DNA of 64,000 nucleotides from an uncultured Oscillospiraceae bacterium (GTDB lineage: Bacteria > Bacillota > Clostridia > Oscillospirales > Oscillospiraceae), in contig CAJUEG010000005.1 in the NCBI GenBank assembly GCA_910584835.1, positions 113 to 64,112 on the forward strand. The letters are read 5' to 3'. The notes beneath the pieces are model-generated. The model saw nothing but the letters and a program-made list of their open reading frames with translations, had not been told where the DNA came from and did not search any database. Of the stretch, positions 1 to 64,000 are shown in pieces. Position 1 is the first letter of the stretch. The number at the start of each line of letters is the position of its first letter. Both the position numbers and the translations under genes were made by a program.

Positions 1-1
1 C

Positions 2-1138
2 GGTGCATTTGCCACATACGGCTATAAGAAAGACCCCAACGACAAAAACAGCCTTTTGATAGATGAAGAAGCGGCAGAAGTCGTAAGAAGCGTTTATCAT
101 TGGTTTGTGAATGAGGGGTACAGCAAAATGGGGATTGCAAAAAGGCTGAACAGCATGGGAGAGCCTAACCCCGAAGCCTATAAAAAGAAAAAGGGGCTAA
201 AGTATAATAATCCTAATTCCAGCAAAAATGATGGTTTATGGTCTGCCAGTACGGTTGCAAGGATATTGCAGAATGAAATTTATACCGGCGTGATGGTGCA
301 AGGACGTCACCGCATCATCAGCTACAAAGTACACAAGCAAATCGCTGTTCCCGAAGATGAATGGTTTGTTGTCCCCAACACTCACGAAGCAATCATTGAC
401 AGGGAAACTTTTGAAAAAGCACAAGCCTTGCACAATCGTGACACAAGGACAGCGCCGGGCAAGCAAAAAGTCTATATATTGTCTGGCTTTGTCCGCTGTG
501 CCGACTGTAAAAAGGCTATGCGGCGGAAAACCGCCCGCAATCTCGCCTATTATGCCTGTCGCACTTTTACCGACAAAAAGACTTGCAGTAAGCATTCTAT
601 CCGGCAGGACAAGTTAGAAGAAGCGGTTTTAGCCGCCCTGCAAATGCAGATTGCTCTTGTGGACAAACTATCAGAAGAAATTGAACGGATAAACAACGCG
701 CCTGTTATTAACCGGGAAAACAAGCGATTGACCCTCGCGTTGAAACAGGCAGAGAAACAGCTAAAGCAACATAATGACGCTTCCGACAGCTTATACCTTG
801 ACTGGAAAAGCGGCGACATTACCAAAGATGAATACCGCCGCTTAAAAGGCAAGATTGCCGAGCAGATTGCCCAGCTTGAACAGAATATTTCTTATCTAAA
901 AGAGGAAATGCAAGTGATGGCTGACGGTATCGACACCGACGACCCCTATCTTACTGCTTTTCTAAAGCACAAGAATATCCAAACCCTTAATCGCGGTATC
1001 GTGGTGGAATTGGTTAATATGGTTTGGGTGCATGAAAACGGGGAAATAACGGTGGACTTCAATTTTGCCGACGAGTATCAACGCATACTTGATTACATTG
1101 AGAACAATCACAACATCCTTACGGTGATAGATCGTTGA
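2..1138 (+). CDS. Large serine recombinase, 3' part (recombinase domain, Zn ribbon, coiled coil); 5' end is outside the window
   Basis: Frame open from base 2: GAFATYGYKKDP...; W..STV..IL.NE.Y.G; HEAII; LSGFVRCADC...YYAC...C Zn ribbon; coiled coil. Confidence 0.9.
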   Translation, partial: GAFATYGYKKDPNDKNSLLIDEEAAEVVRSVYHWFVNEGYSKMGIAKRLNSMGEPNPEAYKKKKGLKYNNPNSSKNDGLWSASTVARILQNEIYTGVMVQGRHRIISYKVHKQIAVPEDEWFVVPNTHEAIIDRETFEKAQALHNRDTRTAPGKQKVYILSGFVRCADCKKAMRRKTARNLAYYACRTFTDKKTCSKHSIRQDKLEEAVLAALQMQIALVDKLSEEIERINNAPVINRENKRLTLALKQAEKQLKQHNDASDSLYLDWKSGDITKDEYRRLKGKIAEQIAQLEQNISYLKEEMQVMADGIDTDDPYLTAFLKHKNIQTLNRGIVVELVNMVWVHENGEITVDFNFADEYQRILDYIENNHNILTVIDR

Positions 1139-1171
1139 GCCCGCGATATAGCAGGCTCAACGATCTATCAC
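1124..1171. terminator. 18-bp perfect inverted repeat over the recombinase stop codon
   Basis: GTGATAGATCGTTGAGCC (1124-1141) / GGCTCAACGATCTATCAC (1154-1171). Confidence 0.6.
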
Positions 1172-1181
1172 TAAGCAAAAG

Positions 1182-1757
1182 CTAATGTTGTGCATAAATA
1201 AGCGGCGCAGTAGCGCCTGTGGCCCCGGTGGGGCCGGTGGGGCCGGTGGGGCCGGTGGCGCCGGCAGCGCCATCCGCGCCGGTGGCTCCGGCAGCGCCGG
1301 GCAGGCCGTCCGCGCCGGTAGGCCCGATGGGACCCGCAGCGCCGTCCAGGCCGGTGGCTCCCTCCGCCCCGGCAGGGCCTTCCGGGCCGGTAGGGCCGGT
1401 GGGGCCGACAGCTCCGGTGGCGGGCCCGGTGGGGCCGGTGGGACCGGCGGCCCCAGTGGGGCCGGTGAATACCGGCGCGTCCAGCGCCGCGCTCAGCTTC
1501 GCTCCCAGCAGCAGCTGCTGCTGGGTAATCTCATCCAGCGTCCGCTGGACGCTTTTGTTGACATCCAAAACGTCCTCAATGTCCGCACCGCCGCTGAGAC
1601 CGGGCAGGGTACCCAGAACGTATTGCAGCTTCTCGCCCTCGGCATTCAAAATGTGGCTCAGGCTCAGCTCCTCGGCGGCGATGGAGGCAATGATCTCATT
1701 GACGCTTCCGTCCCGGGTCAGAGGGGGATCAATGATGGGAAAATTGGGCTGCGACAT
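1182..1757 (-). pseudogene. Collagen-like spore-surface (BclA-like) protein, 5' part, apparently interrupted at ~1200
   Basis: Conserved N-domain [22 protein letters not shown] plus GPT/GAT triplets; ends [10 protein letters not shown] without the C-terminal domain present in the paralog. Confidence 0.6.
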
Positions 1758-1771
1758 ACCGTTGCACCTCC

Positions 1772-2884
<1,113 letters not shown>

Positions 2885-2958
2885 GGACAAAACTCCTTTC
2901 CAGACGGCGTAAGCCGGTTGTTTGGCCGGATAGACCGGCCCCGGCAGACGCCTGATAT

Positions 2959-2986
2959 ATCGTATGTGCCCGCAGTCCGGCAGGTT
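2959..2986 (-). promoter_or_regulatory. SigK-like promoter for the collagen-like genes
   Basis: Minus strand AACC-N16-CATACGAT matches mACm-N16-CATAnnnT. Confidence 0.5.
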
Positions 2987-3122
2987 CCGTCTTTCGACAT
3001 TCTCCAATGGGGAGCCGTGCGCATAAAATGGACCGGCGGCGCGGACCACGCGCCGTACATCCGCCGCTTTCTGCCCAAAGGAGAACATTCCGAAAGGGAG
3101 CGGTGATTGGAGTAGGTAAGAT

Positions 3123-3905
3123 ATGTCTATGCCTTCTTTTCCTCCCTGTGGGGCGGATATGACAAAAGATGAGGCGCTTACGATGATTATTGCCTCCATT
3201 GCCATGGAGGAGCTGGCACTCAGCCATATTTTGAATGCCGAAGGCGAGAAGCTTCAATATATTCTGGGCACACTCCCGGGAGGGCAGAAAATCTGCGCCA
3301 GCCCCCAGGAGGTTTTGGCGGTAAACAAGAGTGTGACAGAGCTGCTGAACACTGTGATGCAAAGCCAAATGCTGCTGAAGGGAAAAATGGAAAAGGCACT
3401 GGAGGCCGGAAGCTGCACACCCGCGCCGGAGCCGCCCTGTCCGGGAGGCCCGTCCTGCGGCGGCAGCCCGTGCTGCCAGAAAAGTGCGATTCAGCTGGTC
3501 GGCCGGTGTGATGGCTTTTCCTGGGACAATGGTTTTTTCCTGCCTTGGAAATGCAGGGGACGCAGGGGCTGCGGCATTCGCTGGAGTGAGGAAATGCCCG
3601 GACTGGTGAATTTGGACCCGAAGAAAACCTATGGGTTGAATTACACCATAAATGTCCGCGGCCCGTACCGCGGGGACGGCGCGGGAGCCATCTTTGTCAG
3701 GCTCACACCTTGCGATGCGTTTCAGGAGGTGCCGCCCCTTTATTTTTCTGTAAAATGCTTGGAGTGCGCCCCCTTGACGCTGCAGTATTCCACCATACTT
3801 TTCCCGCAGGAGCATCCTGTTCCCTGCGCCGACCTTTCCCTGCTTCTGAATTATGGAGGCAGCCTTTTTGTAGAGCAGGCGTCCCTTGACATCTATGAGA
3901 TTTAG
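3123..3905 (+). CDS. Cys/Pro-rich spore-associated protein sharing the N-terminal domain of the collagen-like proteins
   Basis: MSMPSFP...[25 protein letters not shown]; divergent from its paralogs. Confidence 0.7.
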
Positions 3906-4204
3906 GCATTGATTTGCCCAGCACTGTTTTAACTCCGGGTTCCTCCAGACCGCGTTTGACTCTGCGTACCCTCCGCTGCCCCTCCTCCCGACAGTGTCTG
4001 ATGGCAGCGCATCACGCCATAAGAAGGGCTGTCAACCGGCCTGACTGTCCATTTCGAGCAGAAAAAAGGCCCACTCAGGCAGAACCTATTGTCTGACGCC
4101 AAAATTTCTGTTATGGTGTAGATGTAACTGTGGGTCCGGCAAGCTGCCGGGGCCATCAAGAAAAAATCGGCGAAGAGGTACCCTTTGCCGGAACAGGGGG
4201 AAAC

Positions 4205-4492
4205 ATGAACAAACAGGAATTAATTGAGCGCATGGCGGATAAGACCAAGCTGACAAAAAAGGACTGCGGCGCCGTCCTGGACAGCCTGCTGTCCACAGTC
4301 ACGGAGGCTTTGCAGGAGAGGGAACCCGTCAAGCTGAGCGGCTTTGGCAGCTTTGAGGCAAAGCGCCGGGCGGCCAGAACGGGGCGCAACCCGCAGACGA
4401 GAGAAACCGTAGAGATCCCGGCGCAGATTGTCCCCGCGTTCAAAGCGGGGAAGGGGCTGAAAGAAAGCGTGGCCGGCCAAAGAGAGAACTAA
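4205..4492 (+). CDS. hup: HU family DNA-binding protein
   Basis: MNKQELI...LSGFGSFE...RAARTGRNPQT...PAFKAGKGLKE. Confidence 0.95.
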   Translation: MNKQELIERMADKTKLTKKDCGAVLDSLLSTVTEALQEREPVKLSGFGSFEAKRRAARTGRNPQTRETVEIPAQIVPAFKAGKGLKESVAGQREN

Positions 4493-4576
4493 CTGCGCAT
4501 TTGCGGCGGCGGTCAGGCTCCGCGCGCAAGCGGGACAAATGCTGCGAAGCCCTATTGAGAACCAGGGGGAAAACAC

Positions 4577-5188
4577 TTGAAAAAACTAGCAATTCTTTTT
4601 GCGCTGACGCTCTGCGCAGCGCTGGCGGGCTGCAGCCAGCCCGCCCAGGGCGAAGAATCTCCTGCGCCGCAGGAATCTTCCAAAGCCGAAGTTATCACTG
4701 CTTCTCCGGCTGACGAGTCTGATGAACCAAGGCCGCCGGAGGGGGAACGGACGGTCACGCTTTATATCGGCACAAAGGCCGGGGGGTTTGCGGAGTACGC
4801 CATGACCTACGAGGGGGAGCTGACCCCGGAAGCGTTGATCCAGGGGATCGCGGATCTGACCGGCTGGGATTTGACCCTGGCGGAGAGCGTCACCAGCGGC
4901 AAGGGAGGGATGGGCGTGTGCCTGTCCAGCGAATCAGCCCTGTTTACCGGCCCTCCCGACCCGCAGAAAGAGGAGTTCCGTATGTACGATGTGGGTCAGC
5001 TTGCGGAGACAATTTTGGACAGCATCCAAAAAACCTTGCAGGAGGGCTTTACTTTGGAGGGCGGCGACCCGGATACACTGGATATTTGGTACTACATGGA
5101 GGGAACGAAGCCTTTGGAGCTTCCCGCCCTGGGGCTGTCCTGGCCGATTGACCAGCCGTATCAATGGACAGGAGCGAGAAGTGAGTAG
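4577..5188 (+). CDS. Hypothetical lipoprotein
   Basis: Signal peptide with lipobox LAGC. Confidence 0.75.
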   Translation: MKKLAILFALTLCAALAGCSQPAQGEESPAPQESSKAEVITASPADESDEPRPPEGERTVTLYIGTKAGGFAEYAMTYEGELTPEALIQGIADLTGWDLTLAESVTSGKGGMGVCLSSESALFTGPPDPQKEEFRMYDVGQLAETILDSIQKTLQEGFTLEGGDPDTLDIWYYMEGTKPLELPALGLSWPIDQPYQWTGARSE

Positions 5189-5229
5189 TATCAGTGTTTT
5201 TATGCTGTTTGCCCAGAGCGTCGAACTGC

Positions 5230-5269
5230 AAAAGGCGGCGGGGGAGTGAAATCCCCAGCCGCCTTTTTT
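5230..5269 (+). terminator. Rho-independent terminator
   Basis: AAAGGCGGC..GGGGA / TCCCC.GCCGCCTTT hairpin followed by T-run. Confidence 0.65.
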
Positions 5270-5709
5270 AACGCCTGCCGGCAGAAGAAAAGTCGCGCCG
5301 CACAGCCTCGATAAGGTACAATAAATTGCGAAAAAAGGAAAAGGATAAGGCGAATGCCCTCCTGCGCCGTGTTTTTTGAAACAATCGGCGCCGGGAAAAT
5401 TCTTCTTTGGCCCATTGCTCACAGGGCATGTCCGAACAGGCGCAAACGCGTGGCGGAACTGGACTTTCCGGCTCCCTGCGGCCCTTGCTTCAGCGGACAA
5501 ATTTGGCGAGCTGTCCGCCAGTCTGGGCGTTCTCCGGCGATCCCCCTTGTTTTTTACGGGAAATGACACTATAATAGGCTGAGAAACCGTTTCAGCCATA
5601 GATGTTTGCTGTCCCATGAAATTTGTCAGGGTTTCTGCATATTTCCCTGGCGCCCGCGGAGATTTTTGTCGCGGGTCCGCACATGCAAAGCATATTCGGA
5701 GGTGACAGA

Positions 5710-6723
5710 ATGCCAGAGCGCCCAACGTTAAAGACCATCGGGCAGATAGCGGGATTGTCCCACGTAGCGGTGTCCAAGGCGTTGCGGGATGCCCCGGACA
5801 TCTCCGCCGCCACCAAAGAGCGTGTGAAAAGAATTGCCGATGAATTGGGGTATACACCCAATGTGGCGGCCAGAAACCTCTATCTCCGGCGCACCAGCGC
5901 CATCGGCATGATCGTCCCCGCCATGGGGGACAACACGGCCTATGACCTTATTTTTAACGAAGTCAGCGCGGCAGCGGCGGCGCTGGACTTCTGCGTCATG
6001 CTGGGCAGCAGCCACCGCAGCCCTCAGCTGGAGGCGCGCCATTGCGGCATGATGGTGGGCAATCAGGTGGGGGCGCTGATCGTGGCGCCCTGCACCAGCG
6101 ACGTATCCCATATCAAAGCGGCCTGCGGCCCTACGCCCGTCATTTTCATAGGAGGCAAAACCGATCTGGAGGAGGAGTACGCCCTGGTGTGCGACTATCG
6201 CCACAGCGGGACGCTGGCGGTGGAGCATTTGACCGGGCTGGGCCACAGAGACATTGTCCTGCTCACCTATGAGCCGGAGAACCGCACGATCCTGCAAAAG
6301 GAGGAGGGCTTTTCCGCGGCGATGAAATCCCGGGGCCTCACGCCCCGGATTCTTCGGACGGGGAACGCCGCCGATGCGATGCGGGCGGGGATGGAGGCGG
6401 TGAAGCTGCTGCTGGAGGGAGGAGGGCTGCCCACCGCCATCTGGTGCGCCAGCGACTATATGGCGGTGGGGGCTGTCAGCGCCCTGAGGCGCCATGGGCT
6501 GTCCGTCCCGGGCGACATCTCCGTGATGGGGCACGACGATCTCTATTCCGGCCTGTACCCGGAAGCGGGCCTCACCACCCTGCGCACGCCGATGGCGGAG
6601 ATGGGCAAGGCGGCGGTGGAGCTGGCCATCGCCTTGATTGAGCACGACAGCCGGATTCATCCCCGGCAGGTATTTCGGTCCTCCCTGGTGGTTCGCGGCA
6701 GCACCGGGGCGGTCCGGCCCTGA
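5710..6723 (+). CDS. LacI family transcriptional regulator
   Basis: TLKTIGQIAGLSHVAVSKAL HTH; LGYTPN; VPGDISVMGHDD; LVVRGST. Confidence 0.92.
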   Translation: MPERPTLKTIGQIAGLSHVAVSKALRDAPDISAATKERVKRIADELGYTPNVAARNLYLRRTSAIGMIVPAMGDNTAYDLIFNEVSAAAAALDFCVMLGSSHRSPQLEARHCGMMVGNQVGALIVAPCTSDVSHIKAACGPTPVIFIGGKTDLEEEYALVCDYRHSGTLAVEHLTGLGHRDIVLLTYEPENRTILQKEEGFSAAMKSRGLTPRILRTGNAADAMRAGMEAVKLLLEGGGLPTAIWCASDYMAVGAVSALRRHGLSVPGDISVMGHDDLYSGLYPEAGLTTLRTPMAEMGKAAVELAIALIEHDSRIHPRQVFRSSLVVRGSTGAVRP

Positions 6724-6748
6724 TCTTCCAAAGAAAGGGATCAGCTTT

Positions 6749-8101
6749 ATGGAAGAGCGCAAACAGCGGCAGACCCCTCATGTCTTCGTAATTCTGGCCG
6801 TCCTTCTCCTGCTGGCCTCGGCGCTGACCTGGCTGGTGCCTGCCGGGAGCTACAAGCGGGAATTCCATGAGGCCGCCGGTCAGACGGTGGTGGTGCCGGG
6901 CAGCTTTGCCTACACGGAGCCGTCCCCGGTGGCCCCATGGCAGCTGCCCCGGCTCCTCTTTGAGGCCCTCACCACCGGTTCCGCCCCGCAGCTGATTTTC
7001 TTTGTCCTGCTTCTGGGCGGGGCCTTTGAGATTATTCTTGAGAGCGGGGCGGTGACAGCCCTGTGCGCCTGGGTGATCCGGCGGTTCCAGCGGCGGCGGG
7101 CGTGGCTTGTTCCGGCCTTTTTGGCGGTATTTTCGGTGTTTGGCTTCACCATGGGGCTGACCACCGCCTCCATTATCTTTCTTCCGCTGGGGATGGCGGC
7201 GGCAAAGTCCCTGGGCTATGACGAGAAGACCGGCATGGCTATGGTGATGCTGGGCACCAACGCGGGCTTTGCGGCGGGAATTTACAACCCATTCTCTGTC
7301 GGCGTCGCCCAGACTATTGCGGAACTGCCCCCGTACTCCGGGGCATGGCTTCGGTGGCTGCTGCTGGCGGCGCTGGTGCCTGCCACTGCCGCTTACATTC
7401 TCCGAAGGGCCGGAGAGCCGGCATGTTCCGGGAAAGGGGAGCTCTTCGCGGAGCAGACCTTCTCTCCGCGGCAGGGGCTAATATTGGCCCTGCTGCTCGG
7501 GGCGCTGGCCCTGGTGGTCTGGGGCGTGGGGGCACAGGGCTGGAAGGTGCCGGAGATTGCCGCCGTCTTTCTGGCGCTGGGCGTCGTCTGCGGCGCGGCG
7601 GCCGGATTTTCAGCAAATCGGATCTGCGCTCTGGAGGTGGCGGGGTGCAGAAAGATGGTTTCCGGCGCGCTGACCATCGGCCTGGCCGCCGCTCTGCGGC
7701 TGGTGCTGGTGCGGGGCGGGATTCTGGACAGCGTGGTCTACGGACTGCTTCAACTGGTGGAGCGCCTGCCCGCCTGGGGCCAGCTCCTGGGAATGTTTTA
7801 CACCAACGCCCTGTTGGACCTGCTGATTACATCCGGCTCCGGCCACGCGGCGGTAGCTATGCCCCTGATGGTCCCGCTGGCCGACGCTCTGGGGCTCTCC
7901 CGGCAGGCGGCGGTGCTGGCCTTCCAGCTGGGAGACGGGCTGGTGAATCTGGTCTCTCCCATCTCCAACACGCTGGTGAGCTGCCTGGCCCTGTCGGGAG
8001 TCAGTTACCAGAAGTGGCTTCGGTATTTTTTGCCCCTGGTGGGAATCTATCTGATCATAGGCACAGGGTTTATGCTTCTGGCTGGTGCCGTGGGATATTA
8101 A
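6749..8101 (+). CDS. YfcC/DcuC-like membrane transporter
   Basis: PHVFVIL...TWLVPAGSY; multiple TM helices; SGSGHAAVAMPLMVPLAD; AFQLGDG. Confidence 0.85.
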   Translation: MEERKQRQTPHVFVILAVLLLLASALTWLVPAGSYKREFHEAAGQTVVVPGSFAYTEPSPVAPWQLPRLLFEALTTGSAPQLIFFVLLLGGAFEIILESGAVTALCAWVIRRFQRRRAWLVPAFLAVFSVFGFTMGLTTASIIFLPLGMAAAKSLGYDEKTGMAMVMLGTNAGFAAGIYNPFSVGVAQTIAELPPYSGAWLRWLLLAALVPATAAYILRRAGEPACSGKGELFAEQTFSPRQGLILALLLGALALVVWGVGAQGWKVPEIAAVFLALGVVCGAAAGFSANRICALEVAGCRKMVSGALTIGLAAALRLVLVRGGILDSVVYGLLQLVERLPAWGQLLGMFYTNALLDLLITSGSGHAAVAMPLMVPLADALGLSRQAAVLAFQLGDGLVNLVSPISNTLVSCLALSGVSYQKWLRYFLPLVGIYLIIGTGFMLLAGAVGY

Positions 8102-8114
8102 AATAGCGGATGAA

Positions 8115-8144
8115 AAGGCCGCGGGACCCAAAGTCCCGCGGCCT
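8115..8144 (+). terminator. Terminator-like hairpin
   Basis: AAGGCCGCGGGAC-ccaaa-GTCCCGCGGCCTT. Confidence 0.65.
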
Positions 8145-8174
8145 TCTGTATTTTGGCCAAAGCCTGGCCTGGTA

Positions 8175-8203
8175 TTGACAAATATGTGAATACATACTAT
8201 AAT
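8175..8203 (+). promoter_or_regulatory. Consensus SigA promoter
   Basis: TTGACA-N17-TATAAT. Confidence 0.85.
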
Positions 8204-8361
8204 ATACCTTGTTCTTTCACGAGAAAGTATATATTATGTTATAAAATTTCACGAGAAAGAGGCATGGGCGCCCCTTTGGGGCGGAAACGCTTGGCCTTAA
8301 GAGGGATGTACGGCGGGACCGCCGCTGGGCTGCGGCGAACTATTGTGGGGGAGGAACCGAT

Positions 8362-11300
8362 ATGAAACACAGGGGAGTGCTGGCCGCGTTGGCGCTGTGC
8401 CTGATGCTGGCGCTGCTGCCGGGAAATGCACGGGCCGCGGAGACGGACAGTAAGTGGGGCGGGATCGTCACATGGAGCTATAACGAGAGTACAAAGACGC
8501 TGACCGTCTCCGGCGCCGGGCCGATGCCGGACGGTCCTCCGCCCTGTGACGACCTGTACGCTGTGCAGGCCCTTGTCATTGACAGCGGCGTTACAACCAT
8601 CAGCGCCAAGTCATTTGAGTACTGCTCCAATCTTAAAGAGGTCACGATTCCGGCCAGCGTGGTCTCTATTGGAGACGAGGCGTTCCAGTCCTGCGGCAAG
8701 CTTGCCCAGGTCACTATCCCCGGCGACGGTGTTTCAATTGGGGACAGCGCGTTTGATTACTGCCAGGCGCTGACCAGCGCCGTCTTCTCCGGCAGCGTCG
8801 ATTCAATTGGCGACAATGCGTTCAACTACTGCAAAAGCCTTTCCAGCCTCATATTCGAAAACGACGTCGGATCAATTGGGCAAAACGCGTTTTATAGCTG
8901 CGATGCCCTGACCGACATTGTGTTTCAGGGTAAAGTGGGCCCGATTGGGCAGGCTGCGTTTTCCTACTGCAGGGAATTGAACGACATTGCCTTTTCCAAC
9001 GATGTTGAGTCCATTGGAAGCGAGGCGTTCAGCTGCTGCAGTAAGCTGACTGACGTTGCAATCAATGGCAGCGTGGGGCGCATTGGGGAATCGGCGTTTT
9101 ATGGCTGCGACGCCCTGACCTCGGTCATGATTTCCGGCAACGCGGCCTCCATCGGAAATAATGCGTTTGAGGGCCTGGAAAATCTTACGAAGTTTCATGT
9201 GGGCGGCACGCTGGGATCAATTGGAACGTATGCGTTTTACGACTGCACCGGGCTGACGGAGTTCCCGGCCGTCGACGGCGGCATGACCGGCCCTATCGCT
9301 ATCTATGCGTTCGCGGGCTGCACCGGATTTCACAGAATTATGCTCCCGGAGGGAGTTACCATTATCGGAGCCGCCTCCCTATACAGCTGCAGCAATCTGA
9401 CGGCGGTCTGGATACCCGACAGCGTGACAAGGATTGTCGATGGCGCCTTTGATTCGTGGACACTCAAGGACATCTATTACGGCGGGACGGAGGAACAGTG
9501 GAAGTCCGTCGAGGGATATGATGACGTGCAGAACGACGGCCTCCCGGTGATCCACTATGGCTGCAAACGTGAATTCCCGGAGACCGCCGCGGGGGACAAC
9601 GAAACGCTGCGGCGGCTGGTTCAAAACGGGATCGGCGCCGGACTCACTGAGATTGAGCTGACCGGCGACATCGATCTGGGCAGCGCTACGCTGCCCATTC
9701 AGGACAGGTGCAATCTTGTGCTGGATCTGAAGGGACACCGGATTACCTCCAGCGCCGACCCGGCCATCACGGTTGTGGGAAGTCTCACGGTGAAGGACAG
9801 CACGGAGAAGAGTTCTCCCGCCGTCGGCCAGGACAACCGCGTGAGCTACGCCTGCGACGGCATCATCAGCAGCACCGGCCTCTCGCGCGAGGTGATCGAT
9901 GTGCAGTTCGGCGGCTCCTTTACCCTTCTGGGCGGTACGGTGAGTGGCAACAGCAGTGATATCGCCATCAGGGTCACCGGAGCGCCGAGCGAGGACTCAA
10001 ACCCGGACGGCATGGAGACCACGGTAGACATCGACGGCGGTTATGTGGAGGCGGGAGGCCCTGCCATTTCGGTGTCCGGGGTATCTGGCTATGTGAGGGC
10101 AAACGGTGGTGTGATGCTCAGCCGGGGCGCCGCGGTCATTCTCAGCCCGGAGACGTCGGCGGAAAACAACACCCGCATTTCCGTGAGCGGCGGCACTTTG
10201 ATCAATAAGAGGACCGGCCAGCTCTCCTGCGGCATCTACCAGCCGCAGAACGGGAGCGTTAGCATTTACTCCGGCAGGATCATCGTCGAAAACGGCATTG
10301 GCGTTCTGGTGCGGGGGGAAGGGAGGCTGAGCGTATGGTGGTACAGATCACAGAAACTGCCGCCCGAGATCACCGCCGGCGGCTCCGGCACGGGTATCAT
10401 CGGCAGCTCGGACCTGGAGCTGTCTGCCGGAAAGAAAATCGTGCTGGATCATAAGAGCGGATATCCGCAAAGCGACAGGATGAGTTACGAGCTGAGCACC
10501 TCCTTAAACTCCTTAGCGCTGGAATTCCAGGCTGAAGCGCTTGCCGCCGACGGATATGAACTGAAACGCGAAGATCGGTTCACAGACCGGATCAGGTATA
10601 CCTTTGGCCCTATTGTCACCTACCAGATCACCTTTGACTCCAACGGTGGTACGGCCGTCACACCGGGCACCATGGAGACGGACACCAGCGGACGGATTGC
10701 CCAGCTTCCGGCGGAGCCTGTCCGAGAGGGATATGTGTTCAGGGGCTGGAGCACAGAGAAAGATGATCTCGCGTATAGGGTTGGGACCGGCAGTCAACTG
10801 CGGCGGGATACCACGCTCTACGCACTGTGGACGCCAAACGGGGCCCATATTATCAGCGTTTATTATTGTAATGACAGCGGCGTTGAGTACTTCATCGGGT
10901 ATAGAGTCACCGGCACAGACGGCGTGCTTAGCGACTGGCCCTCCCGGGATACCATTCACGGCCCAATTGTGGGCTGGTTTACCAACCCTGCCGGCGGCGA
11001 GGAGTACAGTGAAGACCATGTTTTTACCGGGGATACCAACGTCTATGGGCATCGGACCCCGGACACGCCCCCGCCCTATGACATCGCCTTCGATCCAAAC
11101 GGCGGCAGCGGCAGTGCGGTCACCATAACAACGGACGAAAAGGGAAGACTGGACAGCTGGCCTGCCGAACCCACCCGGGACGGATATGTCTTTATGGGAT
11201 GGGGCCGATGGCCAAGCGGCAGCTACCTGGTGGGGCAGAAGGAGACTTTCTTCCGCAGCGAGACCCTCTATGCTCAGTGGATGCAGGAGGGCGGCTACGT

Positions 11301-13512
11301 CATCCGCTTCTCCCTGAACGAGGATGACTCCGATACGGTTTCCGAGACCAGGAATACCAATCTGCAGGGCCGGCTGGACCGGTGGCCGGACACCCCTCTG
11401 CGCGCCGGTACGGACTACATTTTCAGCGGCTGGTACACCAGCTCCTCCGGAGGCTCGCGGCTGAATTTTGACCACCGCTTTTACGGAGATACCAGGCTTT
11501 ACGCCCACTGGATTCAGCGCAGCAGCGCGGGGGCGGGCTATTGTGTCATTACCTTTGACGCAAACGGAGGTACCGGCAGCTCTGTTCTGATGACGGAGCA
11601 AAATGGACGGCTGGCGTTTCTGCCATACAATGATCCTGTCCTTGCCGGGTATACCTTTGCGGGCTGGTTCACCGGAAAGAGCGACGGCAGTGAAGTGACC
11701 ACCGCCACCGTTTTTACGGCGGACACCACCGTGTATGCTCATTGGACGGCGAACGGCGACACCCCCGGCCCCGATGATCCCGGGAAGTTTACCGTCACCT
11801 TTGACCCCAACGGCGGCACCGGCGGCGGAAGCATGACCACAGGGGAGGACGGAAAGCTTGCCGCGCTGCCGGGAAATCCGACCCGAGAGGGCTATGTGTT
11901 TGCGGGCTGGTTCACCGGGAAGAGCGACGGCAGTGAGGTGACTACCGCCACTGTCTTTGCGGCGGACACCACCGTGTATGCTCACTGGACGGCGAACGGC
12001 GACACCCCCGGCCCCGATGATCCCGGGAAGTTTACCGTCACCTTTGACCCCAACGGCGGCACCGGCGGCGGAAGCATGACCACAGGGGAGGACGGAAAGC
12101 TTGCCGCGCTGCCGGGAAATCCGACCCGAGAGGGCTATGTGTTTGCGGGCTGGTTCACCGGGAAGAGCGACGGCAGTGAGGTGACTACCGCCACTGTCTT
12201 TGCGGCGGACACCACCGTGTATGCTCACTGGACGGCGAACGGCGAGACCCCCGGTCCCGACGATCCCGGAAAGTTTACCGTCATCTTTGATGCCAACGGC
12301 GGCACCGGCGGCGGAAGCATGACTACAGGTACGGACGGAAAGCTCACCGCGCTGCCGGGAAATCCGACCAGAGAGGGCTATGTGTTTGCGGGCTGGTTCA
12401 CCGGGAAGAGCGATGGGGGTGAAGTAACCGCCGCCACTGTCTTTACAGCGAACATCACCGTGTACGCTCACTGGACGGCAAACGGCGACACCCCCGGCCC
12501 CGACGATCCGGGGAAGTTTACCGTCACCTTTGATCCCAACGGCGGCGCCGGCGGCGGAAGCATGACTACAGGTACGGACGGAAAGCTCGCCGCCCTGCCG
12601 GCCAACCCTGTCCGCGGAGGCTATGTCTTTGACGGCTGGTACACCGCCCGGCTTGGCGGCACGAGGATCGGCACCGGCACCGTCTTTACGGAGAACACCA
12701 CCGTCTATGCCCATTGGAACAGGGAAGCGGATGCCGGTATCTATTATCGAATCTATACGCCGTATCGCGCCCCCGGCGGCAGCTTCTATGTGAGCCATGC
12801 CACCGCAGCAGCGGGTACCCGTGTCACCATCGAGCTCAGTCCCTGGAGCGGTTACGAGCTGGATTGGTTGCTGGTAACCGACCTTGTTACCGGGCAGGAT
12901 ATGCGCCTGACCTGGCACAACAGCAATGAATACAGCTTTATCATGCCTGCCGGCGACGTGGAGGTGGGAATCACCTTTGCGGTCAGGTATACCGGCGGTT
13001 TCAATGGCACCGATGGTTCTTATAGTGTTCCGAATTCTGTCCCAACAAGTACAAAGCCCATCCGATGGTATTATAGCAACGGTGCCATCTACCACGTCAC
13101 AGACGGTCTTGTTCCTGCCGATGCCTTGCTTACCAGGGATATGCTCATCTCAATTCTCTACAACCTGGACAGCGCCAGCACAGGTAAGCCGGAATCCTGG
13201 GCCATCGATCATTCCATTGTCCCCGACGTCTACGAGAGCTTGCTCTGGGGTGTTGATAAGCCGGTAAGCCGTGAACAGGCCGTAGTGATTCTCTTTAGCT
13301 ACGCGCAGTATAAAAACTACAGCACCTTTGAGCGGGCGGACCTTACCGGTTATGCCGACTACGGTCTGATTCGGCCCATAGCGCGGCCTGCCATGTCCTG
13401 GGCCCGGGCCGCCGGACTGATAGCAGGAACCTCTGCCGGTACGCTCTCGCCCCGGAACAACCTGACATGCGGACAGGCAAGCATTATTCTTTCGCGTTTT
13501 ACAGGCAAATGA
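8362..13512 (+). CDS. Surface protein: BspA-type LRRs, InlB B-repeats, C-terminal SLH-like domain
   Basis: Signal peptide; SIGxxAFxxC repeats; TFDxNGG...PTREGYVFAGW...TVYAHW repeats; SREQAVVIL / TLSPRNNLTCGQ. Confidence 0.9.
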   Translation: MKHRGVLAALALCLMLALLPGNARAAETDSKWGGIVTWSYNESTKTLTVSGAGPMPDGPPPCDDLYAVQALVIDSGVTTISAKSFEYCSNLKEVTIPASVVSIGDEAFQSCGKLAQVTIPGDGVSIGDSAFDYCQALTSAVFSGSVDSIGDNAFNYCKSLSSLIFENDVGSIGQNAFYSCDALTDIVFQGKVGPIGQAAFSYCRELNDIAFSNDVESIGSEAFSCCSKLTDVAINGSVGRIGESAFYGCDALTSVMISGNAASIGNNAFEGLENLTKFHVGGTLGSIGTYAFYDCTGLTEFPAVDGGMTGPIAIYAFAGCTGFHRIMLPEGVTIIGAASLYSCSNLTAVWIPDSVTRIVDGAFDSWTLKDIYYGGTEEQWKSVEGYDDVQNDGLPVIHYGCKREFPETAAGDNETLRRLVQNGIGAGLTEIELTGDIDLGSATLPIQDRCNLVLDLKGHRITSSADPAITVVGSLTVKDSTEKSSPAVGQDNRVSYACDGIISSTGLSREVIDVQFGGSFTLLGGTVSGNSSDIAIRVTGAPSEDSNPDGMETTVDIDGGYVEAGGPAISVSGVSGYVRANGGVMLSRGAAVILSPETSAENNTRISVSGGTLINKRTGQLSCGIYQPQNGSVSIYSGRIIVENGIGVLVRGEGRLSVWWYRSQKLPPEITAGGSGTGIIGSSDLELSAGKKIVLDHKSGYPQSDRMSYELSTSLNSLALEFQAEALAADGYELKREDRFTDRIRYTFGPIVTYQITFDSNGGTAVTPGTMETDTSGRIAQLPAEPVREGYVFRGWSTEKDDLAYRVGTGSQLRRDTTLYALWTPNGAHIISVYYCNDSGVEYFIGYRVTGTDGVLSDWPSRDTIHGPIVGWFTNPAGGEEYSEDHVFTGDTNVYGHRTPDTPPPYDIAFDPNGGSGSAVTITTDEKGRLDSWPAEPTRDGYVFMGWGRWPSGSYLVGQKETFFRSETLYAQWMQEGGYVIRFSLNEDDSDTVSETRNTNLQGRLDRWPDTPLRAGTDYIFSGWYTSSSGGSRLNFDHRFYGDTRLYAHWIQRSSAGAGYCVITFDANGGTGSSVLMTEQNGRLAFLPYNDPVLAGYTFAGWFTGKSDGSEVTTATVFTADTTVYAHWTANGDTPGPDDPGKFTVTFDPNGGTGGGSMTTGEDGKLAALPGNPTREGYVFAGWFTGKSDGSEVTTATVFAADTTVYAHWTANGDTPGPDDPGKFTVTFDPNGGTGGGSMTTGEDGKLAALPGNPTREGYVFAGWFTGKSDGSEVTTATVFAADTTVYAHWTANGETPGPDDPGKFTVIFDANGGTGGGSMTTGTDGKLTALPGNPTREGYVFAGWFTGKSDGGEVTAATVFTANITVYAHWTANGDTPGPDDPGKFTVTFDPNGGAGGGSMTTGTDGKLAALPANPVRGGYVFDGWYTARLGGTRIGTGTVFTENTTVYAHWNREADAGIYYRIYTPYRAPGGSFYVSHATAAAGTRVTIELSPWSGYELDWLLVTDLVTGQDMRLTWHNSNEYSFIMPAGDVEVGITFAVRYTGGFNGTDGSYSVPNSVPTSTKPIRWYYSNGAIYHVTDGLVPADALLTRDMLISILYNLDSASTGKPESWAIDHSIVPDVYESLLWGVDKPVSREQAVVILFSYAQYKNYSTFERADLTGYADYGLIRPIARPAMSWARAAGLIAGTSAGTLSPRNNLTCGQASIILSRFTGK
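11782..12720 (+). repeat. 243-bp (81-aa) near-identical tandem repeats, about 4 units
   Basis: GGxAAGTTTACCGTCA recurs at 11782, 12025, 12268, 12511. Confidence 0.9.
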
Positions 13513-13632
13513 GGGATAATCGCGGCAGAGGATTATGCGGTTACGTTTCGGTTCCTGCATGACGGATAATATCCGGCAAAAACAGGGACAGATGATGCGT
13601 AAAAACTTCTTAAAAAGAGGTTCGCTGCGGGG

Positions 13633-13671
13633 AAAAGCCCCCGCCCGGGTTCATCCTGGGCGGGGGCTTTT
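13633..13671. terminator. Bidirectional terminator between the surface protein gene and the sigK 3' half
   Basis: AAAAGCCCCCGCCC...GGGCGGGGGCTTTT. Confidence 0.8.
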
Positions 13672-13727
13672 ATAGCGGAAAATTGTGGTTCAATGTCCCG
13701 GCCGGCAATGGGCCGGGGCGCTTGATG

Positions 13728-14084
13728 TCAAGGCTTTTCATATTCGACCCGCAGCTTTTCCAAGGCTTTTTTTTCGATGCGGGACACATAGCTTCGGGAA
13801 ATCCCACACAGCGATGCGATTTCTCGCTGGGTGAGGGGAGGCTGGCCGCCCAGACCGTAGCGCAGGCGAATAATTTGGGCTTCCCGCCCGGTGAGGCAGG
13901 CGCTTACGCACCGGCGTACCTTGGCGCAGGCGTCCCGCAGGTCCAGCTCCTCCAGCATGTTGTCGTCCACCCGCACCACGTCGATGAGAGAGAGGGAGCC
14001 GTTTTCTGTTTCACTATCCAGCGAGTCGGAGAGAGACAGCTCACCCTGGAGCTTGCGCTGAGAGCGAAAATACATCAGTATCTC
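13728..14084 (-). CDS. sigK: RNA polymerase sporulation sigma factor SigK, 3' half (118 aa)
   Basis: EILMYFRSQRK...LTQREIASLCGISRSYVSRIEKKALEKL; no own start or RBS; joins the 5' half at AAAT. Confidence 0.95.
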   Translation of the reverse strand, partial: EILMYFRSQRKLQGELSLSDSLDSETENGSLSLIDVVRVDDNMLEELDLRDACAKVRRCVSACLTGREAQIIRLRYGLGGQPPLTQREIASLCGISRSYVSRIEKKALEKLRVEYEKP

Positions 14085-15852
14085 ATTTGCTATTCACTTC
14101 TAACGGCTCTATATCGCCCCTTTCTGCCGATTTTTCAAAATTTTCGGTATTTTTACACGATGTTACAGCGTTCCCCATGCCAACGGGGATTTCCGGGAAC
14201 TCAAACGCATACTCTGAGCCAAACAGGATGATGTGGGCTTGTGTCCCGTCCCATACGATCTCCTTGACGAAGGTGCGGATAGCCGCGCGTTTCTGTTCTA
14301 TCGTCATTCCGTCTACGCTGTCTTTAAAGGAGGCAAGGAGCTGTGCCAGCAGATCATACTCAATATCGGCCAAGGTATGGCTGGCGGTCAGTTCTTTGAG
14401 TTCGTCCAAATGCCGCTTTAAGGTTTCACCTTTGTCGTGGAGTTCATCGATCTGTTTTACAATGTAGGCTTCTGCGGAGGTGCCGGACGCTTTGCTTAAC
14501 GTAGATACCAGCCCTTTGATCTCGTCCTCGTTGGCGGTGATATCAGCTTCAATTTTGGCAAGCTGCTCGTCATAGCTCTGGCGATTACCTGTCAGCACCT
14601 TTTTACTGTGTTCAAGCTGCTGAAGGAAGTCGGAACCGTCCTCGCTCAATAACTTTAGCTGTTCTATGACGTTCGCGTCCATAATATTGCCGTTGCAATT
14701 CTTGATATTGCACACATGGCCCCGGCTCCGTTCTTTCATGGAACACAGATAGGTATAAATCGTTTCCCCTTTGGCGTTCAGCCGCTGGGAGGCTTTGGGG
14801 CGCATAAAATCGCCGCAGTTGCCGCAGATCAAGAGGCCGGAGAGCAGGGCAACATTGCTTCTGGGCTTGCGATAGCTCTTTGACCTGTTTTGTTCCAAAA
14901 GCTGCTGAACCTTTACCCAGGCTTTGCCGTCGATGGTTCCTGGGTGCTTTCCCACTGATACGATCCATTCGTCCATGGGCTTGACCTGGTTGGCCTTGCC
15001 TTGTTGCTGTAAGGTACGGTTGTAGGCCATAATGCCATGTATGCCGTCAAAATCGCTTTTCTCGGAAAACAGGTCTACGTTGTTTTCCGTCAGGTATTGA
15101 TAGGCGGCATCATCCGCAATCAGATAGACGGGGTTGGAGAGGATATTTTTGAGGGCAAAGCGCGTAAAGTCTTTCCCATTTTTGGTTGTGAATCCATTTT
15201 GCAATAGAAAGGTTTCTGTTTTGGTCAAAGAGTTGGTTTCCAGGAACTTTTCAAAGATCAGCTTTATCATGCTGATTTCTTCTGGGATGGGCTTCAGCTT
15301 ACAGGCTTTACGGGTTTTGCCATCTATCGTTACGTGGGAAATACTTTCCGAGGCATAGCCGGTAGGGGTCACGCCGCCCAGCCAGCGCCCGGTTTTAGAC
15401 AGCTCGTGCATATTATCCCGGATACGCTCGGCTATGGTTTCCCGTTCCAACTGGGAAAAGACCGAGGAAATATACATCATGGCCCGGCCCATGGGGGAGG
15501 ACGTGTCGAACTGCTCTTTGATGGAGATGAAGTCGATTTTCATTTGATTGAACTGCTCAATCAATTTTGCAAAGTCTCCAATATTGCGGCTGATCCGATC
15601 CAAGCGGTAGACTACGATGGCCCGAAAGCTATGCTCCTGGGCATCGGCCATCATCTTCTTAAACTTTGGGCGTTCCAGGGAACCCCCAGAGAAACCTTCA
15701 TCTTCATAGACCAAGGCATCATCGGCGGCGGAGTTTCCAAACTGCATACGGATGTACTGCTTGCACATTTCAATTTGGTTTTCAATGCTTTCTCCTTTCC
15801 CTGTAAATTTGGATTTGCGGGAGTAGATCACGAATTGTCCGTCGTTTTTCAT
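14083..15852 (-). CDS. Large serine recombinase (SpoIVCA/CD1231-like), 589 aa
   Basis: RBS GAGGTGA then ATG at 15852; IYSRKS catalytic Ser; DEGFSG; YRLDRISRN; QLERETIAERIRDN; CGNCG...YLC Zn ribbon. Confidence 0.95.
   Translation of the reverse strand: MKNDGQFVIYSRKSKFTGKGESIENQIEMCKQYIRMQFGNSAADDALVYEDEGFSGGSLERPKFKKMMADAQEHSFRAIVVYRLDRISRNIGDFAKLIEQFNQMKIDFISIKEQFDTSSPMGRAMMYISSVFSQLERETIAERIRDNMHELSKTGRWLGGVTPTGYASESISHVTIDGKTRKACKLKPIPEEISMIKLIFEKFLETNSLTKTETFLLQNGFTTKNGKDFTRFALKNILSNPVYLIADDAAYQYLTENNVDLFSEKSDFDGIHGIMAYNRTLQQQGKANQVKPMDEWIVSVGKHPGTIDGKAWVKVQQLLEQNRSKSYRKPRSNVALLSGLLICGNCGDFMRPKASQRLNAKGETIYTYLCSMKERSRGHVCNIKNCNGNIMDANVIEQLKLLSEDGSDFLQQLEHSKKVLTGNRQSYDEQLAKIEADITANEDEIKGLVSTLSKASGTSAEAYIVKQIDELHDKGETLKRHLDELKELTASHTLADIEYDLLAQLLASFKDSVDGMTIEQKRAAIRTFVKEIVWDGTQAHIILFGSEYAFEFPEIPVGMGNAVTSCKNTENFEKSAERGDIEPLEVNSK
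14085..14109. other. Left att junction (core plus inverted-repeat arm)
   Basis: ATTT-G-CTATTCACTtctAACGGCTC; arm is a 17/20 inverted match to the right-end arm. Confidence 0.9.
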
Positions 15853-15886
15853 TTGCGTCACCTCATTATGTTATATATTTTGAAGT

Positions 15887-15915
15887 ATTATATCATAGCG
15901 TCTACAATCCATCAA
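15887..15915 (-). promoter_or_regulatory. SigA-type promoter of the recombinase, extended -10
   Basis: TTGATG-N17-TATAAT with TGn before the -10. Confidence 0.65.
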
Positions 15916-16010
15916 TGGGAAGGGGAGAGTTTGTCAAGAGTTTTGATAGAGATATTTCAACAAATTTCCCATATTTCAATAATATTATAACATTTTTCAG
16001 CAAGATATGC

Positions 16011-16042
16011 AAAAAACGCGATGTGAACCATCGCGTTTTTTT
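16011..16042 (+). terminator. Terminator/attenuator-like hairpin just upstream of the repA RBS
   Basis: AAAAAACGCGATG-tgaac-CATCGCGTTTTTT. Confidence 0.55.
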
Positions 16043-16066
16043 CTTACCCCAAAGGAGGGCCTGCCT

Positions 16067-17011
16067 ATGCCGGAAGTCACTATATCCGATTATTTTTACG
16101 GCGCTGAATCAGAAGAATTTATCTATTTCAAAATTCCCCGCCTGCTGATCACGGACGAGAAATTCAAGCACGTTTCCACAGACGCCAAACTTCTTTATGG
16201 TATGCTGCTGGACCGCATGGGCCTGTCCGCGAAAAACAACTGGTACGACGACTGCGGGCGCGTCTATATCTACTACACCGTAGACGAGATATGCGAGGAT
16301 ATGTGCTGCGGACGGGACAAGGCCATGAAGCTGCTGGCCGAGCTGGACAAGAAGAAAGGGATCGGTTTGGTGGAGCGTGTCAAGCAGGGCCAGGGCCGCC
16401 CCACCAAGCTCTATGTCAAGCGGTTCACCACCCGGACAGCGCCCTCGAAACCCGTGGCTTCCCCTCCAGATAATTTCACGCCCTGCCCAGACGTCGAAAA
16501 AAACCACCCCAAGACGTCGGAAAAATCGACCTCAAGACGTCGGAAAAAACCACCTCAAGAGGTCGAAAAAACCGACCCTAATCATACTGAGGGAAATCAG
16601 CCTGACTTTAACCACCTTGATTCATCCATCCCTCCCCCCAAGCCCCCCGGCGCTGTCATGGGGATGGATCGATACGAATTGAGGGAGGAAGTCAAAGTAA
16701 ATATTGATTTTGAAGGCCTACAGCGGGCCCACCCCTATGACGATGTGGAGAGCCTTTTGGAGTTGGTAGTGGACGTGCTGGGCAGCACCGCCCCCACCCT
16801 GCGGATTGCTGGCGAAGCATTGCCAGCGGGCACAGTGAAGCAGCGGTTCCGAAAGCTGGACAGCACCCACATTGAGTACATCATTGAGGCCATGAGCCAG
16901 ACCACCACAAAAATAAACAATATCCGGGCCTATCTTCTCACGGCGCTTTACAACGCGCCGGTGACGATGGGCCCTTACTATTCCGCCGCCGTGCGGCATG
17001 ACTTTGGCTGA
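16067..17011 (+). CDS. repA: Replication initiator protein A (RepA_N with C-terminal helical domain)
   Basis: FIYFKIPRLL...AKLLYGMLLDRMGLS..NNW.D..GRVYIYY; INNIRAYLLTALYNAP; RBS AAGGAGG. Confidence 0.88.
   Translation: MPEVTISDYFYGAESEEFIYFKIPRLLITDEKFKHVSTDAKLLYGMLLDRMGLSAKNNWYDDCGRVYIYYTVDEICEDMCCGRDKAMKLLAELDKKKGIGLVERVKQGQGRPTKLYVKRFTTRTAPSKPVASPPDNFTPCPDVEKNHPKTSEKSTSRRRKKPPQEVEKTDPNHTEGNQPDFNHLDSSIPPPKPPGAVMGMDRYELREEVKVNIDFEGLQRAHPYDDVESLLELVVDVLGSTAPTLRIAGEALPAGTVKQRFRKLDSTHIEYIIEAMSQTTTKINNIRAYLLTALYNAPVTMGPYYSAAVRHDFG
16487..16578 (+). repeat. Four 23-bp iteron-like repeats inside repA (candidate oriV)
   Basis: AGA(C/G)GTCG at 16489, 16512, 16535, 16558. Confidence 0.75.
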
Positions 17012-17125
17012 AATAAATCTCACCATGAGACACATTTGCAGCCATAAGACCAACTTTGTGTTAAGAATTGTGTTTCACCATGAGACACGATTTTTAGCAA
17101 ATAAATCAAAAATGGAGGTAATTCA

Positions 17126-19447
17126 ATGGCAAACGAACCCAGCAAGACCCCGACCCCCCAGCCCCAAGCCGTCCCGCTGTCCAAAATCCACGATCTGCCC
17201 GGCGTGGTGATCAGCAAGCAGCCGGACAAGAGCTACGGCGGCCTCGTCACCAGCATCCAGGCGGGCGGCGTGAAGGAGCCGGTGGTGCTCCGTCTGCGGG
17301 AGGACGGCGAATACCAGCTTGTCACCGGCTACCGCCGCCGCAGGGCGTGTGAGCTGGCAAAGCTGAAGGACATCCCCGCCCTGGTGTATGAGATGTCCAT
17401 GCCGTCGGCGCTGAACTATCACCGTCAGGTGAAGAACCAGCCCGGCATCCCGATCCCCGGCAAGCCGGTGCTGCCTGCCGCCCCGGACAAAAATGGGCCG
17501 ACAGCCGACGTCAAGGGGCCGGAAAATCCGACCACCCCCGCCGCCGCTGATAAGGCCAAGGACGGGGACAAGCCCGCCCAGGAGCCCAAACCCGCCGCCG
17601 ACCAGGGCCAGGGGAAGCCTGCCGAGGGGAAAAACCCGGCGCAGGGCCCCGCCCCCGCCGCCGCTGACAAGGCCGAGGACAGGGCCAAGCCTGTCCAGGA
17701 GCCCAAGCCCGCCGCTGCCCAGGGTGAGCAGAAGCCTGCCGAGGGGAAAGACCCGGTGCAGGCTCCCGCCGCCGCTGACAAGGCCAAGGACGGGGACAAG
17801 CCCGCCCAGGAGCCCAAGCCCGCCGCCGACCAGGGCCAGCAGAAGCCCATCGAAGGGAAGGACCCGGCGCAGGCCCCCGCCCCCGCCGCCGCTGACAAGG
17901 CCAAGGATGGGGCCAAGCCCGCCCAGGAGCCCAAGCCCGCCGCCGACCAGGGCCAGCAGAAGCCCATCGAAGGGAAGGACCCGGCGCAGGCCGACGCCCC
18001 CGCCGCCGCTGACAAGGCCAAGGACGGGGCCAAGCCTGCCCAGGAGCCCAAGCCCGCCGCTGCCCAGGGTGAGCAGAAGCCTGCCGAGGGGAAAGACCCG
18101 GCGCAGACTCCCGCCCCCGCCGCTGCTGACAAGACCAAGGATGGGGCCAAGCCCGCCCAGGAGCCCAAGCCCGCCGCCCAGGATCAGGAGAAACCCGCCC
18201 AGGCCCCCGCTGTCACCGGCACCGCAGCCAAGGGCCCCATCGGCACAGCCATCTCCCAGGTGCTTCCGGATCGGCTTTCGCCCCCGGACGAGGCGGCCAG
18301 GAAGGATTTTCCCGCGCCCAAGGAAAGTGAATCCTTTTCCGTGGTGCTCCATCCGGCCTACCTGGAAAAATCCGACTACAACACCGTATCGGTGGACACC
18401 AAGAGCGAGGACTATGCTGAGCTGAAAAAGTCCATCGAGCTCAACGGCGTGAAGGACCCGGTACTGGCCCGGATCGGGGAAAAGGGCACCCTGGAGATCA
18501 TTTCCGGCCAGCGCCGCCACATGATCGCCACGGAGCTGAACTACCCCGTCCCCACCATTATCCAGAAAATTTCCGACGCCGACGCCAAAATCCTGGTGGC
18601 GGACGGCAACCTCCACCGGCCCAAAATTTCCACCTACGATCTGTCCCGCACCCTGCGGATGAAGATGGAGGGCATGAAGCAGAAGGCGGGCCGCCGCAAA
18701 AAGGGCAGTTTCAAAGCCGAGGAACTTTATAGTGATGTGAAGCTGGCCCAGGAGATGGGTATGCCGGTCAGCAAGCTCAACCGCCTTGTCCGGCTGTCCG
18801 AGGCCACCAAGGATGTGTGTGACCGGGTGGACGATGGTTCCCTCACCCTGTCCGTCGCGTCGGCCCTGTCCTTCTTGAAGCCGGGAAACCAGGATGGCGT
18901 ACTCCATCTGCTGGATTTGGGCTATAAAGTGCCTGCGGAACGGGTGGAATACATGAAGAAGGTGGAAAAGGAGGGCAAGCTGAACGATCAGTCCATGCGG
19001 GATGTGTTGGACGGCAAAAACGTGCTGGACCCGCCCCAGGAGACGGCGGCCCACGCGCCCGAACCCACCCAGGCCAGCGCCCCCGCCGCGTCCGCCATCC
19101 CCCCGTCCCCGGACGTGGGCCACTCCACCCCGGCGCCGGACGCCCCCGCCGCCGGACAGCCCGGACAGGCCCCGGAAGGGGCTGAGCCCGCTGTCCCTGA
19201 TGGCCCGTCCGCTCCCGCGCCCCAGGCCCAGGAAGGCCAGGAGCCCGTTGACGGCAGACAGGATCGGCCCGAGTACACGAAGGTGGTTTTGGCTGGGGAT
19301 CGCCTGCGCAAATATTTTCCGGACGTGATGATGACGCCCCGGGAGATCGAGGAAAGCATCTACGAGGCCCTGGAGGAGCGCCGCCAGCGCCAGCAGAAGG
19401 AGAATGAAAGGCTGACGATCTTCCCCAAGCGGGGGCCGAAGCATTAA
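17126..19447 (+). CDS. ParB/RepB/Spo0J family protein with two ParB domains and a repeat linker
   Basis: GVKEPVVLR...LVTGYRRRRA and GVKDPVLAR...ISGQRRH; about six ~40-aa AAADKAKDG.KPAQEPKP repeats; HTH-like LAQEMGMPVSKLNRLVRL. Confidence 0.8.
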   Translation: MANEPSKTPTPQPQAVPLSKIHDLPGVVISKQPDKSYGGLVTSIQAGGVKEPVVLRLREDGEYQLVTGYRRRRACELAKLKDIPALVYEMSMPSALNYHRQVKNQPGIPIPGKPVLPAAPDKNGPTADVKGPENPTTPAAADKAKDGDKPAQEPKPAADQGQGKPAEGKNPAQGPAPAAADKAEDRAKPVQEPKPAAAQGEQKPAEGKDPVQAPAAADKAKDGDKPAQEPKPAADQGQQKPIEGKDPAQAPAPAAADKAKDGAKPAQEPKPAADQGQQKPIEGKDPAQADAPAAADKAKDGAKPAQEPKPAAAQGEQKPAEGKDPAQTPAPAAADKTKDGAKPAQEPKPAAQDQEKPAQAPAVTGTAAKGPIGTAISQVLPDRLSPPDEAARKDFPAPKESESFSVVLHPAYLEKSDYNTVSVDTKSEDYAELKKSIELNGVKDPVLARIGEKGTLEIISGQRRHMIATELNYPVPTIIQKISDADAKILVADGNLHRPKISTYDLSRTLRMKMEGMKQKAGRRKKGSFKAEELYSDVKLAQEMGMPVSKLNRLVRLSEATKDVCDRVDDGSLTLSVASALSFLKPGNQDGVLHLLDLGYKVPAERVEYMKKVEKEGKLNDQSMRDVLDGKNVLDPPQETAAHAPEPTQASAPAASAIPPSPDVGHSTPAPDAPAAGQPGQAPEGAEPAVPDGPSAPAPQAQEGQEPVDGRQDRPEYTKVVLAGDRLRKYFPDVMMTPREIEESIYEALEERRQRQQKENERLTIFPKRGPKH

Positions 19448-20116
19448 ATGGTAGAGTTCACCGCCAATGTCGCCAATCTGGGCAAATACAATGCCGGGGT
19501 GCTGACCGATACCGCGCTTCCCTTTCCCACCACCAAAGAGCGGGTGAGGGCCGCCCTACAGAAAATCGGTGTGGACGGCCTGCGCTATGAGGAAATCATC
19601 ATTTTGGACTATTCCATCGGCGTCAAAGGGGTGGCACGGGCCCTGGGTGAGTTCACCCACATCGACGAGCTGAACTACCTTGCCAGCCGGTTGAATGAGC
19701 TTGACCCAGAAGAATTGATGAAATTTACCGCCGCCGTGGAGCATGGGGAGTACGCCAGCAGCGCGGAGGAATTGATCAACCTCACCTACAACCTGGATCA
19801 CTACGAACTCTATCCCGTCCAGAACGCGGAAGAATACGGCCTCTGGCTGGTGGATGAACTTATGGTATTGCAACTGCCGGAGCAGGCGCGGGATTACTTC
19901 GATTTTGAAGCCTACGGCGAGGCCACCGCCATCAACGAGGGCGGCACCTTCACCTCCCATGGGTATATGCTGGCTGGGCCTGAGCCCTTCCAAAAGGTGT
20001 ATGACGGCCAGCACATCCCGGAGCAGTACCAGGTGTTCCAGTACCCCGTCCGGCAAAAGATCACTGTGCCCCGTTCCCACAGGAGCCGGGACAGCCCCAG
20101 GCACAAGCGCCCTTGA
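19448..20116 (+). CDS. ardA: Antirestriction protein ArdA
   Basis: ANLGKYNAG; IDELNYLASRL; YFDFEAYG; G.FT..GY; acidic core. Confidence 0.85.
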   Translation: MVEFTANVANLGKYNAGVLTDTALPFPTTKERVRAALQKIGVDGLRYEEIIILDYSIGVKGVARALGEFTHIDELNYLASRLNELDPEELMKFTAAVEHGEYASSAEELINLTYNLDHYELYPVQNAEEYGLWLVDELMVLQLPEQARDYFDFEAYGEATAINEGGTFTSHGYMLAGPEPFQKVYDGQHIPEQYQVFQYPVRQKITVPRSHRSRDSPRHKRP

Positions 20117-20129
20117 GGGCGCTTTTTTT
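20105..20129 (+). terminator. Terminator-like hairpin
   Basis: AAGCGCCC-ttga-GGGCGCTTTTTTT. Confidence 0.6.
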
Positions 20130-20143
20130 GCGCCCGAAAGCGG

Positions 20144-20989
20144 GTGGACCCTATTAAAAAGCCCCTGTTCGTTGTCTCCTGCTCAGGCGGGAAGGACTCG
20201 ACGGCCATGCTGCTGCTGATGATCGAACGGGGTATGCCCATCGACATGGTGCTGGTGGCCGATACGGGGATGGAGTTTCCCGAAATGTACCGCCACTGGG
20301 ATAAGCTGGAACAGCACCTATACCGGGAACGGGGCTTGAAGCTGACCATACTCCATCATCCCCAGGGCTTTGAATGGCTTATGTTCGACCAGCCAAAGGA
20401 GAAGCTGTCCGCGCTGGAACGACGTGAACGGGAGGAGGTGCCGCCCTATGGGAACGGCTGGCCCAGCACAAGGGTACGCTGGTGTACGGGCCAGCTAAAA
20501 GTACACCTGTTTAACAAGGCGTTGGCACAGCTCAAGACAGACTATGAGGTATTCCAATTCATAGGCATCGCCTCTGACGAGGATCACCGCTGTGTCACGG
20601 ATGAACACATCCGTTATCCACTTGTCAGGTGGGACATCACCGAGGCCCAGGCGCTGCAAATCTGCTATGACCGGGGCTTTGACTGGGGCGGGCTGTATGA
20701 GATATATGAACGCTGCTCCTGCTGGTGCTGCCCATTGCAGCAGATCGGGGAACTGCGGAAGCTGCGCCGCCACCACCCGGAACTATGGGCCAAGCTGATG
20801 GAGCTTGACCAGCGCGCCCTGGATCAATTTGGGCACACGCCGCTGGGCCGCTTCAAAGACAACTGGACGGTGGCGGCGCTTGAAGAACGGTTTGCCGCCG
20901 AGGATCGGGCGCTGTGCCTGTTCAGCGGCATGGAACCCAAGCGCCGGAAAAGGCGCAGACCACCACATAAACATTCACATAAACATTGA
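20144..20989 (+). CDS. PAPS reductase family protein
   Basis: SGGKDS PP-loop; DTGMEFP; RWCT..LK; RCSCWCCP. Confidence 0.85.
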   Translation: MDPIKKPLFVVSCSGGKDSTAMLLLMIERGMPIDMVLVADTGMEFPEMYRHWDKLEQHLYRERGLKLTILHHPQGFEWLMFDQPKEKLSALERREREEVPPYGNGWPSTRVRWCTGQLKVHLFNKALAQLKTDYEVFQFIGIASDEDHRCVTDEHIRYPLVRWDITEAQALQICYDRGFDWGGLYEIYERCSCWCCPLQQIGELRKLRRHHPELWAKLMELDQRALDQFGHTPLGRFKDNWTVAALEERFAAEDRALCLFSGMEPKRRKRRRPPHKHSHKH

Positions 20990-21003
20990 AAGGAGCTGGA
21001 TAT

Positions 21004-21411
21004 TTGAACGTTTTGGTAGTAGAGCCAGGCATGGCCCCCTATGAAAAGGAGGTCAACGGGCTGGAAGAAATGCAGGCCACGGTGGGCGGCCTGATCACAG
21101 CCAGCTATCCCTATGAGGAACCCGTTGCCATCGTCAGCAATGACGAGAGCATCAATATGGGCATGGAGTTCAACCGCAGCATTGAGGGCGGCTACGGCGG
21201 TATCTTTGGCCCGTTCTTTGTCTGCGGGCTGACTGAGGACAGCTTTTGTTCCCTCACCCCGGAGCAGATGGAGCATTTCAAGAAGAAATTCCACCAAGCG
21301 GAAATCCTGATCGCCGCAAAGGGCAACACCCCCATCACGCTGAAAGTGGACCCCTGCCCCGCCACGCCGCCCGAGCATCCCAGACGCCCGCCCAAGACGC
21401 CGGGGCGGTAA
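21004..21411 (+). CDS. DUF3846-like ICE protein
   Basis: VLVVEPG..PY...LEEMQATVGGLI...FNR...GPFFVCG...SL. Confidence 0.7.
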   Translation: MNVLVVEPGMAPYEKEVNGLEEMQATVGGLITASYPYEEPVAIVSNDESINMGMEFNRSIEGGYGGIFGPFFVCGLTEDSFCSLTPEQMEHFKKKFHQAEILIAAKGNTPITLKVDPCPATPPEHPRRPPKTPGR

Positions 21412-21414
21412 ACC

Positions 21415-22368
21415 ATGCCGCCCGTATCAGATGAACGGCTGACCGAGCTGACGGAACGGCTGGAAAACGGGATCAAAGACCTGTACGCCAGCGGGAGGTA
21501 TGCGGACTATCTGGCCGCTATGTCCAAGTTTCATCACTATAGCTACAGCAACGCATTGTTGATCCTGTTCCAATGCCCCACCGCTACCCGCGTTGCGGGG
21601 TACAAGGTATGGAAAACGGAGTTTGAACGCCAGGTGAAGCGGGGCGAACACGGGATCATGATTTTTGCCCCGAGCCAGCATAAGCGGGCCGCCATGGTGG
21701 AGAAGAAAGACCCCGCCACAGGCAAAACGTTGTACGGTTCAGATGGAAAGCCCTTGATGGAGCCGGGTTTTGTTCTCGCCACACGTTTTGTCCCCGTATA
21801 TGTCTTTGACGTGAGCCAGACCGAGGGCCGGGAACTGCCCAACATTGGCGTGTCGGAGCTTTCCGGGGAAGTCACCGGCTATGAGGATATATCCGCCCGC
21901 CTGTCCGCCCTGTCCCCGCTGCCCATTATGTTTGGGGCCGTCCCAGGAACGGCAAAGGGCTACGCCAGCCACATGGAGGGCCGGATCGTGATAAAGCCGG
22001 GCATGAGCCAAGTACAGACCCTTAAAACCATGATCCATGAAATTGCCCACGGTAAACTCCATCCCCCGGACTTTTTGGCAGATCACCCCAAGCAGCGGCA
22101 CGAGAAGGAAGTGGAGGCCGAGAGCGTGGCCTATGTGGTATGCCAGCACTTCGGCATCGACACTTCGGACTATTCCTTCGGCTATGTGGCCGGGTGGAGC
22201 CGGGGCCGGGAATTGAACGAACTAAAAGCGTCCCTGGACATCATACACAGCACCGCTGGGGAAATCATTGACGCCATCCAGCCGCCCCAGCGGAACCCGG
22301 AACAGGAACTATCCCAGGCCCCTCAGAATAATCACCATCGAAAATCCAAAAAAGCAAAGCGAAAGTGA
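21415..22368 (+). CDS. ArdC-like ssDNA-binding protein with HExxH metallopeptidase domain
   Basis: MSKFHHYSYSNALLI..QCP.AT.VAGY..W; VFDVSQTEG; HEIAH; EVEAESVAY. Confidence 0.85.
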   Translation: MPPVSDERLTELTERLENGIKDLYASGRYADYLAAMSKFHHYSYSNALLILFQCPTATRVAGYKVWKTEFERQVKRGEHGIMIFAPSQHKRAAMVEKKDPATGKTLYGSDGKPLMEPGFVLATRFVPVYVFDVSQTEGRELPNIGVSELSGEVTGYEDISARLSALSPLPIMFGAVPGTAKGYASHMEGRIVIKPGMSQVQTLKTMIHEIAHGKLHPPDFLADHPKQRHEKEVEAESVAYVVCQHFGIDTSDYSFGYVAGWSRGRELNELKASLDIIHSTAGEIIDAIQPPQRNPEQELSQAPQNNHHRKSKKAKRK

Positions 22369-22378
22369 GGTTAACCAC

Positions 22379-22711
22379 ATGGAAAACCCCAACAGCATCC
22401 CGGAGCGCATGAGGGAAATCGAAATCTTCGGCGTCCCCGCGCTGTATACCAACACCCCTATTGACCCGGAGGACATCTATCCGGGAATGTCCCTCTACGA
22501 ACTCCAGGGGCGGGATGGCCGGTTCATGGCCTCGGTGCTTACCCCTGTACCCATCCCCGTCCTGTCGGACGGCCCCCGCGACTTGAAGCCGGGGGAACTG
22601 GTGATGGACACCGGGGCCGGGTACTACACCCCCGCCGAGTTTGAAGAAAAGTACCTCTCCCCGGACTATGGCGGCGGGGACAGCGCGGAGCGGTATGGAA
22701 AAGAAAGCTGA
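22379..22711 (+). CDS. Hypothetical ICE protein (LPD28-like)
   Basis: RBS GAGG; EIFGVPALYT...YEL. Confidence 0.55.
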   Translation: MENPNSIPERMREIEIFGVPALYTNTPIDPEDIYPGMSLYELQGRDGRFMASVLTPVPIPVLSDGPRDLKPGELVMDTGAGYYTPAEFEEKYLSPDYGGGDSAERYGKES

Positions 22712-23288
22712 CATCATCCTCATTTTGGAGGGGATCGTGGAGGAAAACACGAAAAGCTATCAATCAGACTTTACCCTTGACGTGGAGCGGCTAACTGCCG
22801 CCATGCTGGAACCTGTGCCGGAAAACCGCGTTTTCCTTTGGATGAGCCGTCCTTGTGGAACGTGGCTCTTTTGGGAGCGCGAAGTTTTTTTGCGTGATAC
22901 CAGGGCGCACGACACCTGGACCCACCCGGACTACATTGCGCAGGCCGACCAAATCAAAGCATACCGCGTCACAGTGGCCCCCGGACGGTCCGGCGCGTTT
23001 GTGCTGGGCAAACTCCAACCGTTGAACTATGGGGAGCAGGTGGAACGTGTGAAGCGGCTGGCCCTGCCCGTACAGCAGGTAACACTCGACTTTGAGGGCG
23101 GCGAAACCCGCACCATGTCCTATGCGGACTATACCAGCCATTTCTGTGAATTGATGTGCCATTGCGCGCCGATCAAGACCACCCATTACCAGCCGGAAAA
23201 CGAGGGGGAGCTTTCCGCCCTGCTCTACACGGAGCGGCATCCCCTAAAGCAGCGACCCCGTCGCCCGAAAAGGCCCCCTGCCCGGTAG
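22695..23288 (+). CDS. Hypothetical ICE protein
   Basis: ORF in operon; YQSDF..D; FLWMSRPCGTW; basic tail. Confidence 0.65.
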   Translation: MEKKADIILILEGIVEENTKSYQSDFTLDVERLTAAMLEPVPENRVFLWMSRPCGTWLFWEREVFLRDTRAHDTWTHPDYIAQADQIKAYRVTVAPGRSGAFVLGKLQPLNYGEQVERVKRLALPVQQVTLDFEGGETRTMSYADYTSHFCELMCHCAPIKTTHYQPENEGELSALLYTERHPLKQRPRRPKRPPAR

Positions 23289-23319
23289 CCCTGCCAAGAC
23301 AGCGCCGCGTGCGGCGCTG

Positions 23320-23390
23320 TCCAAGCAAGTATGTCATTTGGTAGCACAAATGACCCTTGTTAGGGGGGAAGCCCCCCTAATACCCCCGCC
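23320..23390. other. Candidate oriT
   Basis: Intergenic, upstream of mobC/relaxase; GCAAGTAT (nic-like ATACTTGC on minus strand) beside IRs GTCATTTG/CAAATGAC and TTAGGGGG/CCCCCTAA. Confidence 0.65.
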
Positions 23391-23545
23391 CGAAATGCGT
23401 CTCACCGTGAGACGCGGAACCTGACAGGCGGCACATTTAATGTGTCTCATGGTGAGACACAAAACCCGGCGTGTTGAAACGCCGCCGCCGTTACACCTAA
23501 AAATAAATCTCATGGTGAGACACAATTCTATGAAAGGAGGTTTTT

Positions 23546-23854
23546 GTGCGTAAACGAAACCGCCATGTAAGCGTCTGGATGAATGAACAGGAATACCGGC
23601 ACTTGAAGCGTCAGGCCGGGATCGCGGGTCTGGGCATCGACCCCTTCATCCGTAGCCTTGTTTTGGGCGTCCAGCTCCGCCCCCGCCCGCCCGACACCTA
23701 CGCTGCCCTTCTCCGGGAGCTGTCCGCCCTGGGCAACAACGCCAATCAAATAGCCCACTGGGCCAACCTCCAAAAAAGCGTGTCCGAGGCGGATATCCGG
23801 CGGGCCGCCGCCCTGGTGTACGAGGCGTGGCGGCTGGTGAAGGAGACACTGTAA
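23546..23854 (+). CDS. mobC: Relaxosome accessory protein MobC
   Basis: RHH-like N-terminus; LSALGNNANQIAH motif; RBS AAGGAGG. Confidence 0.88.
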   Translation: MRKRNRHVSVWMNEQEYRHLKRQAGIAGLGIDPFIRSLVLGVQLRPRPPDTYAALLRELSALGNNANQIAHWANLQKSVSEADIRRAAALVYEAWRLVKETL

Positions 23855-25173
23855 TGGCCTACGACAAGATCATCCCCATACACCACCGGCTGGATCATTG
23901 CGTGGACTACGCGCGGAACGAGGAAAAGACCGGCCTGGGCCATGCCCTGGACTACGGGGCGAACCCGGCCAAGGCCCGGCTCGTCACGGGGATCAACTGT
24001 GACCCGGACTGTGCCTACCGGGATATGCAGGCCACCAAGCGCCGCTGGGACAAGAAGGGCGGCATATTGGGCTACCACATCATCCACTCCTACGCCCCCG
24101 GCGAGACCACCCCGGAACAGGCCCACGCCGCCGGGGTGGAGTTTGCCCGCCGCCTGCTGGGGGACCGTTACGAGGCGCTGGTGTGTACCCACACAGATCG
24201 GGAACATCTGCATTGTCACGTTGTTTTCAATTCTGTTTCCTTTGTGGACGGCAGAAAATATCGGAGCGATTTTGAGAGCTACTTTGACACCCTGCGGGGC
24301 GCCTCAAACGCCGTCAGCCGGGAATTTGGCCTGTCCGTCATTGAGCCGGAGGGCCACGGGAAGCACTACGCCCAATGGGACGCGGAGCGCACGGGCCGGG
24401 GCGATATGTCCCGGTTCATCCGCCAGGACATCGACGCCGCCCTTTTGGAGAGCTTCACGTTCGAGGGCTTTCTGACCGTTTTGCGGCGGCAGGGCTACGG
24501 GGTGAAGTGCGGCCCCAATGTGAAGCATACCGCCGTCGCCCCGCCTGGGGCTGGCCGGAATTTCCGGCTGGACAGCCTGGGGGACGGGTATACCGAGGCC
24601 GACATCCGGGCGCGGCTGGCCGCCGCCCGGAGGGGCACGCCACCGCCTCTGCCCCCGCCGCCGCCCGTAGTCCCCCGGCGCTATACCATCCGGCGGGGCA
24701 ACGTCCGGCAGACACCCCGGAAAAAACTCCGCGGGTTCCGGGCCCTCTATGTGTACTATCTGTACCTGCTGGGCGGGCCCCGGCCCACACGCCGCCGCCC
24801 CGTCCCCTTCTCCGTCCGGGCGGACGTGAAAAAACTGCGCCAGTACCAGCGGCAATGCCAGCTTCTGCGGGAGTACCGCATTGATGATGATGGGCAGCTC
24901 GCCATGCTGGGAGAGGCGCTCCAGGCACAGATCGACGCCCTGGTGGATCAGCGGCGGGAGCTGTACGGCAGAAAGCGGCAGGGCGAGGACGCAGAGGCGG
25001 CAATCGCCGCTATCAACACCCGCCTGCGCCAGCTTCGCCGGGATCTGAAAACCTGCGGGCGGGTGGCGGCAGACATTCCCCGCATCCGGGGGCAGCTCCA
25101 GGCAGACCGGGAACAGGACAAACAGCGCCAGACCCACCCAGAGCGGGACCGTTCCCACGGCCCCGCCCGGTAA
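23854..25173 (+). CDS. MOBP-type relaxase
   Basis: VDYA.N..KT; YHIIHSY.PGE; THTDREHLHCHVVFNSVS HUH motif. Confidence 0.92.
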   Translation: MAYDKIIPIHHRLDHCVDYARNEEKTGLGHALDYGANPAKARLVTGINCDPDCAYRDMQATKRRWDKKGGILGYHIIHSYAPGETTPEQAHAAGVEFARRLLGDRYEALVCTHTDREHLHCHVVFNSVSFVDGRKYRSDFESYFDTLRGASNAVSREFGLSVIEPEGHGKHYAQWDAERTGRGDMSRFIRQDIDAALLESFTFEGFLTVLRRQGYGVKCGPNVKHTAVAPPGAGRNFRLDSLGDGYTEADIRARLAAARRGTPPPLPPPPPVVPRRYTIRRGNVRQTPRKKLRGFRALYVYYLYLLGGPRPTRRRPVPFSVRADVKKLRQYQRQCQLLREYRIDDDGQLAMLGEALQAQIDALVDQRRELYGRKRQGEDAEAAIAAINTRLRQLRRDLKTCGRVAADIPRIRGQLQADREQDKQRQTHPERDRSHGPAR

Positions 25174-25203
25174 AAATCCAACATCGAAAGGCAGGTGAAT
25201 CCA

Positions 25204-25827
25204 ATGGACGTGAGCGCCGAGGCCGCCGATCTGGTGGTGAAGGAGGGCATCCAGGCCACCGAGAGCGCGGTGAAGCTGGCAGGCTCCGCGCTGAAAAATG
25301 TGGCGGCGCTGCTGCTGGCCTTGAAGCGCCAGGACAATAAGGTGGTGGGCAAGACCAACGCCAAGCGGCTGGCCCGCGACCCCGCCCCCGCCGTAGTGAT
25401 CCCGCTGAAGCGGGAAGATCGGGGGCGGTTCAAGAAGCTGGCCCAGGAGTACGGCATTTTGTACTTCATCGCGCAGAAAAAGGGCAACACCAGCGGCTAT
25501 ATCAATGTGGTGTCCAATCAGAACTACGCCGCCCAGCTTAACGCCGTGATGGAGGCCATGGGCTATCCCATCCCCCAGCGGGCCCAGGAGGAAAACGCGC
25601 CAAAAAAAGCGAGCCCCCGTGTTCCACAAGAGAAGTCCTCGCCAGAGCGCGGGACTGGCTCGACTCCCTCCCCGACAGCAAGTGCGGCTACTGAACAGGA
25701 CGTGCCCGCCGAGCTGAAGGAATCCGTGCGGGCCCGTTTGGAGGGGCTGAAAGCCATGTCGGGGCAGGGCCGCACCCAGGGCAGAACCCAGGAAAAGACC
25801 CACAGGCGGGGCAAAGACACCCGATAA
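25204..25827 (+). CDS. PcfB/DUF3801-like protein
   Basis: GKTNAKRL; FKKLAQEYGILY; SVRARL plus basic tail. Confidence 0.7.
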   Translation: MDVSAEAADLVVKEGIQATESAVKLAGSALKNVAALLLALKRQDNKVVGKTNAKRLARDPAPAVVIPLKREDRGRFKKLAQEYGILYFIAQKKGNTSGYINVVSNQNYAAQLNAVMEAMGYPIPQRAQEENAPKKASPRVPQEKSSPERGTGSTPSPTASAATEQDVPAELKESVRARLEGLKAMSGQGRTQGRTQEKTHRRGKDTR

Positions 25828-25847
25828 TCTGAAAAGGAGGAATTTTT

Positions 25848-26729
25848 ACGCCCAGTATCAGCGATATCATCAAAAACAAGACCACCCGCGACCAGGCGCG
25901 CACCGAGCAGCGCCAGATGGAGCGGGAGAGCCTGTCCGCCATGCGGGACGGCTCCCTCAGCATGATCACCAGCAGCCCCGAACACTATCAGCAGTACCTG
26001 GATTTGCAGGCGGACAACATCCATTGCAGCGTGGGCAACGTGGCCCTCACCATGGCCCAGCTCCAGGGGGCCACCAAGATCGGCACCACCTCCTACTGGC
26101 ACAGCCTGGGCCGCTATGTGCGGGACGACGCCATCAGCGCCGGGGCCACGGTGTTCGTGCCGCCCCGCAACAAGCAGTACCGGGGCTACTTCATGGGCAG
26201 CTACTATGACGTGAGCCAGACCACGGGCAAGCCCCTGCCCGACCCGGTTCCCCTGGAGGGGAAGGGGCCCCGGATGGAGGCGGCGCTGGCCGCGCTGATG
26301 GACCAGTCCCCGGTGACGGTGGCCGAGAGCAAGGAGATCGAGGCCCCGGCCTTCTATGACCCGGAGCGGCTTACCATCTTCATCAACCCGGACTACAGCC
26401 ACGCGGCGGTGTTCGCCGCCCTCGCCGCCGAGATCCCCCTGGCCCGCGCCCATGACCGGGGCTACAACGGGAACTTCAAGCGGGAGTTTTACGCCCTGGA
26501 CGCGCAGAGCGCGGGCTACATGGTGTGCCGCCGCTTTGGAGTGGAGTGCCCCCAGCCGGAAATGGCAAAACACGTGGGCGGCAGCTATAACGGCCTCCCG
26601 CCCTCCGTCTGCGGCGAAATGCTGGAAAAGGTTCGGGACGCCGCCCGGAATATGGGCAATGGCATCGAGCAGGCCATCAACCCCCGGCAGCAGGAGCGGG
26701 GCAGTCAGAACCGCCGCCACAGCCGGTAA
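25848..26729 (+). CDS. Divergent ArdC/LtrC-like protein; ACG start proposed
   Basis: AAGGAGG-N7-ACG in frame with ATG 25917; YYDVSQTTG; LDAQSAGYMVCRRFG; HExxH degenerate. Confidence 0.65.
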   Translation, partial: TPSISDIIKNKTTRDQARTEQRQMERESLSAMRDGSLSMITSSPEHYQQYLDLQADNIHCSVGNVALTMAQLQGATKIGTTSYWHSLGRYVRDDAISAGATVFVPPRNKQYRGYFMGSYYDVSQTTGKPLPDPVPLEGKGPRMEAALAALMDQSPVTVAESKEIEAPAFYDPERLTIFINPDYSHAAVFAALAAEIPLARAHDRGYNGNFKREFYALDAQSAGYMVCRRFGVECPQPEMAKHVGGSYNGLPPSVCGEMLEKVRDAARNMGNGIEQAINPRQQERGSQNRRHSR

Positions 26730-27030
26730 AGCGGCGCCATCAGGCGGCCCTATTCAGCGGTGTGTTCCCCCCGCGGAGGGTACGCCACCGGCCACCCCCA
26801 GTCAAGGCCGGGCGGTTGTTTCACAACCGCCCGCGAGCCGGCCAGTCTGCGGACTGGCCGGGCCTTGACAGGCGGCGTCCGGCGGCGTATTCGGGCATTA
26901 AGGGGAACACACCCCAAATGCCGCCCAGGGGCGGCATTTGCCATCCTGGGAAACGGCAGATTTCCCTTGCCCCCAGCGGCCAGCGCCCCGGCGCTGGCCG
27001 CCCACCTTATATGATATGGAGGAACACCCA

Positions 27031-27918
27031 ATGAAACGAGCATCCACCCTTTTCCTGGCGGCGCTCATGGTATGCCTGCTGGCTGTCCCGGCCTACGCCG
27101 CCAGCTTCTACCCCATTTCCGTGGAGGAATACACCTATGGCCCCCTGGACGAGCTGCGTATCGACAAGGTGTACCAGCTCTCCCGGAGCGATGACCCCAA
27201 GGACATCCCCACTGGGGACTTTGACCGGGGCGGCTATCACTACGTTCTGCTGGATGTGGTGAAAACGGATCAGAGCGAGACAGACGCCAAGGATTACACC
27301 GAGATCGTCACCCTGGAAACCGACACCAAGGACATGGCCGTGATCATCCAGCAGTTGGAGCTGTCCATGGAGGTCACCACCGAGGACGGCTACACCGGCA
27401 CCCTCATGCCTGACTACCCCGGCATCACCGTGGAGGCCAAGGGCTACAAGACCAGCTCCCGCACCGTTACCGCCACCCGCGCCTACCCCAACCTGTCCGA
27501 CGCCGATACCTCCCTGATCCCCCGGACGATCCAGGACGGCGGGCGCACCCTGACCCTGGCGGACGTCCAGTGGGAGGAGGCCGGGGGCTTCTACAACGCC
27601 GCCGCCACCTACAGCGGCACCGCCAGCAGCAAGTACGCCACCGGCTATATCGCCACGGTGGAGTACAAGGGGGAAGTGACCCGGACGAGCTGTGACACCG
27701 TACTCTACACCGCCACTTTCGCGTCTCATGGTGAGACACATTTTGAGAACAGCCCCCAGCCCACCCAGGCCCCCGCCGGGACAGAAGCCCCGGACAGCGC
27801 GGGCATGAACTGGGCCGTGCTGGTGATCCCCGCCGCGCTGCTGCTGGGGCTGGCCGGGTTCGGCGGCTGGAAGCTGGTGAACTACATCAAGGACAAGAAA
27901 AGAGGTTATGTGAAATGA
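27031..27918 (+). CDS. Secreted protein with C-terminal membrane anchor
   Basis: Signal peptide; C-terminal TM followed by KDKKRGYVK. Confidence 0.75.
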   Translation: MKRASTLFLAALMVCLLAVPAYAASFYPISVEEYTYGPLDELRIDKVYQLSRSDDPKDIPTGDFDRGGYHYVLLDVVKTDQSETDAKDYTEIVTLETDTKDMAVIIQQLELSMEVTTEDGYTGTLMPDYPGITVEAKGYKTSSRTVTATRAYPNLSDADTSLIPRTIQDGGRTLTLADVQWEEAGGFYNAAATYSGTASSKYATGYIATVEYKGEVTRTSCDTVLYTATFASHGETHFENSPQPTQAPAGTEAPDSAGMNWAVLVIPAALLLGLAGFGGWKLVNYIKDKKRGYVK

Positions 27919-28721
27919 AGAAACGTTTGATGGGCCTCACGGCGGCGTCCTGCCTGCTGGCGGCCCTGGCCCTGCCCGGCTATGCGCAGGACTACAACTT
28001 CAAGGCCCCCTCCGCCGGGGACTTTGGGACGCCCACCAGCGATGATACCATCTACGAGTGGATCGACCCCAACGTGGACAGGAGCAAGAACAGCGCCCTG
28101 ATCCCGCCCGGCTTCGGCACCCCGTCCAGCTACCTCCCCAACTTCGGGGAGTTCCTGACCCCCAACCTTGCGGCGGGCGGGCCGCTGAACGGAGGCAACC
28201 TGATCCCTGGCACCGTGGGGACGGCCACCCTGCCCGGCACCCCCGGCACGAACGGCGGCACCGGCTATCCCACTGTGGACTATCCCACCGCCAGCGGCCC
28301 CGTCACCGCTTTTACCGAGCTGACCCCCGACCTGTACTACAGCGACGGCAGCCTGGGCACCCTGAAAATCCCCTCCATCGGCCTGACCGTGAAGGTGTAC
28401 GAGGGCACCGGCAGCGCGCCCCTGCTGAAAGGGGCGGGTCACTTCACCGGCACCACCGCCTGGGATGGAAACTACTGTCTGGCAGGCCACAACCGGGGCG
28501 TGAGGAATGACTTTGGCAAAATCCACACCCTGCGCACCGGCGATACCATCAGTTTGTCAACGCCCCTGGGCACCCGCACCTATTCCGTCACCAGCGTGTC
28601 CAAGGTGGGCGTCACCGACACCTCCATGCTGGAGGCCACCGCCGACAACTGTATCACGCTCTTTACCTGCGTGGAAAATCAGCCCGCCTACCGTTGGTGT
28701 GTCCGGGCCGTGGCCGGATAG
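27915..28721 (+). CDS. Sortase (class D-like)
   Basis: LKIPSIGL; GAGHF; LAGHN; ITLFTC; catalytic Arg in RWCVRA. Confidence 0.88.
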   Translation: MKKRLMGLTAASCLLAALALPGYAQDYNFKAPSAGDFGTPTSDDTIYEWIDPNVDRSKNSALIPPGFGTPSSYLPNFGEFLTPNLAAGGPLNGGNLIPGTVGTATLPGTPGTNGGTGYPTVDYPTASGPVTAFTELTPDLYYSDGSLGTLKIPSIGLTVKVYEGTGSAPLLKGAGHFTGTTAWDGNYCLAGHNRGVRNDFGKIHTLRTGDTISLSTPLGTRTYSVTSVSKVGVTDTSMLEATADNCITLFTCVENQPAYRWCVRAVAG

Positions 28722-28730
28722 GGCAAAAAT

Positions 28731-28759
28731 TTGACGCTTTTCCCCGTTTTTGATACAAT
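28731..28759 (+). promoter_or_regulatory. SigA-type promoter
   Basis: TTGACG-N17-TACAAT with TGn. Confidence 0.6.
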
Positions 28760-28803
28760 ATCATTAGAGAAAGACCCTAAAAAACAAATGGGAGGTATCA
28801 AAA

Positions 28804-29520
28804 ATGAGGAACAAGTATCTGCAATTTGGTTTGGGCATGATCGTGGGCGGCCTGCTGTGTGGCACCACGGCAGCGGCGGCGGACTATCTGCAAGCCAGAC
28901 CCAGCACACAGACCTTCTATCTCAGCGGCCAGCCCGTCCAGTTTGAGGCATATGCCATCCATGGCAATAACTTTGTAAAGCTGCGGGACATCGGGCAGGC
29001 CGTTGACTTCGGTGTGACCTATGATGGAACCACCAACAGCGTTTACATCGACCCCAGCGCGCATTATGAACAGGAGGTGACGCCACCTGCACAGACCACG
29101 CCCGCCCCCTCCGCTGCGGTGACGGAAGAAAGCGTACAGGCGGTATTGGCCCAGCTCAAAGAAACCTACCCGTCCGGCACCCTGTACGGGGCCCCTTATA
29201 TTTCCAGTTCGGGCGGGCCATACCGTGTCAGTGAAGTCTATTGCGCGGGCTGGGCGGTAAAGTGTTCGGACGCCGCCTTTGGAAGTCTGCCCTGGAGGAA
29301 GATCGAAAGGCCGGACTGGAACCAAATCCGCCCCGGCGACCTTGTGGAGTACACCAGCGATGAAACAAATCATGTTGTGGTGGTTGTACGAAAGACTGAC
29401 GAATGTATTTTTGTTACGGAAAGCGGCCTGAACAATAAGACCCGGTGGGGCGGGCAGTATTTCCGCTGGTGGCTGGAAGAACAGCCTGAGTATATCCTGT
29501 TTACAAGATATCCCCAATAA
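28804..29520 (+). CDS. Secreted protein: copper amine oxidase N-like domain plus CHAP-like domain
   Basis: NNFVKLRDIGQAVDFGVTYD; YCAGWA...PGDLV...HVVVV...VTES. Confidence 0.6.
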   Translation: MRNKYLQFGLGMIVGGLLCGTTAAAADYLQARPSTQTFYLSGQPVQFEAYAIHGNNFVKLRDIGQAVDFGVTYDGTTNSVYIDPSAHYEQEVTPPAQTTPAPSAAVTEESVQAVLAQLKETYPSGTLYGAPYISSSGGPYRVSEVYCAGWAVKCSDAAFGSLPWRKIERPDWNQIRPGDLVEYTSDETNHVVVVVRKTDECIFVTESGLNNKTRWGGQYFRWWLEEQPEYILFTRYPQ

Positions 29521-29644
29521 TCCCAATCCCTATATGCCCATATTCAAAAGAAATAAATCTCACCATGAGACACATTTCTTTCCACCACTGGCAGGGCCAG
29601 ACTGTGAAAACGGTCTGGCCCTGTCCCATTAAGGAGGTATAAGT

Positions 29645-32600
29645 TTGAAGCAAAAAACCATCAACCGTATTGTGTCCCTGCTTTTGGCGCTGGTATGCGC
29701 CGTGGGCCTGCTGCCCCTGTCCGCCTTCGCCGCTGGGTTGTCCAGCGCCCCCGGCTCCATCACGCAGAAGTCCTCGGACTACATGAAGATCAACGGCAAA
29801 TCTGTCCGCTATAAGGCCGCCAGCAGCGCCATCAACAGCGTGGGCCTGCCTTATGTTTTTGACGAACAGGTGACGGTTCCGGGTTATGGCGATGTTCGCG
29901 CCCTGTGCGCCTATCAGAAGGGCACCCTGGGCCCCGCCGCCAACGGCCAGAAGTGGAACTACAAAGAGGAAGTGAACAACGCCTCGCTGCGGGTTCTGCT
30001 GACCTACATTTATTCCTTCACCTACAATGATTTTACCGCCGCCGGGGACGCTGCCGGCCTGGGATCGTGGACGCAGTATTGGTCCGATATCTGGTTCATG
30101 GTGGCCCAGGCTGGGAGCTGGCTTTATGAGCATGGCACCATCCTGGACGTGAACAGCAACCGGGAGGGCTTTATCGAGCAGATGGCCGAGGAATTTGTGG
30201 CCGCCATGAAGCTGTACCATGACACCTACGGCCAGTCCTCCTGGATCACGGATTGGAACAAAATCGGCACGCACAGCATCATTGACAGCTCGGACGGCGG
30301 CAAAACCGGCAACTCCGCCTATGACTACATCGCTACTGGGGTAAACCTGGTATTGGATCACCCGGAGTATTTTCACAACTATCATTTGTGGATGTACGAC
30401 TGGGACAAAAGCCAGCCCTGGAAGCTGGCGGGCCAGTCCGGGGTGCCCATGCAGCGGCTTTTGATCGCCGTGCCGGAGGACAGCCCGATTGACGATACCC
30501 TTCAGCTCACCGTGAAAAAACTGGAGGCGGGCAGTAATAAGCCGATGGCCGGGGTTTCCTTCAAAATTGAGAACGCGGCTGACCCCGGTGCCTTCTCCGT
30601 CACCCGCACCACCGGCGTGGACGGCACCTTGACGCTGACCGACGCGGACGGGCTCACCGCGGGCCAGTACCTGATCACCGAGGAAGCCGTGCCGGAGGGG
30701 TATGTGGCGCAGACTACCTCCCAGCTCGTCACCGTCCTGCCCAACGGTTCCGCCAACAGCGTGTTCACCTTCTACAACGAGCCGACCACGACAACGACCA
30801 CCCCCGGCACCGGCTCCGTCCGTAAGGTAAACGCCGATAACCCCACCGAGGGCATCCCCGGCGCTGTCATTCGTATCACCAGCGTGAAGCTGGATGACGG
30901 CGGCAGCTACTTCGGGGAGTTCGTCACCAAGGAGGGCGGCTACATTTCCAAGGAAGATTTGGATTTTTCCACCCTGCCCACCGGGGCATATCTCGCGGAG
31001 GAGATCACCCCGCCCGAGGGCTTCATCCTCAGTTCCGACGTGTCCAAGGTGAAGCAGCCCTTTGTGTGGGACGGCAAAACCGACGTGTCCCTGGTGTTTG
31101 AAAATTCGGCCAAGGTCAAGGTCCAACTCAAAAAGGTGGACGAGAGCGGCCAGCCCCTGGCCGGGGCCATCTTCGTGGTTTTGCGGGACGGGCAGGTGAT
31201 CGCCACCGAGGAAACCGGGCCGGACGGCACCATCACCGTGTCCCACGTCACCGAGGGTTACTACGAGTTCCGAGAGGTGTCCGTACCCGCCCCCTTTGAT
31301 GTGGACAGGTCGCCGGTGGGCGTCCACGTCAACGCCGAGGATTTGCAGGGGGAACAGACCATCCTGGTCGAGAAAATGAACCATCACAAGCGGGCCTTGA
31401 CCGTTTCCAAGCGCGATCTGGAAACGGGCGCGCCCGTACCCAACACTTCCTTCCATATCCACGGCGTCAACCTGGGCTATGAAAACGATGTGGTGACGGG
31501 CGCGGACGGCACCGTTACCCTGTCCGATATGCCCAGCGGGTGCTACGAGATCACCGAAACGGACGTGCCCGCGCCCTACCTGCTGGACGAAAACAACCGC
31601 AAGACCGTCTGGATCGACGCCGCCAAAGACCAGGACGTGGTGGCGGACTTCCGCAACAGCACCCGGCCCGGCCTGCGCATTTTGAAACAGGATCAGCAGA
31701 CAGGGGCTCCCATCGAGGGCGCAACCTTTTTGGTGGAGGAAGTCAACGGCGGCTACAATGACCAGCACCTTACCGACAAGGACGGCCTGATCGTGCTGGA
31801 CGGCCTGCGGCCCGGCGCGTACACCATCACGGAGGTGAAGCCCGCCCCCGGCTATGTGGGGGACGACACCCCCCGCACGGTCTATCTGGAAGAAAACCGT
31901 ACCTGCATCGTGGAGCTGACCAACCTGCGTAAGCCCGATCTGAAGATCGTGAAGGAGGACAGTATCACCCACAGCCCCATTGAGCACGTCAAATTCCAGG
32001 TGTGGCGGGGCAGCGATGACACCATCACTGGAGAGCTGAACGACCTGGGCACCTTCTACACAGACAAAAACGGCGTGATCCTGTTGGAGAAGCTGGAAAC
32101 GGGCTGGTATCGGGTGAAGGAGCTGGAGCCCGCCCCCGGCTACACCATCAAGCAGCCGGACACCCAGGACATCTATTTGAAGGCCGGGGAAACCTACGTT
32201 GCCCGCTTTGAGAACACCCCGAAAAACGCCATCGTGGTGGAGAAATATGACAATGTGACCCACGAGGCTTTACCCGGCTGTACCTACCAGCTCCGCTGGC
32301 TGGGTGGTTCCTCCGGCACAGGCGGCACCGTGATCGGCCAGAAGGTGACAGACAAAAACGGCATCGCCATGTGGACAGGGTTGGAGCCGGGGACCTATCT
32401 CATTGAAGAAGTAGACCCTGCCGATGGCTATTCCATCATCCAGTCCAGTGAAACGGTTTTCCTGGCTGACAGCGGGGAGCAGAGCGTTGTCACCGTCCGT
32501 TTTTCCAATTCGCCGGATGGCAGTTTGTTGATCCGTAAGGTGTGCGCCACCAATCCCTCCGTCACCCTCCAGAACGCCGAGTTCAAGGTGATGTATTCGG

Positions 32601-35371
32601 ACGGCACTTTGATCGGGGACAGCAACGGCATCTTCCGCACCGATGAAAATGGCGAAATCCTCATTTCCGGGCTGAAGCCGGGAAAGAGCGTTGTTGTCAC
32701 CGAGACACGCGCCCCCGCAGGCTTTTTGATCGACACGCAGAGCGCCACGATCCAGATCAAAGAGGGACGCACCGTGTCCGTGACCATGAAAAACCAGCCC
32801 AAGGGAAAATTGATCATCCAGAAACGGAGCCAGGACAACCAGCCGTTGAGCGGGGCCGAGTTCCGCATCACGACGGCGGCAGGCTGTGAGGTGGGGCTGG
32901 ACGGCGTGATCGGCACCAGCACTTTGACCTCCAACGGTATTTTCCGAACCGACGCCCAGGGGGAGATCCGCATCACCAACCTTGCCCCCGGCGCTTATGT
33001 GCTGACCGAGATCAAGGCCCCGGACGGCTATGTGATGGACAGCCCCAGCACCAATGTTGTCATTGGCACCGGGGGCGATACCCAAACCGTTGTGGTGAAG
33101 AACAGCAAGGCCGGTTCGCTGGTGATCTTGAAAAAGAGCACGGACGGCAAGCCCCTCAAGGGGGTGGAGTTCAAGGTCACGACCTCAACGGGCGAGTTCG
33201 TGCCGGACGCCAGCGGGCGCATCAGCTCCAACGGCCTGTACTACACCGACAAGGACGGCAAGATCACCATCAATGGCGTGGTGGGGACGCTGGTAGTCAC
33301 CGAGACAAAGAGCATCCCCGGCTACTCCATCGACGAGGCCACCCGGACGCAGACCGTGGACGTGCGGCCCAACGACACGCAGACCCTCTATTTTTACAAC
33401 AAGGCGGCAACCACCGTCGTGATCGAGAAATTCATCGAGGGCACCGACAACCAGCCTTTGAAGGGCGTGACCTTCCTTGTCACGGACAGTTCCGGGGCCG
33501 TCGTTGGCAACAGCAACGGCGAGTTCGTGACGGACGAGGCGGGCCGGATCGTCCTGGAGGGGCTGGAGCCCGGCACCACTGTCACCGCCCGCGAGATCAA
33601 GACCGTGGAGGGCTACGAGCTGGACGGCCAGCCCAAATCCATTTTAGTCCGGGAGGGGACGGTCCAGTACCTCCGCTTTTATAACAAAAAGCTGGGTTCT
33701 ATCGTCGTGCGGAAACTGGATAAAAACGACCTGACTCCGCTGGCCGGGGTGGAGTTCCAAATCGTCTACTCCGATGGCCGCTACCTGGACGACGACAACG
33801 GCCACCTGTCCTCCAAGGGGCTGTATAAGACGGACAGCAACGGGGAAATCCGCATTTCCGGCGTGTCCGGCACGCTGGTGATCACCGAGACAAAGCCCCT
33901 GCCCGGTTATGTGATGGACGAGGGCACCCGGACGCAGACGGTAAAGGTGAATCCCTCCGACACGCAGACCATCACGGTGTATAACACCAAAATCAAAGGC
34001 TTGACCATTGTGAAAAAGGACGGGCAGACCTCCGAGCGAATCCCCGGCGTCCAGATGGAAGTGCGGAAGCTGAACGGGGAGATCATCGGCACCTTCACCA
34101 CCGACAGCAACGGCATGATCCAGCTCCCCCAGGCGGAAAAGGGCTGGTATGAAGTCATAGAATTGAAGGCCGCCGAGGGCTACCGCCTGGACGCCACCCC
34201 CCACCGCATTGAGGTGAAGGACGGCCAGCAGGCCGTGCTGGAAGTGACCAACCGCAAGGCCGGGAGCGCCATCATCCATAAGGTGGACAGCCTGACGGGC
34301 GAGGGGATTTTTGGTGTGACCTTCCTGGTGTCCGACAGCCGGGGCAACCCCATCGGCACCTATCAGAGCGACAACGAGGGCTATGTGTTCATCGACAAGG
34401 AGCTGGCGGACGGCAAGTACACCATCCGGGAGATCGAATGCGCGGACGGGTACATTTTGGACACCCAGCCCAAAACGATCTACATCCAGTACGGCGGCTG
34501 CTCCACCATCACCTGGCCCAATACCGCCGTGCGCGGCCAAATCCAGATCGTGAAGAAATCCGCCGACTACAACTCCGCCAACGGCCTGCCCGCCGGGACA
34601 CCGCTGGCCGGGGCCACCTTCGAGATTTACAACGAGCGCAACGGGAACAAGGTGGACACCATCGTGACCGACAGGAACGGTCTGGCGTCCTCCAAGGCCC
34701 TGCCTTTGGGCCGCTACACCATCAAGGAAACCAAGGCTCCGGCGAACTACGGCGCGACTACCGACACTTACACCGCCGTATTGGAGTTCAGCGGCCAGAT
34801 CGTGAAGCTGGAAATCACCAACAAGAGCGTGTCCACGGGGGTTTCCATTGAAAAGACCGGGCCCAAGGAGGCCATGCGCGGCCAGCCTGTGCGCTATGTG
34901 TTCAGCGGCATCGGCAACACCAGCAACGTGACGCTGGAATCCTTCTACTGGCGGGACACGCTGCCCGCCGCCGTGAAGCTGGATAAGGTGGTAACCGGCA
35001 CCTACAACTTCCCCGGCAATTACAAGATCGTGTATAAGGTGAACAACGCCGGGGACTACCGTACGCTGGCCGATAATCTCAGCACCAGCAAGAACTACAC
35101 CCTGGCCGCGTCCCCCGTGGCCCTGGGGCTGGCATCCAACGAGCGCGTCACCGAGATCATGTTCATCTTCGGGCAGGCTCCCGGCGGGTTCTCCCAGGTG
35201 GAGGCCCCCATGGTATACTGTGTGGCCCTGTCCAATCTGGCCCCTGGGAGCAGCTTTGTCAACGTGGCCGATGTGGGCGGCACCTATAACGGGGTATGGC
35301 TCCAGGCCGTGACCCGCTGGGTGACAAAGGTGTACGGCAAGCCCCAAAAGCTGCCCACCACCGGCTATTAA
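29645..35371 (+). CDS. Large SpaA/Cna-B repeat adhesin (conjugation-associated), ends LPTTGY
   Basis: Signal peptide; many K..D...PL.G..F...TD.NG...L.PG.Y...E..AP.GY repeats. Confidence 0.9.
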   Translation: MKQKTINRIVSLLLALVCAVGLLPLSAFAAGLSSAPGSITQKSSDYMKINGKSVRYKAASSAINSVGLPYVFDEQVTVPGYGDVRALCAYQKGTLGPAANGQKWNYKEEVNNASLRVLLTYIYSFTYNDFTAAGDAAGLGSWTQYWSDIWFMVAQAGSWLYEHGTILDVNSNREGFIEQMAEEFVAAMKLYHDTYGQSSWITDWNKIGTHSIIDSSDGGKTGNSAYDYIATGVNLVLDHPEYFHNYHLWMYDWDKSQPWKLAGQSGVPMQRLLIAVPEDSPIDDTLQLTVKKLEAGSNKPMAGVSFKIENAADPGAFSVTRTTGVDGTLTLTDADGLTAGQYLITEEAVPEGYVAQTTSQLVTVLPNGSANSVFTFYNEPTTTTTTPGTGSVRKVNADNPTEGIPGAVIRITSVKLDDGGSYFGEFVTKEGGYISKEDLDFSTLPTGAYLAEEITPPEGFILSSDVSKVKQPFVWDGKTDVSLVFENSAKVKVQLKKVDESGQPLAGAIFVVLRDGQVIATEETGPDGTITVSHVTEGYYEFREVSVPAPFDVDRSPVGVHVNAEDLQGEQTILVEKMNHHKRALTVSKRDLETGAPVPNTSFHIHGVNLGYENDVVTGADGTVTLSDMPSGCYEITETDVPAPYLLDENNRKTVWIDAAKDQDVVADFRNSTRPGLRILKQDQQTGAPIEGATFLVEEVNGGYNDQHLTDKDGLIVLDGLRPGAYTITEVKPAPGYVGDDTPRTVYLEENRTCIVELTNLRKPDLKIVKEDSITHSPIEHVKFQVWRGSDDTITGELNDLGTFYTDKNGVILLEKLETGWYRVKELEPAPGYTIKQPDTQDIYLKAGETYVARFENTPKNAIVVEKYDNVTHEALPGCTYQLRWLGGSSGTGGTVIGQKVTDKNGIAMWTGLEPGTYLIEEVDPADGYSIIQSSETVFLADSGEQSVVTVRFSNSPDGSLLIRKVCATNPSVTLQNAEFKVMYSDGTLIGDSNGIFRTDENGEILISGLKPGKSVVVTETRAPAGFLIDTQSATIQIKEGRTVSVTMKNQPKGKLIIQKRSQDNQPLSGAEFRITTAAGCEVGLDGVIGTSTLTSNGIFRTDAQGEIRITNLAPGAYVLTEIKAPDGYVMDSPSTNVVIGTGGDTQTVVVKNSKAGSLVILKKSTDGKPLKGVEFKVTTSTGEFVPDASGRISSNGLYYTDKDGKITINGVVGTLVVTETKSIPGYSIDEATRTQTVDVRPNDTQTLYFYNKAATTVVIEKFIEGTDNQPLKGVTFLVTDSSGAVVGNSNGEFVTDEAGRIVLEGLEPGTTVTAREIKTVEGYELDGQPKSILVREGTVQYLRFYNKKLGSIVVRKLDKNDLTPLAGVEFQIVYSDGRYLDDDNGHLSSKGLYKTDSNGEIRISGVSGTLVITETKPLPGYVMDEGTRTQTVKVNPSDTQTITVYNTKIKGLTIVKKDGQTSERIPGVQMEVRKLNGEIIGTFTTDSNGMIQLPQAEKGWYEVIELKAAEGYRLDATPHRIEVKDGQQAVLEVTNRKAGSAIIHKVDSLTGEGIFGVTFLVSDSRGNPIGTYQSDNEGYVFIDKELADGKYTIREIECADGYILDTQPKTIYIQYGGCSTITWPNTAVRGQIQIVKKSADYNSANGLPAGTPLAGATFEIYNERNGNKVDTIVTDRNGLASSKALPLGRYTIKETKAPANYGATTDTYTAVLEFSGQIVKLEITNKSVSTGVSIEKTGPKEAMRGQPVRYVFSGIGNTSNVTLESFYWRDTLPAAVKLDKVVTGTYNFPGNYKIVYKVNNAGDYRTLADNLSTSKNYTLAASPVALGLASNERVTEIMFIFGQAPGGFSQVEAPMVYCVALSNLAPGSSFVNVADVGGTYNGVWLQAVTRWVTKVYGKPQKLPTTGY

Positions 35372-35433
35372 GAAACCCATCAGGGATCGTGTCTCACCAT
35401 GAGACACGATCCCCCTTTTTACAGGAGGGAAAT

Positions 35434-35967
35434 ATGCCTGAAAAAAAGTACATCCGCTTTATCAACAGCGACTATAAAACACTGTTTCACCTCCCGGACG
35501 GCGGGCGCGTCAGGATCGTTTACCCTGATGGGCGGCAGGCTGATCGGGTGTGCCGTTTTATAGACGAGTACCACACAGACATTGGTGGCTATCACTACCA
35601 CATCTGTGAATTTGCCGAGCGCATGGAGCAGGTCGGCGCGAGGTACGCACCATTGGACTACATCCAGGATATGGAGTTCTACCGTAAGCATTTCTTTGCG
35701 GCCAGTGAAGCGGGCAGCGGTCCCGCCTATTACATCATTGATGAAACGGACACCCATGGTTTTGCCTTTGCCCCCAGGGACGCGGAGAAAGGCAAAAAAT
35801 ATTGTGTGTTTGAAATGGCGCCTAATAATTATCGCCCCTGTCCCGGTAAAGTCGTAATGTGGGTCAGAACCCTCCAGGATATCTGTCCACAGGCATGGGG
35901 TTTTGATCTGGCAAAGATCAGGGCCGTGACGCAAAGGCCGAAAAAGCGGCCCGGCCACAAGCATTGA
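35434..35967 (+). CDS. Hypothetical ICE protein
   Basis: RBS AGGAGG; IRFINSDYKTLF..PDGG...YHICEFAERME. Confidence 0.7.
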   Translation: MPEKKYIRFINSDYKTLFHLPDGGRVRIVYPDGRQADRVCRFIDEYHTDIGGYHYHICEFAERMEQVGARYAPLDYIQDMEFYRKHFFAASEAGSGPAYYIIDETDTHGFAFAPRDAEKGKKYCVFEMAPNNYRPCPGKVVMWVRTLQDICPQAWGFDLAKIRAVTQRPKKRPGHKH

Positions 35968-36102
35968 GTACGGCCAGCGCACAGGCGCAGACGCCGGACG
36001 CGAGGGCGCCCCCCTCTGGAACGGCAAATATCTTTCATTCTGTGCCGGAAATAAATCTCACCATGAGACACATTTCCGGCCCCCATTAAGGAGGCGAACA
36101 GC

Positions 36103-37002
36103 ATAGACCAACATAGGAAAGTCAAAGGAAGCCACCAAATCAGCGTCCAGGCCGCCGAGCTGCTGGAGGATATGAGGCCGCAGCATTACAACGGCGCGAA
36201 CCATGATGAAACGGTACGGACGGTCAATGATATTCTACAGGGCCGGGCGGATCGGACGGTGGACGCCTTTTTGACCGGCCTGCGGAATACGGGCGGCGAG
36301 GGCTACGCCCAAAGGGTGGAGGACATCAGCCGGGACATACAGGCGTTTTTGGCACAAAAGGCGCTCCTGTCCCAGCCCTACGCCAAGAGCAGCGACAAGC
36401 AGTTTCATTACCGCACGTCCACCCTCGACCCGGAGCGTCCGCTCAAGATCGTCAACCAGCGCATTTATGACAGCGCGGCCAAGGCAGGCTTTCCCCCTGG
36501 CTTTTTCCGGGAAACCTATTTTGACCGTGTGACGTTCTACTGCGTACCCGACCACACGGATTTTAAGTTTTCCCATTTCCCCGGCTGTACCTTCGCTGTG
36601 TGCCGGATCAGGGAGGCCGCTTTTGACGGCGCCAGTTTCTTTCTCTCCGAATTTCAGAACTGCGCCGTACAGTACGCCACGTTTTTCGCGGCATCCATCG
36701 ACCACACCCATTTCCATGACAGCAGCCTAAAAAATGTTTCATTCCAGAAGGCCCGTTTACGGACTTGCAACACCGTTGACTGTGAACTGGACGGCGTGGG
36801 TTTTCTGAACGCAACGTTAGACGGCTGTTTTTTTGGCCGGATCGCCGCCAGCGGCATCCGTAACCTGCACACCGCGACCATCACCCAGGGCGGCGGGACA
36901 AGCGGGGAAGCGGAGCGTAACCGGGAGGCCGTTTTTGCCGCGCTCTTGCCCCGGCAGGGAGAGCGGCGGGGCGCCCCCGAGAAAAGGCGGGGTGGACGGT
37001 GA
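36103..37002 (+). CDS. Pentapeptide repeat-containing protein; ATA start proposed
   Basis: AAFDG/ASFFL/SEFQN/ATFFA-type repeats; AAGGAGG-N8-ATA in frame. Confidence 0.7.
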   Translation: MDQHRKVKGSHQISVQAAELLEDMRPQHYNGANHDETVRTVNDILQGRADRTVDAFLTGLRNTGGEGYAQRVEDISRDIQAFLAQKALLSQPYAKSSDKQFHYRTSTLDPERPLKIVNQRIYDSAAKAGFPPGFFRETYFDRVTFYCVPDHTDFKFSHFPGCTFAVCRIREAAFDGASFFLSEFQNCAVQYATFFAASIDHTHFHDSSLKNVSFQKARLRTCNTVDCELDGVGFLNATLDGCFFGRIAASGIRNLHTATITQGGGTSGEAERNREAVFAALLPRQGERRGAPEKRRGGR

Positions 37003-38765
37003 AGAAACAATCTGACGGCGGCTATATCCAATGGATATTTCTCGCCCTGCCCGTCCTATGGATGGGGGCGGTGCTGGCCTACGCCTACGAGGACGGCATG
37101 AACCTGTTTGAACTTCTGCCACGTTTCGCCGCCGCTATGGAGCATCCCTTTGCCATCGGGTGGACGCCCCACACCCCCCGCTTTGTGCTGGGGGCGCTGG
37201 TGGCCTACGGCTTTGCCATCACCTTGTACCTGACCGGCAGGCAGAATCGCCGCCCTGGGGAGGAACACGGCTCCGCCCACTGGGGGAATGTGCATCAGCT
37301 TGACCGCAAATACCGGGACAAAAACCAGCACAACAACGCCATCCTGTCCCAAAACCTGCGCATGAGCCTGAACGGGCGGCAGCACCTACGGAACCTGTTA
37401 CAAATCGTGGTGGGCGGCTCTGGCTCCGGCAAGACCCGGTATGTGGTGAAGCCCAACATTTACGAGGCCAACGCCTCCTATATTGCGACTGATCCGAAAG
37501 GGGAGCTGGCCCGCGCCGCCGTTCCGCTGCTTCTCCGGGAGGGGTATGTGATCCGGGTGATCGACCTCGTAGACCTGGATCACAGCGATCATTACAACCC
37601 CTTCCACTACATCCGCAGCGACGCCGACGTGCTGAAGCTGATCGCCAATTTCATCCGCAACACCACACCGAAAGGGGCCCATTCCAACGATCCGTTTTGG
37701 GAGAAGTCCGAGATAGCATTGGACTCCGCCCTTATGCTCTACCTGCTCCATGAGGCGCCCCCGGAGGAACAGACCATGGAAATGATGTTGACCATGCTGG
37801 AATACGGGGCGGCCAAGGAGGGGGACGGGGACTATCAATCGCCCCTTGACCTGCTGTTTGAGGCATTAGAAGAAGAAAACCCGAACCATATCGCCCTGCG
37901 CCAGTACAAGGTGTTCAAGCAGGCCCCCAGCGAAACCGCTATGAGCATTTTGATCACAGCCTCCGTCCGGCTGGCCCCGTTCACCTTGCCGGAGGTACAG
38001 CGGATCACCAGCCGGGACACCATGGAGCTGGACAAGCTGGGGGAGCGGAAGCAGGCGGTGTTCTGCATCATCCCGGACAGCAACGACGCCTCGCTGAATT
38101 TCCTGGTGGGAATGTTGTATACGCAGGCGTTCCAGGAGCTGTACTATCAGGCGGACAAGGTTCACGGGGGCAGCCTGCCCATCCCGGTCCGGCTGATGTT
38201 CGACGAGTTCGCAAACGTGGCTTTGCCGGACGGCTACGCCCGGCTCCAGGCCACCATGCGCTCCCGGAATATCATGGCCACCATTATACTACAGAACATC
38301 TCCCAGTTGAAGGCTCTTTTTCGCGATGACTGGGAGGGCATCATCGGCAACGCGGACAGCTTCATCTACCTGGGCGGGAACGAGCAATCGACCCATAAGT
38401 ACGTTTCCGAGCTGCTGGGGAAGGAAACCATCGAAACCCGCACCAGCAGCCAAAGCAAGGGGCGAAACGGTTCCTACAGCCAGAATTTTCAACAGGCGGG
38501 CCGCGAACTTTTGACGCCAGATGAAGTGCGTATGCTGGACAACCGGCTTTCCATCATCCTGATCCGGGGCGAGGCTCCGGTGATGGACGCCAAATATGAC
38601 CTGGAACGGCACCCCAACCTCAAGTACACCGGGGACGGTGGGGCCGCCCCCTACGTCCACAACGCCCTATGTCTCTATGACGCGGGCGATCTGGACTTTG
38701 AATTTACATCCCTGGACGAAATCGAAATCATCGACGAATTGGAGGAATCTGACCATGAAAAATAA
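36999..38765 (+). CDS. VirD4/TraG type IV coupling protein
   Basis: EEHGSAHWG; GGSGSGKT; DPKGE; DEFAN; MRSRNI; RELLTPDE. Confidence 0.95.
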   Translation: MKKQSDGGYIQWIFLALPVLWMGAVLAYAYEDGMNLFELLPRFAAAMEHPFAIGWTPHTPRFVLGALVAYGFAITLYLTGRQNRRPGEEHGSAHWGNVHQLDRKYRDKNQHNNAILSQNLRMSLNGRQHLRNLLQIVVGGSGSGKTRYVVKPNIYEANASYIATDPKGELARAAVPLLLREGYVIRVIDLVDLDHSDHYNPFHYIRSDADVLKLIANFIRNTTPKGAHSNDPFWEKSEIALDSALMLYLLHEAPPEEQTMEMMLTMLEYGAAKEGDGDYQSPLDLLFEALEEENPNHIALRQYKVFKQAPSETAMSILITASVRLAPFTLPEVQRITSRDTMELDKLGERKQAVFCIIPDSNDASLNFLVGMLYTQAFQELYYQADKVHGGSLPIPVRLMFDEFANVALPDGYARLQATMRSRNIMATIILQNISQLKALFRDDWEGIIGNADSFIYLGGNEQSTHKYVSELLGKETIETRTSSQSKGRNGSYSQNFQQAGRELLTPDEVRMLDNRLSIILIRGEAPVMDAKYDLERHPNLKYTGDGGAAPYVHNALCLYDAGDLDFEFTSLDEIEIIDELEESDHEK

Positions 38766-39096
38766 CCACGACCTGACCCATTCCCGCGCCAAGGCCCGCC
38801 GCTATATGGCGGCGTGGACGGCCCTGGTGCTGTCCCTGGCCCTGTTCACCCTTCCGGTCTTCGCCGCGTCCGGCGGCGGCAGCGATCCCCTGTCCATCGT
38901 CAACAACCTGTCCGACTTCATTTTTTCGTGCATTAAGGCCATCGGCGTGATCATCCTGGGCTGGGGTATCGTCCAGCTCGGCATGAGCATCCAGTCCCAC
39001 GACGCCAGCCAGCGCAGCCAGGGTATGCTGTGCGTGTTCGGCGGGCTGATCATCGCGTTCAGCAAGGAAATCCTGTCCACCATCGGCGCGCTGTGA
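38755..39096 (+). CDS. VirB2/TrbC-like small membrane protein
   Basis: Three hydrophobic segments; SHDASQRSQG; position after VirD4. Confidence 0.7.
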   Translation: MKNNHDLTHSRAKARRYMAAWTALVLSLALFTLPVFAASGGGSDPLSIVNNLSDFIFSCIKAIGVIILGWGIVQLGMSIQSHDASQRSQGMLCVFGGLIIAFSKEILSTIGAL

Positions 39097-39159
39097 GGCG
39101 GGCCAATATCAACAGGGGAATCGTGTCTCATGGTGAGACACGATTCCCCATGGGGGTGA

Positions 39160-40005
39160 ATGACTATTAGTGACAACTGGATCGTCAATATTCTGGAAAA
39201 CGCGCTGGCAGACTGGAACGGCAAACTGTCCGAGATATGGACGCTGCTGACGCAGACCCCGCAGAACTTCAAAGGGGGCGATATCTGGACGGTGATCTCC
39301 AGCATACACACCGCCATGGTGGGGATCGGCTACGGCCTGCTGGTGCTGTTCTTCGCCATGGGCGTGTTCCAAAGCGCCGCCAGCTTCAAAGACTTCCAGC
39401 GCCCGGAATTTGCCCTGCGCCATTTCATCCGCTTCGTGCTGGCAAAGGTGGCCGTGGGGAGCTGCATGGAGATCATGACCGCCATTTTCAGCGTGTGCGG
39501 CGGGGTGGTTGCCACCGTCATGGCGGGCATGGGCGGCTCGGTGTCTACGGCGGCCACCCTGCCCGTGGAGATCGTGACGGCCATTGAGGGCCTGGGCCTG
39601 CTGGAAAGCATACCCTTGTGGCTGGTGTCCCTGCTGGGCAGCCTGTTTATCACCGTCATGTCCTTTATTCTGCTGCTGACGGTGTACGGGCGGTTTTTCC
39701 GGCTCTATCTGTTCACCGCCTTGGCCCCGCTCCCCCTGGCGTCCTTCGCCGGGGAGACTACCGCCGCCAGCGGCAAAGCGTTCCTCAAAAACTACATCGG
39801 CGTGTGCATGGAGGGGGCGGTGATCGTGCTGGCCTGCCTGATCTACTCCGCGTTCCTGTCCAGCAGCACCCCGGCGGCCGACGCCAGCCTGCCCGCCGTC
39901 ACCATGGCGTGGCAGTACATCGGGCAGCTAATTTTCAATATGCTGATCCTCACCGGGCTGGTGAAGGGTGCGGACAGGGTGGTAAAGGAGATGCTGGGGC
40001 TATAG
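39160..40005 (+). CDS. VirB6-like conjugation membrane protein
   Basis: Polytopic; VYGRFFRLYLFTALAPLPLA. Confidence 0.8.
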   Translation: MTISDNWIVNILENALADWNGKLSEIWTLLTQTPQNFKGGDIWTVISSIHTAMVGIGYGLLVLFFAMGVFQSAASFKDFQRPEFALRHFIRFVLAKVAVGSCMEIMTAIFSVCGGVVATVMAGMGGSVSTAATLPVEIVTAIEGLGLLESIPLWLVSLLGSLFITVMSFILLLTVYGRFFRLYLFTALAPLPLASFAGETTAASGKAFLKNYIGVCMEGAVIVLACLIYSAFLSSSTPAADASLPAVTMAWQYIGQLIFNMLILTGLVKGADRVVKEMLGL

Positions 40006-40535
40006 GGAAATATAACATCATCTATGCCGACCCGCCGTGGAAGTACGGGACATGGCACTCCGCTGACCGGCACTACCCCACCATGCCCATTGAGGACATC
40101 AAGGCTTTGCCCGTGTCCGAACTGGCCGCCGACGATTGCGCCCTGTTCTTATGGATCACCATGCCCATGCTCCAGGAGGCGTGGGGCGTGATGGAGGCAT
40201 GGGGCTTTCGCTTTGTGACCTGCGCCTTTGTCTGGATCAAACTCAGCCGGAAATCCAACACAGTATTTTGGGGGCCGGGCCACTGGACACGGGCCAACGC
40301 GGAGCTGTGCCTTCTTGCAACCAGGGGCCACCCCAAACGGCTGGCTCGGAACGTCCACCAAGTCATTATCTCCCATGTCCAGGAACACAGGCGAAAGCCG
40401 GACGAGGCCCGCCGCCGCATTGAGGCCCTGATGGGGGACGTGCCCCGCGTGGAGCTGTTCGCCCGCCGCCCCGCCCCCGGCTGGGACGTTTGGGGAAATG
40501 AGGTGGACAGTACCATTGACTGGGTGCCAACATAA
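40002..40535 (+). CDS. MT-A70 family adenine methyltransferase; ATA start proposed
   Basis: YNIIYADPPW; LFLW; WGF; H.RKP; ELFAR; GWDVWGNE. Confidence 0.88.
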   Translation: MGKYNIIYADPPWKYGTWHSADRHYPTMPIEDIKALPVSELAADDCALFLWITMPMLQEAWGVMEAWGFRFVTCAFVWIKLSRKSNTVFWGPGHWTRANAELCLLATRGHPKRLARNVHQVIISHVQEHRRKPDEARRRIEALMGDVPRVELFARRPAPGWDVWGNEVDSTIDWVPT

Positions 40536-40536
40536 A

Positions 40537-40565
40537 AGACCGCCTGCACACCCGCAGGCGGTCTT
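40537..40565. terminator. Hairpin between convergent genes
   Basis: AAGACCGCCTGC-acaccc-GCAGGCGGTCTT. Confidence 0.7.
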
Positions 40566-40567
40566 GC

Positions 40568-40900
40568 TTATGGCTCCTCGCCGGATATATCTCCAAACAA
40601 AATGCGCAGATAGTCCCTCCGGCCATAGAGTACACGGTCCACATAGACATCCGAGCCGTGGGGCCGATAGAAAATCATGTAGTTCCCGCTGACCAGGAAA
40701 CGGTAATCACCGCTTGCAACCGTGACAGCGGACAGGGGAGAGCCCATGAGGGGAAACATCCTCAACTGATCCACAGCGTCCATGATCCTGTCCACCACAC
40801 GTTTCGCCGCAGATGGGTTTTGCAGCTCCTGGGCGATATGATCCCAGATATTGTCCAGGTCACGGAGGGCTTCTTTGGAGTAGCGGATATTATTCCCCAT
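40568..40900 (-). CDS. RelE/ParE family toxin
   Basis: YSKEALRDLDNIWDHI...FPLMG...YRFLV..NYMIFY...RVLYGRRD. Confidence 0.9.
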   Translation of the reverse strand: MGNNIRYSKEALRDLDNIWDHIAQELQNPSAAKRVVDRIMDAVDQLRMFPLMGSPLSAVTVASGDYRFLVSGNYMIFYRPHGSDVYVDRVLYGRRDYLRILFGDISGEEP

Positions 40901-41150
40901 GGGCCCGCTCCTCAAAATGTGCCCGCATCTCCTCCGGCGTGAGCCAGCCCTCTGTGTCCCCGGACTTCCGGCCTTTGGCAAGCTCACCCATCAGTTTCAA
41001 CGTCGCCTGGGTCTTTTCATAGTCCTGGATATCCACGATGGCATATCTGCCGCGGCCATTTTTCGTCAGAAAGACAGGGGAGCCTACGGCTACATCGTGC
41101 AACACTTCGCTGTAATTGCGCAGATCGGAGATAGGTTTAATGTTCGGCAT
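40890..41150 (-). CDS. Phd/YefM family antitoxin
   Basis: IKPISDLRNY...PVFLTKNGRG; overlaps toxin start. Confidence 0.9.
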   Translation of the reverse strand: MPNIKPISDLRNYSEVLHDVAVGSPVFLTKNGRGRYAIVDIQDYEKTQATLKLMGELAKGRKSGDTEGWLTPEEMRAHFEERAHGE

Positions 41151-41170
41151 CCCATTCAGCCCCTTTCTGC

Positions 41171-41204
41171 TTTACAGTATACGCCAATGCGCTGTAAAAT
41201 TCAA
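41171..41204 (-). promoter_or_regulatory. TA promoter with overlapping operator palindrome
   Basis: TTGAAT-N17-TATACT; TTTACAG...CTGTAAA at 41171-41198. Confidence 0.65.
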
Positions 41205-41242
41205 CATTAAATTTTACTACACTAAAACTGAGGTGATCAACT

Positions 41243-41587
41243 ATCGAAATCAAAATTCCAAAAGAAGTCCGCCAGCACAAGGAAAGCATTTTCTTCGGCC
41301 TGTCCGCCCGGCAGTTTTTCTGTGCCCTGTCCGCCGTGGGGATCGCCGTGGCCGTCTACCTGCTGCTGGGCCCCGCGCTGGGCAAGGAAACCGCGAGCTG
41401 GGTGTGCATCCTGGCCGCCGCGCCCGTGGCCGTGGCTGGGTTCTTCCACTACAACGGCCTGACCCTGGAGCAATTCGCCTGGGCCTTCCTCAAGTCTGAA
41501 CTGCTGTGCGCCGGGGAGCGGCGCTTTGTGTCCGAGAACTTCTACTATGCCCTGTTTCACCGAAAGGGGCGTGACGACTTTGATTAA
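41243..41587 (+). CDS. PrgI family (VirB3-like) protein; ATC start
   Basis: GAGGTGA then ATC-GAA-ATC-AAA: (M)EIKIPKEVRQHKESIFFGLSARQF; two TM segments. Confidence 0.85.
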   Translation: MEIKIPKEVRQHKESIFFGLSARQFFCALSAVGIAVAVYLLLGPALGKETASWVCILAAAPVAVAGFFHYNGLTLEQFAWAFLKSELLCAGERRFVSENFYYALFHRKGRDDFD

Positions 41588-43907
41588 AGCCCTCACCACC
41601 GCCAACAAGAGCGAACAGGACAAGTTCACCATTCCCCGCAGCGTCCAGCAGTCCATCCCCATCAAGCGCGTCTATGAGGACGGCATCTGGCTGGTGGGCC
41701 GGAAACACAGCCGGACATGGCGTTTTTCCGATGTGAACTATGCCGCCGCCTCCGAGGACGACCAGCGCGGGATCTTCCTGTCCTATGGTGGGGTGCTCAA
41801 CAGCCTGCCTACCGACGCCGCCGCCAAAGTCACCATCATCAACCGCCGCCTCAACCCCGTGGCCTTCCAGCGCGCCATGCTGATGAAGGAACAGGGGGAC
41901 GGCCTGGACGAGTACCGCAGGGAGGCCAACGGCATCCTCACCCAGCGGGCGGCGGAGAGCAATAATCTTGTCCAGGAGAAGTACATCACCCTGTCCATCC
42001 CCCAGCGGAAGATCGAGGAATCCCGCGCCTATTTCCGGCGGGTGGACGCCAATCTGTCCAAGAGCTTCGGGCGGCTGGACAGCGGGGCCCGGCCCGTGTC
42101 CAACCATGACCGGCTCCGCATCCTCCATGACTTCTTCCGCCCCGGCGAGGAACAGTATTTCACCTTCGACCAAACCGCCGCCATCCGCCGGGGGCTGGAT
42201 TTCAAAGACCTGATCTGCCCGGATGGTATGCGGTTCCGGGCAAGCTATTTTGAGATGGGGGACAAGGTGGGCCGGGTGCTGTTTTTGAAGGACTACGCCA
42301 GCTATATCAAGGACAGCATGATCTCCGCCCTGTCCGACTTCCCCCGCAGCCTTATGCTGTCCATCGACATCCTGCCCATCCCCACTGACGAGGCCGTGAA
42401 GGAAATCCAAAGCCGGATCATGGGGATCGAGACTGACATCACCCGCTGGCAGCAGCGCCAGAACGACAAGAACAACTTCACCGCCTCCATCCCCTATGAC
42501 CTGGAACAGCTTCGGGGGGAGGTCAAGGAATTTCTGTCCGACCTCACCGAACGTGACCAGCGGATGATGTTTGCCGTGGTGACGCTGGTGCATATCGCGG
42601 ACAGCCTGGAGCAGCTTGACGCGGACACCGACGCCCTCTTTTCCATCGGGCGGGAGCATTTGTGCCAATTCTCCGTCCTGCGCTATCAACAGGAGGACGG
42701 CTTGAACACCGTTTTGCCCTACGGCCTGCGCCGTGTGAAGGCCATGCGTACCCTCACCACCGAGAGCACCGCCGTCCTTATGCCCTTCCGCGTCCAGGAG
42801 ATACAGGATCCCGGCGGCCTGTCCTATGGGGTGAACGCTATTTCCAAGAACCTCTTGATCTGTGACCGCAAACGGCTGATTTCCCCCCATGCCTTTTACC
42901 TGGGCGTGTCCGGCTCCGGCAAGTCGGTGGGCATGAAGGCCACCGTGAACAACGTGATCTTGTCCACCAACGACGAGGTGATCATCATTGACGCCGAGCG
43001 CGAGTATGGCCCGCTGACCCGTTCGCGGGGCGGCGTGGTGGTGGAGATTTCCCCCAACAGCCCCCACCACATCAACCCGTTGGAGGTGGCGGCGGAGTAT
43101 GTGGACGGGGAGAACCCCATCGCCATGAAGTCCGAGCTGATCACCAGCATTTTGGAGCAGCAGATGGGGATCGGGCGGCTTTCCGGCAGCCACAAATCCA
43201 TCATTGACCGCTGCACCGCCAACGTCTATCAGGACTATTTCAACAGCCGGGGCAAGGCCCCCATGCCGCTTCTGACCGACTGGCGCAATGAGGTCATGCG
43301 GCAGGCTGACCCGGAGGCCCGGGAGATCGCCCTGGCTGCCGAGCTGATCACCGAGGGCTCTCTAAATGTGTTTGCCCATCCTGGCAATGTGGACATGAAC
43401 AACCGGATCATTACCTTCGACCTGTATGAGATGGGGGAGCAGCTTCGCCCCACCGCTCTGGTGGTGACGCTGGAGGCCATCCAGAACCGTGTCATGGAGA
43501 ACCGCAAGCGGGGCAAATTTACCTGGGTGTTCCTGGATGAAGTGTATTTGTACTTCAAGTACCACTACTCCGGGGAATTTCTGTACCGGGCGTGGAAGCG
43601 GTTCCGCAAGTACGCGGGCATCATGACTGCCGCCACCCAAAACGTGGAGGAGTGCCTGAAATCCGAAACTGCCCGGCTTATGCTGGCAAACTCTGAATTT
43701 CTGCTGCTGTTCAACCAGGCGGCCACCGACCGGGCGGAGCTTGCCAAACTGCTGCATATCTCCGACACGCAAATGGGGTACATCACCAACGCCGAGCCGG
43801 GCCACGGCCTGCTGAAAATGGGCGGCTCCCTGGTGCCCTTCGCCAACGACATCCCCAGGGACACCGAACTCTACCGCACGCTGTCCACCACCCCCGGCGA
43901 GAATTAA
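41580..43907 (+). CDS. VirB4/TraE conjugation ATPase
   Basis: IPRSVQQSIP; GVSGSGKS; FLDE; WKRFRKY; ATQNV. Confidence 0.95.
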   Translation: MIKALTTANKSEQDKFTIPRSVQQSIPIKRVYEDGIWLVGRKHSRTWRFSDVNYAAASEDDQRGIFLSYGGVLNSLPTDAAAKVTIINRRLNPVAFQRAMLMKEQGDGLDEYRREANGILTQRAAESNNLVQEKYITLSIPQRKIEESRAYFRRVDANLSKSFGRLDSGARPVSNHDRLRILHDFFRPGEEQYFTFDQTAAIRRGLDFKDLICPDGMRFRASYFEMGDKVGRVLFLKDYASYIKDSMISALSDFPRSLMLSIDILPIPTDEAVKEIQSRIMGIETDITRWQQRQNDKNNFTASIPYDLEQLRGEVKEFLSDLTERDQRMMFAVVTLVHIADSLEQLDADTDALFSIGREHLCQFSVLRYQQEDGLNTVLPYGLRRVKAMRTLTTESTAVLMPFRVQEIQDPGGLSYGVNAISKNLLICDRKRLISPHAFYLGVSGSGKSVGMKATVNNVILSTNDEVIIIDAEREYGPLTRSRGGVVVEISPNSPHHINPLEVAAEYVDGENPIAMKSELITSILEQQMGIGRLSGSHKSIIDRCTANVYQDYFNSRGKAPMPLLTDWRNEVMRQADPEAREIALAAELITEGSLNVFAHPGNVDMNNRIITFDLYEMGEQLRPTALVVTLEAIQNRVMENRKRGKFTWVFLDEVYLYFKYHYSGEFLYRAWKRFRKYAGIMTAATQNVEECLKSETARLMLANSEFLLLFNQAATDRAELAKLLHISDTQMGYITNAEPGHGLLKMGGSLVPFANDIPRDTELYRTLSTTPGEN

Positions 43908-43934
43908 ATCTCACCATGAGACACATTTGACCAC

Positions 43935-44999
43935 ATGGGAGAAATCACGTTAGGGAGTTTATTTGATGGGATCGGCGTGTTCCCGCTGGCGGCCCGCCGC
44001 CATGGGATCGTGCCGGTTTGGGCCAGCGAGATCGTAAAGGCCCCCATTTCCATCACCCGGCACCACTTCCCGGGCATGGAGCATTTGGGGGACATCACCA
44101 AGCTGGACGGGGGGAAGATACCCCCCGTCCATGTGCTTACCTTCGGCTCACCCTGCCAAAATTTATCTCAGATTGGCAACCGTACCGGGCTGTCCGGGGT
44201 AAAATCAAGCCTGTTTTTTCACGCGATCAGGATCATAAAAGAAATGAGGGATGCAACTGACGGACAATTTCCAGCAATCGCTGTTTGGGAGAACGTCATG
44301 GGAAGCCTTTCTTCAAATAACCGGCTGGACTATGCGGAAGTGCTCCAGGCGTTCACAGACACCGCAATTCCAATTCCTCGATCTGGAGTGTGGGCCCACG
44401 CCGGAATGGTGCGAGGCCGTGGGGTTGACCTGTGCTGGCGGCTTATGGACGCCCAATATTGGGCAGTCCCCCGGCTGGCACGACGGCAGCGTATCTTCCT
44501 CGTGGCCGGTTTTGGAGGGCGGCGTACTCACGAAATACTGTTTAAGCCCCGCCCAATGTTCCAAGTATCTCCGGCTGGCGGAGAAGGCGGGGTGCCCGCC
44601 GCCCAGGTTTATCGAGGCCCTGTTATTGAAGCAGGGGGGCGTGTACCCATCGTCCGGCCCTTCCAGCTTTTCCGAATGAGGGGGGCGGCCAATGACCGTT
44701 ACCACGTCCAGTTTCGGGACAGCTTCGGCTTTCTGGACGATCCCTTCCCCACGCTGCTGGCCGGGACGGTCTACCCCTTCGCGTTCTACTTTGCCGACGA
44801 TCCTTTGGGGGGCTGTGTGCGGTTCCCGTCGGAGCTGGAATGTGAACGGCTGATGGGCCTGCCCGACGGGTGGACGAAATACGGCGCGGAGGGGGAGAAG
44901 ATCAGCCCAGGCCAGCGTTACCGCGCATTAGGGAACGCCATCGCCCTGCCCTGCGCGGACTACATCATGGCGGGGATCAAAGAGGTACTTGACCCATGA
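43935..44999 (+). CDS. C5 DNA cytosine methyltransferase (alpha chain)
   Basis: LFDGIG; GSPCQ; WENV; RRQRIFLV; ECERLMGLP; RYRALGNA. Confidence 0.92.
   Translation: MGEITLGSLFDGIGVFPLAARRHGIVPVWASEIVKAPISITRHHFPGMEHLGDITKLDGGKIPPVHVLTFGSPCQNLSQIGNRTGLSGVKSSLFFHAIRIIKEMRDATDGQFPAIAVWENVMGSLSSNNRLDYAEVLQAFTDTAIPIPRSGVWAHAGMVRGRGVDLCWRLMDAQYWAVPRLARRQRIFLVAGFGGRRTHEILFKPRPMFQVSPAGGEGGVPAAQVYRGPVIEAGGRVPIVRPFQLFRMRGAANDRYHVQFRDSFGFLDDPFPTLLAGTVYPFAFYFADDPLGGCVRFPSELECERLMGLPDGWTKYGAEGEKISPGQRYRALGNAIALPCADYIMAGIKEVLDP
44251..44679 (+). CDS. Nested out-of-frame ORF, M.EcoHK31I beta-polypeptide-like
   Basis: 142-aa ORF inside the MTase gene; KYCLSPAQCSKYLRLAEKAG resembles the beta-chain pattern as recalled. 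Confidence 0.6.
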   Translation: MQLTDNFQQSLFGRTSWEAFLQITGWTMRKCSRRSQTPQFQFLDLECGPTPEWCEAVGLTCAGGLWTPNIGQSPGWHDGSVSSSWPVLEGGVLTKYCLSPAQCSKYLRLAEKAGCPPPRFIEALLLKQGGVYPSSGPSSFSE

Positions 45000-45056
45000 A
45001 TCCAGGGGCGCGTCCGTCAGGGCGCGCCCCGCTGCTTTTTTAAGGAGGGGAACACC

Positions 45057-47090
45057 ATACCCAAAATAAAGGAACGGAACCAAACCGAGAAAGTAAAAGG
45101 CAAAAAGAAGGGCGGCAAACCCGCCCAGACCGCCGCCCGCCGCGTCATGACGGCCAAGCTGAAAAAGGAGCTGGCCCAGCGGAAACAGGGCGGGGGCCGT
45201 CCCACCGCCGAAATACCCCGTGATAATTTCATTGACATCACCGACGTTTCCACCAACACTACCGGCTCCGCCAGCGCCGACAGCGGCGCCGGGGCCATAG
45301 AGCAGGTGGAGCAGACCACCCAGGCCGCCGTCGATATGGGCCGCGCCACCAAGCGTGGGGCGGCCATGGCCGTGTCCAAGGTGAAGCAGAAGCGCCGGGA
45401 GATCAAGGAGCGGCGGCGCCAGCCGGACGCCCAGGGCCAGCCCCCGGACACACCGACCCCGGCCCCCGGCATCCATGGTAATGATACGCTGCCTGCATCC
45501 GATGCCCGCCATGGGCGGACAGTGGACGGGGCCGCGGCACCCCCGGCCCCCACACCGGGGGATCGTATGCGCCAGCGGGCGGTAGACCAGAGGAAGGAGC
45601 AGCTTACCCGCCCCAAGGCGGGAACACCGTCCCAGGGGGAGGCCCCAGCCTCCCCCCACTACGGCGGGCCCCGGCCTGCCCCTGGCCCTGTCGCCACAAA
45701 GCCCTCCTCCGGGAACCAATCTATCAATCCATCCATCAAAGAGCGCCCCAGGCGCTCCACGCTGCTGAAAGAGAAACCCCAGGCCGGGACCATCCGGCCT
45801 AAGACCCGCCAAGCGGTAGAACAGGCCGCCCGTGTCCGGGCGGCCCCCACCGGCACCCCCGGCCCCACAGGGAAGAAAGCCACCACCAAGCATATCACTG
45901 ACCGGGCCCGGAAGAAAGCCCAGCGGGGTATGCTCCAAAAATCCAAGCAGGCGGCCCAGGTCACCGCCGACCTGTCCAAGCGGGCAGCCCAGGCCACAGT
46001 AAAGGCGGTGAAGGAGCTGATCAACGCCCTGGCCGCCCTGGTGGGCGGGGGTGCGCTGGCCACCGCCATGTGCGTGATCTTCCTGGTGGCCGCCGTGATC
46101 GCGTCCCCCTTCGGCATCCTCTTTGCCAACGAGCCGTCCCCAGGGGCGGTGCCGCTGGCCGCCGCCGTGAATCAGATCAACATGGAGCTATCCGACAAGC
46201 TGGCCGCCCTGCAAACCGGGGACTACAGCGCCATCGACATCCAGGGCGCCGCCCCGGACTGGCGGGAGGTGGCGGCGGTGTTCGCCTGCAAGACCGCCAT
46301 GGGGACGGACAGCGTGGACGTGGCCGCCCTGACCCCTGACCGGGTGGCGCGGCTAAAGGCCGTCTTTTGGGATATGTGCGCCCTTTCGTCCAGCGTGGAA
46401 ACCATCGACCACCCGGCCACGGACGATACAGAAGCATGGACAGAGAGGAAGCTGCATATCACCATCACCCCCAAGAGCGCGGACGATATGCGGACGGCCT
46501 ATGCGTTTTCCGCCGACCAAAACAGCACCTTGACGGAGCTGCTGGACGAGCTGGACGTGATTGGCGGCCTGCTGGCGAACCTGGGCATATCGGACGAAAA
46601 GGTGATAGAAGTGCTTCAGCGTTTGCCGGACGATCTTTCCCCGGAGCGGCGGGCCGTGGTGGAAACCGCTTGTAAGCTGGTGGGGAAAGTCAACTACTTC
46701 TGGGGCGGCAAGAGCAGCGCCATCGGCTGGGACCCCCGCTGGGGCACACTGATGAAAGTCACCTCGCCGGGGAATGACACCAGCGGCACCTACCGGCCCT
46801 TCGGCCTGGACTGTTCCGGGTTCCTGGACTGGGTGCTGAAAAATGTTGGCCTGCCCAGTGATGGGCATTGGTACATCGGCAGAAATTTGACGGCGGTTTC
46901 TACGGCCAACGCCAAACCGGGGGACTTTGCGCTCTATCCCGATTCGTCCCATATTGGCGTGGTGGTAGGCCGGAACGAGGCGGGGACACTGCTGATCTGC
47001 CACTGTGCCAGCGGGCAGAACAACATTGTGATCACTGAGTTTTCCGCCTCCGGCTTTACCGCTGTGGGCAAGCTGTCCTTTATGGACTGA
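45057..47090 (+). CDS. NlpC/P60 (C40) conjugation cell-wall hydrolase; ATA start proposed
   Basis: Basic N-region; TM then SPFGILF; YFWGGKS; GLDCSGF; HIG; CHC. Confidence 0.88.
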   Translation: MPKIKERNQTEKVKGKKKGGKPAQTAARRVMTAKLKKELAQRKQGGGRPTAEIPRDNFIDITDVSTNTTGSASADSGAGAIEQVEQTTQAAVDMGRATKRGAAMAVSKVKQKRREIKERRRQPDAQGQPPDTPTPAPGIHGNDTLPASDARHGRTVDGAAAPPAPTPGDRMRQRAVDQRKEQLTRPKAGTPSQGEAPASPHYGGPRPAPGPVATKPSSGNQSINPSIKERPRRSTLLKEKPQAGTIRPKTRQAVEQAARVRAAPTGTPGPTGKKATTKHITDRARKKAQRGMLQKSKQAAQVTADLSKRAAQATVKAVKELINALAALVGGGALATAMCVIFLVAAVIASPFGILFANEPSPGAVPLAAAVNQINMELSDKLAALQTGDYSAIDIQGAAPDWREVAAVFACKTAMGTDSVDVAALTPDRVARLKAVFWDMCALSSSVETIDHPATDDTEAWTERKLHITITPKSADDMRTAYAFSADQNSTLTELLDELDVIGGLLANLGISDEKVIEVLQRLPDDLSPERRAVVETACKLVGKVNYFWGGKSSAIGWDPRWGTLMKVTSPGNDTSGTYRPFGLDCSGFLDWVLKNVGLPSDGHWYIGRNLTAVSTANAKPGDFALYPDSSHIGVVVGRNEAGTLLICHCASGQNNIVITEFSASGFTAVGKLSFMD

Positions 47091-47181
47091 AAAATAAATC
47101 TCACGGTGAGACACAATTCGCAGCACGAATTAAATCTCACCGTGAGACATATTTTGTGATTCATTCCAAAACAAAGATACT

Positions 47182-47397
47182 TTATTCTTGCGGCTTGACA
47201 ACTTCCGGCTCAAAACGTACAACCTCGCTGGGAGAGCAATCTAAAATCGTACATAATTTTTCCAAAGTCAGCATGGTAATGTTTTTATTCTTTTTTAGCC
47301 AATCTAAAGTGCGGCGGTCAACTCCGGCTTGAATGAGGGCGTATTGAGTTACACCCTTTTTCTTCATTGTGTCCCATAGCGGACTGTAATCAACCAC
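47182..47397 (-). CDS. Cro/C1-type HTH regulator
   Basis: DYSPLW..MKKKG.TQY.L...TLEKLC.ILDC. Confidence 0.85.
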   Translation of the reverse strand: MVDYSPLWDTMKKKGVTQYALIQAGVDRRTLDWLKKNKNITMLTLEKLCTILDCSPSEVVRFEPEVVKPQE

Positions 47398-47451
47398 CTT
47401 GCCACCCCCCGGAAATAGTATCTCCATTATAGGGTGGGGCCAATAATTTGA

Positions 47452-47475
47452 ATATTGCACATATATGTGCAATAT
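47452..47475. promoter_or_regulatory. Perfect 24-bp palindrome, candidate operator
   Basis: ATATTGCACATATATGTGCAATAT between divergent genes. Confidence 0.65.
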
Positions 47476-47501
47476 GGTATGCTGTGGCAGGGTGATTATC
47501 T

Positions 47502-47975
47502 ATGAAAAATAAAACCTGTTGCTTCACAGGCCACCGTCAGCTACCGCCAGGAGAACGGGCGGTGATTACTAACAAGCTGGAATGTACCATAACAACCTTA
47601 TACCAAACGGGTGTCTGTTACTATGGGGCCGGGGGCGCCCTGGGGTTTGACACCCTCGCCGCCCAAGCGGTACTCCATCTGCGGGAGAGCTGCCCCGGCA
47701 TGAAGCTGATCCTCGTCCTGCCCTGTTTGACGCAAACGAGGGGATGGAGGCCGGAGGACGTTGCGGAGTATAAGCGCATCAAGGCCCAGGCGGATAAGGT
47801 TGTCTACACGTCCCAGCAATATACACCGGACTGTTGGCACAAGCGTAACCGTCATTTGGTGGACAACAGTGGGATATGTGTCTGCTATCTGACAAAGAGC
47901 GACGGAGGGACGGCTTATACCGTCAAATATGCGGAAAGACAAGGACTTGAAGTAATCAATGTTGCAATAAAATAA
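47502..47975 (+). CDS. SLOG family (DUF1273/YspA-like) protein
   Basis: CCFTGHR; GGALGFD; RNRHLVDNS; GGTAYTVKYA. Confidence 0.88.
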   Translation: MKNKTCCFTGHRQLPPGERAVITNKLECTITTLYQTGVCYYGAGGALGFDTLAAQAVLHLRESCPGMKLILVLPCLTQTRGWRPEDVAEYKRIKAQADKVVYTSQQYTPDCWHKRNRHLVDNSGICVCYLTKSDGGTAYTVKYAERQGLEVINVAIK

Positions 47976-48220
47976 ACTCTCTGTATAGGGTGTATTTCAC
48001 AAAAGAATGTGTCCCATCATGAGACACATTTCCCACAACGACCATTTTGCAAAAAAATTAGAAAAAATGCGCTCAAACTATATGGTTATAGAGTGGACAA
48101 AAAGCGGCCTGTTTTGGTAGAATACCATAGGTCGAAATGCGCGCGGCTGCCAGCGCATCATGTTTTGCAAAAATATCAAAGAAAGGGGTTGACAGGGAAT
48201 GACGTTCAGGTATGCTTTTA

Positions 48221-48268
<48 letters not shown>

Positions 48269-48384
48269 TAAAGGATACTCGACCTCTTTTCCCCTGTCAA
48301 CCCCATATTCGCTCAAAAGGCCACCTGGAAAGCATTTTTGCTGTCCGGGCGGCCTTTTTGCGCTCATTTGAGGGAGGCTGAACA

Positions 48385-50754
48385 GTGGATAAAAACTATA
48401 TCGCGCCAGCGGCGGCGTTGAAAAAGCTGAAAACGGCCCGGAGCCTGCCGCAGACAGTCTATCTCTACGGGGCCACCGGCTACGGCAAGACGGAGCTGGT
48501 GCGCCAATACCTGTCGGGCCGCCGGTACACCTACCTCTCCTGTGAGGATTTGCCCTGGGAGGCGGGGGCGCTGTCCCGGTTGGAACCGGGCAGGCAGAAT
48601 CAACGGGTGGTGGTGATCGACGACCTGCACCGGCTGAAAAGCGAGGACCTGCGCCGGGAGATTTTGGCGTTGGGGGAACGGGAGGATATATGGCTGATCC
48701 TGATCAGCCGAAGCCCCATCCCTCCGTGGCTCATGCCCCGGCACGTGAAGGACGTTTTTGTCCTGATCTCGGAGAAAGACCTCCAGATGGGCCGGAAGGA
48801 GATCACCAGCTACCTGGACGCGCGGGAGATCGCCTATACAGAAGAAGATATTCAGTATTTGCAGGACACCGCCGAGGGCAACGCCTACGTCCTCCACCAT
48901 GTAGCCCTACGGATGAAGGAGGGCAGCCTGCCCGGCCCGGAGCTTCACGATGAAATATGGGAAGCCTTTGCCTCTTATCTGGAAAATGCGGTGCTGGTAC
49001 GCTGGGACAGCGATCTGCTGGAATTTCTAATGCAGGTCAGCGTGGTGGACGAATTTACACTGGAGCTGGCGGAGATGATCTCCGGCAGCCTCCACGTCAC
49101 CGCCCTGCTGGAGCAGGCGGCGGAGGCCGGGAACTTTATGAGCCAGGAGGACGGCGTATACCGTCTGCGCCCGGTATTGATCCAGGCCCTGCGGAACCGG
49201 GCGTCAAAGATATATGGCCGGGAGCGTGTCAAGGACTTCAAATACAGCGCCGCCCTGTACTACGAAATGCACGACGAGGTGGTTCCGGCGCTGAAGCTGT
49301 TCGAGGAGTGCGGCAAAACCGAGCGTATCAAAAACCTGCTGATCCGCAACGCCCGGATGAACCCCGGCAACGGCCACTATTACGAGCTGCGCCGCTACTA
49401 TTTCAACATGGACGAGAGGGAGATTGCGGACAGCCCGGTATTGATGGCAGGCATGAGTATGCTGTACTCCATGCTGATGAACAGCGAAAAAAGCGAGTAT
49501 TGGTACGAAAAGCTGAAAGCCTACGCCGCCAGCGCCCGCGGCGGCGTCCGACGGGAGGCCCAAAGCCGTTTGGCCTACCTGGACATCGGCCTGCCCCACC
49601 GGGGGAGCCGGAGCGTTTTGGACGTTATGAAAAAAATTCCCGCCCTGCTGTTCGACAAGGGCAACCAGCTCCCGGAATTTTCCGTAACCAGCAACCTGCC
49701 CTCCACCATGAACGGCGGCAAGGATTTCTGCCATTGGAGCCCCGACGATACCATGCTGGCGAAAACGGTGGGGCCGCTGGTAGAGCGGGTGCTGGGCCGC
49801 TACGGGATAGGGCTGGTCAAGGCCGCGTTGGGCGAGAGCTTGTACGAAAAGGGCGAGGACAATTACAAGGTGATGACCCTGCTGACCAGGGCGCAGATGG
49901 AAACGGAGCAGGGCGGGACAATGGAGATCGCCTTTGCCGCTGTGGGTATCAGGATCAGGCTGGCCCTGTTCCAAGGGGACATCCAGGCGGCGCGGGAGCT
50001 GCTGGCGTCCTTTGAACAGGCCGTGAAAGAGAACCGCGCTCCCCAGCTTCTGCCCAACATCCAGGCGTTCCGATGCCGGTTGGCGCTGTATGAGGGCGAT
50101 ATGGACACCGTGGAACGCTGGATGAAAACCGCGCCGGACGAGGATGTGGAGTTTTGCAGTTTGGAGCGTTACCGCTACCTGACCAAAGCGCGCTGCTATC
50201 TGGCGAACGGGGAGTACACAAAGTCCCAGGCCCTTTTGGAAAAGCTGCGCTACTACGCCGAACAGACCAACCGGCCTTATGTCCGTATGGAAACCGGGCT
50301 GCTGTCCGCTGTCACCAAGGAGCGCGTGGGCGGGCCGTGGCAAGAGGAACTGGCCGCCGTTTTCCAGGAGGCGGAGGGCTACCGCTTCCTGCGCTTAATC
50401 AGCGAGGAGGGCGCGGCGGTATGGCCCCTGCTCCAGCGGGAGAAAAAGGCGCTGATGGAGGCCGGAACGCTGGATAAGGACTGGCTGCGCCGGGTGCTGG
50501 ACGAGGCGGAGGAAATGGCCCGCCGTTACCCCCTATATCTGAAAAAGCGGGCGGCGGCAGCGGCGGATTTCAGCGGCACCGCCCTGACCATCCTTCGTTT
50601 GCAGGCGGATGGCCTGTCCCTCAATCAGATCGCTAAAAAATTAGATATGAAATCATTTTCCGTTTCCTATCATATCCAGGAAAACTATCGAAAGCTGAAT
50701 GTTTCCCGCAAGGCTGACGCGCTAATTGCGGCCCGGAGCCTGGGGCTTTTATAG
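48385..50754 (+). CDS. MalT-like ATP-binding regulator with C-terminal LuxR HTH
   Basis: GATGYGKT; VIDD; C-terminal GLSLNQIAKKL...VSYH...YRKLNV. Confidence 0.85.
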   Translation: MDKNYIAPAAALKKLKTARSLPQTVYLYGATGYGKTELVRQYLSGRRYTYLSCEDLPWEAGALSRLEPGRQNQRVVVIDDLHRLKSEDLRREILALGEREDIWLILISRSPIPPWLMPRHVKDVFVLISEKDLQMGRKEITSYLDAREIAYTEEDIQYLQDTAEGNAYVLHHVALRMKEGSLPGPELHDEIWEAFASYLENAVLVRWDSDLLEFLMQVSVVDEFTLELAEMISGSLHVTALLEQAAEAGNFMSQEDGVYRLRPVLIQALRNRASKIYGRERVKDFKYSAALYYEMHDEVVPALKLFEECGKTERIKNLLIRNARMNPGNGHYYELRRYYFNMDEREIADSPVLMAGMSMLYSMLMNSEKSEYWYEKLKAYAASARGGVRREAQSRLAYLDIGLPHRGSRSVLDVMKKIPALLFDKGNQLPEFSVTSNLPSTMNGGKDFCHWSPDDTMLAKTVGPLVERVLGRYGIGLVKAALGESLYEKGEDNYKVMTLLTRAQMETEQGGTMEIAFAAVGIRIRLALFQGDIQAARELLASFEQAVKENRAPQLLPNIQAFRCRLALYEGDMDTVERWMKTAPDEDVEFCSLERYRYLTKARCYLANGEYTKSQALLEKLRYYAEQTNRPYVRMETGLLSAVTKERVGGPWQEELAAVFQEAEGYRFLRLISEEGAAVWPLLQREKKALMEAGTLDKDWLRRVLDEAEEMARRYPLYLKKRAAAAADFSGTALTILRLQADGLSLNQIAKKLDMKSFSVSYHIQENYRKLNVSRKADALIAARSLGLL

Positions 50755-50827
50755 GCCGAGAAATATGTCTCACGGTGAGACACATTAAAGCAAGGGATAT
50801 TTTGAGCATAAAGGAGGCGAACCGCTT

Positions 50828-51301
50828 ATGAGCAAGGACAGCTCCAACCAGCACTTCACCCCGCCGCGAAACGCGAAGCCCATAGACCCGGTTTTGCGGT
50901 TTGGCATGGAGATGAACTACAAAACCATTTATGTCGTCTTTTGCGGGGGCTTTCCCACGCTGTCGGCGTACCTGTGTTTTCAAGAAGATGTGGAGGTATA
51001 CCACGTCAGCACCGCCGAGGAACTGCGGGGGCTGCTGACCGGCGCGGACGGCATACCGGCTGATCTGGCCGTGATATACAGCCCTGACTTCCAGATACTC
51101 CCGCCTATGGCGTTCTTTTCCCCAGTGGACGGCCACGAGACTATGGTGCAATTTTCCCTTGACGCCGCGATTGCCGACGAGGACGGGCTGAACGAATGGT
51201 GTTCCTTGATAGACAGCCTGCGGGCCAAAAAACGGCAGTTTGTAGAGGGATATAAACGATACAGCGAACTATACCCCGAATCGAAGGAGGATTCCAAATG
51301 A
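50828..51301 (+). CDS. Hypothetical protein
   Basis: RBS AAGGAGG; ATGA overlap with the next gene. Confidence 0.65.
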   Translation: MSKDSSNQHFTPPRNAKPIDPVLRFGMEMNYKTIYVVFCGGFPTLSAYLCFQEDVEVYHVSTAEELRGLLTGADGIPADLAVIYSPDFQILPPMAFFSPVDGHETMVQFSLDAAIADEDGLNEWCSLIDSLRAKKRQFVEGYKRYSELYPESKEDSK

Positions 51302-54300
51302 AGCGCAGAATTTTGAGTATCATCACCGCTCTGGCCCTGTGCCTGAGCCTTTGCCCCACCTGGGCGCTGGCTGCGGAGGCAGACCCGTCCCTCTGCGAGC
51401 ACCACCCGGAACATACCGAGGACTGCGGCTACACCGCCCCCACCGAGGGCCACGACTGCGGCCATGAGCACACAGCGGAGTGCTACACGCTGGGCGTCCT
51501 CCCCGACGCGGACAGCGGCGACCCCTACGAGATCGGCGGGGACACGGAAAACCTGCTGGACTGCCAGCACAGCCATAACAGCGAATGTGGCTATGTAGAG
51601 GCCGACCCCGGCGCGCCCTGCGGGTATGAGTGCCGTATCTGTCCCATCGAGGACTTGATCGCCGCCCTGCCGGAGCAGGTGACGGAGGACAACCGGGCGG
51701 ACGTGGAGGCACAGCTCCAGGAGATTCTCGGCCTGTTTTCAGACCTGACCGAGGAGGAACAGGAGGAGATCAACCTCTCCCGAATCTATGCGCTGCAAGG
51801 GGCGCTGGACGAAGCCAACAACCCCATGCCCCTGGCGGGGGCCGTTGAGTACGTGGACGCGGCTGGGAACGCCCAGCAAAGCCCGGCGGACTGCGTGACC
51901 ATCACGGCAGACATGGCGAACAAGAATTTGACCGGCGGCTGGTATGTAGCGGAGGGGAATGTCACCATTAACGGCGCACTCAATTTTAATGGCGAAACCC
52001 ACCTCATTCTCGCCGACGGCTGTACGCTGACCGTGAATAACAACTTACAAACCACGAATCTGACCATTTACGGCCAGACGAACGGCACGGGCTTCCTCTG
52101 TGCGGGCAATAACAGTCTGAGAGCGCCGGCTATTGGCGCTCTGTCATCAAATGTTGCCATTACCATCAATGGCGGCTGCGTACAAGCGATGAGCTTTACC
52201 ATTGTCGTAGGAACAGCGCCATATTATGTAATTGGCGGTCTTGATGGTAGTACTGTAACTATCAACGGTGGCATTGTGGCTGCCAAGGACTCTTATAATA
52301 CCGGACGCACTTTTCCTCAAAACTGTACAGCCAATAGTTCCCGAGGCTGCATTGTCGCTCGGGACGGCGTTGGGGAGGTCTACGGCAGCATGACTCTGGC
52401 GGAAACCTCCGGGAGCGGCATCACGCTATCCTCCCTGCACATCAGCAAGGGCGCAAGCCTGAACAGCCCGGGCAGATGGAAAAGCATTTCCATTACTATG
52501 GAGGATCTGCCGACTGACGATCAATTTAATATTACATTAAAAGATGGGATAAACGCAGCTTCCACCGAGGAGGAAATCAGGAATGCCATTCAAGTCCAGT
52601 CTCCTTATAAAGAGATAGGCCATACCGGAGCCTTCACCATAACAGGTTTGTCGGATGAGAATGTCACACAGATTACAAAAAGCGAGGATGGAACGTGCAT
52701 CGTCACTTTTACCAAGAACGGAAAAGTAGTTACTAGAAATTTCAAGCTGGAAAAGTTGAAAATCGATTCCTCCAGCGTAAGTCTGCCTTGGGACAGTTCT
52801 TACGCTTACACCGGCAGCGCCATTGAGCCAGAGTTCACTGTGACTGTGGAGAAGAAGGTTTTGACAAAGGGTACAGATTATACGGTGGAATACGCCAATA
52901 ACATCAATATTGGTAATGCAACCCTCACCGTGACCGGCATAGGGAACTACGAAGGCACCGTCGAGAAGACTTTTAGAATCACCGATTCGGATGCACTGAT
53001 AGAAGTACAGTATGTCGACGAGTCCGGGCAGAGGCAGACTGCCCAGGCAAAGGCCATCTCAACAATGCTTAACACGACCCAGCTGACTTTGGAGGAGGGC
53101 TGGTACTTCGTGCAAGGCGCAGCGGCCAGGTTTACTATAACTGTGCCGGCTGGGACTACCAGTTACCTCATCCTGCCGGACGGTAGTTCTCTGTACGCGG
53201 GGAGCTTGAATCTGAGTGGCAGCTTGACTATTTATGGGCAGTCCGGAAACAGAGGAAAGCTGGATGCGGGCCCTAGTATGAACAGTACCCTGGTTCCTAT
53301 CCAGCTTAACAATGCGGGAACCCTCACCGTCAATGGTGGGAATTTGTCTGTGACGAAATCTATCGGGGGAGATTTGGCAATCAAACTTTCAAAAAACTGT
53401 ATCTTCACCTACAACAGCGAGAGCGGCCTTTTTAGAGTCAACGGCAGCTTCAATAATAATAATGGCACCCTGCAAACCGAGCGGTTGACGGAGGATATGA
53501 TCGCCGTTGATACAGAAAGGCTCCCCGTTGGCACCGATGAGGATTTGTCGGAAACGGTCAAGGGCTGCGTCAGCCTGGAAAACCCCACCTACGCCGGGAA
53601 AGAGTTTATCCTAACCGGCTGGACGCAGTCGTCCGTCACCAGGCAGGACAACTGCACCTACATCGTCACTTACTCCCACGAAACGAGGGGGACGGTCAGC
53701 AAAACGGTATCGCTGGGCCAGCCCTGCGACCACCTAAGCCAGGGGTACATCAGCAATAACGACGGCACCCACACCAAGACCTGTCTGGACTGCGGCAAAA
53801 CGTGGGATGCGGAGGGCTGCGCCTACGTTTTCAGCGGTGCCGACGGCACCTGCGCGGCGTGCGGGGACAGCGTGACCGTGGCGGTTTCCGGCACGGAGAA
53901 CCTGATCTATGACGGCACTGAGAAAAAGCCGGGAGTGACCGTCACAAGGGCTGGTACGGAGTTGGCAACGAGCAATTATACGGTAGCCTACACCGACAAC
54001 ACCAACGCCGGTACAGCCAAAGTGACCGTGACCATCGGGAATAATCAGGGCACATATAACGGGAGTTTCACCATCGGCAAGGCCACGCCCACGATCACAT
54101 GGGACACCACGGCCCAGGAGCTGCCCTATACCGGCAATCCAGCGGCCATTACAGCGCCCGCCGTGAAGCTGGTGAACAACGAAAACTTTGGGGGGACAAT
54201 CAGCTATTCCTACGCGACCCAAGGCGGCACCGAGTATAAGGACGGCCTGCCTACCAACGCCGGGACATACACCATCAAGGCCAGTATTGCGGCCCAGGGC

Positions 54301-57207
54301 AACTACACCGCCGCCGACAGCACAAACACGCTGACGCTGACCATAAATCCGACCCCAGTAACGTTGACTTTTGCCAATCAGACGATTGCCTACGGCGACA
54401 CACCGACAGGAGCTACCGCTGACCCCGCCAGCGCAAAGATCGAGTATTCCTACACCACCGAAGCAGGCGGCACACCGATCTCCGGCTGGCCCACAAACGC
54501 GGGAACCTACACCGTCACCGCCAAGGTTAAAGCCACCGGCAACTACGGGGAGGCCATCCAAACCGCAACCCTGACGATTAACCCAAAAGCGGTCAGCAAT
54601 CCAACCATTGAGCTGTCCCCCAGCAGCTTTGACTATGACGGCACTGCAAAGAAGCCCGCTGTCACCGTGAAGGACGGCACTACCGTGATCCCGGCCAGCG
54701 AGTACACAGTGGCCTACAGCAACAACATCAACGCTGGCACCGCCACCGTCACCATCACCGACAAGACGGGCGGCAACTACACCGTCAGCGGCACCACGAC
54801 CTTCACTATCACCGCCAAGCCCCTCACCGGGGCGAAAGTGGAAGCCACCGGCACGTTTACCTACACCGGGAACGCACAGGAGCCAGCACCCACCGTGACC
54901 CTGGGCGGGCAACCGCTGACGGCGAACACCGACTACACAGTGACCTACGACGACAACACCAACGCTGGCACCGCCAAAATCACCGTCACCGGGACGGGCA
55001 ACTATTCCGGCACCGCCCAGGGCACCTTTACCATCGGCAGGGCCGACCTGACCGCAGACGGCACCGGCATCGCCAGCGGCACCTATGGCGATAAGCTGTC
55101 CGGGCTGACCGTTTCCGGCCTGACCGCCAAGCTGGGCGAGGCCACGGTGACAGGCACCTGGAAGCTGACCGGGGACACCGTGCCCAATGTGGGGGACAGC
55201 GGCCAATACACCGCCACCTTCACCCCGGCCACCGGTGCGGGCAACTACAACGCGCTGACGGCCCAAGTGACACTGAGCATCGCCAAGGCAAACTATACCG
55301 GCACCACCACGGCAAGTACCTCCGCCAAATTCGGCACCACCGGGACCTATGACCTCTCGGCCCTGCTCCCGGATGGGGCCACGGCGGGGACAGCGGCCAC
55401 CACCAGCGATATTTTTGAGGGGACGCCCACCGTTAGCGGCAAGGCCCTGACCTACCAACTGAAAGCAGGCGCAACGGTTGGCAACACCGGCCCGATCACC
55501 GTGCCCGTGATCTCCACGAACTATCAGGAGTTCAACTTGACCATCACCGTCACCGTGACGGACAAATTCGTGCCCACCCTGACCGTCAGCCCCATCACCG
55601 TCACCTACAGCGGCGAGGCAATCCCCGGCACCGCCATCAAGGGCACGGCCAAGGTGGGGAGCACCACCGTCCCCGGCACCTGGGCCTTTGCCTCCGGCGA
55701 AGCTGTCACCAACGTGGCGGACAGCGGCACAAAGACCGTCAAATTCGTGCCAACCGATAAGGCCACCTACGCCGAGGCCACCGCCGTCGTCGTTGTGACC
55801 ATCGGCAAGGCTACCCCCACGGGCGCGCCCAAGTACACCGCAATTTCTGCCAGCGGCAAGACCCTGGCCGACGCCGGACTGACCACCGAGGGCGGCACTT
55901 TCAGCACTACGGGCACCGTGGCCTGGGCCCTGGGCACAGATACAGCGGTAACGGCCAACACCCAGTACGAGTGGACGTTCACTCCCACCGACGCCGCCAA
56001 CTACAACACCCTGACGGGCAAGATCACACTTTGGGTACAGAGCACGGGCGGCGGCAGCTACGTGCCCTCCGGCCCCGGCAGCTCCAGCCTGCCCGTGACC
56101 ACCACCGGCCAGGGCAGCACCACCACGACCACCACGACCACCGCGGCCCCCACCGCTACCACCCAGGGCGGCACAGCAACCACCACCATCAACACCACCA
56201 TGGGCCAGGAGATCGTGAAGCAGGCCGTGGCTAACAAGAGCGAGGAAGTGGTGATCGCCCCCAAAGTCACCGGGAGCGTCACCAAGGCCGAGGTTTCCAT
56301 CCCGGCCTCAACCGTGGGCCAGATCGGGAGCCAGACCAGCGCGAGCCTGACCGTTTCCACCCCCGTGGCCGATGTGACCATCCCCAACGGGGGCCTGGGC
56401 AGCCTGGGCAGCGCGGGCGGCACCGTGACTGTCACAGCGGAGCAGGTCGGGAACCAGGTGGAGCTAACCGTGACGGCGGGCGGCCAGACCGTTCAGACCG
56501 TCCCAGGCGGCGTAACCCTCACCGTGCCCGCGTCCAACACCACCCCCGGCACCGTGGCCGTGCTGGTTCGCCCGGACGGCACGCGGCAGGTGGTGCGGAA
56601 ATCCGTGGCGGACGGGGACAGCGTGACGATCCCGCTGGACGGCTCAGCCAAGCTGGAAATCGTGGACAACAGCGGCTATTTTGCCGACGTGCCCGCCACG
56701 AGCTGGGCGGCGGACGCCGTGGCCTTTGCCAGCGGACACGAGCTGTTCAGCGGCACCGCCCCCGGCCAGTTCAGCCCCAACACCCCCATGAGCCGGGGGA
56801 TGCTGGCGGTGGTGCTCCACAACCTGGAGAGCAACCCCGCCCAGGCCCTCACGGGCGCATTTATCGACGTGGACAACAGCCAGTGGTATGCCGAGGGCGT
56901 GGCCTGGGCGGAGGCCCAGGGCATCATCGGGGGCTACGGCAACGGGCAGTTTGGCCCCAATGACAACATCACCAGGGAGCAGTTGGCCGTCATGCTGTGG
57001 CGCTATGCTGGAAGCCCTGCCGCGACGGATCGGGAGCTGCACTTTGCCGACGCGCACCGGGCCAGCGACTGGGCATTGGAAGCCCTGCGCTGGGCCACGG
57101 AGAACGGTATCATCAATGGAAAGGGCGGCGGAATCCTCGATCCCACCGGGCAGGCCACACGTGCGGAAACGGCGCAGATGTTAAAAAATTTCATGGAATC
57201 CAAATAA
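51298..57207 (+). CDS. Large SLH-anchored surface protein with Ig/MBG-like repeats
   Basis: Signal peptide; Cys/His-rich N-region; DYTVxY.NN.NAGTA repeats; three C-terminal SLH repeats. Confidence 0.9.
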   Translation: MKRRILSIITALALCLSLCPTWALAAEADPSLCEHHPEHTEDCGYTAPTEGHDCGHEHTAECYTLGVLPDADSGDPYEIGGDTENLLDCQHSHNSECGYVEADPGAPCGYECRICPIEDLIAALPEQVTEDNRADVEAQLQEILGLFSDLTEEEQEEINLSRIYALQGALDEANNPMPLAGAVEYVDAAGNAQQSPADCVTITADMANKNLTGGWYVAEGNVTINGALNFNGETHLILADGCTLTVNNNLQTTNLTIYGQTNGTGFLCAGNNSLRAPAIGALSSNVAITINGGCVQAMSFTIVVGTAPYYVIGGLDGSTVTINGGIVAAKDSYNTGRTFPQNCTANSSRGCIVARDGVGEVYGSMTLAETSGSGITLSSLHISKGASLNSPGRWKSISITMEDLPTDDQFNITLKDGINAASTEEEIRNAIQVQSPYKEIGHTGAFTITGLSDENVTQITKSEDGTCIVTFTKNGKVVTRNFKLEKLKIDSSSVSLPWDSSYAYTGSAIEPEFTVTVEKKVLTKGTDYTVEYANNINIGNATLTVTGIGNYEGTVEKTFRITDSDALIEVQYVDESGQRQTAQAKAISTMLNTTQLTLEEGWYFVQGAAARFTITVPAGTTSYLILPDGSSLYAGSLNLSGSLTIYGQSGNRGKLDAGPSMNSTLVPIQLNNAGTLTVNGGNLSVTKSIGGDLAIKLSKNCIFTYNSESGLFRVNGSFNNNNGTLQTERLTEDMIAVDTERLPVGTDEDLSETVKGCVSLENPTYAGKEFILTGWTQSSVTRQDNCTYIVTYSHETRGTVSKTVSLGQPCDHLSQGYISNNDGTHTKTCLDCGKTWDAEGCAYVFSGADGTCAACGDSVTVAVSGTENLIYDGTEKKPGVTVTRAGTELATSNYTVAYTDNTNAGTAKVTVTIGNNQGTYNGSFTIGKATPTITWDTTAQELPYTGNPAAITAPAVKLVNNENFGGTISYSYATQGGTEYKDGLPTNAGTYTIKASIAAQGNYTAADSTNTLTLTINPTPVTLTFANQTIAYGDTPTGATADPASAKIEYSYTTEAGGTPISGWPTNAGTYTVTAKVKATGNYGEAIQTATLTINPKAVSNPTIELSPSSFDYDGTAKKPAVTVKDGTTVIPASEYTVAYSNNINAGTATVTITDKTGGNYTVSGTTTFTITAKPLTGAKVEATGTFTYTGNAQEPAPTVTLGGQPLTANTDYTVTYDDNTNAGTAKITVTGTGNYSGTAQGTFTIGRADLTADGTGIASGTYGDKLSGLTVSGLTAKLGEATVTGTWKLTGDTVPNVGDSGQYTATFTPATGAGNYNALTAQVTLSIAKANYTGTTTASTSAKFGTTGTYDLSALLPDGATAGTAATTSDIFEGTPTVSGKALTYQLKAGATVGNTGPITVPVISTNYQEFNLTITVTVTDKFVPTLTVSPITVTYSGEAIPGTAIKGTAKVGSTTVPGTWAFASGEAVTNVADSGTKTVKFVPTDKATYAEATAVVVVTIGKATPTGAPKYTAISASGKTLADAGLTTEGGTFSTTGTVAWALGTDTAVTANTQYEWTFTPTDAANYNTLTGKITLWVQSTGGGSYVPSGPGSSSLPVTTTGQGSTTTTTTTTAAPTATTQGGTATTTINTTMGQEIVKQAVANKSEEVVIAPKVTGSVTKAEVSIPASTVGQIGSQTSASLTVSTPVADVTIPNGGLGSLGSAGGTVTVTAEQVGNQVELTVTAGGQTVQTVPGGVTLTVPASNTTPGTVAVLVRPDGTRQVVRKSVADGDSVTIPLDGSAKLEIVDNSGYFADVPATSWAADAVAFASGHELFSGTAPGQFSPNTPMSRGMLAVVLHNLESNPAQALTGAFIDVDNSQWYAEGVAWAEAQGIIGGYGNGQFGPNDNITREQLAVMLWRYAGSPAATDRELHFADAHRASDWALEALRWATENGIINGKGGGILDPTGQATRAETAQMLKNFMESK

Positions 57208-57217
57208 GGGCATGAGA

Positions 57218-57249
57218 GAACAGGGCGGACAATCCGCCCTGTTCTTTTT
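57218..57249 (+). terminator. Rho-independent terminator
   Basis: GAACAGGGCGGA-caa-TCCGCCCTGTTC then T-run. Confidence 0.8.
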
Positions 57250-57434
57250 GCACCAAATTTTGCAAAATATGTAGAAAAAAAGCAGAAAGAAATAAATCTC
57301 ACCATGAGACACAATTTGAAAAATCAGTCGTTTCCCATAACCTTTTAGAATATTTTGACTACTTTTTGCGCTTATCTTTCAAAATCGGGATTTTTAGGAA
57401 GTTAAGTTATAGAAAGGAAAAAGGAGAAGGGCAT

Positions 57435-57863
57435 ATGGACAGAAGATATGAGCAATTCAATGAAATGACCTTTGAATCCTACATCAGAAAAGCAATCGAC
57501 AATGCGGTAAATAAAGTAGGCAAAAAGCAAGCCGAGCGAGAGCAATGGGAACAATCCTTATCCACCATGACAGACGCGGATTTATATTCCGTTTCCCCAA
57601 AGGACGCAGAAATTAAGGGCGTGGGGCAGGTGGGCCGGATATTCCGAGTGCAGGAAGAAGATATATCCATTTATGATGAAACATTGGGGCAAGCTCTTTT
57701 GTCCCTTCTGCCCAAAGATCGCAACGTGATTTTGATGTATTATTTCCTCAAAATGACCGATGAAAAGATTTCCCATGTGCTGGGTGTCACCCGCGCTGCT
57801 GTTCAGCAGCGGCGGAACAACGCCATAAAAAAGCTACACGCACGTTTGGAGGATAGCACATGA
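57435..57863 (+). CDS. Sigma-70 region 4-like protein (Tn916 Orf7-like)
   Basis: TFESYIRK; LGQALLSL...R.VILMYYF..MTD..I...LG..R..V...R. Confidence 0.8.
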   Translation: MDRRYEQFNEMTFESYIRKAIDNAVNKVGKKQAEREQWEQSLSTMTDADLYSVSPKDAEIKGVGQVGRIFRVQEEDISIYDETLGQALLSLLPKDRNVILMYYFLKMTDEKISHVLGVTRAAVQQRRNNAIKKLHARLEDST

Positions 57864-58105
57864 AATGGGTGCCCTTTCCTGTCATATCGGCAGCGAAAGA
57901 ATATGATGCGGAGGCGATTGAGTTCATTTGCCGCCACTTTGAGAGATACATAGTGTACCGCAGCGTCCGAAAATACAGCGATTTATACGGAAATGAGAAA
58001 TCCTTTTTGGATGATGAACGCTATTCCGAGGCGCAAACGGCCATGCTGTCCGCCATTTTCTCGTTTGACTTTAGGGAGCCCCCCGAGGATTATCACGCCG
58101 GTTGA
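57860..58105 (+). CDS. Small HTH protein (Tn916 Orf8-like)
   Basis: PFPVI.AA...D.EAI..I..HF..YI; ATGA overlap with the Orf7-like gene. Confidence 0.75.
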   Translation: MKWVPFPVISAAKEYDAEAIEFICRHFERYIVYRSVRKYSDLYGNEKSFLDDERYSEAQTAMLSAIFSFDFREPPEDYHAG

Positions 58106-58184
58106 ATTTTCATCCGGCAGGAGTATGCCACATACGGCGGCACATTCCTGCGGGCTGAAAATAGCCTGAATCACAACTGAATAG

Positions 58185-58458
58185 GGCAGTCAGATACGTT
58201 CCATATCGCGTTGAGCCAAGCGGCGGGTGCGCAGGGACGTTCCACCGGGAAGGGAGGGAATAGGCCGGGAGGAACCGAGCGAACACCACCAGCGCCGCAA
58301 AGCGGCCCCAGGCAGGGCCGCGGGCGATTATGCGCGTATGGGTAATGATGATACTTGCGTCAGCTATGCGTCACAGTATAGGGCGCCCCGCCATGGGTAT
58401 GGAGGGAGGCACGGTAATTTCCTATGAGGCGGTTTGCCAACCGCCGTCTGAATCTGCC
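58185..58458 (+). ncRNA. Candidate structured RNA, ~275 nt
   Basis: Ends pair (GGCAG-TCAGA / TCTGA-at-CTGCC); several internal stems; no convincing ORF. Confidence 0.5.
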
Positions 58459-58481
58459 TTTGGAGCTATATCGTGAACGGC

Positions 58482-58512
58482 AAAATCCGCGCTGACCGCC
58501 AGCGCGGATTTT
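58482..58512 (+). terminator. Terminator-like hairpin
   Basis: AAAATCCGCGCTG-accgc-CAGCGCGGATTTT. Confidence 0.7.
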
Positions 58513-58541
58513 GTCGTTTCAAATCTCACCGTGAGACACGA

Positions 58542-58569
58542 ATATGAAACAGTCTATGCGGCATATCTT
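58542..58569 (+). promoter_or_regulatory. SigE-like promoter
   Basis: ATA-N17-CATATCTT, same geometry as the sigK promoter. Confidence 0.55.
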
Positions 58570-58603
58570 CCCTGTGTAGACTGACAAAAGGGGGCGCAAG
58601 ACA

Positions 58604-58789
58604 GTTAATATCATCGTACATTACCCGGAAGATAAAGAGAAACAGCGGGAACTCGCCAAAAGGGTCGCTTACGTCCACGCTCAGACGATAGCCGAAAAGT
58701 TGGCGACCCTGTCCTGCCCTGTGGAACAGAAAGCGGCGCTATGCGATGAAATCAAGAAACGATACAAGGCCGCCAATAAAATGAGATAA
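58604..58789 (+). CDS. 61-aa protein absent from the ORF track; candidate recombination directionality factor
   Basis: AGGGGG-N9-GTT; (M)NIIVHYPEDKEKQRELAKRVAYVHAQTIAEKLATLSCPVEQKAALCDEIKKRYKAANKMR. Confidence 0.6.
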   Translation, partial: VNIIVHYPEDKEKQRELAKRVAYVHAQTIAEKLATLSCPVEQKAALCDEIKKRYKAANKMR

Positions 58790-58823
58790 GAAGCGAGGAG
58801 TAGGGGAGAGGGAAAGCCATCCT

Positions 58824-59342
58824 CTACTCCTCGAATCTTTTTAGGTTCTTCCAGGTTCTTTTTGTGATCGACACCCGATTCTGTTCCCATTGCTGCAAGG
58901 TTCCAAAGGGGACGCCGAGGTATTTTGCGTACTCTTTTTGCGTCATGCTTTTCTGTGCTCGGGCCTGCCTGATCTGCTGGCCCTGGCCGTGATAGAGGAA
59001 CAGGTTGAAATCATCCAGGAGCCTTGTGACAGGGACGGAGAACAGCTCCGCAATTTTCCGCATGGTTTCAATGGGATAATAGTCTCGCCCAATTTCTTCA
59101 TAGCTGGAGTATGTGGTGCGGTCTATCCCAGCGTACTCCGCCACATCCTTTTGCCGCAAACCCTGGCTGTATCTGTACCAGCGGAGCTTGTCCGGCGTAT
59201 TGTGGATTTGAGAGGGATCGGTGTATTGGATGTTGAACTTTTCTGCCTCCACCAGCGTGTGAGGTTGGACAAGCTGGAAGCTGTGAATGTAGAGAGGTGC
59301 GTAGATAACGCCCGTGGGAGTATGGAGAACCATTATTTTCAT
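58824..59342 (-). CDS. Protein with two XRE-type HTH domains
   Basis: KLRWYR...LRQKDVAEYAGIDRTTYSSYE and IRQAR...MTQKEYAKYLGVPFGTLQQWEQ. Confidence 0.85.
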   Translation of the reverse strand: MKIMVLHTPTGVIYAPLYIHSFQLVQPHTLVEAEKFNIQYTDPSQIHNTPDKLRWYRYSQGLRQKDVAEYAGIDRTTYSSYEEIGRDYYPIETMRKIAELFSVPVTRLLDDFNLFLYHGQGQQIRQARAQKSMTQKEYAKYLGVPFGTLQQWEQNRVSITKRTWKNLKRFEE

Positions 59343-59416
59343 GCGGCCCGATATGTGGCCGAACGTACGCCATTTTTCGCCAAAGTATGTACGATTGCCC
59401 ACATCGAGGGACTTTT

Positions 59417-59441
59417 GAGCCGTTGCGAGTGAATAGTATTT
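59417..59441. other. Right att junction (inverted-repeat arm plus core)
   Basis: GAGCCGTTgcgAGTGAATAG-T-ATTT. Confidence 0.9.
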
Positions 59442-59770
59442 TCAATGCATCGGCTGGCATAGGTGGCAAGCCTGACGTTTTTGTCCGGCTTGAATGTGGA
59501 TACCCCTTTAATCAGCCCAATGGTTCCGATGGAAATCAAGTCGTCCTGATCACCATTGGGTGTGTAATATTTTTTTACAATGTGCGCCACCAGCCGCAGA
59601 TTATGTTCAATGAGCATATCCCTGGCATCATCATCCCCTTGAGCCATCCGATCCAGACAATTCTGCTCCTCCTCCCGGGTAAGGGCCCGGGGAAAGGAGC
59701 CCGTATTCCCCGCCAGCCGCAGGGTAAAGAACAGTCCGTTCAGTGTCAATAACAGCCATGCCGTCCACAT
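59438..59770 (-). CDS. sigK: RNA polymerase sporulation sigma factor SigK, 5' half (111 aa, with pro-sequence)
   Basis: LIEHNLRLVAHIVKKY; DDLISIGTIGLIKG; RLATYASRCIEN, then similarity breaks. Confidence 0.95.
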
Positions 59771-59789
59771 GGACACCACCTCCACTCAA

Positions 59790-59817
59790 ACTGTATGCGT
59801 GGGCGGCGTGTCCGTAT
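59790..59817 (-). promoter_or_regulatory. SigE-like promoter of sigK
   Basis: ATA-N17-CATACAGT upstream of RBS GGAGG. Confidence 0.65.
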
Positions 59818-60053
59818 TAAAAAAGAAAGGGACCGCCGATTTACCGGCAATGCCGGCGCGGTTTCATCGGCGAAGTCCACATTTCGCTTGATTTCCCCAG
59901 ATACAGAAAAAACAGCCGCATGATGCCAAAGCACCATGCGGCTGTTTTCAAAACTGAAACCTTCTTTATTGAGGCCGCTCTTAAACTCAAGACCTCTGTA
60001 AGAGCTGGGATTCAAGAGAAAACGCGGTAAAAATCTTGCAAAGACAAGGGAAC

Positions 60054-60965
60054 TTACTGCGCCAGCTTGGCGATCTCCTCGGCGAAGTTCTCCTGCTTCT
60101 TCTCAATGCCCTCGCCCTTCTCAAAGCGCACGGCATCCTTCAGCACGATAGTCCCGCCCAGCTTCTTGGCGGCGGCGTTCATATACTGCTCCACGGTGAC
60201 CTCGTTGTCCTTGACAAAGGTCTGCTGGAGCAGGCAGTTTTCGGCGTAGAACTTGTTGAGCTTGCCGGCCACGATCTTCTCCTTGACCTGGGCGGGCTTG
60301 GAGGCCATCTTGGGGTCGTTGTCCATCTGGGCTAGGAGAATCTTCTTCTCCTCGTCCAGAACGTCCTGGGTGACCTGGCTCTTGTCCAGGAACCGGGGGT
60401 TCAGGGCCGCGATCTGCATGGCCATGTCCTTGCCGATCTCGGCGGCGTCGATGCCGCCGGTGACCTCCAGGTTGACCAGCACGCCGATCTTGCCGCCGGC
60501 GTGGATATAGGGGACGGAAGTGCCGTCGGCGAAGCGGGCAAAGCGGCGGACCTTAATGTTCTCGCCGATGACCAGAACCATCTCCTGCTGCTGCTGGGTG
60601 ACAGTCAGGTCGGTGCCGTTGTATTTGCACTCCATCAGCGCATCCAGATCGGCGGGGGCACAGGCGGCCACGGTGGCGGCCACGCCCTTCACGAAGTCCA
60701 CAAACTTCTCGTTCTTGCCCACGAAATCGGTCTCGGCGTTGACCTCGACGACGACGCCGACGCCGTCGATGACGCAGGCGTAGGCCATGCCCTCGGCGGC
60801 AATGCGGCCGGCCTTCTTGGCGGAAGCGGCAAGACCCTTTTCACGCAGCCACTCGACGGCCTTGTCCATGTCGCCGTCGGAGGCGGCCAGAGCCTTTTTG
60901 CAGTCCATCATGCCCACGCCGGTCATTTCCCGCAGGGCCTTTACATCCTGAGCAGTAATTGCCAT
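60054..60965 (-). CDS. tsf: Elongation factor Ts
   Basis: VKALREMTGVGMMDCKKAL; EVNAETDFV. Confidence 0.98.
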   Translation of the reverse strand: MAITAQDVKALREMTGVGMMDCKKALAASDGDMDKAVEWLREKGLAASAKKAGRIAAEGMAYACVIDGVGVVVEVNAETDFVGKNEKFVDFVKGVAATVAACAPADLDALMECKYNGTDLTVTQQQQEMVLVIGENIKVRRFARFADGTSVPYIHAGGKIGVLVNLEVTGGIDAAEIGKDMAMQIAALNPRFLDKSQVTQDVLDEEKKILLAQMDNDPKMASKPAQVKEKIVAGKLNKFYAENCLLQQTFVKDNEVTVEQYMNAAAKKLGGTIVLKDAVRFEKGEGIEKKQENFAEEIAKLAQ

Positions 60966-61057
60966 TTATCGTTACCTCCAAAATCAATTTTGTAAAAAAG
61001 GAAGCGCCCGCCCGCCTCGGGCGGGCGCTGTAGAATAATGCCTGAAAGGGGGGAGCT

Positions 61058-61795
61058 TTACTCGTCAGCGGGCTCCTCGGGCTTCTCGGAAGCGGGGGCG
61101 GGGGCGGCGTCCACGCCCTGACGGCCCTCCTGCACGGCGTTGGCCATGACGGAGGAGATCAGCTTGATGGCGCGGATGGCGTCGTCGTTGCCGGGGATGA
61201 CGTAGTCGATCTCATCGGGATCGCAGTTGGTGTCCACGATGGCCACGATGGGGATGTTCAGCTTGCGGGCCTCGTTGATGGCGTTGCGCTCCTTGCGGGG
61301 GTCCACCACGAACAGAGCGCCGGGGAGACGCTTCATCTCCACCACGCCGCCCAGGTATTTCTCCAGCTTGGAGATCTCGCCCAGCAGCTTCATGACTTCC
61401 TTCTTGGGGAGCATGTCGAAGGTGCCGTCCTCCTGCATCTTCTTGAGCTGGTTCAGGCGGTCCACGCGGGTGCGCATGGTCTTGAAGTTGGTCATCATGC
61501 CGCCCAGCCAGCGGGCGTTGACGTAGAACATGCCGCAGCGGGCGGCCTCCTCGCGGATGGCGTCCTGGGCCTGCTTTTTGGTGCCCACGAAGAGCAGGGA
61601 CTGGCCGTTGCCGGACAGGTCCTTGACGAAGTTGTAGGCCTCCTCCAGCTTCTTCACGGTCTTCTGCAGGTCGATGATATAGATGCCGTTGCGCTCCGTG
61701 TAGATGTAGGTGGCCATTTTGGGGTTCCACCGGCGGGTCTGGTGGCCGAAGTGCACGCCGGCCTCCAGCAGCTGCTTCATAGATACGACTGCCAT
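61058..61795 (-). CDS. rpsB: 30S ribosomal protein S2
   Basis: [31 protein letters not shown]. Confidence 0.98.
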
Positions 61796-61904
61796 TGATT
61801 TTTCCTCCTGTTTTTTGGTTTTACCTCCGAAAGCCTCATTTTTCCCGCCCACTTTCATGGAAAGCACCGGGCGAAAAATCGGCTCTCGTGCGGAATGCCT
61901 GGAT

Positions 61905-61933
61905 ATTCTACCACAAGAGATGGGGGAACGCAA
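61905..61933 (-). promoter_or_regulatory. SigA promoter of rpsB-tsf
   Basis: TTGCGT-N17-TAGAAT with TGn. Confidence 0.65.
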
Positions 61934-61962
61934 GAGTTTTTCTCCAATTTCTTGAGAAAAAG

Positions 61963-62229
61963 TCAGCGATTTCTGCGGCCCCGGCTGCTGACGGCGGCGC
62001 CGTCCACCAAAATGATGTCCGTCCCAAAGCGCTTGACGGCGGACCAGGGGAAGACCGCGTCCGCCTCCCGGCCCAGCAGCCCCAGCAGGCGGGGATGCCC
62101 CCGCACGACGATGCTCTGGATGGAACCGCGCTCCGGGTCCAGCTCCACGTCGCCCACGAATCCGTACCGGGTGCCGTCGGCAATGTCGATGACTTCCTTA
62201 TATTGCAGGTCGACGATGCGGCAAATCAT
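61963..62229 (-). CDS. ylmC: YlmC/YmxH family PRC-barrel sporulation protein
   Basis: [11 protein letters not shown]...G.V.D.E.D...G.I; PW..V...G.DIILV; upstream CATACATT. Confidence 0.88.
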
Positions 62230-62407
62230 AGTATGCCCTCCTTTTTCCTTTGCCATCAATGTATGAAAAAAGGGGCCCGTCAATCCGTGTCCGGGAAAAA
62301 TACACGGAAAATTTTCATTTGCCCCCTATGCAAAAGGAGTATTTTCCAGTATAATACTACCTAAGTACGGACGGGACGTGAATTTAACAGGGGAGAGGAT
62401 GTGTGCC

Positions 62408-63145
62408 ATGGGCGAGCTGAAATACAAGCGCGTGCTGCTGAAGGTCAGCGGCGAGGCGCTGGGCGGCGATGCGGGCCGGGGCCTGGACTTCGACGTCATT
62501 GAAAGGGTGTGCGATGTGGTGGCCCGCTGCGCCGATGAAGGCGTGCAGGTGGGCATTGTGGTGGGCGGCGGCAATTTCTGGCGGGGCCTGAAGGACGGCC
62601 GGGGGATGAGCAACCGCACCCGCGCCGACCACATGGGAATGCTGGCCACCGCAATCAACTGTCTGGCCCTGGCCGATGTGCTGGAGAACAAAGGCGTAGA
62701 CGTGCGGGTGCAGACCGCCATTGAGATGAAATCCATTGCCGAACCGTATATCCGCTCCCGGGCCGTCCGGCACCTGGAGAAGGGCAGGGTGGTTATCTTT
62801 GGCTGCGGCACCGGCAGCCCCTTCTTCTCCACCGATACGGCGGCGGTGCTCCGGGCGGCGGAGATCAACGCGGACATCATTCTGCTGGCCAAGAATGTGG
62901 ACGGGGTGTACAGCGCCGATCCCCTCAAGGACCCGGAGGCGGTAAAATACGACAGCATCACTTACGATGATGTGCTGGCCCGCCATCTGGGGGTCATGGA
63001 CTCCACCGCCACGTCGCTGTGCATGGACAACAACATCCCCATCATCCTGTTTGCGTTAAAGGACCCGGAGAACATCCTCCGTGTGGTGCACGGGGAGAAA
63101 ATAGGTACAATTGTAAAGGACATAGGAGGAAAGGATCATGACTGA
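62408..63145 (+). CDS. pyrH: Uridylate kinase
   Basis: [29 protein letters not shown]. Confidence 0.97.
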
Positions 63146-63692
63146 TTTCTGCAAGACCTACGATGTGAAAATGGGCAAGACCATCGAATCGGTAAAGGGC
63201 GACTTCGCCAGTGTCCGGGCGGGCCGGGCCAATGCCGGCGTGCTGGACCGCATCCAGGTGGAGTACTACGGGACCCCCACCCCCATCCAGCAGGTGGCCA
63301 GCATCTCCACCCCCGACCCCCGCACCCTCCAGATTCAGCCCTGGGACGGCAGCATCCTCAAGGCGATTGAAAAGGCCATCCAGACCTCCGACCTGGGTAT
63401 TAACCCGCAGAATGACGGGCGGGTTATCCGCCTGGCCTTCCCCCAGCTCACCGAGGAGCGCCGCATGGAGCTCACCAAGCAGGTGCGCAAGTACGGCGAG
63501 AACGGCAAGGTGGCCATCCGCAACATCCGCCGGGACGCCATGGACACCCTGAAGTCCCTGGAGAAGAAGTCGGAAATCACCGAGGATGACCGCAAGGAGA
63601 GCGAGAAGGAGCTCCAGGATCTGACGGATAAGCGGTGCAAGGAGATCGACGCCCTCACCGCCGCCAAGGAAAAGGAATTGATGGCGGTCTGA
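63138..63692 (+). CDS. frr: Ribosome recycling factor
   Basis: [30 protein letters not shown]. Confidence 0.97.
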
Positions 63693-63804
63693 GCCACAGT
63701 TCTGCGCATAGCAAGGGGGGCGCGCCCCCCTTGTGTGCTGTTTGGAGGCTTATGACCCGGTTCTTTTTTGCCAATACTATCAATAAAAGTTAGGATGGGT
63801 GTGT

Positions 63805-64000
<196 letters not shown>

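What the first reader, a model, noticed from the sequence alone, without database searches (positions are those of the whole stretch)
13728..59770. sigK is interrupted by a 45-kb conjugative element (a self-transmissible 'skin')
Seen: the 5' half reads ...TGC ATT GAA AAT (59438) and the 3' half reads AAT GAG ATA CTG ATG TAT (from 14087). Crossover in the shared AAAT core gives RCIEN-EILMYFR, a 229-aa pro-SigK. The 20-bp terminal arms (CTATTCACTnnnAACGGCTC) form a palindromic attP after excision. Established: skin elements of B. subtilis and C. difficile are prophage-like remnants excised by a serine recombinase in the mother cell. Here the insert instead has relaxase, oriT, T4SS, RepA and a TA pair with no obvious frameshifts. 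Inference: an ICE on whose excision host sporulation depends.
Basis: partly seen in the sequence, partly recalled or inferred. Interest (0 to 1): 0.9.

Follow-up and report, generated by a model that had tools for sequence, protein, structure and literature searches.

The report
Conjugative element inside sporulation gene sigK
A 45-kb DNA element with a full-looking kit for moving between cells sits exactly inside the gene for a master regulator of spore formation in a rodent-gut bacterium, and it carries the same cut-and-rejoin unit as the small inserts that related bacteria carry at the same spot, so the host probably needs its removal to make spores.

Summary
sigK (minus strand) is split after codon 111. 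The halves (59770-59438 and 14087-13728) are separated by about 45.35 kb. In silico they join into a 229-aa protein that aligns gap-free with uninterrupted sigK of same-genus genomes.

The insert carries a large serine recombinase (LSR) ending at attR, plus RepA_N, ParB-like, ArdA, NikA/relaxase, coupling protein, VirB4, NlpC/P60, sortase/adhesin and ParE/Phd.

New context:
- The LSR belongs to a clade that sits at this same sigK codon in 17 of 21 family loci and 63 of 79 public loci. Complete elements there are 2.7-15.6 kb.
- ICE-type copies recur in 7 of 79 loci.
- A conserved ~60-aa protein near attL is predicted to bind the LSR where directionality factors bind.
- The ICE ends show 3-9 times less synonymous divergence between species than the abutting sigK DNA, which implies horizontal spread.
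- One gut-metagenome contig carries the exact rejoined sigK of this species.
- Simulated excision fuses the LSR frame in frame with an Xre-like gene in 5 of 5 elements.

Excision during sporulation and transfer remain inferred. This is a new variant of a known kind.

The parts
59438..59770 (-). sigK 5' half (codons 1-111, ends ...RCIEN). In the integrated state the frame runs on into the element to a stop at 59339.
   Evidence: TIGR02846 positions 10-111, 137.3 bits.
13728..14087 (-). sigK 3' half (N EILMYFR... to the stop codon).
   Evidence: TIGR02846 positions 111-226, 106.8 bits; Sigma70_r4.
14085..59437 (.). Integrative conjugative element of about 45.35 kb, counted with one copy of the AAAT core.
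59417..59441 (-). attL: AAAT core (59441-59438) followed by the 20-nt arm CTATTCACTCGCAACGGCTC.
14085..14109 (-). attR: arm GAGCCGTTAGAAGTGAATAG, then C, then the AAAT core (14088-14085).
14083..15861 (-). Large serine recombinase, 592 aa. Its TGA stop (14085-14083) is built from the core T and the first two bases of the sigK GAG codon.
   Evidence: Resolvase, Recombinase, Zn_ribbon_recom.
15862..16006 (.). Divergent promoter region between the recombinase and repA. It holds sigma-70-like sites on the minus strand (TTGATG-17-TATAAT and TTTGCA-18-TATAAT, both with TG).
   Evidence: 4 sites found against 1.4 +/- 1.1 in shuffles.
16007..17011 (+). RepA_N / DUF6017 replication initiator.
17126..19447 (+). 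ParB-like protein of 773 aa with two ParB_N stretches.
19448..22368 (+). ArdA, a PAPS-reductase-like protein, DUF3846 and an ArdC-N/M78 protein (anti-restriction / establishment block).
23289..23545 (+). Cluster of inverted repeats upstream of nikA-relaxase; a candidate oriT, not shown to be one.
23546..25173 (+). NikA/MobC accessory protein (23546-23854) and MobA/VirD2-type relaxase (23827-25173).
27915..35371 (+). Sortase (27915-28721), an unassigned ORF, and a 1908-aa surface adhesin with SpaA repeats (29645-35371).
36999..40005 (+). VirD4-like coupling protein of the CD1115 family (36999-38765), a TrbC/VirB2-like protein (38596-39096), and a possible VirB6-like membrane protein (39160-40005; weak hits only).
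40568..41150 (-). ParE toxin (40568-40886) and Phd/YefM antitoxin (40890-41150).
41526..47090 (+). VirB4-like ATPase of the CD1110 family (41526-43907), C5 DNA methylase (43935-44999) and an NlpC/P60-CHAP wall hydrolase (45147-47090).
47182..57207 (.). Cargo: HTH_26 regulator (47182-47472, minus strand), YpsA-SLOG protein, MalT/LuxR-type regulator (48385-50754) and a 1969-aa SLH-domain protein (51298-57207).
57366..58105 (+). Small sigma-like protein (Sigma70_r4) and an HTH_16 protein; the ICE regulatory pair.
58604..58789 (+). Conserved ~60-aa protein, the candidate recombination directionality factor. It has no ATG, GTG or TTG start. A ribosome-binding site AAAGGGGG lies at 58587-58594.
58824..59402 (-). 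Xre-like protein of 192 aa with two HTH domains. It starts 35 bp inside attL and points the same way as sigK.

Best explanation
Window 14085-59437 is an integrative conjugative element (ICE) integrated in codon 111 of sigK, the gene for the late mother-cell sporulation sigma factor of a rodent-gut Oscillospiraceae bacterium.

Its two ends form the same recombination unit that defines the small sigK-intervening ('skin') elements found at this codon in many clostridial genera:
- a large serine recombinase (LSR) whose gene ends at attR;
- a ~60-aa protein that most likely acts as its recombination directionality factor (RDF);
- in a subset of elements, an Xre-like gene that begins just inside attL.

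Between the ends lies a Firmicute-type conjugation set: relaxase, coupling protein, VirB4, wall hydrolase, and sortase with adhesin.

Proposed mechanism. The LSR is made from sigma-A-like promoters. When the small protein is made, probably from a mother-cell-type promoter, LSR plus RDF recombine attL with attR inside the shared AAAT. This restores a 229-aa pro-SigK gene and releases a circular ICE. The forespore keeps the integrated copy. When a circle forms in a donor cell it can be nicked and transferred, and the LSR alone then integrates it into the highly conserved RCIEN-EILM coding stretch of the recipient's sigK.

Shown here: the anatomy, the site conservation, the predicted LSR/small-protein docking, the existence of the exact empty site, and the horizontal-spread signature.

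Inferred: the timing of excision, the RDF activity, and present-day transfer.
For: 1. The split is precise and the gene can be rebuilt. The arms occur 2 times against 0 expected.

2. The LSR clade is specific for this site.
- In a draw of 200 genomes of the family, 23 besides the window's own had an LSR match at E <= 1e-60. Of 21 loci with 36% identity or more over the tblastn match, 17 lie directly against a sigK half broken at the same residue.
- Of 79 public loci, 61 have the 3' half starting at residue 1 at the LSR's 3' end, and 2 abut the 5' half ending at residue 111. In 2 the 3' half is 5-8 kb away, 6 contigs end, and 8 show none by tblastn. By eye, 2 of those 8 do show it (L103, L075).
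- The 14 complete elements measure 2.7-15.6 kb.

3. The ICE type recurs. Seven of the 79 loci carry ICE markers next to the LSR. G259 has a collinear ICE at 86-93% nucleotide identity. G260 has a VirB4 that is 95% identical.

4. There is a signature of horizontal spread.
- Window against G259: the ICE end 58580-59480 is 93-99% identical, against 81% in the adjoining sigK.
- The LSR gene is 92-98% identical, against 83-87% in the sigK 3' half.
- dS is 0.19 for the LSR, 0.11 for Xre and 0.20 for the small ORF. For sigK it is 0.61 in the 3' half and 1.7 in codons 66-111.
- Against G260, dS is 0.28 for the LSR and 0.81 for sigK.

5. The split sigK stays under purifying selection. dN/dS of the 3' half against four ICE-bearing genomes is 0.03-0.21. 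Against three genomes with uninterrupted sigK it is 0.07-0.16; for a fourth (L010) dS was saturated and no ratio came out.

6. RDF candidate.
- A small ORF is conserved in 8 of 9 small elements examined (not recovered in L116's first list, present on re-reading), and in the window, G259, G262 and G155.
- Window against G259 shows 7 nucleotide differences, all synonymous.
- The complex prediction supports binding: score 0.61, best of 3 controls 0.01. That mark was reached by 116 of 157 solved complexes and 2 of 215 mismatched pairs. The runs agree in at least 92% of contacts and the partner's pLDDT is at least 67. My own alignments were used, so the counts hold only roughly.
- The interface is LSR residues 389-423, 497-508 and 530-551 with residues 1-25 of the small protein. 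That is the zinc-domain/coiled-coil region, with an added strand, as described for verified RDFs (PMC12286644, passages read).

7. The regulatory logic matches skinCd.
- Sigma-70-like promoters lie upstream of the LSR.
- A CATA-type -10-like motif lies 28-45 nt before the small ORF in 12 of 12 loci printed (35-45 nt in 11; 28 nt in L119).
- In C. difficile the LSR is sigma-A driven and the 72-aa RDF is under sigma-E/SpoIIID control (PMC5025042, passages read).

8. Run X8 holds one contig whose loose end at 59438 equals the reverse complement of window 14055-14084. This is the exact rejoined sigK of this species.

9. The host looks able to sporulate: Spo0A scores 272 bits (cut-off 200), and SigE- and SigG-like genes are present.
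Against: - No read-level evidence of excision in sporulating cells. The attB contig (1 of 4 runs laid, contigs only) may come from an ICE-free strain.
- In the window and in G259 the small ORF has no ATG, GTG or TTG start. AAG stands where G262 has ATG.
- Its upstream region matches the mother-cell-type motif less well than in the small elements. The GGACA-like box seen there and in G155 is degenerate here. The consensus sequences are recalled, not computed.
- The assembly is 84% complete, so a second sigK cannot be excluded.
- Transfer is untested. Several mating-pore components were not recognised by Pfam or NCBIfam.
- The G259 copy is damaged: RepA is almost absent and the coupling protein has a stop inside the match. 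Not all copies are therefore transmissible.
- Interior ICE modules are 84-90% identical to G259, against 84% for the host tsf-rpsB-pyrH-frr block. The discordance is strong only at the ends and could reflect exchange of the recombination unit alone.
Confidence: 0.66

Rival explanations
1. Plain knock-out. The ICE uses the conserved sigK stretch only as a safe, widely available integration site and excises only for conjugation. Carriers cannot complete sporulation, or the lineage no longer sporulates.
For: - The LSR has sigma-70-like promoters rather than an obvious mother-cell promoter.
- The small ORF lacks a canonical start in the window and in G259.
- spoIVA is also interrupted in this genome, which could mean relaxed selection on sporulation.
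- In the X8 metagenome the empty-site form co-occurs with low ICE depth, as ICE-free strains would give (contig depths are not copy numbers).
Against: - Both sigK halves are intact, and their dN/dS (0.03-0.21) matches that of uninterrupted orthologues at dS 0.6-2.3.
- The same LSR unit sits in sigK across many genera with intact 3' halves.
- Both spoIVA pieces are intact, and that split is also bounded by an LSR next to the 3' piece.
- Spo0A is intact.
Confidence: 0.18
2. Domesticated remnant. The element behaves as an ordinary skin, excised in the mother cell, but it no longer transfers. The conjugation genes are on their way to decay.
For: - A decay series exists. G259 lacks most of RepA and has a stop in the coupling protein.
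- G263/L056 has VirB4 only as fragments.
- The 24-kb element of G155 keeps both end modules and some cargo but has no conjugation genes.
- The complete elements in the public loci are small, 2.7-15.6 kb.
Against: - In the window copy RepA, relaxase, coupling protein, VirB4 and the hydrolase are all full length without stops.
- Synonymous divergence of the ends is 3-9 times lower than that of the abutting sigK, which implies movement between species after they split.
Confidence: 0.13
3. Assembly artefact. The contig chimerically joins an ICE to two unrelated sigK fragments.
For: The genome is a fragmented draft of 217 contigs, 84% complete.
Against: - Both junctions lie on one contig with host genes on both sides.
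- The same architecture is seen at both ends in an independent genome of another species, G259 (L054, L127).
- The same architecture appears in dozens of other assemblies.
- Fourteen runs from at least 8 studies hold 63-82% of the sampled words of 55000-63999, which spans attL.
Confidence: 0.02

Closest known systems
skinCd of Clostridioides difficile (LSR CD1231 plus RDF CD1234)
   Same: An insert inside sigK. The LSR has a sigma-A-type promoter. A small protein of about 60-72 aa with no database family binds the LSR and would set directionality. The LSR gene is at the element's edge (PMC5025042, passages read).
   Different: skinCd is a 14.6-kb prophage-like remnant at a different site in a sigK that lacks a pro-sequence. 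This element is 45 kb with a conjugation set. The window's SigK has an N-terminal extension that aligns from TIGR02846 position 10. No sequence relation to CD1231 or CD1234 was tested.
skinBs of Bacillus subtilis (SpoIVCA)
   Same: sigK is split into two halves by an LSR-bearing element of similar size (48 kb), and inverted repeats flank a short core (PMC5025042 and bioRxiv 10.1101/2022.02.25.481979, passages read).
   Different: skinBs is a defective prophage, and its recombinase gene is itself under sigma-E/SpoIIID control. Whether its insertion codon equals codon 111 here was not determined.
Clostridium perfringens phage PhiS63
   Same: A still-functional mobile element integrated in sigK that excises precisely (PMC3442830, passages read).
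   Different: It is a siphovirus, inserted in the 3' part of sigK, with int opposite to sigK. Here the mobile element is conjugative. The closest phage LSRs found are only 38-40% identical.
gin element in gerE of Bacillus cereus (GirC/GirX)
   Same: A non-phage intervening element with an LSR and a small RDF. Its authors suggested spread by conjugation (PMC5595907, passages read).
   Different: gin has no conjugation genes of its own. This element carries them.
Engineered swaps of recombination units between skin, SPbeta and ICEBs1 (Suzuki et al. 2019)
   Same: They show that a skin-type unit (attL-int-rdf-attR) can drive another mobile element (PMC6957869, passages read).
   Different: Those are laboratory chimeras. 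This is a natural ICE with a skin-type unit, recurring in several species.
CD1110/CD1115-family conjugative elements of clostridia (named after NCBIfam NF045971 and NF045973)
   Same: VirB4 and the coupling protein score far above these equivalog cut-offs. The genomes searched hold many related copies.
   Different: The integration module. Here the skin-type LSR targets sigK. The link of the CD numbers to C. difficile CTn4 is recalled, not tested.

Membership tests
sigK-intervening (skin) element | Inserted inside the sigK reading frame so that precise excision restores one ORF. | tested here: met
   A 229-aa product aligns gap-free to uninterrupted orthologues.
sigK-intervening (skin) element | [quoted passage not shown] | tested here: met
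   The arrangement is as described in bioRxiv 10.1101/2022.02.25.481979 (passages read). Direct similarity to SpoIVCA itself was not tested.
sigK-intervening (skin) element | Cognate small directionality factor. | tested here: inconclusive
   A conserved ~60-aa ORF is under purifying selection. Predicted binding scores 0.61 against a best control of 0.01. The ORF has no canonical start codon, and its activity is untested.
sigK-intervening (skin) element | Excision in the mother cell during sporulation. | not testable with these tools
   Only contigs of public runs were available. One exact attB contig was seen in 1 of 4 runs.
sigK-intervening (skin) element | Prophage-like gene content (the classical description). 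| tested here: not met
   Pfam and NCBIfam scans gave conjugation, partition and anti-restriction genes and no phage structural genes. The PHROGs library was not run.
Integrative conjugative element (Firmicute type) | Integrase together with defined att sites. | tested here: met
Integrative conjugative element (Firmicute type) | Relaxase, coupling protein and VirB4 ATPase, all intact. | tested here: met
   NF045973 scores 493 against a cut-off of 250; NF045971 scores 936 against 325.
Integrative conjugative element (Firmicute type) | The remaining mating-pore parts (VirB6-like, VirB8/TcpC-like, hydrolase). | tested here: inconclusive
   The NlpC/P60 hydrolase and a TrbC-like protein were found. 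The VirB6-like assignment rests on hits at E 0.03-0.5. Several ORFs have no family.
Integrative conjugative element (Firmicute type) | Demonstrated excision and transfer. | not testable with these tools
   Indirect only: dS of the ends is 3-9 times lower than that of the adjoining host gene.

The most novel reading that the evidence does not exclude
The element reads its own state and uses the doomed mother cell as a free donor.

In the integrated state the LSR is a 592-aa protein whose stop codon is supplied by sigK. After circularisation the LSR frame runs without a stop through attP into the Xre-like gene. This adds about 200 residues, including two HTH domains, just downstream of the strand (residues 540-551) where the candidate RDF is predicted to dock. 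The long form, made only from circles, would favour integration, or repress the element, by blocking or competing with the RDF. The short form, made only from the chromosome, would be excision-competent.

Excision in the mother cell would then both restore sigK and release a transfer-ready ICE from a cell that will lyse anyway. The forespore keeps the integrated copy, so horizontal transfer costs the element no vertical transmission.
Probability: 0.2. Interest if true: 0.9.

Novelty: new variant of a known kind. Interest (0 to 1): 0.72.

Why it matters
Intervening elements in sporulation genes have been described as defective prophages, one live phage, or small non-viral units whose means of spread was unknown. 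None of the papers found in searches describes a conjugative one. Supplements of the bioRxiv survey, which list skin gene contents, could not be read.

A natural ICE carrying a skin-type recombination unit supplies that missing route of spread. The target is among the most conserved stretches of sigK, so any spore-former offers a site.

The element also links two fields: developmental DNA rearrangement and conjugation in gut Clostridia. It provides a visible decay series from a 45-kb ICE to a 2.7-kb minimal unit, which suggests how 'skin' elements arise.

Finally, it offers testable ideas on LSR directionality: a new RDF family, and a C-terminal extension that depends on the integration state. 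These are relevant to serine integrases used as genome-engineering tools.

Tried and rejected
- Homology between the small RDF-like protein and the N-terminal part of the Xre-like protein, tested because of a similar strand motif seen by eye. hhalign gave probability 0.3% and E 0.23. Rejected.
- Naming the small ORF. Pfam gave nothing better than E 0.017. The protein atlas returned only 'hypothetical protein' clusters, with a recognition value below the stated mark.
- TIGR02846 as a genome-wide sigK detector. It also scores the SigE paralogues at 245-268 bits, and no hit passed the cut-off in 21 genomes. The halves were therefore assigned by their better score on SigK than on SigE models and by alignment to orthologues.
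- Read laying, runs X1, X3 and X7. No loose end at 59437/59438 appears among the rows shown (147 loose-end rows and 1347 pieces were not shown). Nothing is concluded from them. Contig depths were not used as copy numbers.
- The 15-nt oriented palindrome just upstream of the small ORF (58523) as a conserved operator of that gene. It is not conserved at that place in G259, although the motif family is present elsewhere in that ICE.
- Phage relatives of the LSR. The best are 38-40% identical: Clostridium phage HM T, Terrisporobacter phage TPELB_ph1 and vB_CpeS-CP51. Their integration sites were not examined.
- Whether the B. subtilis skin sits at the same codon could not be settled from the passages read.
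- A drug-resistance reading of the pentapeptide-repeat protein (36172-37002). It has no NCBIfam family at E <= 1e-5.

Full report
**1. Observation**

On the minus strand an ORF starts with ATG at 59770 and reads ...TGC ATT GAA AAT up to 59438. It then runs into unrelated sequence. A second piece reads AAT GAG ATA CTG ATG TAT from 14087 to a stop at 13728-13730.

- The NCBIfam SigK equivalog TIGR02846 matches the first piece at profile positions 10-111 (137.3 bits) and the second at 111-226 (106.8 bits). The SigE models score 24-28 bits lower on each piece.
- Joined in a script, the pieces give 229 aa. This aligns from residue 1 to 228 without gaps to uninterrupted sigK genes of same-genus genomes: L009 95%, L011 94%, L010 93%. 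Seven further loci fall between 81% and 95%.
- Those genes read ...ATTGARAAY|GARATY... exactly at the predicted joint.
- The two junctions share AAAT.
- The own assembly (217 contigs, 84% complete) holds no second sigK. The next-best match to the 5' half is 53% identical and is the SigE-like paralogue.

**2. What the insert is**

Pfam and NCBIfam scans give, in order:
- a 592-aa large serine recombinase (LSR), 14083-15861, minus strand;
- RepA_N/DUF6017;
- a 773-aa ParB-like protein;
- ArdA, a PAPS-reductase-like protein, DUF3846 and ArdC-N/M78;
- NikA/MobC and a MobA/VirD2 relaxase;
- DUF3801;
- a sortase and a 1908-aa SpaA-repeat adhesin;
- a pentapeptide-repeat protein;
- a VirD4-like coupling protein (NF045973, 493 bits, cut-off 250);
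- a TrbC-like protein;
- an MT-A70 methylase;
- a ParE/Phd pair on the minus strand;
- a VirB4-like ATPase (NF045971, 936 bits, cut-off 325);
- a C5 methylase;
- an NlpC/P60 hydrolase;
- cargo: a YpsA-SLOG protein, a MalT/LuxR regulator and a 1969-aa SLH protein;
- a small sigma-like protein with an HTH_16 partner;
- a small conserved ORF;
- a two-HTH Xre-like gene that starts 35 bp inside attL.

All window proteins align at full length to their counterparts in the related ICE of G259, with no stop on the window side. The G259 copy itself lacks most of RepA and has a stop inside the coupling-protein match. No resistance family was hit. The 'oriT' is only a set of inverted repeats at 23289-23545.

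**3. The recombinase belongs to a sigK-specific clade**

In 200 genomes drawn from the family, 23 besides the window's own had an LSR match at E <= 1e-60. Among the 21 loci with 36% identity or more over the tblastn match, 17 lie directly against a sigK half. That half either starts at residue 1 of my 3' half or ends at residue 111 of my 5' half.

A scan of one genome per species with a recombinase alignment found at least 594 relatives. Of the 79 loci kept:
- 61 have the 3' half at the LSR's 3' end;
- 2 abut the 5' half;
- 2 have the 3' half 5-8 kb away;
- 6 contigs end within 200 nt;
- 8 show none by tblastn. Two of these (L103, L075) show the sigK continuation by eye.

Record titles span Oscillospiraceae, Flavonifractor, Lacrimispora, [Clostridium] viride, and MAGs labelled Christensenellaceae, Defluviitaleaceae and Pelosinus.

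Fourteen complete elements measure 2.7-15.6 kb. In the family draw, six measure 9-24 kb.

This matches a survey in print: 15 skin elements of 2.6-48 kb that share only a SpoIVCA-like recombinase placed at the edge next to spoIIIC (bioRxiv 10.1101/2022.02.25.481979, passages read; its supplements are closed).

**4. ICE-type copies recur and decay**

- Seven of the 79 loci have homologues of the window's RepA, ParB, ArdA, relaxase, coupling protein or VirB4 beside the LSR.
- G259 is a same-genus isolate genome and is the same genome as G030. It has a collinear ICE at 86-93% nucleotide identity on its contigs C15 and C72.
- G260 has an LSR 95% identical and a VirB4 95% identical.
- G263 (L056) keeps RepA and some pore genes, but VirB4 survives only as fragments.
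- The 24-kb element of G155 keeps both end modules and some cargo but has no conjugation genes.

**5. Evidence of horizontal movement**

- Between the window and G259, identity is 93-99% over the ICE end 58580-59480 and drops to 81% in the adjoining sigK. At the other end it is 92-98% over the LSR gene and 83-87% in the sigK 3' half.
- Synonymous divergence is 0.19 (LSR), 0.11 (Xre) and 0.20 (small ORF). For sigK it is 0.61 in the 3' half and 1.7 in codons 66-111.
- Against G260, dS is 0.28 for the LSR and 0.81 for sigK.
- The host tsf-rpsB-pyrH-frr block is 84-85% identical to G259 and G260.
- Interior ICE modules are 84-90% identical. The signal is therefore strongest for the recombination unit.

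**6. The split gene looks functional**

- dN/dS of the sigK 3' half between the window and four ICE-bearing genomes is 0.03-0.21. Against three genomes with uninterrupted sigK it is 0.07-0.16; for a fourth, dS was saturated and no ratio came out.
- Spo0A passes its cut-off.
- A BclA-like collagen protein lies in the window.

**7. Candidate directionality factor and regulation**

The small elements carry a conserved 55-65-aa ORF, usually divergent from the LSR. tblastn with eight of these finds one homologue in the window, at 58604-58786 (E 7e-12 to 1e-5).

- The ORF and the Xre-like gene form a conserved pair at attL in G259, G262, G155 and L102.
- Window against G259 shows 7 differences in 186 nt, all synonymous.
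- The window and G259 copies have no ATG, GTG or TTG start. AAG stands where G262 has ATG, behind a good ribosome-binding site.

The complex prediction of LSR residues 165-592 with the small protein supports binding:
- score 0.61, best of 3 controls 0.01;
- the mark was reached by 116 of 157 solved complexes and 2 of 215 mismatched pairs;
- the runs agree in at least 92% of contacts, and the partner's pLDDT is at least 67;
- my own alignments were used, so the counts hold only roughly.

The contacts are LSR residues 389-423, 497-508 and 530-551, against the first 25 residues of the partner. This fits what is reported for verified RDFs: binding at the junction of the zinc domain and the coiled coil, often by adding a strand (PMC12286644, passages read).

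On regulation:
- Upstream of the LSR there are sigma-70-like promoters. None is found upstream of the small ORF.
- A CATA-type motif lies 28-45 nt before the start in 12 of 12 loci printed (35-45 nt in 11; 28 nt in L119).
- In six small elements this sits in the pattern ACATAC-GGACAC-N-CATACA. That pattern resembles the region upstream of the window's own sigK (AATACGGACAC...CATACAGT).
- That these resemble SigE/SigK -10 elements and a SpoIIID box is my recollection of the consensus sequences, not a computed result. The window's own copy is a weaker match.
- The logic parallels skinCd, which has a constitutive LSR and a 72-aa RDF under SigE and SpoIIID (PMC5025042, passages read).

**8. Public reads**

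- Fourteen rodent-gut or gut metagenome runs from at least 8 studies hold 63-82% of the sampled words of 55000-63999.
- Four runs were laid as contigs on 44001-64000.
- In X8, one contig fits from 59438 upward, and its 126 loose letters begin with the exact reverse complement of window 14055-14084. That is the rejoined sigK with this species' own sequence, at the predicted base.
- This shows that the empty site exists. It cannot tell excision from an ICE-free strain.

**9. A state-dependent reading frame**

The LSR's TGA stop is made of the core T plus GA of sigK. When excision is simulated in a script, the LSR frame continues without a stop through the joint into the Xre-like ORF, adding 203-204 residues. 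This happens in the window, G259, G262 and G155, and also in L102 when the true LSR frame is read. That is 5 of the 5 elements that have the Xre-like gene.

- In the first 60 nt of the element the fusion frame has no stop in 6 of 6 sequences. Each of the other two frames has stops in 4 of 6.
- L050, a 2.8-kb MAG contig, naturally carries the LSR and the Xre-like gene as one continuous 858-aa open frame across an attP-like joint. This is what a captured circle or a tandem copy would look like.
- The reported idea that C-terminal extensions of LSRs may block the RDF site (PMC12286644, passages read) makes a directionality role plausible. It is untested.

**10. Comparison and novelty**

Known systems:
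- defective prophages in sigK (B. subtilis, C. difficile, C. tetani);
- a live phage in sigK (PhiS63; PMC3442830);
- a non-viral unit in gerE whose authors guessed at conjugative spread (PMC5595907);
- laboratory swaps of recombination units between skin, SPbeta and ICEBs1 (PMC6957869).

All four were read as passages. Searches found no paper describing a conjugative element as a sporulation-gene intervening element.

I file this as a new variant of a known kind: a natural ICE with a skin-type recombination unit, set in a family-wide landscape of such units.

**11. Verdict**

- Observation: confirmed.
- Interpretation: supported in structure. Developmental excision (about two in three) and current transfer are inferred.
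- Interest: 0.72.

Noticed in passing
Own genome outside the window: G000:C29:4646-5842 (-) and G000:C36:2126-2407 (+); loci L131 and L132.: spoIVA is also split. TIGR02836 positions 5-403 and 399-492 lie on two contigs. A 563-aa large serine recombinase of another clade (L132 447-2138) sits directly upstream of the 3' piece. In a draw of 41 genomes, spoIVA is uninterrupted in 36 of the 38 with a match and split in G000 and G037. One search found no paper on a spoIVA intervening element.
   Followed up: partly
Relatives: G016:C45 (L133), G023, G024, G002, G035, G030, G026 and others.: There is a second hot spot in sigK, after ...HIVKK at about codon 66. It is occupied in 11 of 36 same-genus genomes by inserts of 5-55 kb that carry a different 555-aa LSR. 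G259 (= G030) has sigK in three pieces, with both sites occupied. In G261 (= G026) the 5' piece ends at residue 67 and an LSR abuts the 3' half, but the middle piece was not found. G170 also shows three pieces on one contig, though its LSR looks truncated. G202 shows two pieces, the 5' one starting at profile position 60.
   Followed up: partly
Window 17017-58537 (16 sites, for example 23399, 39125, 43908, 50767, 58523).: A 15-nt oriented near-palindrome, RTYTCAYSRTGAGAC, occurs 16 times, all inside the ICE, all in the same orientation and nearly all in intergenic gaps of the plus-strand operon (0.13 expected). Nine copies sit at matching places in the G259 ICE. There are none in the non-conjugative relatives examined. 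It could be an operator for the ParB-like protein or an RNA or single-strand hairpin; this was not resolved.
   Followed up: partly
L050 (a 2808-nt MAG contig).: The LSR and the Xre-like gene lie on one continuous 858-aa open frame across an attP-like joint. The contig looks like an assembled excised circle or a tandem copy.
   Followed up: partly
Window 58598-58612.: The conserved small ORF has no ATG, GTG or TTG start in the window or in G259. It nevertheless shows only synonymous changes between the two, which suggests a non-canonical or very weak initiation.
   Followed up: partly
Window 59771-59830 and the small-ORF upstream regions of L110, L114, L116, L117, L118 and L122.: The region upstream of the host sigK and the regions upstream of the small ORFs in minimal skin elements of other genera share an ATAC-GGACAC-(8-10 nt)-CATACA pattern. 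This would suit co-regulation in the mother cell. It was seen by eye only, and the consensus is recalled.
   Followed up: no
Window 2-1138 (+), 1772-3205 (-), 8362-13512 (+).: The 3' part of another recombinase gene (Recombinase and Zn_ribbon_recom domains) runs off the window start. Nearby are a BclA-type collagen-repeat protein (exosporium-like) and a 1716-aa LRR / Listeria-Bacteroides-repeat surface protein.
   Followed up: no
L110, L114 and L116 (elements of 7.8-8.1 kb) and L133.: Judged by eye from ORF translations only, the small skin elements carry metabolic or spore-related cargo rather than phage genes: hydrogenase-like and alpha-galactosidase-like ORFs in the Lacrimispora loci, and a LysM plus glycoside-hydrolase-like ORF in G016. 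No family scan was run on them.
   Followed up: no

Follow-up and report, generated by a model that had tools for sequence, protein, structure and literature searches.

We propose that a 61-codon open reading frame (ORF) near one end of a conjugative element probably encodes the sigma-E-controlled recombination directionality factor (RDF) for a large serine recombinase clade whose insertion site is IEN-EIL in the sigK gene of Clostridia. Binding of its product to the recombinase and the resulting excision are predicted. The original prediction for this DNA had put forward an RDF induced by sporulation through sigma-E, and this idea is well supported by comparative evidence: the sigK context of the gene, its co-occurrence with the recombinase, the existence of minimal elements and the promoter motif upstream. 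The ~60-aa family to which the product belongs is new, widespread and unannotated, while the kind of switch is already known.

The element and the split sigK gene

Within the 64,000-nucleotide stretch of DNA analysed here (the window), sigK is interrupted at IEN-EIL by an integrative conjugative element that has a large serine recombinase gene at one edge (Table 1). Joining the two halves at their common AAAT core restores a single frame of 229 aa plus stop, reading CIEN-EILM across the junction. The element carries genes for RepA_N, ParB, ArdA, MobC, a relaxase, a coupling protein, a pilin, PrgI and a VirB4-like ATPase, and in addition NlpC/P60, sortase, SpaA adhesin and ParE genes; the ParE-type toxin gene (40571-40918, minus strand) lies within the transfer region. 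The small gene sits near one end of the element and the recombinase at the other, 43 kb apart and with separate promoters. For the recombinase a SigA-type promoter had been claimed, and TTGATG-N17-TATAAT with a TG extension can indeed be read there on the minus strand. The host genome encodes sigE and spoIIID, both scoring above the family cut-offs.

Table 1. Positions in the window of the element, the sigK halves and the features around the small gene and the recombinase
Feature	Position	Strand	Remarks
Integrative conjugative element in sigK	14085..59437	.	45 kb
sigK 3′ half	13728..14084	-	starts at EILM; in frame with 5′ half
Large serine recombinase	14083..15852	-	589 aa; Resolvase, Recombinase, Zn ribbon, coiled coil
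Recombinase promoter, sigma-A-type, TTGATG-N17-TATAAT	15887..15915	-	TG extension
sigma70_r4 gene and HTH_16 gene	57435..58105	+	orf7/orf8-like
Hairpin, 16-bp stem	58479..58514	+	-28.9 kcal/mol; between orf8 and small-gene promoter
Element palindrome core TCTCACCGTGAGA	58524..58536	.	one of 16; backbone feature, not conserved with small gene
Sigma-E-type promoter ATA-N17-CATATCTT	58542..58569	+	ATA 58542-58544, 17 nt, CATATCTT 58562-58569
Ribosome-binding site AAAGGGGG	58587..58594	+	identical in 13/13 sister contigs
Candidate RDF gene	58604..58789	+	61 codons from GTT (62 if start = ACA at 58601)
Double-HTH Xre gene	58824..59402	-	between small gene and sigK 5′ junction; only part of related elements
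sigK 5′ half	59438..59770	-	ends at CIEN; junction core AAAT at 59438-59441

No other Xis-like gene was found among 46 small ORFs scanned in the element; these came from a set of 53, the seven left out being parts of genes already scanned. A search of positions 13500-60000 against Rfam gave no match. The Xre gene was considered as an RDF candidate and rejected, as it is absent from many elements, including minimal ones. Like the sigK 5′ half, directly behind which it lies, it is on the minus strand; it is present in 21 of 53 homologue loci, and its transcription could start from the sigK promoter in the integrated state and from that of the recombinase on the circle.

Some further observations concern the surroundings of the element. 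Outside the sigK element, positions 2-1138 encode the C-terminal portion of another large serine recombinase, and the host region preceding the element contains collagen-like 9-nt tandem repeats (1200-2600). In sequencing run X7, a contig that matches the sigK 5′ half unchanged departs from the window exactly at the 59438 junction, and the consensus of its loose end resembles the sigK 3′ half, as would be seen for an empty or excised site or for a strain without the element.

A small gene with an unusual start

The stop-to-stop frame at 58580-58789 on the plus strand comprises 69 codons, none of which is ATG, GTG or TTG. An ORF of 61 codons with a ribosome-binding site, a GTT start and no canonical start codon had been described, and re-reading confirmed each of these features, with GTT at 58604-58606 and TAA at 58787-58789. 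An ACA codon at 58601 is as plausible a start as GTT from the sequence; it lies 6 nt from the ribosome-binding site and aligns with the Met of the relative P0002, while the spacing for GTT is 9 nt. The unusual start is not an assembly error, since all 13 metagenome contigs of a sister element (described below) have GTT in the same ACA-GTT context, and contigs of runs X5 and X7 that cover the ORF agree with it (1 and 0 differing letters, respectively). RNA run X15 has contigs over the ORF as well; because contigs show neither strand nor level and may derive from DNA, they were given no weight.

Comparison with sister-element contigs gave synonymous and replacement changes of 7/0 (L094), 6/0 (L102) and 7/1 (L106) with ACA-GTT kept, and therefore points to purifying selection on the gene despite its odd start. 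Judged by this pattern of substitution, the unannotated ORF is a real gene. When the best-placed codon behind the Shine-Dalgarno (SD) sequence was tallied for 52 family members, it was canonical in 38 (three rows being counted as canonical by hand), ATC or ACG in 12 (the ATC cases belonging partly to one clade), and neither canonical nor near-cognate at the right spacing in two, namely the gene studied here and L043.

A sigma-E-type promoter upstream of the gene

The proposed ATA-N17-CATATCTT promoter upstream of the small ORF is confirmed in the sequence. Its relatives were scanned for ATA-N16/17-CATANNNT at 24-90 nt upstream, the spacing having been widened from N17 to N16/17 after a first look at them. 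The 47 upstream regions scanned were those left from 53 rows once near-duplicates and short flanks had been removed, and they include the present locus. The motif was found in 21 of these 47 de-replicated members, the other 26 having no strict motif, compared with a mean of 0.32 (maximum 3) in shuffled sequences, one on the reverse strand and 5/650 for control ORFs. Across the host genome it precedes 13 of 2909 ORFs, five of which are sigK, spoIIIAA, yunB, sipL and a spoIIM-like gene.

The consensus for sigma-E was taken from PMC3789822, according to which ATA versus AC separates sigma-E from sigma-K promoters in C. difficile. The sigma-K pattern, with AC at -35, was seen in 2 of the 47 upstream regions, and control of the small gene by sigma-K would be circular because sigK itself needs excision. 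An ACA[AG] core, SpoIIID-like by comparison with the B. subtilis consensus, lies in the promoter spacer here and in 7 of the 21 family promoters; it is lost in the sister element. The motif is thus present, and we infer a mother-cell sigma promoter directly upstream of the small gene whose activity is predicted. A sigma-E-like motif that points at repA (15875) is absent upstream of the recombinase in eight relatives and was therefore put down to chance.

The protein family

Counted as representatives of 50%-identity clusters, the relatives of the 61-aa product number 278. Direct matches occur in 32 of 400 genomes of the host family, rising to 45 with a profile, and at the level of the class the family was found in 18 of 398 scored genomes. 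Named members, from Ruminiclostridium cellulolyticum, R. papyrosolvens, Lutispora thermophila, Lachnospiraceae and Oscillospiraceae, are hypothetical proteins. Searches of Pfam, NCBIfam and PHROGs with 67 members returned nothing significant and no helix-turn-helix (HTH) or Xis family match, the weak matches being scattered (Tautomerase, for example, in 4/67). The small protein has no match among PDB sequences (best E 0.36), and in the ESM Atlas there were matches under 0.9 to unnamed proteins only.

The AlphaFold model of the protein (mean pLDDT 92.9) has an extended N-terminus followed by two helices. Neither Foldseek against solved structures (best E 5.3) nor VIA-align (best Z 5.5, generic helical hairpins only) gave an informative match to a solved RDF or DNA-binding fold. 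Among 50,697 phage records there was no match spanning 80% of the small ORF, and in four phages, those with the three closest recombinases and the sigK-integrating phiS63, no family match was better than E 0.33. A lone IMG/VR match (L001) was rejected as a chance match within a long protein. Our literature search, which covered few subscription journals, found no description of the ~60-aa family or of a conjugative sigK element. The family has been overlooked because its members are tiny and often start on ATC, ACG or GTT.

Linkage to split sigK genes and to one recombinase clade

We examined 53 non-self homologue loci from the family and class genome scans with up to 10 kb on each side. A split sigK half lies nearby in 47 of them, all with the same junction and related att arms (two of the 47 are copies within one element); a lack of conservation near sigK elements had been named in advance as grounds for abandoning the RDF proposal, which comes through this comparison intact. 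The six homologues without a nearby sigK half include one on a 1.9-kb contig (L082), one that adjoins a recombinase of the same clade (L050), one that adjoins the Xre gene (L064), and L037, L048 and L052, which are related to one another and lie in unrelated mobile DNA.

In 400 genomes of the host family, the small gene (45 genomes by profile) was compared with a recombinase clade delimited at E<1e-90 (40 genomes), three recombinase candidates being scored per genome. Both genes are present in 34 genomes, the recombinase only in 6, the small gene only in 11 and neither in 349. The small gene therefore occurs in 34/40 genomes with the recombinase clade versus 11/360 without it, for which the Fisher P of 1e-33 is an overstatement, related genomes not being independent. 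Two of the 11 genomes that have the small gene and no recombinase at this cut-off are represented by partial matches in long ORFs. The six with the recombinase only comprise one genome in which a divergent member of the small-gene family is seen (E 7.5e-5), two where the candidates are weak (E 0.29 and 2), one whose recombinase is truncated at 336 aa, and two in which less than 9 kb of contig was examined.

Elements for which both sigK halves are seen range from 1.7 to 16 kb with differing cargo, compared with 45 kb here. The minimal elements L083 (1685 nt) and L085 (1661 nt) consist of the small gene, translationally coupled to the recombinase, and nothing else. Divergence of the small protein follows that of the recombinase (Mantel rho 0.60, n=32 loci with both genes); the partial rho given host sigK is 0.45-0.47, versus 0.02-0.16 for the small protein and sigK given the recombinase. 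This co-divergence, which linkage alone would suffice to produce, shows that the two travel as a unit and does not imply contact.

Two loci in this collection have unusual arrangements. In L112 (G111:C29, 2165-9088), a sigK element of 6.9 kb, the recombinase is truncated at 336 aa and the small gene is missing; sigK may be permanently split in that genome. L040, L066 and L067 (G309:C1) belong to one sigK element that has two small-gene copies, a truncated and a full recombinase, and another element between.

Sequences upstream of the promoter

The original prediction noted an element palindrome abutting the -35, and its core is present with the right arm ending just before the promoter ATA. 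Palindromes of this type (core TCTCACCRTGAGA) occur at 16 sites between 17018 and 58536, all inside the element and mostly at gene boundaries; 31 strand matches were counted against 0.31 expected, and the element holds 15 of the genome's 19 exact sites. The palindrome resembles a parS-type site, and a ParB protein of two domains (17126-19447) is encoded in the element; the sites may be KorB-like operators or mark module boundaries. Contigs from two runs that represent other elements match the window as far as the palindrome and diverge from it at 58539 and 58541, and the palindrome therefore appears to mark the end of a backbone module.

Further upstream lie the sigma70_r4 and HTH_16 genes, which we label orf7 and orf8 after those of Tn916. 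A hairpin separates them from the small-gene promoter. It is absent from the terminator scan list and has no textbook U-run after it; its pairing, read by eye, survives both changes in the sister element, and it is likely to be a terminator after orf7-orf8 as judged from its sequence. Positions 58110-58480 form a conserved non-coding stretch after the HTH_16 gene, common to other elements (extra contig depth), with no Rfam match.

The small gene as a probable directionality factor

In the scheme that we favour, the recombinase would be made from its sigma-A-type promoter and would integrate the element on its own. After asymmetric division, sigma-E would transcribe the small gene, whose promoter motif is seen, in the mother cell only. 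By analogy with SprB and CD1234, the small helical protein would then bind the C-terminal zinc-ribbon/coiled-coil region of the recombinase, at the coiled-coil hinge as described for SprB (PMC11722253), and switch it to attL x attR recombination. In the mother cell sigK would be rejoined in frame, the frame itself being evident from the sequence, and the element would stay in the spore. The non-canonical start and the upstream hairpin may hold vegetative levels low, and the palindrome is not required for this scheme of excision. A constitutive recombinase together with a sigma-E-dependent RDF has been proven for CD1231/CD1234 of C. difficile, as described in PMC5025042. RDFs are reported to share little sequence (PMC5025042; PMC10747680; PMC12286644). 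Among the marks of the class are encoding in the same element and co-inheritance with the recombinase, and both are seen here (34/40 versus 11/360, two-gene elements, co-divergence).

The co-occurrence and promoter data would fit equally well if the small protein were a sigma-E-controlled partner in recombination that does not set direction, acting as an activator or stabiliser or as a DNA-bending helper at the att sites. Such a role would account for the retention of the small gene beside the recombinases (454-455 aa) of the minimal elements at L083:8510-10083 and L085:9831-11401, an observation that counts against an RDF because these enzymes have no coiled coil, the part that the SPbeta RDF is described as redirecting in its integrase (PMC11722253), and the protein studied here is basic (pI 9.4). 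However, matches to a DNA-binding family or fold are absent, and the pI of the family (median 7.8, range 4.5-9.7, below 6.5 in 17/53) is not what would be expected of a conserved DNA binder. Wherever a sporulation element has been worked out in the sources cited here, its small co-encoded factor is an RDF, and we consider a partner that does not switch direction quite improbable. It could also be argued that the family consists of RDFs and that the present copy has lost its start codon, being dead or nearly so, with a low basal level of excision. Its place among the 2/52 members with neither a canonical nor a near-cognate start, when 38/52 have a canonical one, is consistent with decay, and initiation at such non-canonical codons is given as 0.1-1% of that at AUG in E. 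coli (10.1101/063800). Against this, ACA-GTT is shared by two lineages separated by 6-8 changes in the ORF, all but one synonymous, and the ribosome-binding site and promoter are unchanged while the adjacent palindrome decays. Another 12/52 members appear to use ATC or ACG starts, and conserved non-canonical starts after strong SD motifs have been documented in Firmicutes (PMC13009471). A dead copy thus seems very improbable.

A separate matter, compatible with the RDF role and assessed independently of it, is whether the element's own regulon also induces the small gene for conjugative excision, acting on the palindrome or through transcription that continues from orf7-orf8. In favour of this, members of the element family move between hosts, their ends adjoining at least six host sigK alleles, and excision must precede transfer; moreover the small gene is co-oriented behind orf7-orf8, and a hairpin without a textbook U-run may leak. 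The palindrome limb of this dual control, as originally proposed, is not supported by comparison: none of the 54 homologue loci (L032-L085) has the palindrome, and in all 13 sister contigs it is either altered, with differences at 4 of the 13 core positions, or replaced, as in L106; the -35, -10, ribosome-binding site and GTT are kept. Its position at the end of a backbone module also speaks against a role in regulating this gene, and a scan of the interval from the hairpin to the small gene gave no sigma-A-like site. The proposed xis-like position after orf7-orf8 holds for this element and its sister but for 0/53 homologue loci, and the strong hairpin intervenes; judged from gene order, this position is local history and not a family trait. 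Overall, induction by the element's own regulon is rather unlikely.

Comparison with known systems

The closest parallel to a sigma-E-controlled RDF here is CD1234/CD1231 of the C. difficile skin element, which likewise combines a small gene with a sigma-E-type promoter inside a sigK-splitting element with a sigma-A promoter for the recombinase; by the same logic, an RDF would confine excision to the mother cell (PMC5025042). CD1234 is described as a protein of 72 aa and pI 5.5 without database relatives, whereas the protein here has 61-62 aa, a pI of 9.4 and relatives in 278 50% clusters; the comparison with CD1234 covers this published length and charge. The skinCd element occupies a different place in sigK and is not conjugative as described, in contrast to the conjugative element here at IEN-EIL. 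Both C. difficile skin and phage phiS63 are reported to insert elsewhere in sigK (PMC3442830, PMC6957869).

By contrast, the insertion codons are identical to those of B. subtilis skin, where attBskin is given as RCIEN-EILM and Skr/SpoIVCA are under sigma-E control (PMC6957869). In L079, L080, L083, L084 and L085 the small gene stands immediately before the recombinase, in the order of skr-spoIVCA, but here the two genes are 43 kb apart with separate promoters and the recombinases of the two systems are 27% identical. The family did not match a 64-aa Skr-like ORF of Bacillus spizizenii (hhalign probability 0.5%, no HMM match), the one Skr-like ORF compared, picked by its length and overlap with spoIVCA.

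SprB of phage SPbeta, which acts on SprA, is likewise a small, mostly helical RDF (PMC6957869, PMC11722253). As described there, the RDF and integrase genes of SPbeta also lie one at each end of an active mobile element inserted in a sporulation gene, and come close together on the excised circle. The carrier is a phage, however, whereas here it is a conjugative element; sprB is reported to have a stress promoter and a mother-cell promoter, but a second promoter was not found for the small gene, and the fold search returned no match.

In Tn916 the xis gene follows orf7-orf8 and encodes a protein of the winged-helix Xis family. The small gene likewise stands behind sigma70_r4 and HTH_16 genes, but Xis partners a tyrosine recombinase, whereas the recombinase here is a serine enzyme, the small protein has no HTH or Xis match, and the position is not conserved in the family.

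Implications and spread of a sister element

A survey of 15 skin elements, including that of R. cellulolyticum, names the recombinase as the only gene in common (10.1101/2022.02.25.481979). The ~60-aa family would be a second gene common to a large clostridial subset of skin elements, a claim on which the supplements of that survey (Table S7, Fig. S4C) may bear. It provides a candidate RDF for a recombinase clade present in about one-tenth of the 400 genomes sampled in the host family, could explain how hosts with a split sigK still sporulate, and offers integrase/RDF pairs as candidates for engineering.

Skin elements described in the sources cited here are prophage-like or phages, whereas the present carrier is conjugative and its ends are almost identical in several host species, and this raises the question of how sporulation-gated excision is reconciled with conjugation. 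Given that no vegetative promoter was found for the small gene, excision for conjugation might come about by leakage through the hairpin, by rare RDF-independent excision, as has been suggested for CD1231 (PMC5025042), or by transfer from the mother cell. In a more far-reaching scenario, which we regard as unlikely, a conjugative skin element spreads among gut Clostridia via sigK with a sigma-E RDF, throttled by its non-canonical start, as its sole excision switch; sporulating mother cells serve as donors while the spore keeps the integrated copy, and the RDF family is the second shared gene of clostridial skin elements. If this were true, the element would be excised and transferable mainly in the doomed mother cell, and sporulating cells would be the donors.

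The sister element came from a metagenome scan that gave 17 loci, 13 of which (L094-L106) belong to it, with 98-100% protein identity to the small protein. Its end, over 835 nt, is 99.5-100% identical across the 13 contigs and abuts at least six different sigK 5′ sequences as distinguished by their first bases, the full 330-nt alleles being 69-88% identical. The allele groups are L094; L096/L099; L097/L098/L100/L106; L101/L104; L102; and L105. Assembly chimeras are possible, but three of the sister-sigK junctions recur in more than one contig. Together these sequences indicate that a conjugative skin element has recently spread horizontally among host species. The sister element thus passes from species to species while lacking an intact palindrome, and it has to be excised in a donor.

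The two remaining contigs, L095 and L103, continue into non-sigK DNA beyond the att site. Past this site, from ~5713 in L095 and ~5317 in L103, where sigK would be expected, there is other DNA with an ATPase gene. Some 2-3 kb further on, L103 also has a second Xre gene and a sigK 5′ half, an arrangement that suggests tandem or nested elements sharing a single site.

Follow-up and report, generated by a model that had tools for sequence, protein, structure and literature searches.

In Bacillus subtilis, the skin element is excised from sigK by the large serine recombinase SpoIVCA. The circular joint of a mobile element can also serve expression, as the transfer genes of Tn916 are read across it and that of Tn4451 provides a promoter for TnpX. 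Engineered integrase-RDF fusions, in which an accessory protein is placed on the C-terminus of a serine integrase, change the directionality of the reaction, and to our knowledge large serine recombinases have been thought to be steered only by separate directionality factors. The integrase of phage Mx8 is a tyrosine recombinase. According to the available part of the report on this phage, attP is located within the open reading frame (ORF) of IntP, and on integration the 3′ end of the gene is replaced and the C-terminus and properties of the protein are altered (PMC6070905). A recombination site within the ORF is likewise described, in the available part of a second report, for the 'suicidal' archaeal tyrosine integrases of the SSV type, in which integration splits the gene (PMC7253208). 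With regard to sigK itself, the accessible portion of a third report states that excision of the skin elements rebuilds the gene and that attL and attR consist of inverted repeats around a short shared core; in C. difficile, the sigK element is served by the large serine recombinase CD1231 and the directionality factor CD1234 (PMC5025042).

The locus described here is located in a 64,000-nucleotide stretch of DNA from an uncultured Oscillospiraceae bacterium, referred to as a whole as the window. As in the skin elements, so far as the accessible text describes them, a large serine recombinase is encoded, sigK is interrupted and inverted repeats surround a short core; on the same basis of published description only, the locus differs in that the intervening DNA is conjugative and not a defective prophage. 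As described for Mx8 IntP in the part of the report available, attP lies inside the recombinase ORF and the product would change on integration. Unlike Mx8, however, this is a large serine recombinase that serves a conjugative or mobilizable element, integration is into a sporulation gene, sigK, which excision must restore, and what would be gained or lost is a folded module (a hairpin and two helix-turn-helix (HTH) domains) that is itself an ORF at the other end of the element. The split described for the SSV type, in the text available, inactivates a tyrosine integrase, whereas here the catalytic protein would be left intact and only its C-terminal module detached. The system would work like these integrases with attP in their ORF but is not a member of their group, as its predicted domains are those of a serine recombinase only.

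As for Tn916 and Tn4451, the circular joint would create an expression unit that is absent from the integrated state. In those elements the effect is transcriptional, through a promoter or read-through, whereas here a protein-coding frame would be completed, in a fused or translationally coupled form. The integrase-RDF fusions were engineered with a known directionality factor as the partner, in contrast to a fusion that would arise naturally by recombination. The principle of attP in an ORF is already known, and the locus is a variant of it with a serine recombinase. A reading frame across attP is not mentioned in the available parts of the report on the C. difficile element (PMC5025042) or of the large recombinase survey (PMC10083194), and a literature search conducted mostly outside the subscription journals returned no description of such an arrangement for a serine recombinase.

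The element in sigK, its attachment site and its recombinase

On the minus strand of the window, sigK is interrupted between C-I-E-N and E-I-L-M by an element of 45,353 bp (14089..59441, no strand assigned), a length in which a single copy of the core is counted. The 5′ part of the gene (59438..59785, minus strand) comprises 116 codons ending in C-I-E-N and matches Sigma70_r2 (PF04542, E 4.8e-15), and the 3′ part (13728..14084, minus strand) runs from E-I-L-M to the stop codon and matches Sigma70_r4 (PF04545, E 1.1e-15). When the two halves were joined by their coordinates, a 234-aa sigK product was obtained that is uninterrupted through C-I-E-N-E-I-L-M, and its alignment with the intact sigK of a relative (G060) contained 135 identical positions over 225 columns (60%).

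Genes carried by the element include those for a RepA_N/DUF6017 protein (16007-17011), a ParB_N protein, ArdA, an ArdC-like protein, a sortase, a 1908-aa SpaA-type pilin, a VirD4-type coupling protein (36999-38765; T4SS-DNA_transf, E 2.4e-62), a VirB4-like ATPase (41526-43907; P-loop_TraG/DUF87), two DNA methylases and an orf7/orf8-like pair consisting of a sigma factor and an HTH_16 protein. No relaxase family was matched within the element at E <= 1e-5, and several of its ORFs had no family match. Because a coupling protein, a VirB4-type ATPase and the further genes listed are encoded in the intervening DNA, it is an integrative conjugative element placed in sigK like the skin element, and not a prophage. 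An earlier note on this DNA had drawn an analogy with temperate phages that place attP inside a gene; the principle of attP inside a gene carries over to this locus, but the phage half of the analogy does not, as the element is conjugative. Words spanning attB or attP were absent from the source assembly, as expected for a consensus assembly, and comparison of 58600-59800 with the contigs of four sequencing runs, which are contig-level data only, reported no joint. One contig from an RNA library (X15) spans 59052-59441, stops at the element end and is uninformative with regard to strand or state.

The two junctions have in common a 4-bp core that reads AAAT on the minus strand (59438..59441 at attL and 14085..14088 at attR), and the arms beside it are 21-nt inverted repeats. 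The P arm of attP (14089..14109, minus strand; 21 nt) codes for the C-terminal 7 residues of the recombinase, and the P′ arm (59417..59437, minus strand; 21 nt) would supply linker codons 2-8 of the fusion frame considered below. Comparison of the strings by eye found the arms to differ at three inner positions, and attP is an imperfect palindrome of about 46 bp. As attL and attR of L036/L103 diverge on either side of AA, strand exchange was placed at AA, the putative crossover dinucleotide. The P′ arm showed low variability and no codon pattern among the loci that carry the HTH end.

The recombinase ORF (14083..15861, minus strand) would encode 592 aa from a GTG or 589 aa from an ATG at 15852, and contains the Resolvase (PF00239, E 4.7e-35), Recombinase (PF07508, E 2e-18) and Zn_ribbon_recom (PF13408, E 3.4e-9) domains. 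A Y-S-R-K-S block near the N-terminus was invariant in an alignment of homologues, and the structural model of one homologue (P0161) has long helices beyond the zinc ribbon. By its domains and its short palindromic att sites the enzyme is a large serine recombinase, for which recombination activity is predicted. The ORF lacks a stop codon of its own: it ends in AGC AAA TGA, and of this TGA only the T belongs to the core, the next two bases, GA, being sigK DNA; this is as the earlier note had read it.

Further evidence of a borrowed stop was seen among relatives. A search of 61 related genomes found recombinase orthologues of 66-97% identity, which without exception end at the same position in sigK. 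For four of these (G030, G026, G034 and G023) the stop is again a TGA completed in the flank, and in G025, where sigK has AAC in place of AAT, no TGA is formed and the recombinase reads 19 codons into sigK. The sole orthologue with a stop of its own (G053; 66% identity, element of about 5.7 kb) has a TAG within the arm, in a different frame. All 21 recombinases in the genomes reached via HTH-end loci lack an own stop and run through the arm and core, to end at a TGA of the flank (14), within the 3′ part of sigK (four), within antisense DNA of the sigK 5′ part (two) or in another flank (one). A protein search supplied 120 cluster representatives, of which 76 have the arm-encoded S-K/E as their exact end and 22 continue, out of frame, into the sigK 3′ part; of the others, one is fused, one runs into other sequence and 20 were left unclassed by motif.

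The reading frame across the joined ends

Joining of the element ends by their coordinates gave a single ORF, in which the recombinase frame crosses attP on the in-silico circle and continues into the double-HTH ORF at 58824-59402; counted from the GTG it has 796 aa, and counted from the ATG 793 aa (589 + 204). The fusion frame of this length that had been predicted for the excised state was confirmed in this way, and the scripted joining returned the same junction peptide. When attP was built in silico for homologous elements, as the earlier note had suggested, the frame was open in all 21 genomes in which both ends were found (19 as first joined and two once the join had been re-anchored), and two pairs from other families of the class (G334 and G173) were open as well. 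All 23 pairs, which include two elements with an inverted core, give a fused ORF of 761-795 aa that reaches the natural C-terminus of the HTH protein, as compared with 796 aa in the window. For four joins the fourth base of the core was taken from the flank, by which one residue is altered and the length stays the same, and in the pair L114+L053 the junction, offset by one base as judged by eye, was open as built.

The linker was examined in a set of HTH-end loci made up of the best 80 of 174 relatives in species genomes, picked by HTH similarity; these loci are not independent and reduce to 77 distinct sequences, 69 distinct linkers and 25 clusters at 90% identity. A stop within the 12 linker codons was present in only one of the 77 distinct loci (L073) in the fusion frame, as against 43 and 56 in the other two frames, and L073 was also the sole stop-bearing locus when the count was made over the 25 clusters (>= 90% identity). 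The possibility of a chance match, raised in the earlier note (one in three frames, with 32 open codons), fits poorly with 23 open pairs out of 23 and with this distribution of stops, and the linker stops among homologues did not refute its prediction.

Fused ORFs were also found in nature, bearing in mind that those drawn from protein databases are by construction open ones only. P0161 is a 790-aa fused ORF with all of the recombinase and HTH domains, and shares 67% identity with the recombinase of the window over residues 380-592, the C-terminal region used in the search; in its model the recombinase is folded and the HTH domains are confident, and residues 560-652, including the junction, are of low confidence. 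A second fused ORF, P0241, has 774 aa, and its contig measures up to 63 kb. When P0161 was used in an exhaustive profile-free search, ten further 50%-cluster representatives of 668-823 aa with Resolvase, Recombinase, Zn_ribbon and HTH_3 domains were returned, which are distant, rare (1-5 members) and located on contigs of up to 48.8 kb. P0243, P0260 and P0268 carry a junction signature of S-K followed by C or Y, and their linkers differ in length with the frame kept. A comparison of P0268 with 399 genomes of the class gave no match past about residue 587 of 716, a weak result in view of a best identity of 43%.

Among metagenome contigs, the attP-type pattern was found in 19, only five of which have the order recombinase-core-HTH. 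The other 14 comprise seven tail-to-tail recombinase pairs, four with another flank and three singletons (L139, L142 and L141); L141, from its flank read by eye, is an integrated copy in a variant of sigK. One of the five, L146, contains a complete fused ORF, with 573 + 211 codons open on the two sides of the junction. L138 and L148 likewise have a frame that crosses the junction; it is closed upstream in the recombinase region, 172 and 102 codons before the junction, and that of L148 also runs off the contig end downstream. In L131 and L132, two 1-nt insertions end the recombinase frame 19 codons past the core, and the terminating TGA overlaps an ATG (ATGA) that is preceded by GAGGTG; L132 would encode a separate HTH protein of 188 aa, and in L131 the HTH ORF is broken further on. 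Viral contigs contained no relative when searched with a single recombinase query and did not contain the attP-type pattern, and alignment of the HTH protein to them gave one integrated copy (L014). In a plasmid collection searched by tblastn with P0161, no record covered both the recombinase and the HTH parts.

Six more distant recombinases at the sigK site were also considered, three of which have their own TAA before the arm. In G177, an ATG occurs 2 nt after the recombinase TAA, with an AAGGA-like stretch upstream (by eye), and in G265 an ATG occurs 14 or 23 nt after the recombinase stop, in both cases on the recombinase side of attP. From this ATG, a double-HTH ORF of 157-160 aa runs across attP on the in-silico circle, and in the integrated state the ORF has no start. 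No HTH partner was found for G053 and G428, whose sigK-targeting recombinases have their own stop. Covalent fusion is not universal, since L131/L132 and two sister clades are predicted to encode a separate HTH protein. As judged from these sequences, the conserved feature is a putative translation unit that crosses attP, usually as a fusion in the window's clade and elsewhere as a tightly coupled pair. The occurrence of separate HTH proteins in some relatives points to circle-dependent expression of the HTH protein as what is conserved, and not covalent modification of the recombinase. In the fused and the coupled form alike, it is only on the circle that the predicted recombinase-linked translation signals of the HTH ORF come together. 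The earlier note's proposal of an integration-state switch is well founded as regards the encoded products, given that the frame is kept in relatives and that natural fused ORFs are present in assemblies; an effect of the switch on the directionality, stability or regulation of the recombinase, which the note suggested, would be a possible consequence.

The double-HTH reading frame and its supposed start

The double-HTH ORF (58824..59402, minus strand) comprises 192 aa from a GTG and matches HTH_3 (E 5.6e-18) in two stretches. Its AlphaFold model (pLDDT 85) consists of a disordered start, a beta hairpin at residues 11-26, from K-W, and two Cro/C1-type HTH domains. Foldseek aligned the model with SinR, DdrO and P22 c2, with a TM score to the target of up to 0.89 over about 65 residues, at E-values of only 2e-3 or weaker, as generic HTH domains, and gave no match to the N-terminal hairpin. 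The ORF is predicted to encode a DNA-binding regulator of the Cro/C1 (XRE) HTH_3 type. Prediction of a complex between the recombinase and the HTH protein gave scores of 0.00, 0.58 and 0.27.

Between the core and the beginning of the ORF are 35 nt, and in the upstream direction the frame of the ORF stays open as far as a TGA inside the sigK 5′ DNA. A variable part of the linker (59403..59416, minus strand) is located between the arm and the GTG. In the window, no Shine-Dalgarno-like motif was found upstream of this GTG, and there is no room for a promoter within the element. Among the best 80 loci, 74 follow the sigK C-I-E-N junction, two (L019 and L032) face antisense sigK 3′ DNA with the core inverted, and four have a non-sigK flank (by eye).

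Gene callers list the HTH ORF as a separate protein of 168-214 aa, and the codon at its supposed start was therefore compared over the 77 distinct loci. It was GTG in 49, GTA in 11, GTT in three and another non-start codon in 14, which leaves 28 loci with a non-start codon at this position, among them ATA and TCC in L019 and L032; an ATG is present there in some relatives (P0013, P0021 and P0241). In 27 of the 80 loci no canonical start occurs from the core to the supposed start, and 11 of these 27 are also closed by a stop in the flank. Because of the alternation of GTG, GTA and GTT, the pattern at this position is that of an internal valine and not of a start.

The 23 codons that follow have the character of coding DNA. 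In an ungapped block of 75 distinct rows, codons 14-38 have no indels, W24 is invariant and K23 and F20 are nearly so, and entropies of 0.92, 0.81 and 1.15 at codon positions 1, 2 and 3 form a coding pattern. The exceptions with indels are L051, with a 1-nt deletion just past the GTG, and P0108, for which a 1-nt insertion was deduced from the protein sequence. Linker codons 10-13 are unconserved and have no clear codon pattern, and the linker is modelled as disordered. Two other positions were considered as the start. Some gene callers begin at codon 37, which among the 77 loci is ATG in 26, TTG in 24 and CTG in 27; it was rejected as the true start, as CTG is as frequent as the start-capable codons, the position falls within the second modelled beta strand and the segment upstream is coding. 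A start in the sigK flank, two codons before the core, is possible for some loci and was also rejected, the frame being closed by TGA in many, including the window.

Explanations for the frame across attP and their meaning

The explanation preferred here, which is given a probability of roughly 70%, is that attP lies inside a translation unit and that the HTH module is made only or mainly from the circle; from this we infer a fused protein and a selected function as a regulator. In the circular form, after excision or transfer, the recombinase ORF would have no stop and would continue across the attP palindrome, so that a flexible linker, a beta hairpin and two Cro/C1 HTH domains are appended in one 793-aa protein. 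Integration into sigK would cut this ORF: the 589-aa recombinase would keep all catalytic and DNA-binding domains and borrow the sigK TGA, and the HTH part would be stranded at a distance of 45 kb, lacking a promoter, a ribosome-binding site and, in many relatives, a start codon. The HTH module would be supplied only, or mainly, while the element is circular, and excision would rebuild two genes, the chromosomal sigK and, on the circle, the recombinase-HTH unit. The module may then act as a regulator that reports the excised state, candidate roles being to regulate element genes, to act as a tether at attP or to modify directionality. As the elements are conjugative, mobilizable or small replicative ones, the circle would enter new cells and the long form would be present at integration.

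The main rival is that the HTH ORF is an ordinary gene of the integrated state, expressed in the mother cell by read-through from the sigK promoter, with a GTG start or re-initiation after the truncated sigK ORF. Its product would, for example, time excision, and the fusion on the circle would be incidental to tight packing of the ends. Such an origin would suit an ORF that is called as a separate protein and that in 74 of the 80 loci (by eye) is co-oriented with, and directly downstream of, the sigK 5′ fragment, at a distance of 35 nt from the junction. It is also in keeping with the C. difficile sigK element, whose excision factor is described in the available part of the report as under mother-cell control (PMC5025042). 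In many relatives the truncated sigK frame stops in the arm a few codons before the GTG, which would favour re-initiation, but in the window this frame ends 60 nt downstream of a GTG that has no Shine-Dalgarno-like motif. The start position itself speaks on both sides: GTG in 49 of 77 loci and ATG in some relatives make independent initiation possible, as does the well-spaced GAGGTG and ATG of L131/L132, whereas the non-start codons of 28 loci follow a synonymous-valine pattern, and 27 of the 80 loci have no start from the core onwards, 11 of them being closed by the flank as well. Loci facing antisense sigK (L019 and L032) carry ATA and TCC at this position, and in G177 and G265 the start codon is across attP, on the recombinase side. 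A gene of the integrated state would, in addition, leave the stop-less recombinases of 21 out of 21 relatives unexplained. Expression from the sigK promoter in the integrated state is possible for the loci with GTG or ATG, but as an account of the arrangement as a whole this rival is considered unlikely.

A chance or neutral origin is considered more improbable still. Here the ends of two genes, 3′ for one and 5′ for the other, would simply happen to overlap attP, the read-through product would have no function, and the frame would descend from one ancestor and be kept because the arms are constrained as binding sites of the recombinase. The arm of the window has no stop in any frame (by eye), only about five linker codons are free to vary, and many loci are near-identical copies spread among species, which speaks for this reading. 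The recombinase also tolerates arbitrary C-terminal tails, as seen in the 22 of 120 representatives that read through into sigK, so that a fused tail could be neutral. Against this, the frame is kept over 25 sequence clusters, different types of recombinase tail and both core orientations, and in the distant fused proteins P0243, P0260 and P0268 despite their differing linker lengths, and in the two alternative frames 43 and 56 of the 77 loci have a stop. Broken fusions are replaced by a coupled restart, and start codons are missing while the N-terminal segment stays conserved as coding sequence.

With a translation unit across attP as the preferred reading, the position of attP might further act as a sensor of directionality or state, in that a long recombinase-HTH protein made only by the circle would act differently from the short form, through tethering of the HTH module to element sites, for example, by allowing integration without excision or the reverse, or by turning element genes off or on. 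This extension is tentative, and is regarded as rather doubtful. If it were true, a single recombination event would rewire both enzyme and regulation without a separately regulated factor, and the rebuilding of sigK and of the element's regulator would be two halves of one switch.

The arrangement is widespread in gut Clostridia, having been found among the best 80 of 174 relatives in Oscillospiraceae, Intestinimonas, Flavonifractor, Dysosmobacter, Ruthenibacterium and others, and its carriers, which range from about 8 to about 138 kb by their coordinates, are conjugative, mobilizable and small replicative elements. For annotation, this means that gene calls for such recombinases routinely end at a borrowed stop and those for the HTH genes begin at an arbitrary start, and for genome-writing tools that the natural integrating form may be the long one. 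As the integrated and the circular element would encode different proteins, the element would have built-in knowledge of its own state, and this bears on how elements placed in sigK, an essential sporulation gene, coordinate excision, transfer and re-integration.

Cargo and integration sites of the element family

Very different cargo was found between the same pair of ends, the serine recombinase and the double-HTH gene, at three loci in relatives' genomes (L117 in genome G063, L118 in G062 and L129 in G334). Among these were 15-17-kb elements carrying restriction or defence-like genes together with MobC/RepA_N, and an 8.4-kb element carrying a rolling-circle Rep and a ssDNA-binding protein. 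The recombinase and HTH ends are a portable integration module. The same HTH end was also seen to abut non-sigK flanks (sequence upstream of position 4001) at four loci (L066, L071, L072 and L075), and a search for a close recombinase at E <= 1e-80 returned none in three of the genomes concerned. Furthermore, a 2150-base contig from mouse gut sequencing run X2 linked the window's element end (59441) to a different sequence. Together, the non-sigK flanks and the X2 contig show that the element family uses further sites besides sigK.

The same type of recombinase tail occurred at four further loci (L130, L135, L144 and L145), where the flank supplied the stop four codons beyond the core and an apparent terminator hairpin, identified by eye, followed this stop. 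No HTH gene was found within 3 kb at these loci (474 bases being available for L145). They may follow a third design, or the recombinase there may use a different target site.

Double occupancy of sigK and paired recombinases

A second break in sigK, near residue 73, was observed in several relatives (genomes G023, G030, G026 and G034, and IMG/VR contig L014), which indicates that sigK is able to carry two intervening elements simultaneously. The sigK pieces lie at 53917-54135 and 63151-63315 of contig C12 in G023, and at 5348-5572 of contig C2 and 11772-11918 of contig C72 in G030. In L014 (1-2800), the DNA preceding the residue-73 piece encodes a different serine recombinase, of 621 aa, along with an XRE gene. 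In the window itself, the DNA directly outside the element (8362-13512, plus strand) encodes a secreted protein of 1716 aa in which a near-identical unit of about 80 residues recurs many times.

On seven metagenome contigs (L133, L134, L136, L137, L140, L143 and L147), the 3' ends of two different serine recombinase genes face each other across about 100 nt. In the site between them the core is flanked by an arm and an inverted arm, and one recombinase of the pair extends 101 codons into the antisense of its partner. Such pairs may have originated as nested or back-to-back elements.

The reading frame and gene order across the joint

The rule that the recombinase frame stays open across attP into the HTH ORF had isolated exceptions, namely a 1-nt deletion in the A-run directly after the GTG in L051 and a TGA at linker codon 2 in L073. 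A third exception is protein P0108 (318 aa), whose sequence points to a 1-nt insertion that, in the integrated element, puts the HTH protein in frame with the sigK 5' part as a single fusion. The three cases may reflect errors, decay of the copy or genuine variation. On plasmid record CM003332.1 (52 kb), a 38%-identical resolvase (positions 65-1672) ends 65 bases from the record start, with an HTH family protein annotated under the same match; a parallel recombinase-HTH arrangement may span the record's origin.

The window's orf7/orf8-like sigma and HTH_16 genes (57366-58105, plus strand) are directed toward the element end at 59441. Past the joint, the recombinase lies antisense, followed on the same strand as the sigma and HTH_16 genes by the replication and transfer genes (16007 onward, plus strand). 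In Tn916, circularisation links genes transcriptionally across the joint. Given these orientations, and by analogy with Tn916, circularisation could likewise connect the sigma and HTH_16 genes transcriptionally with the replication and transfer genes.
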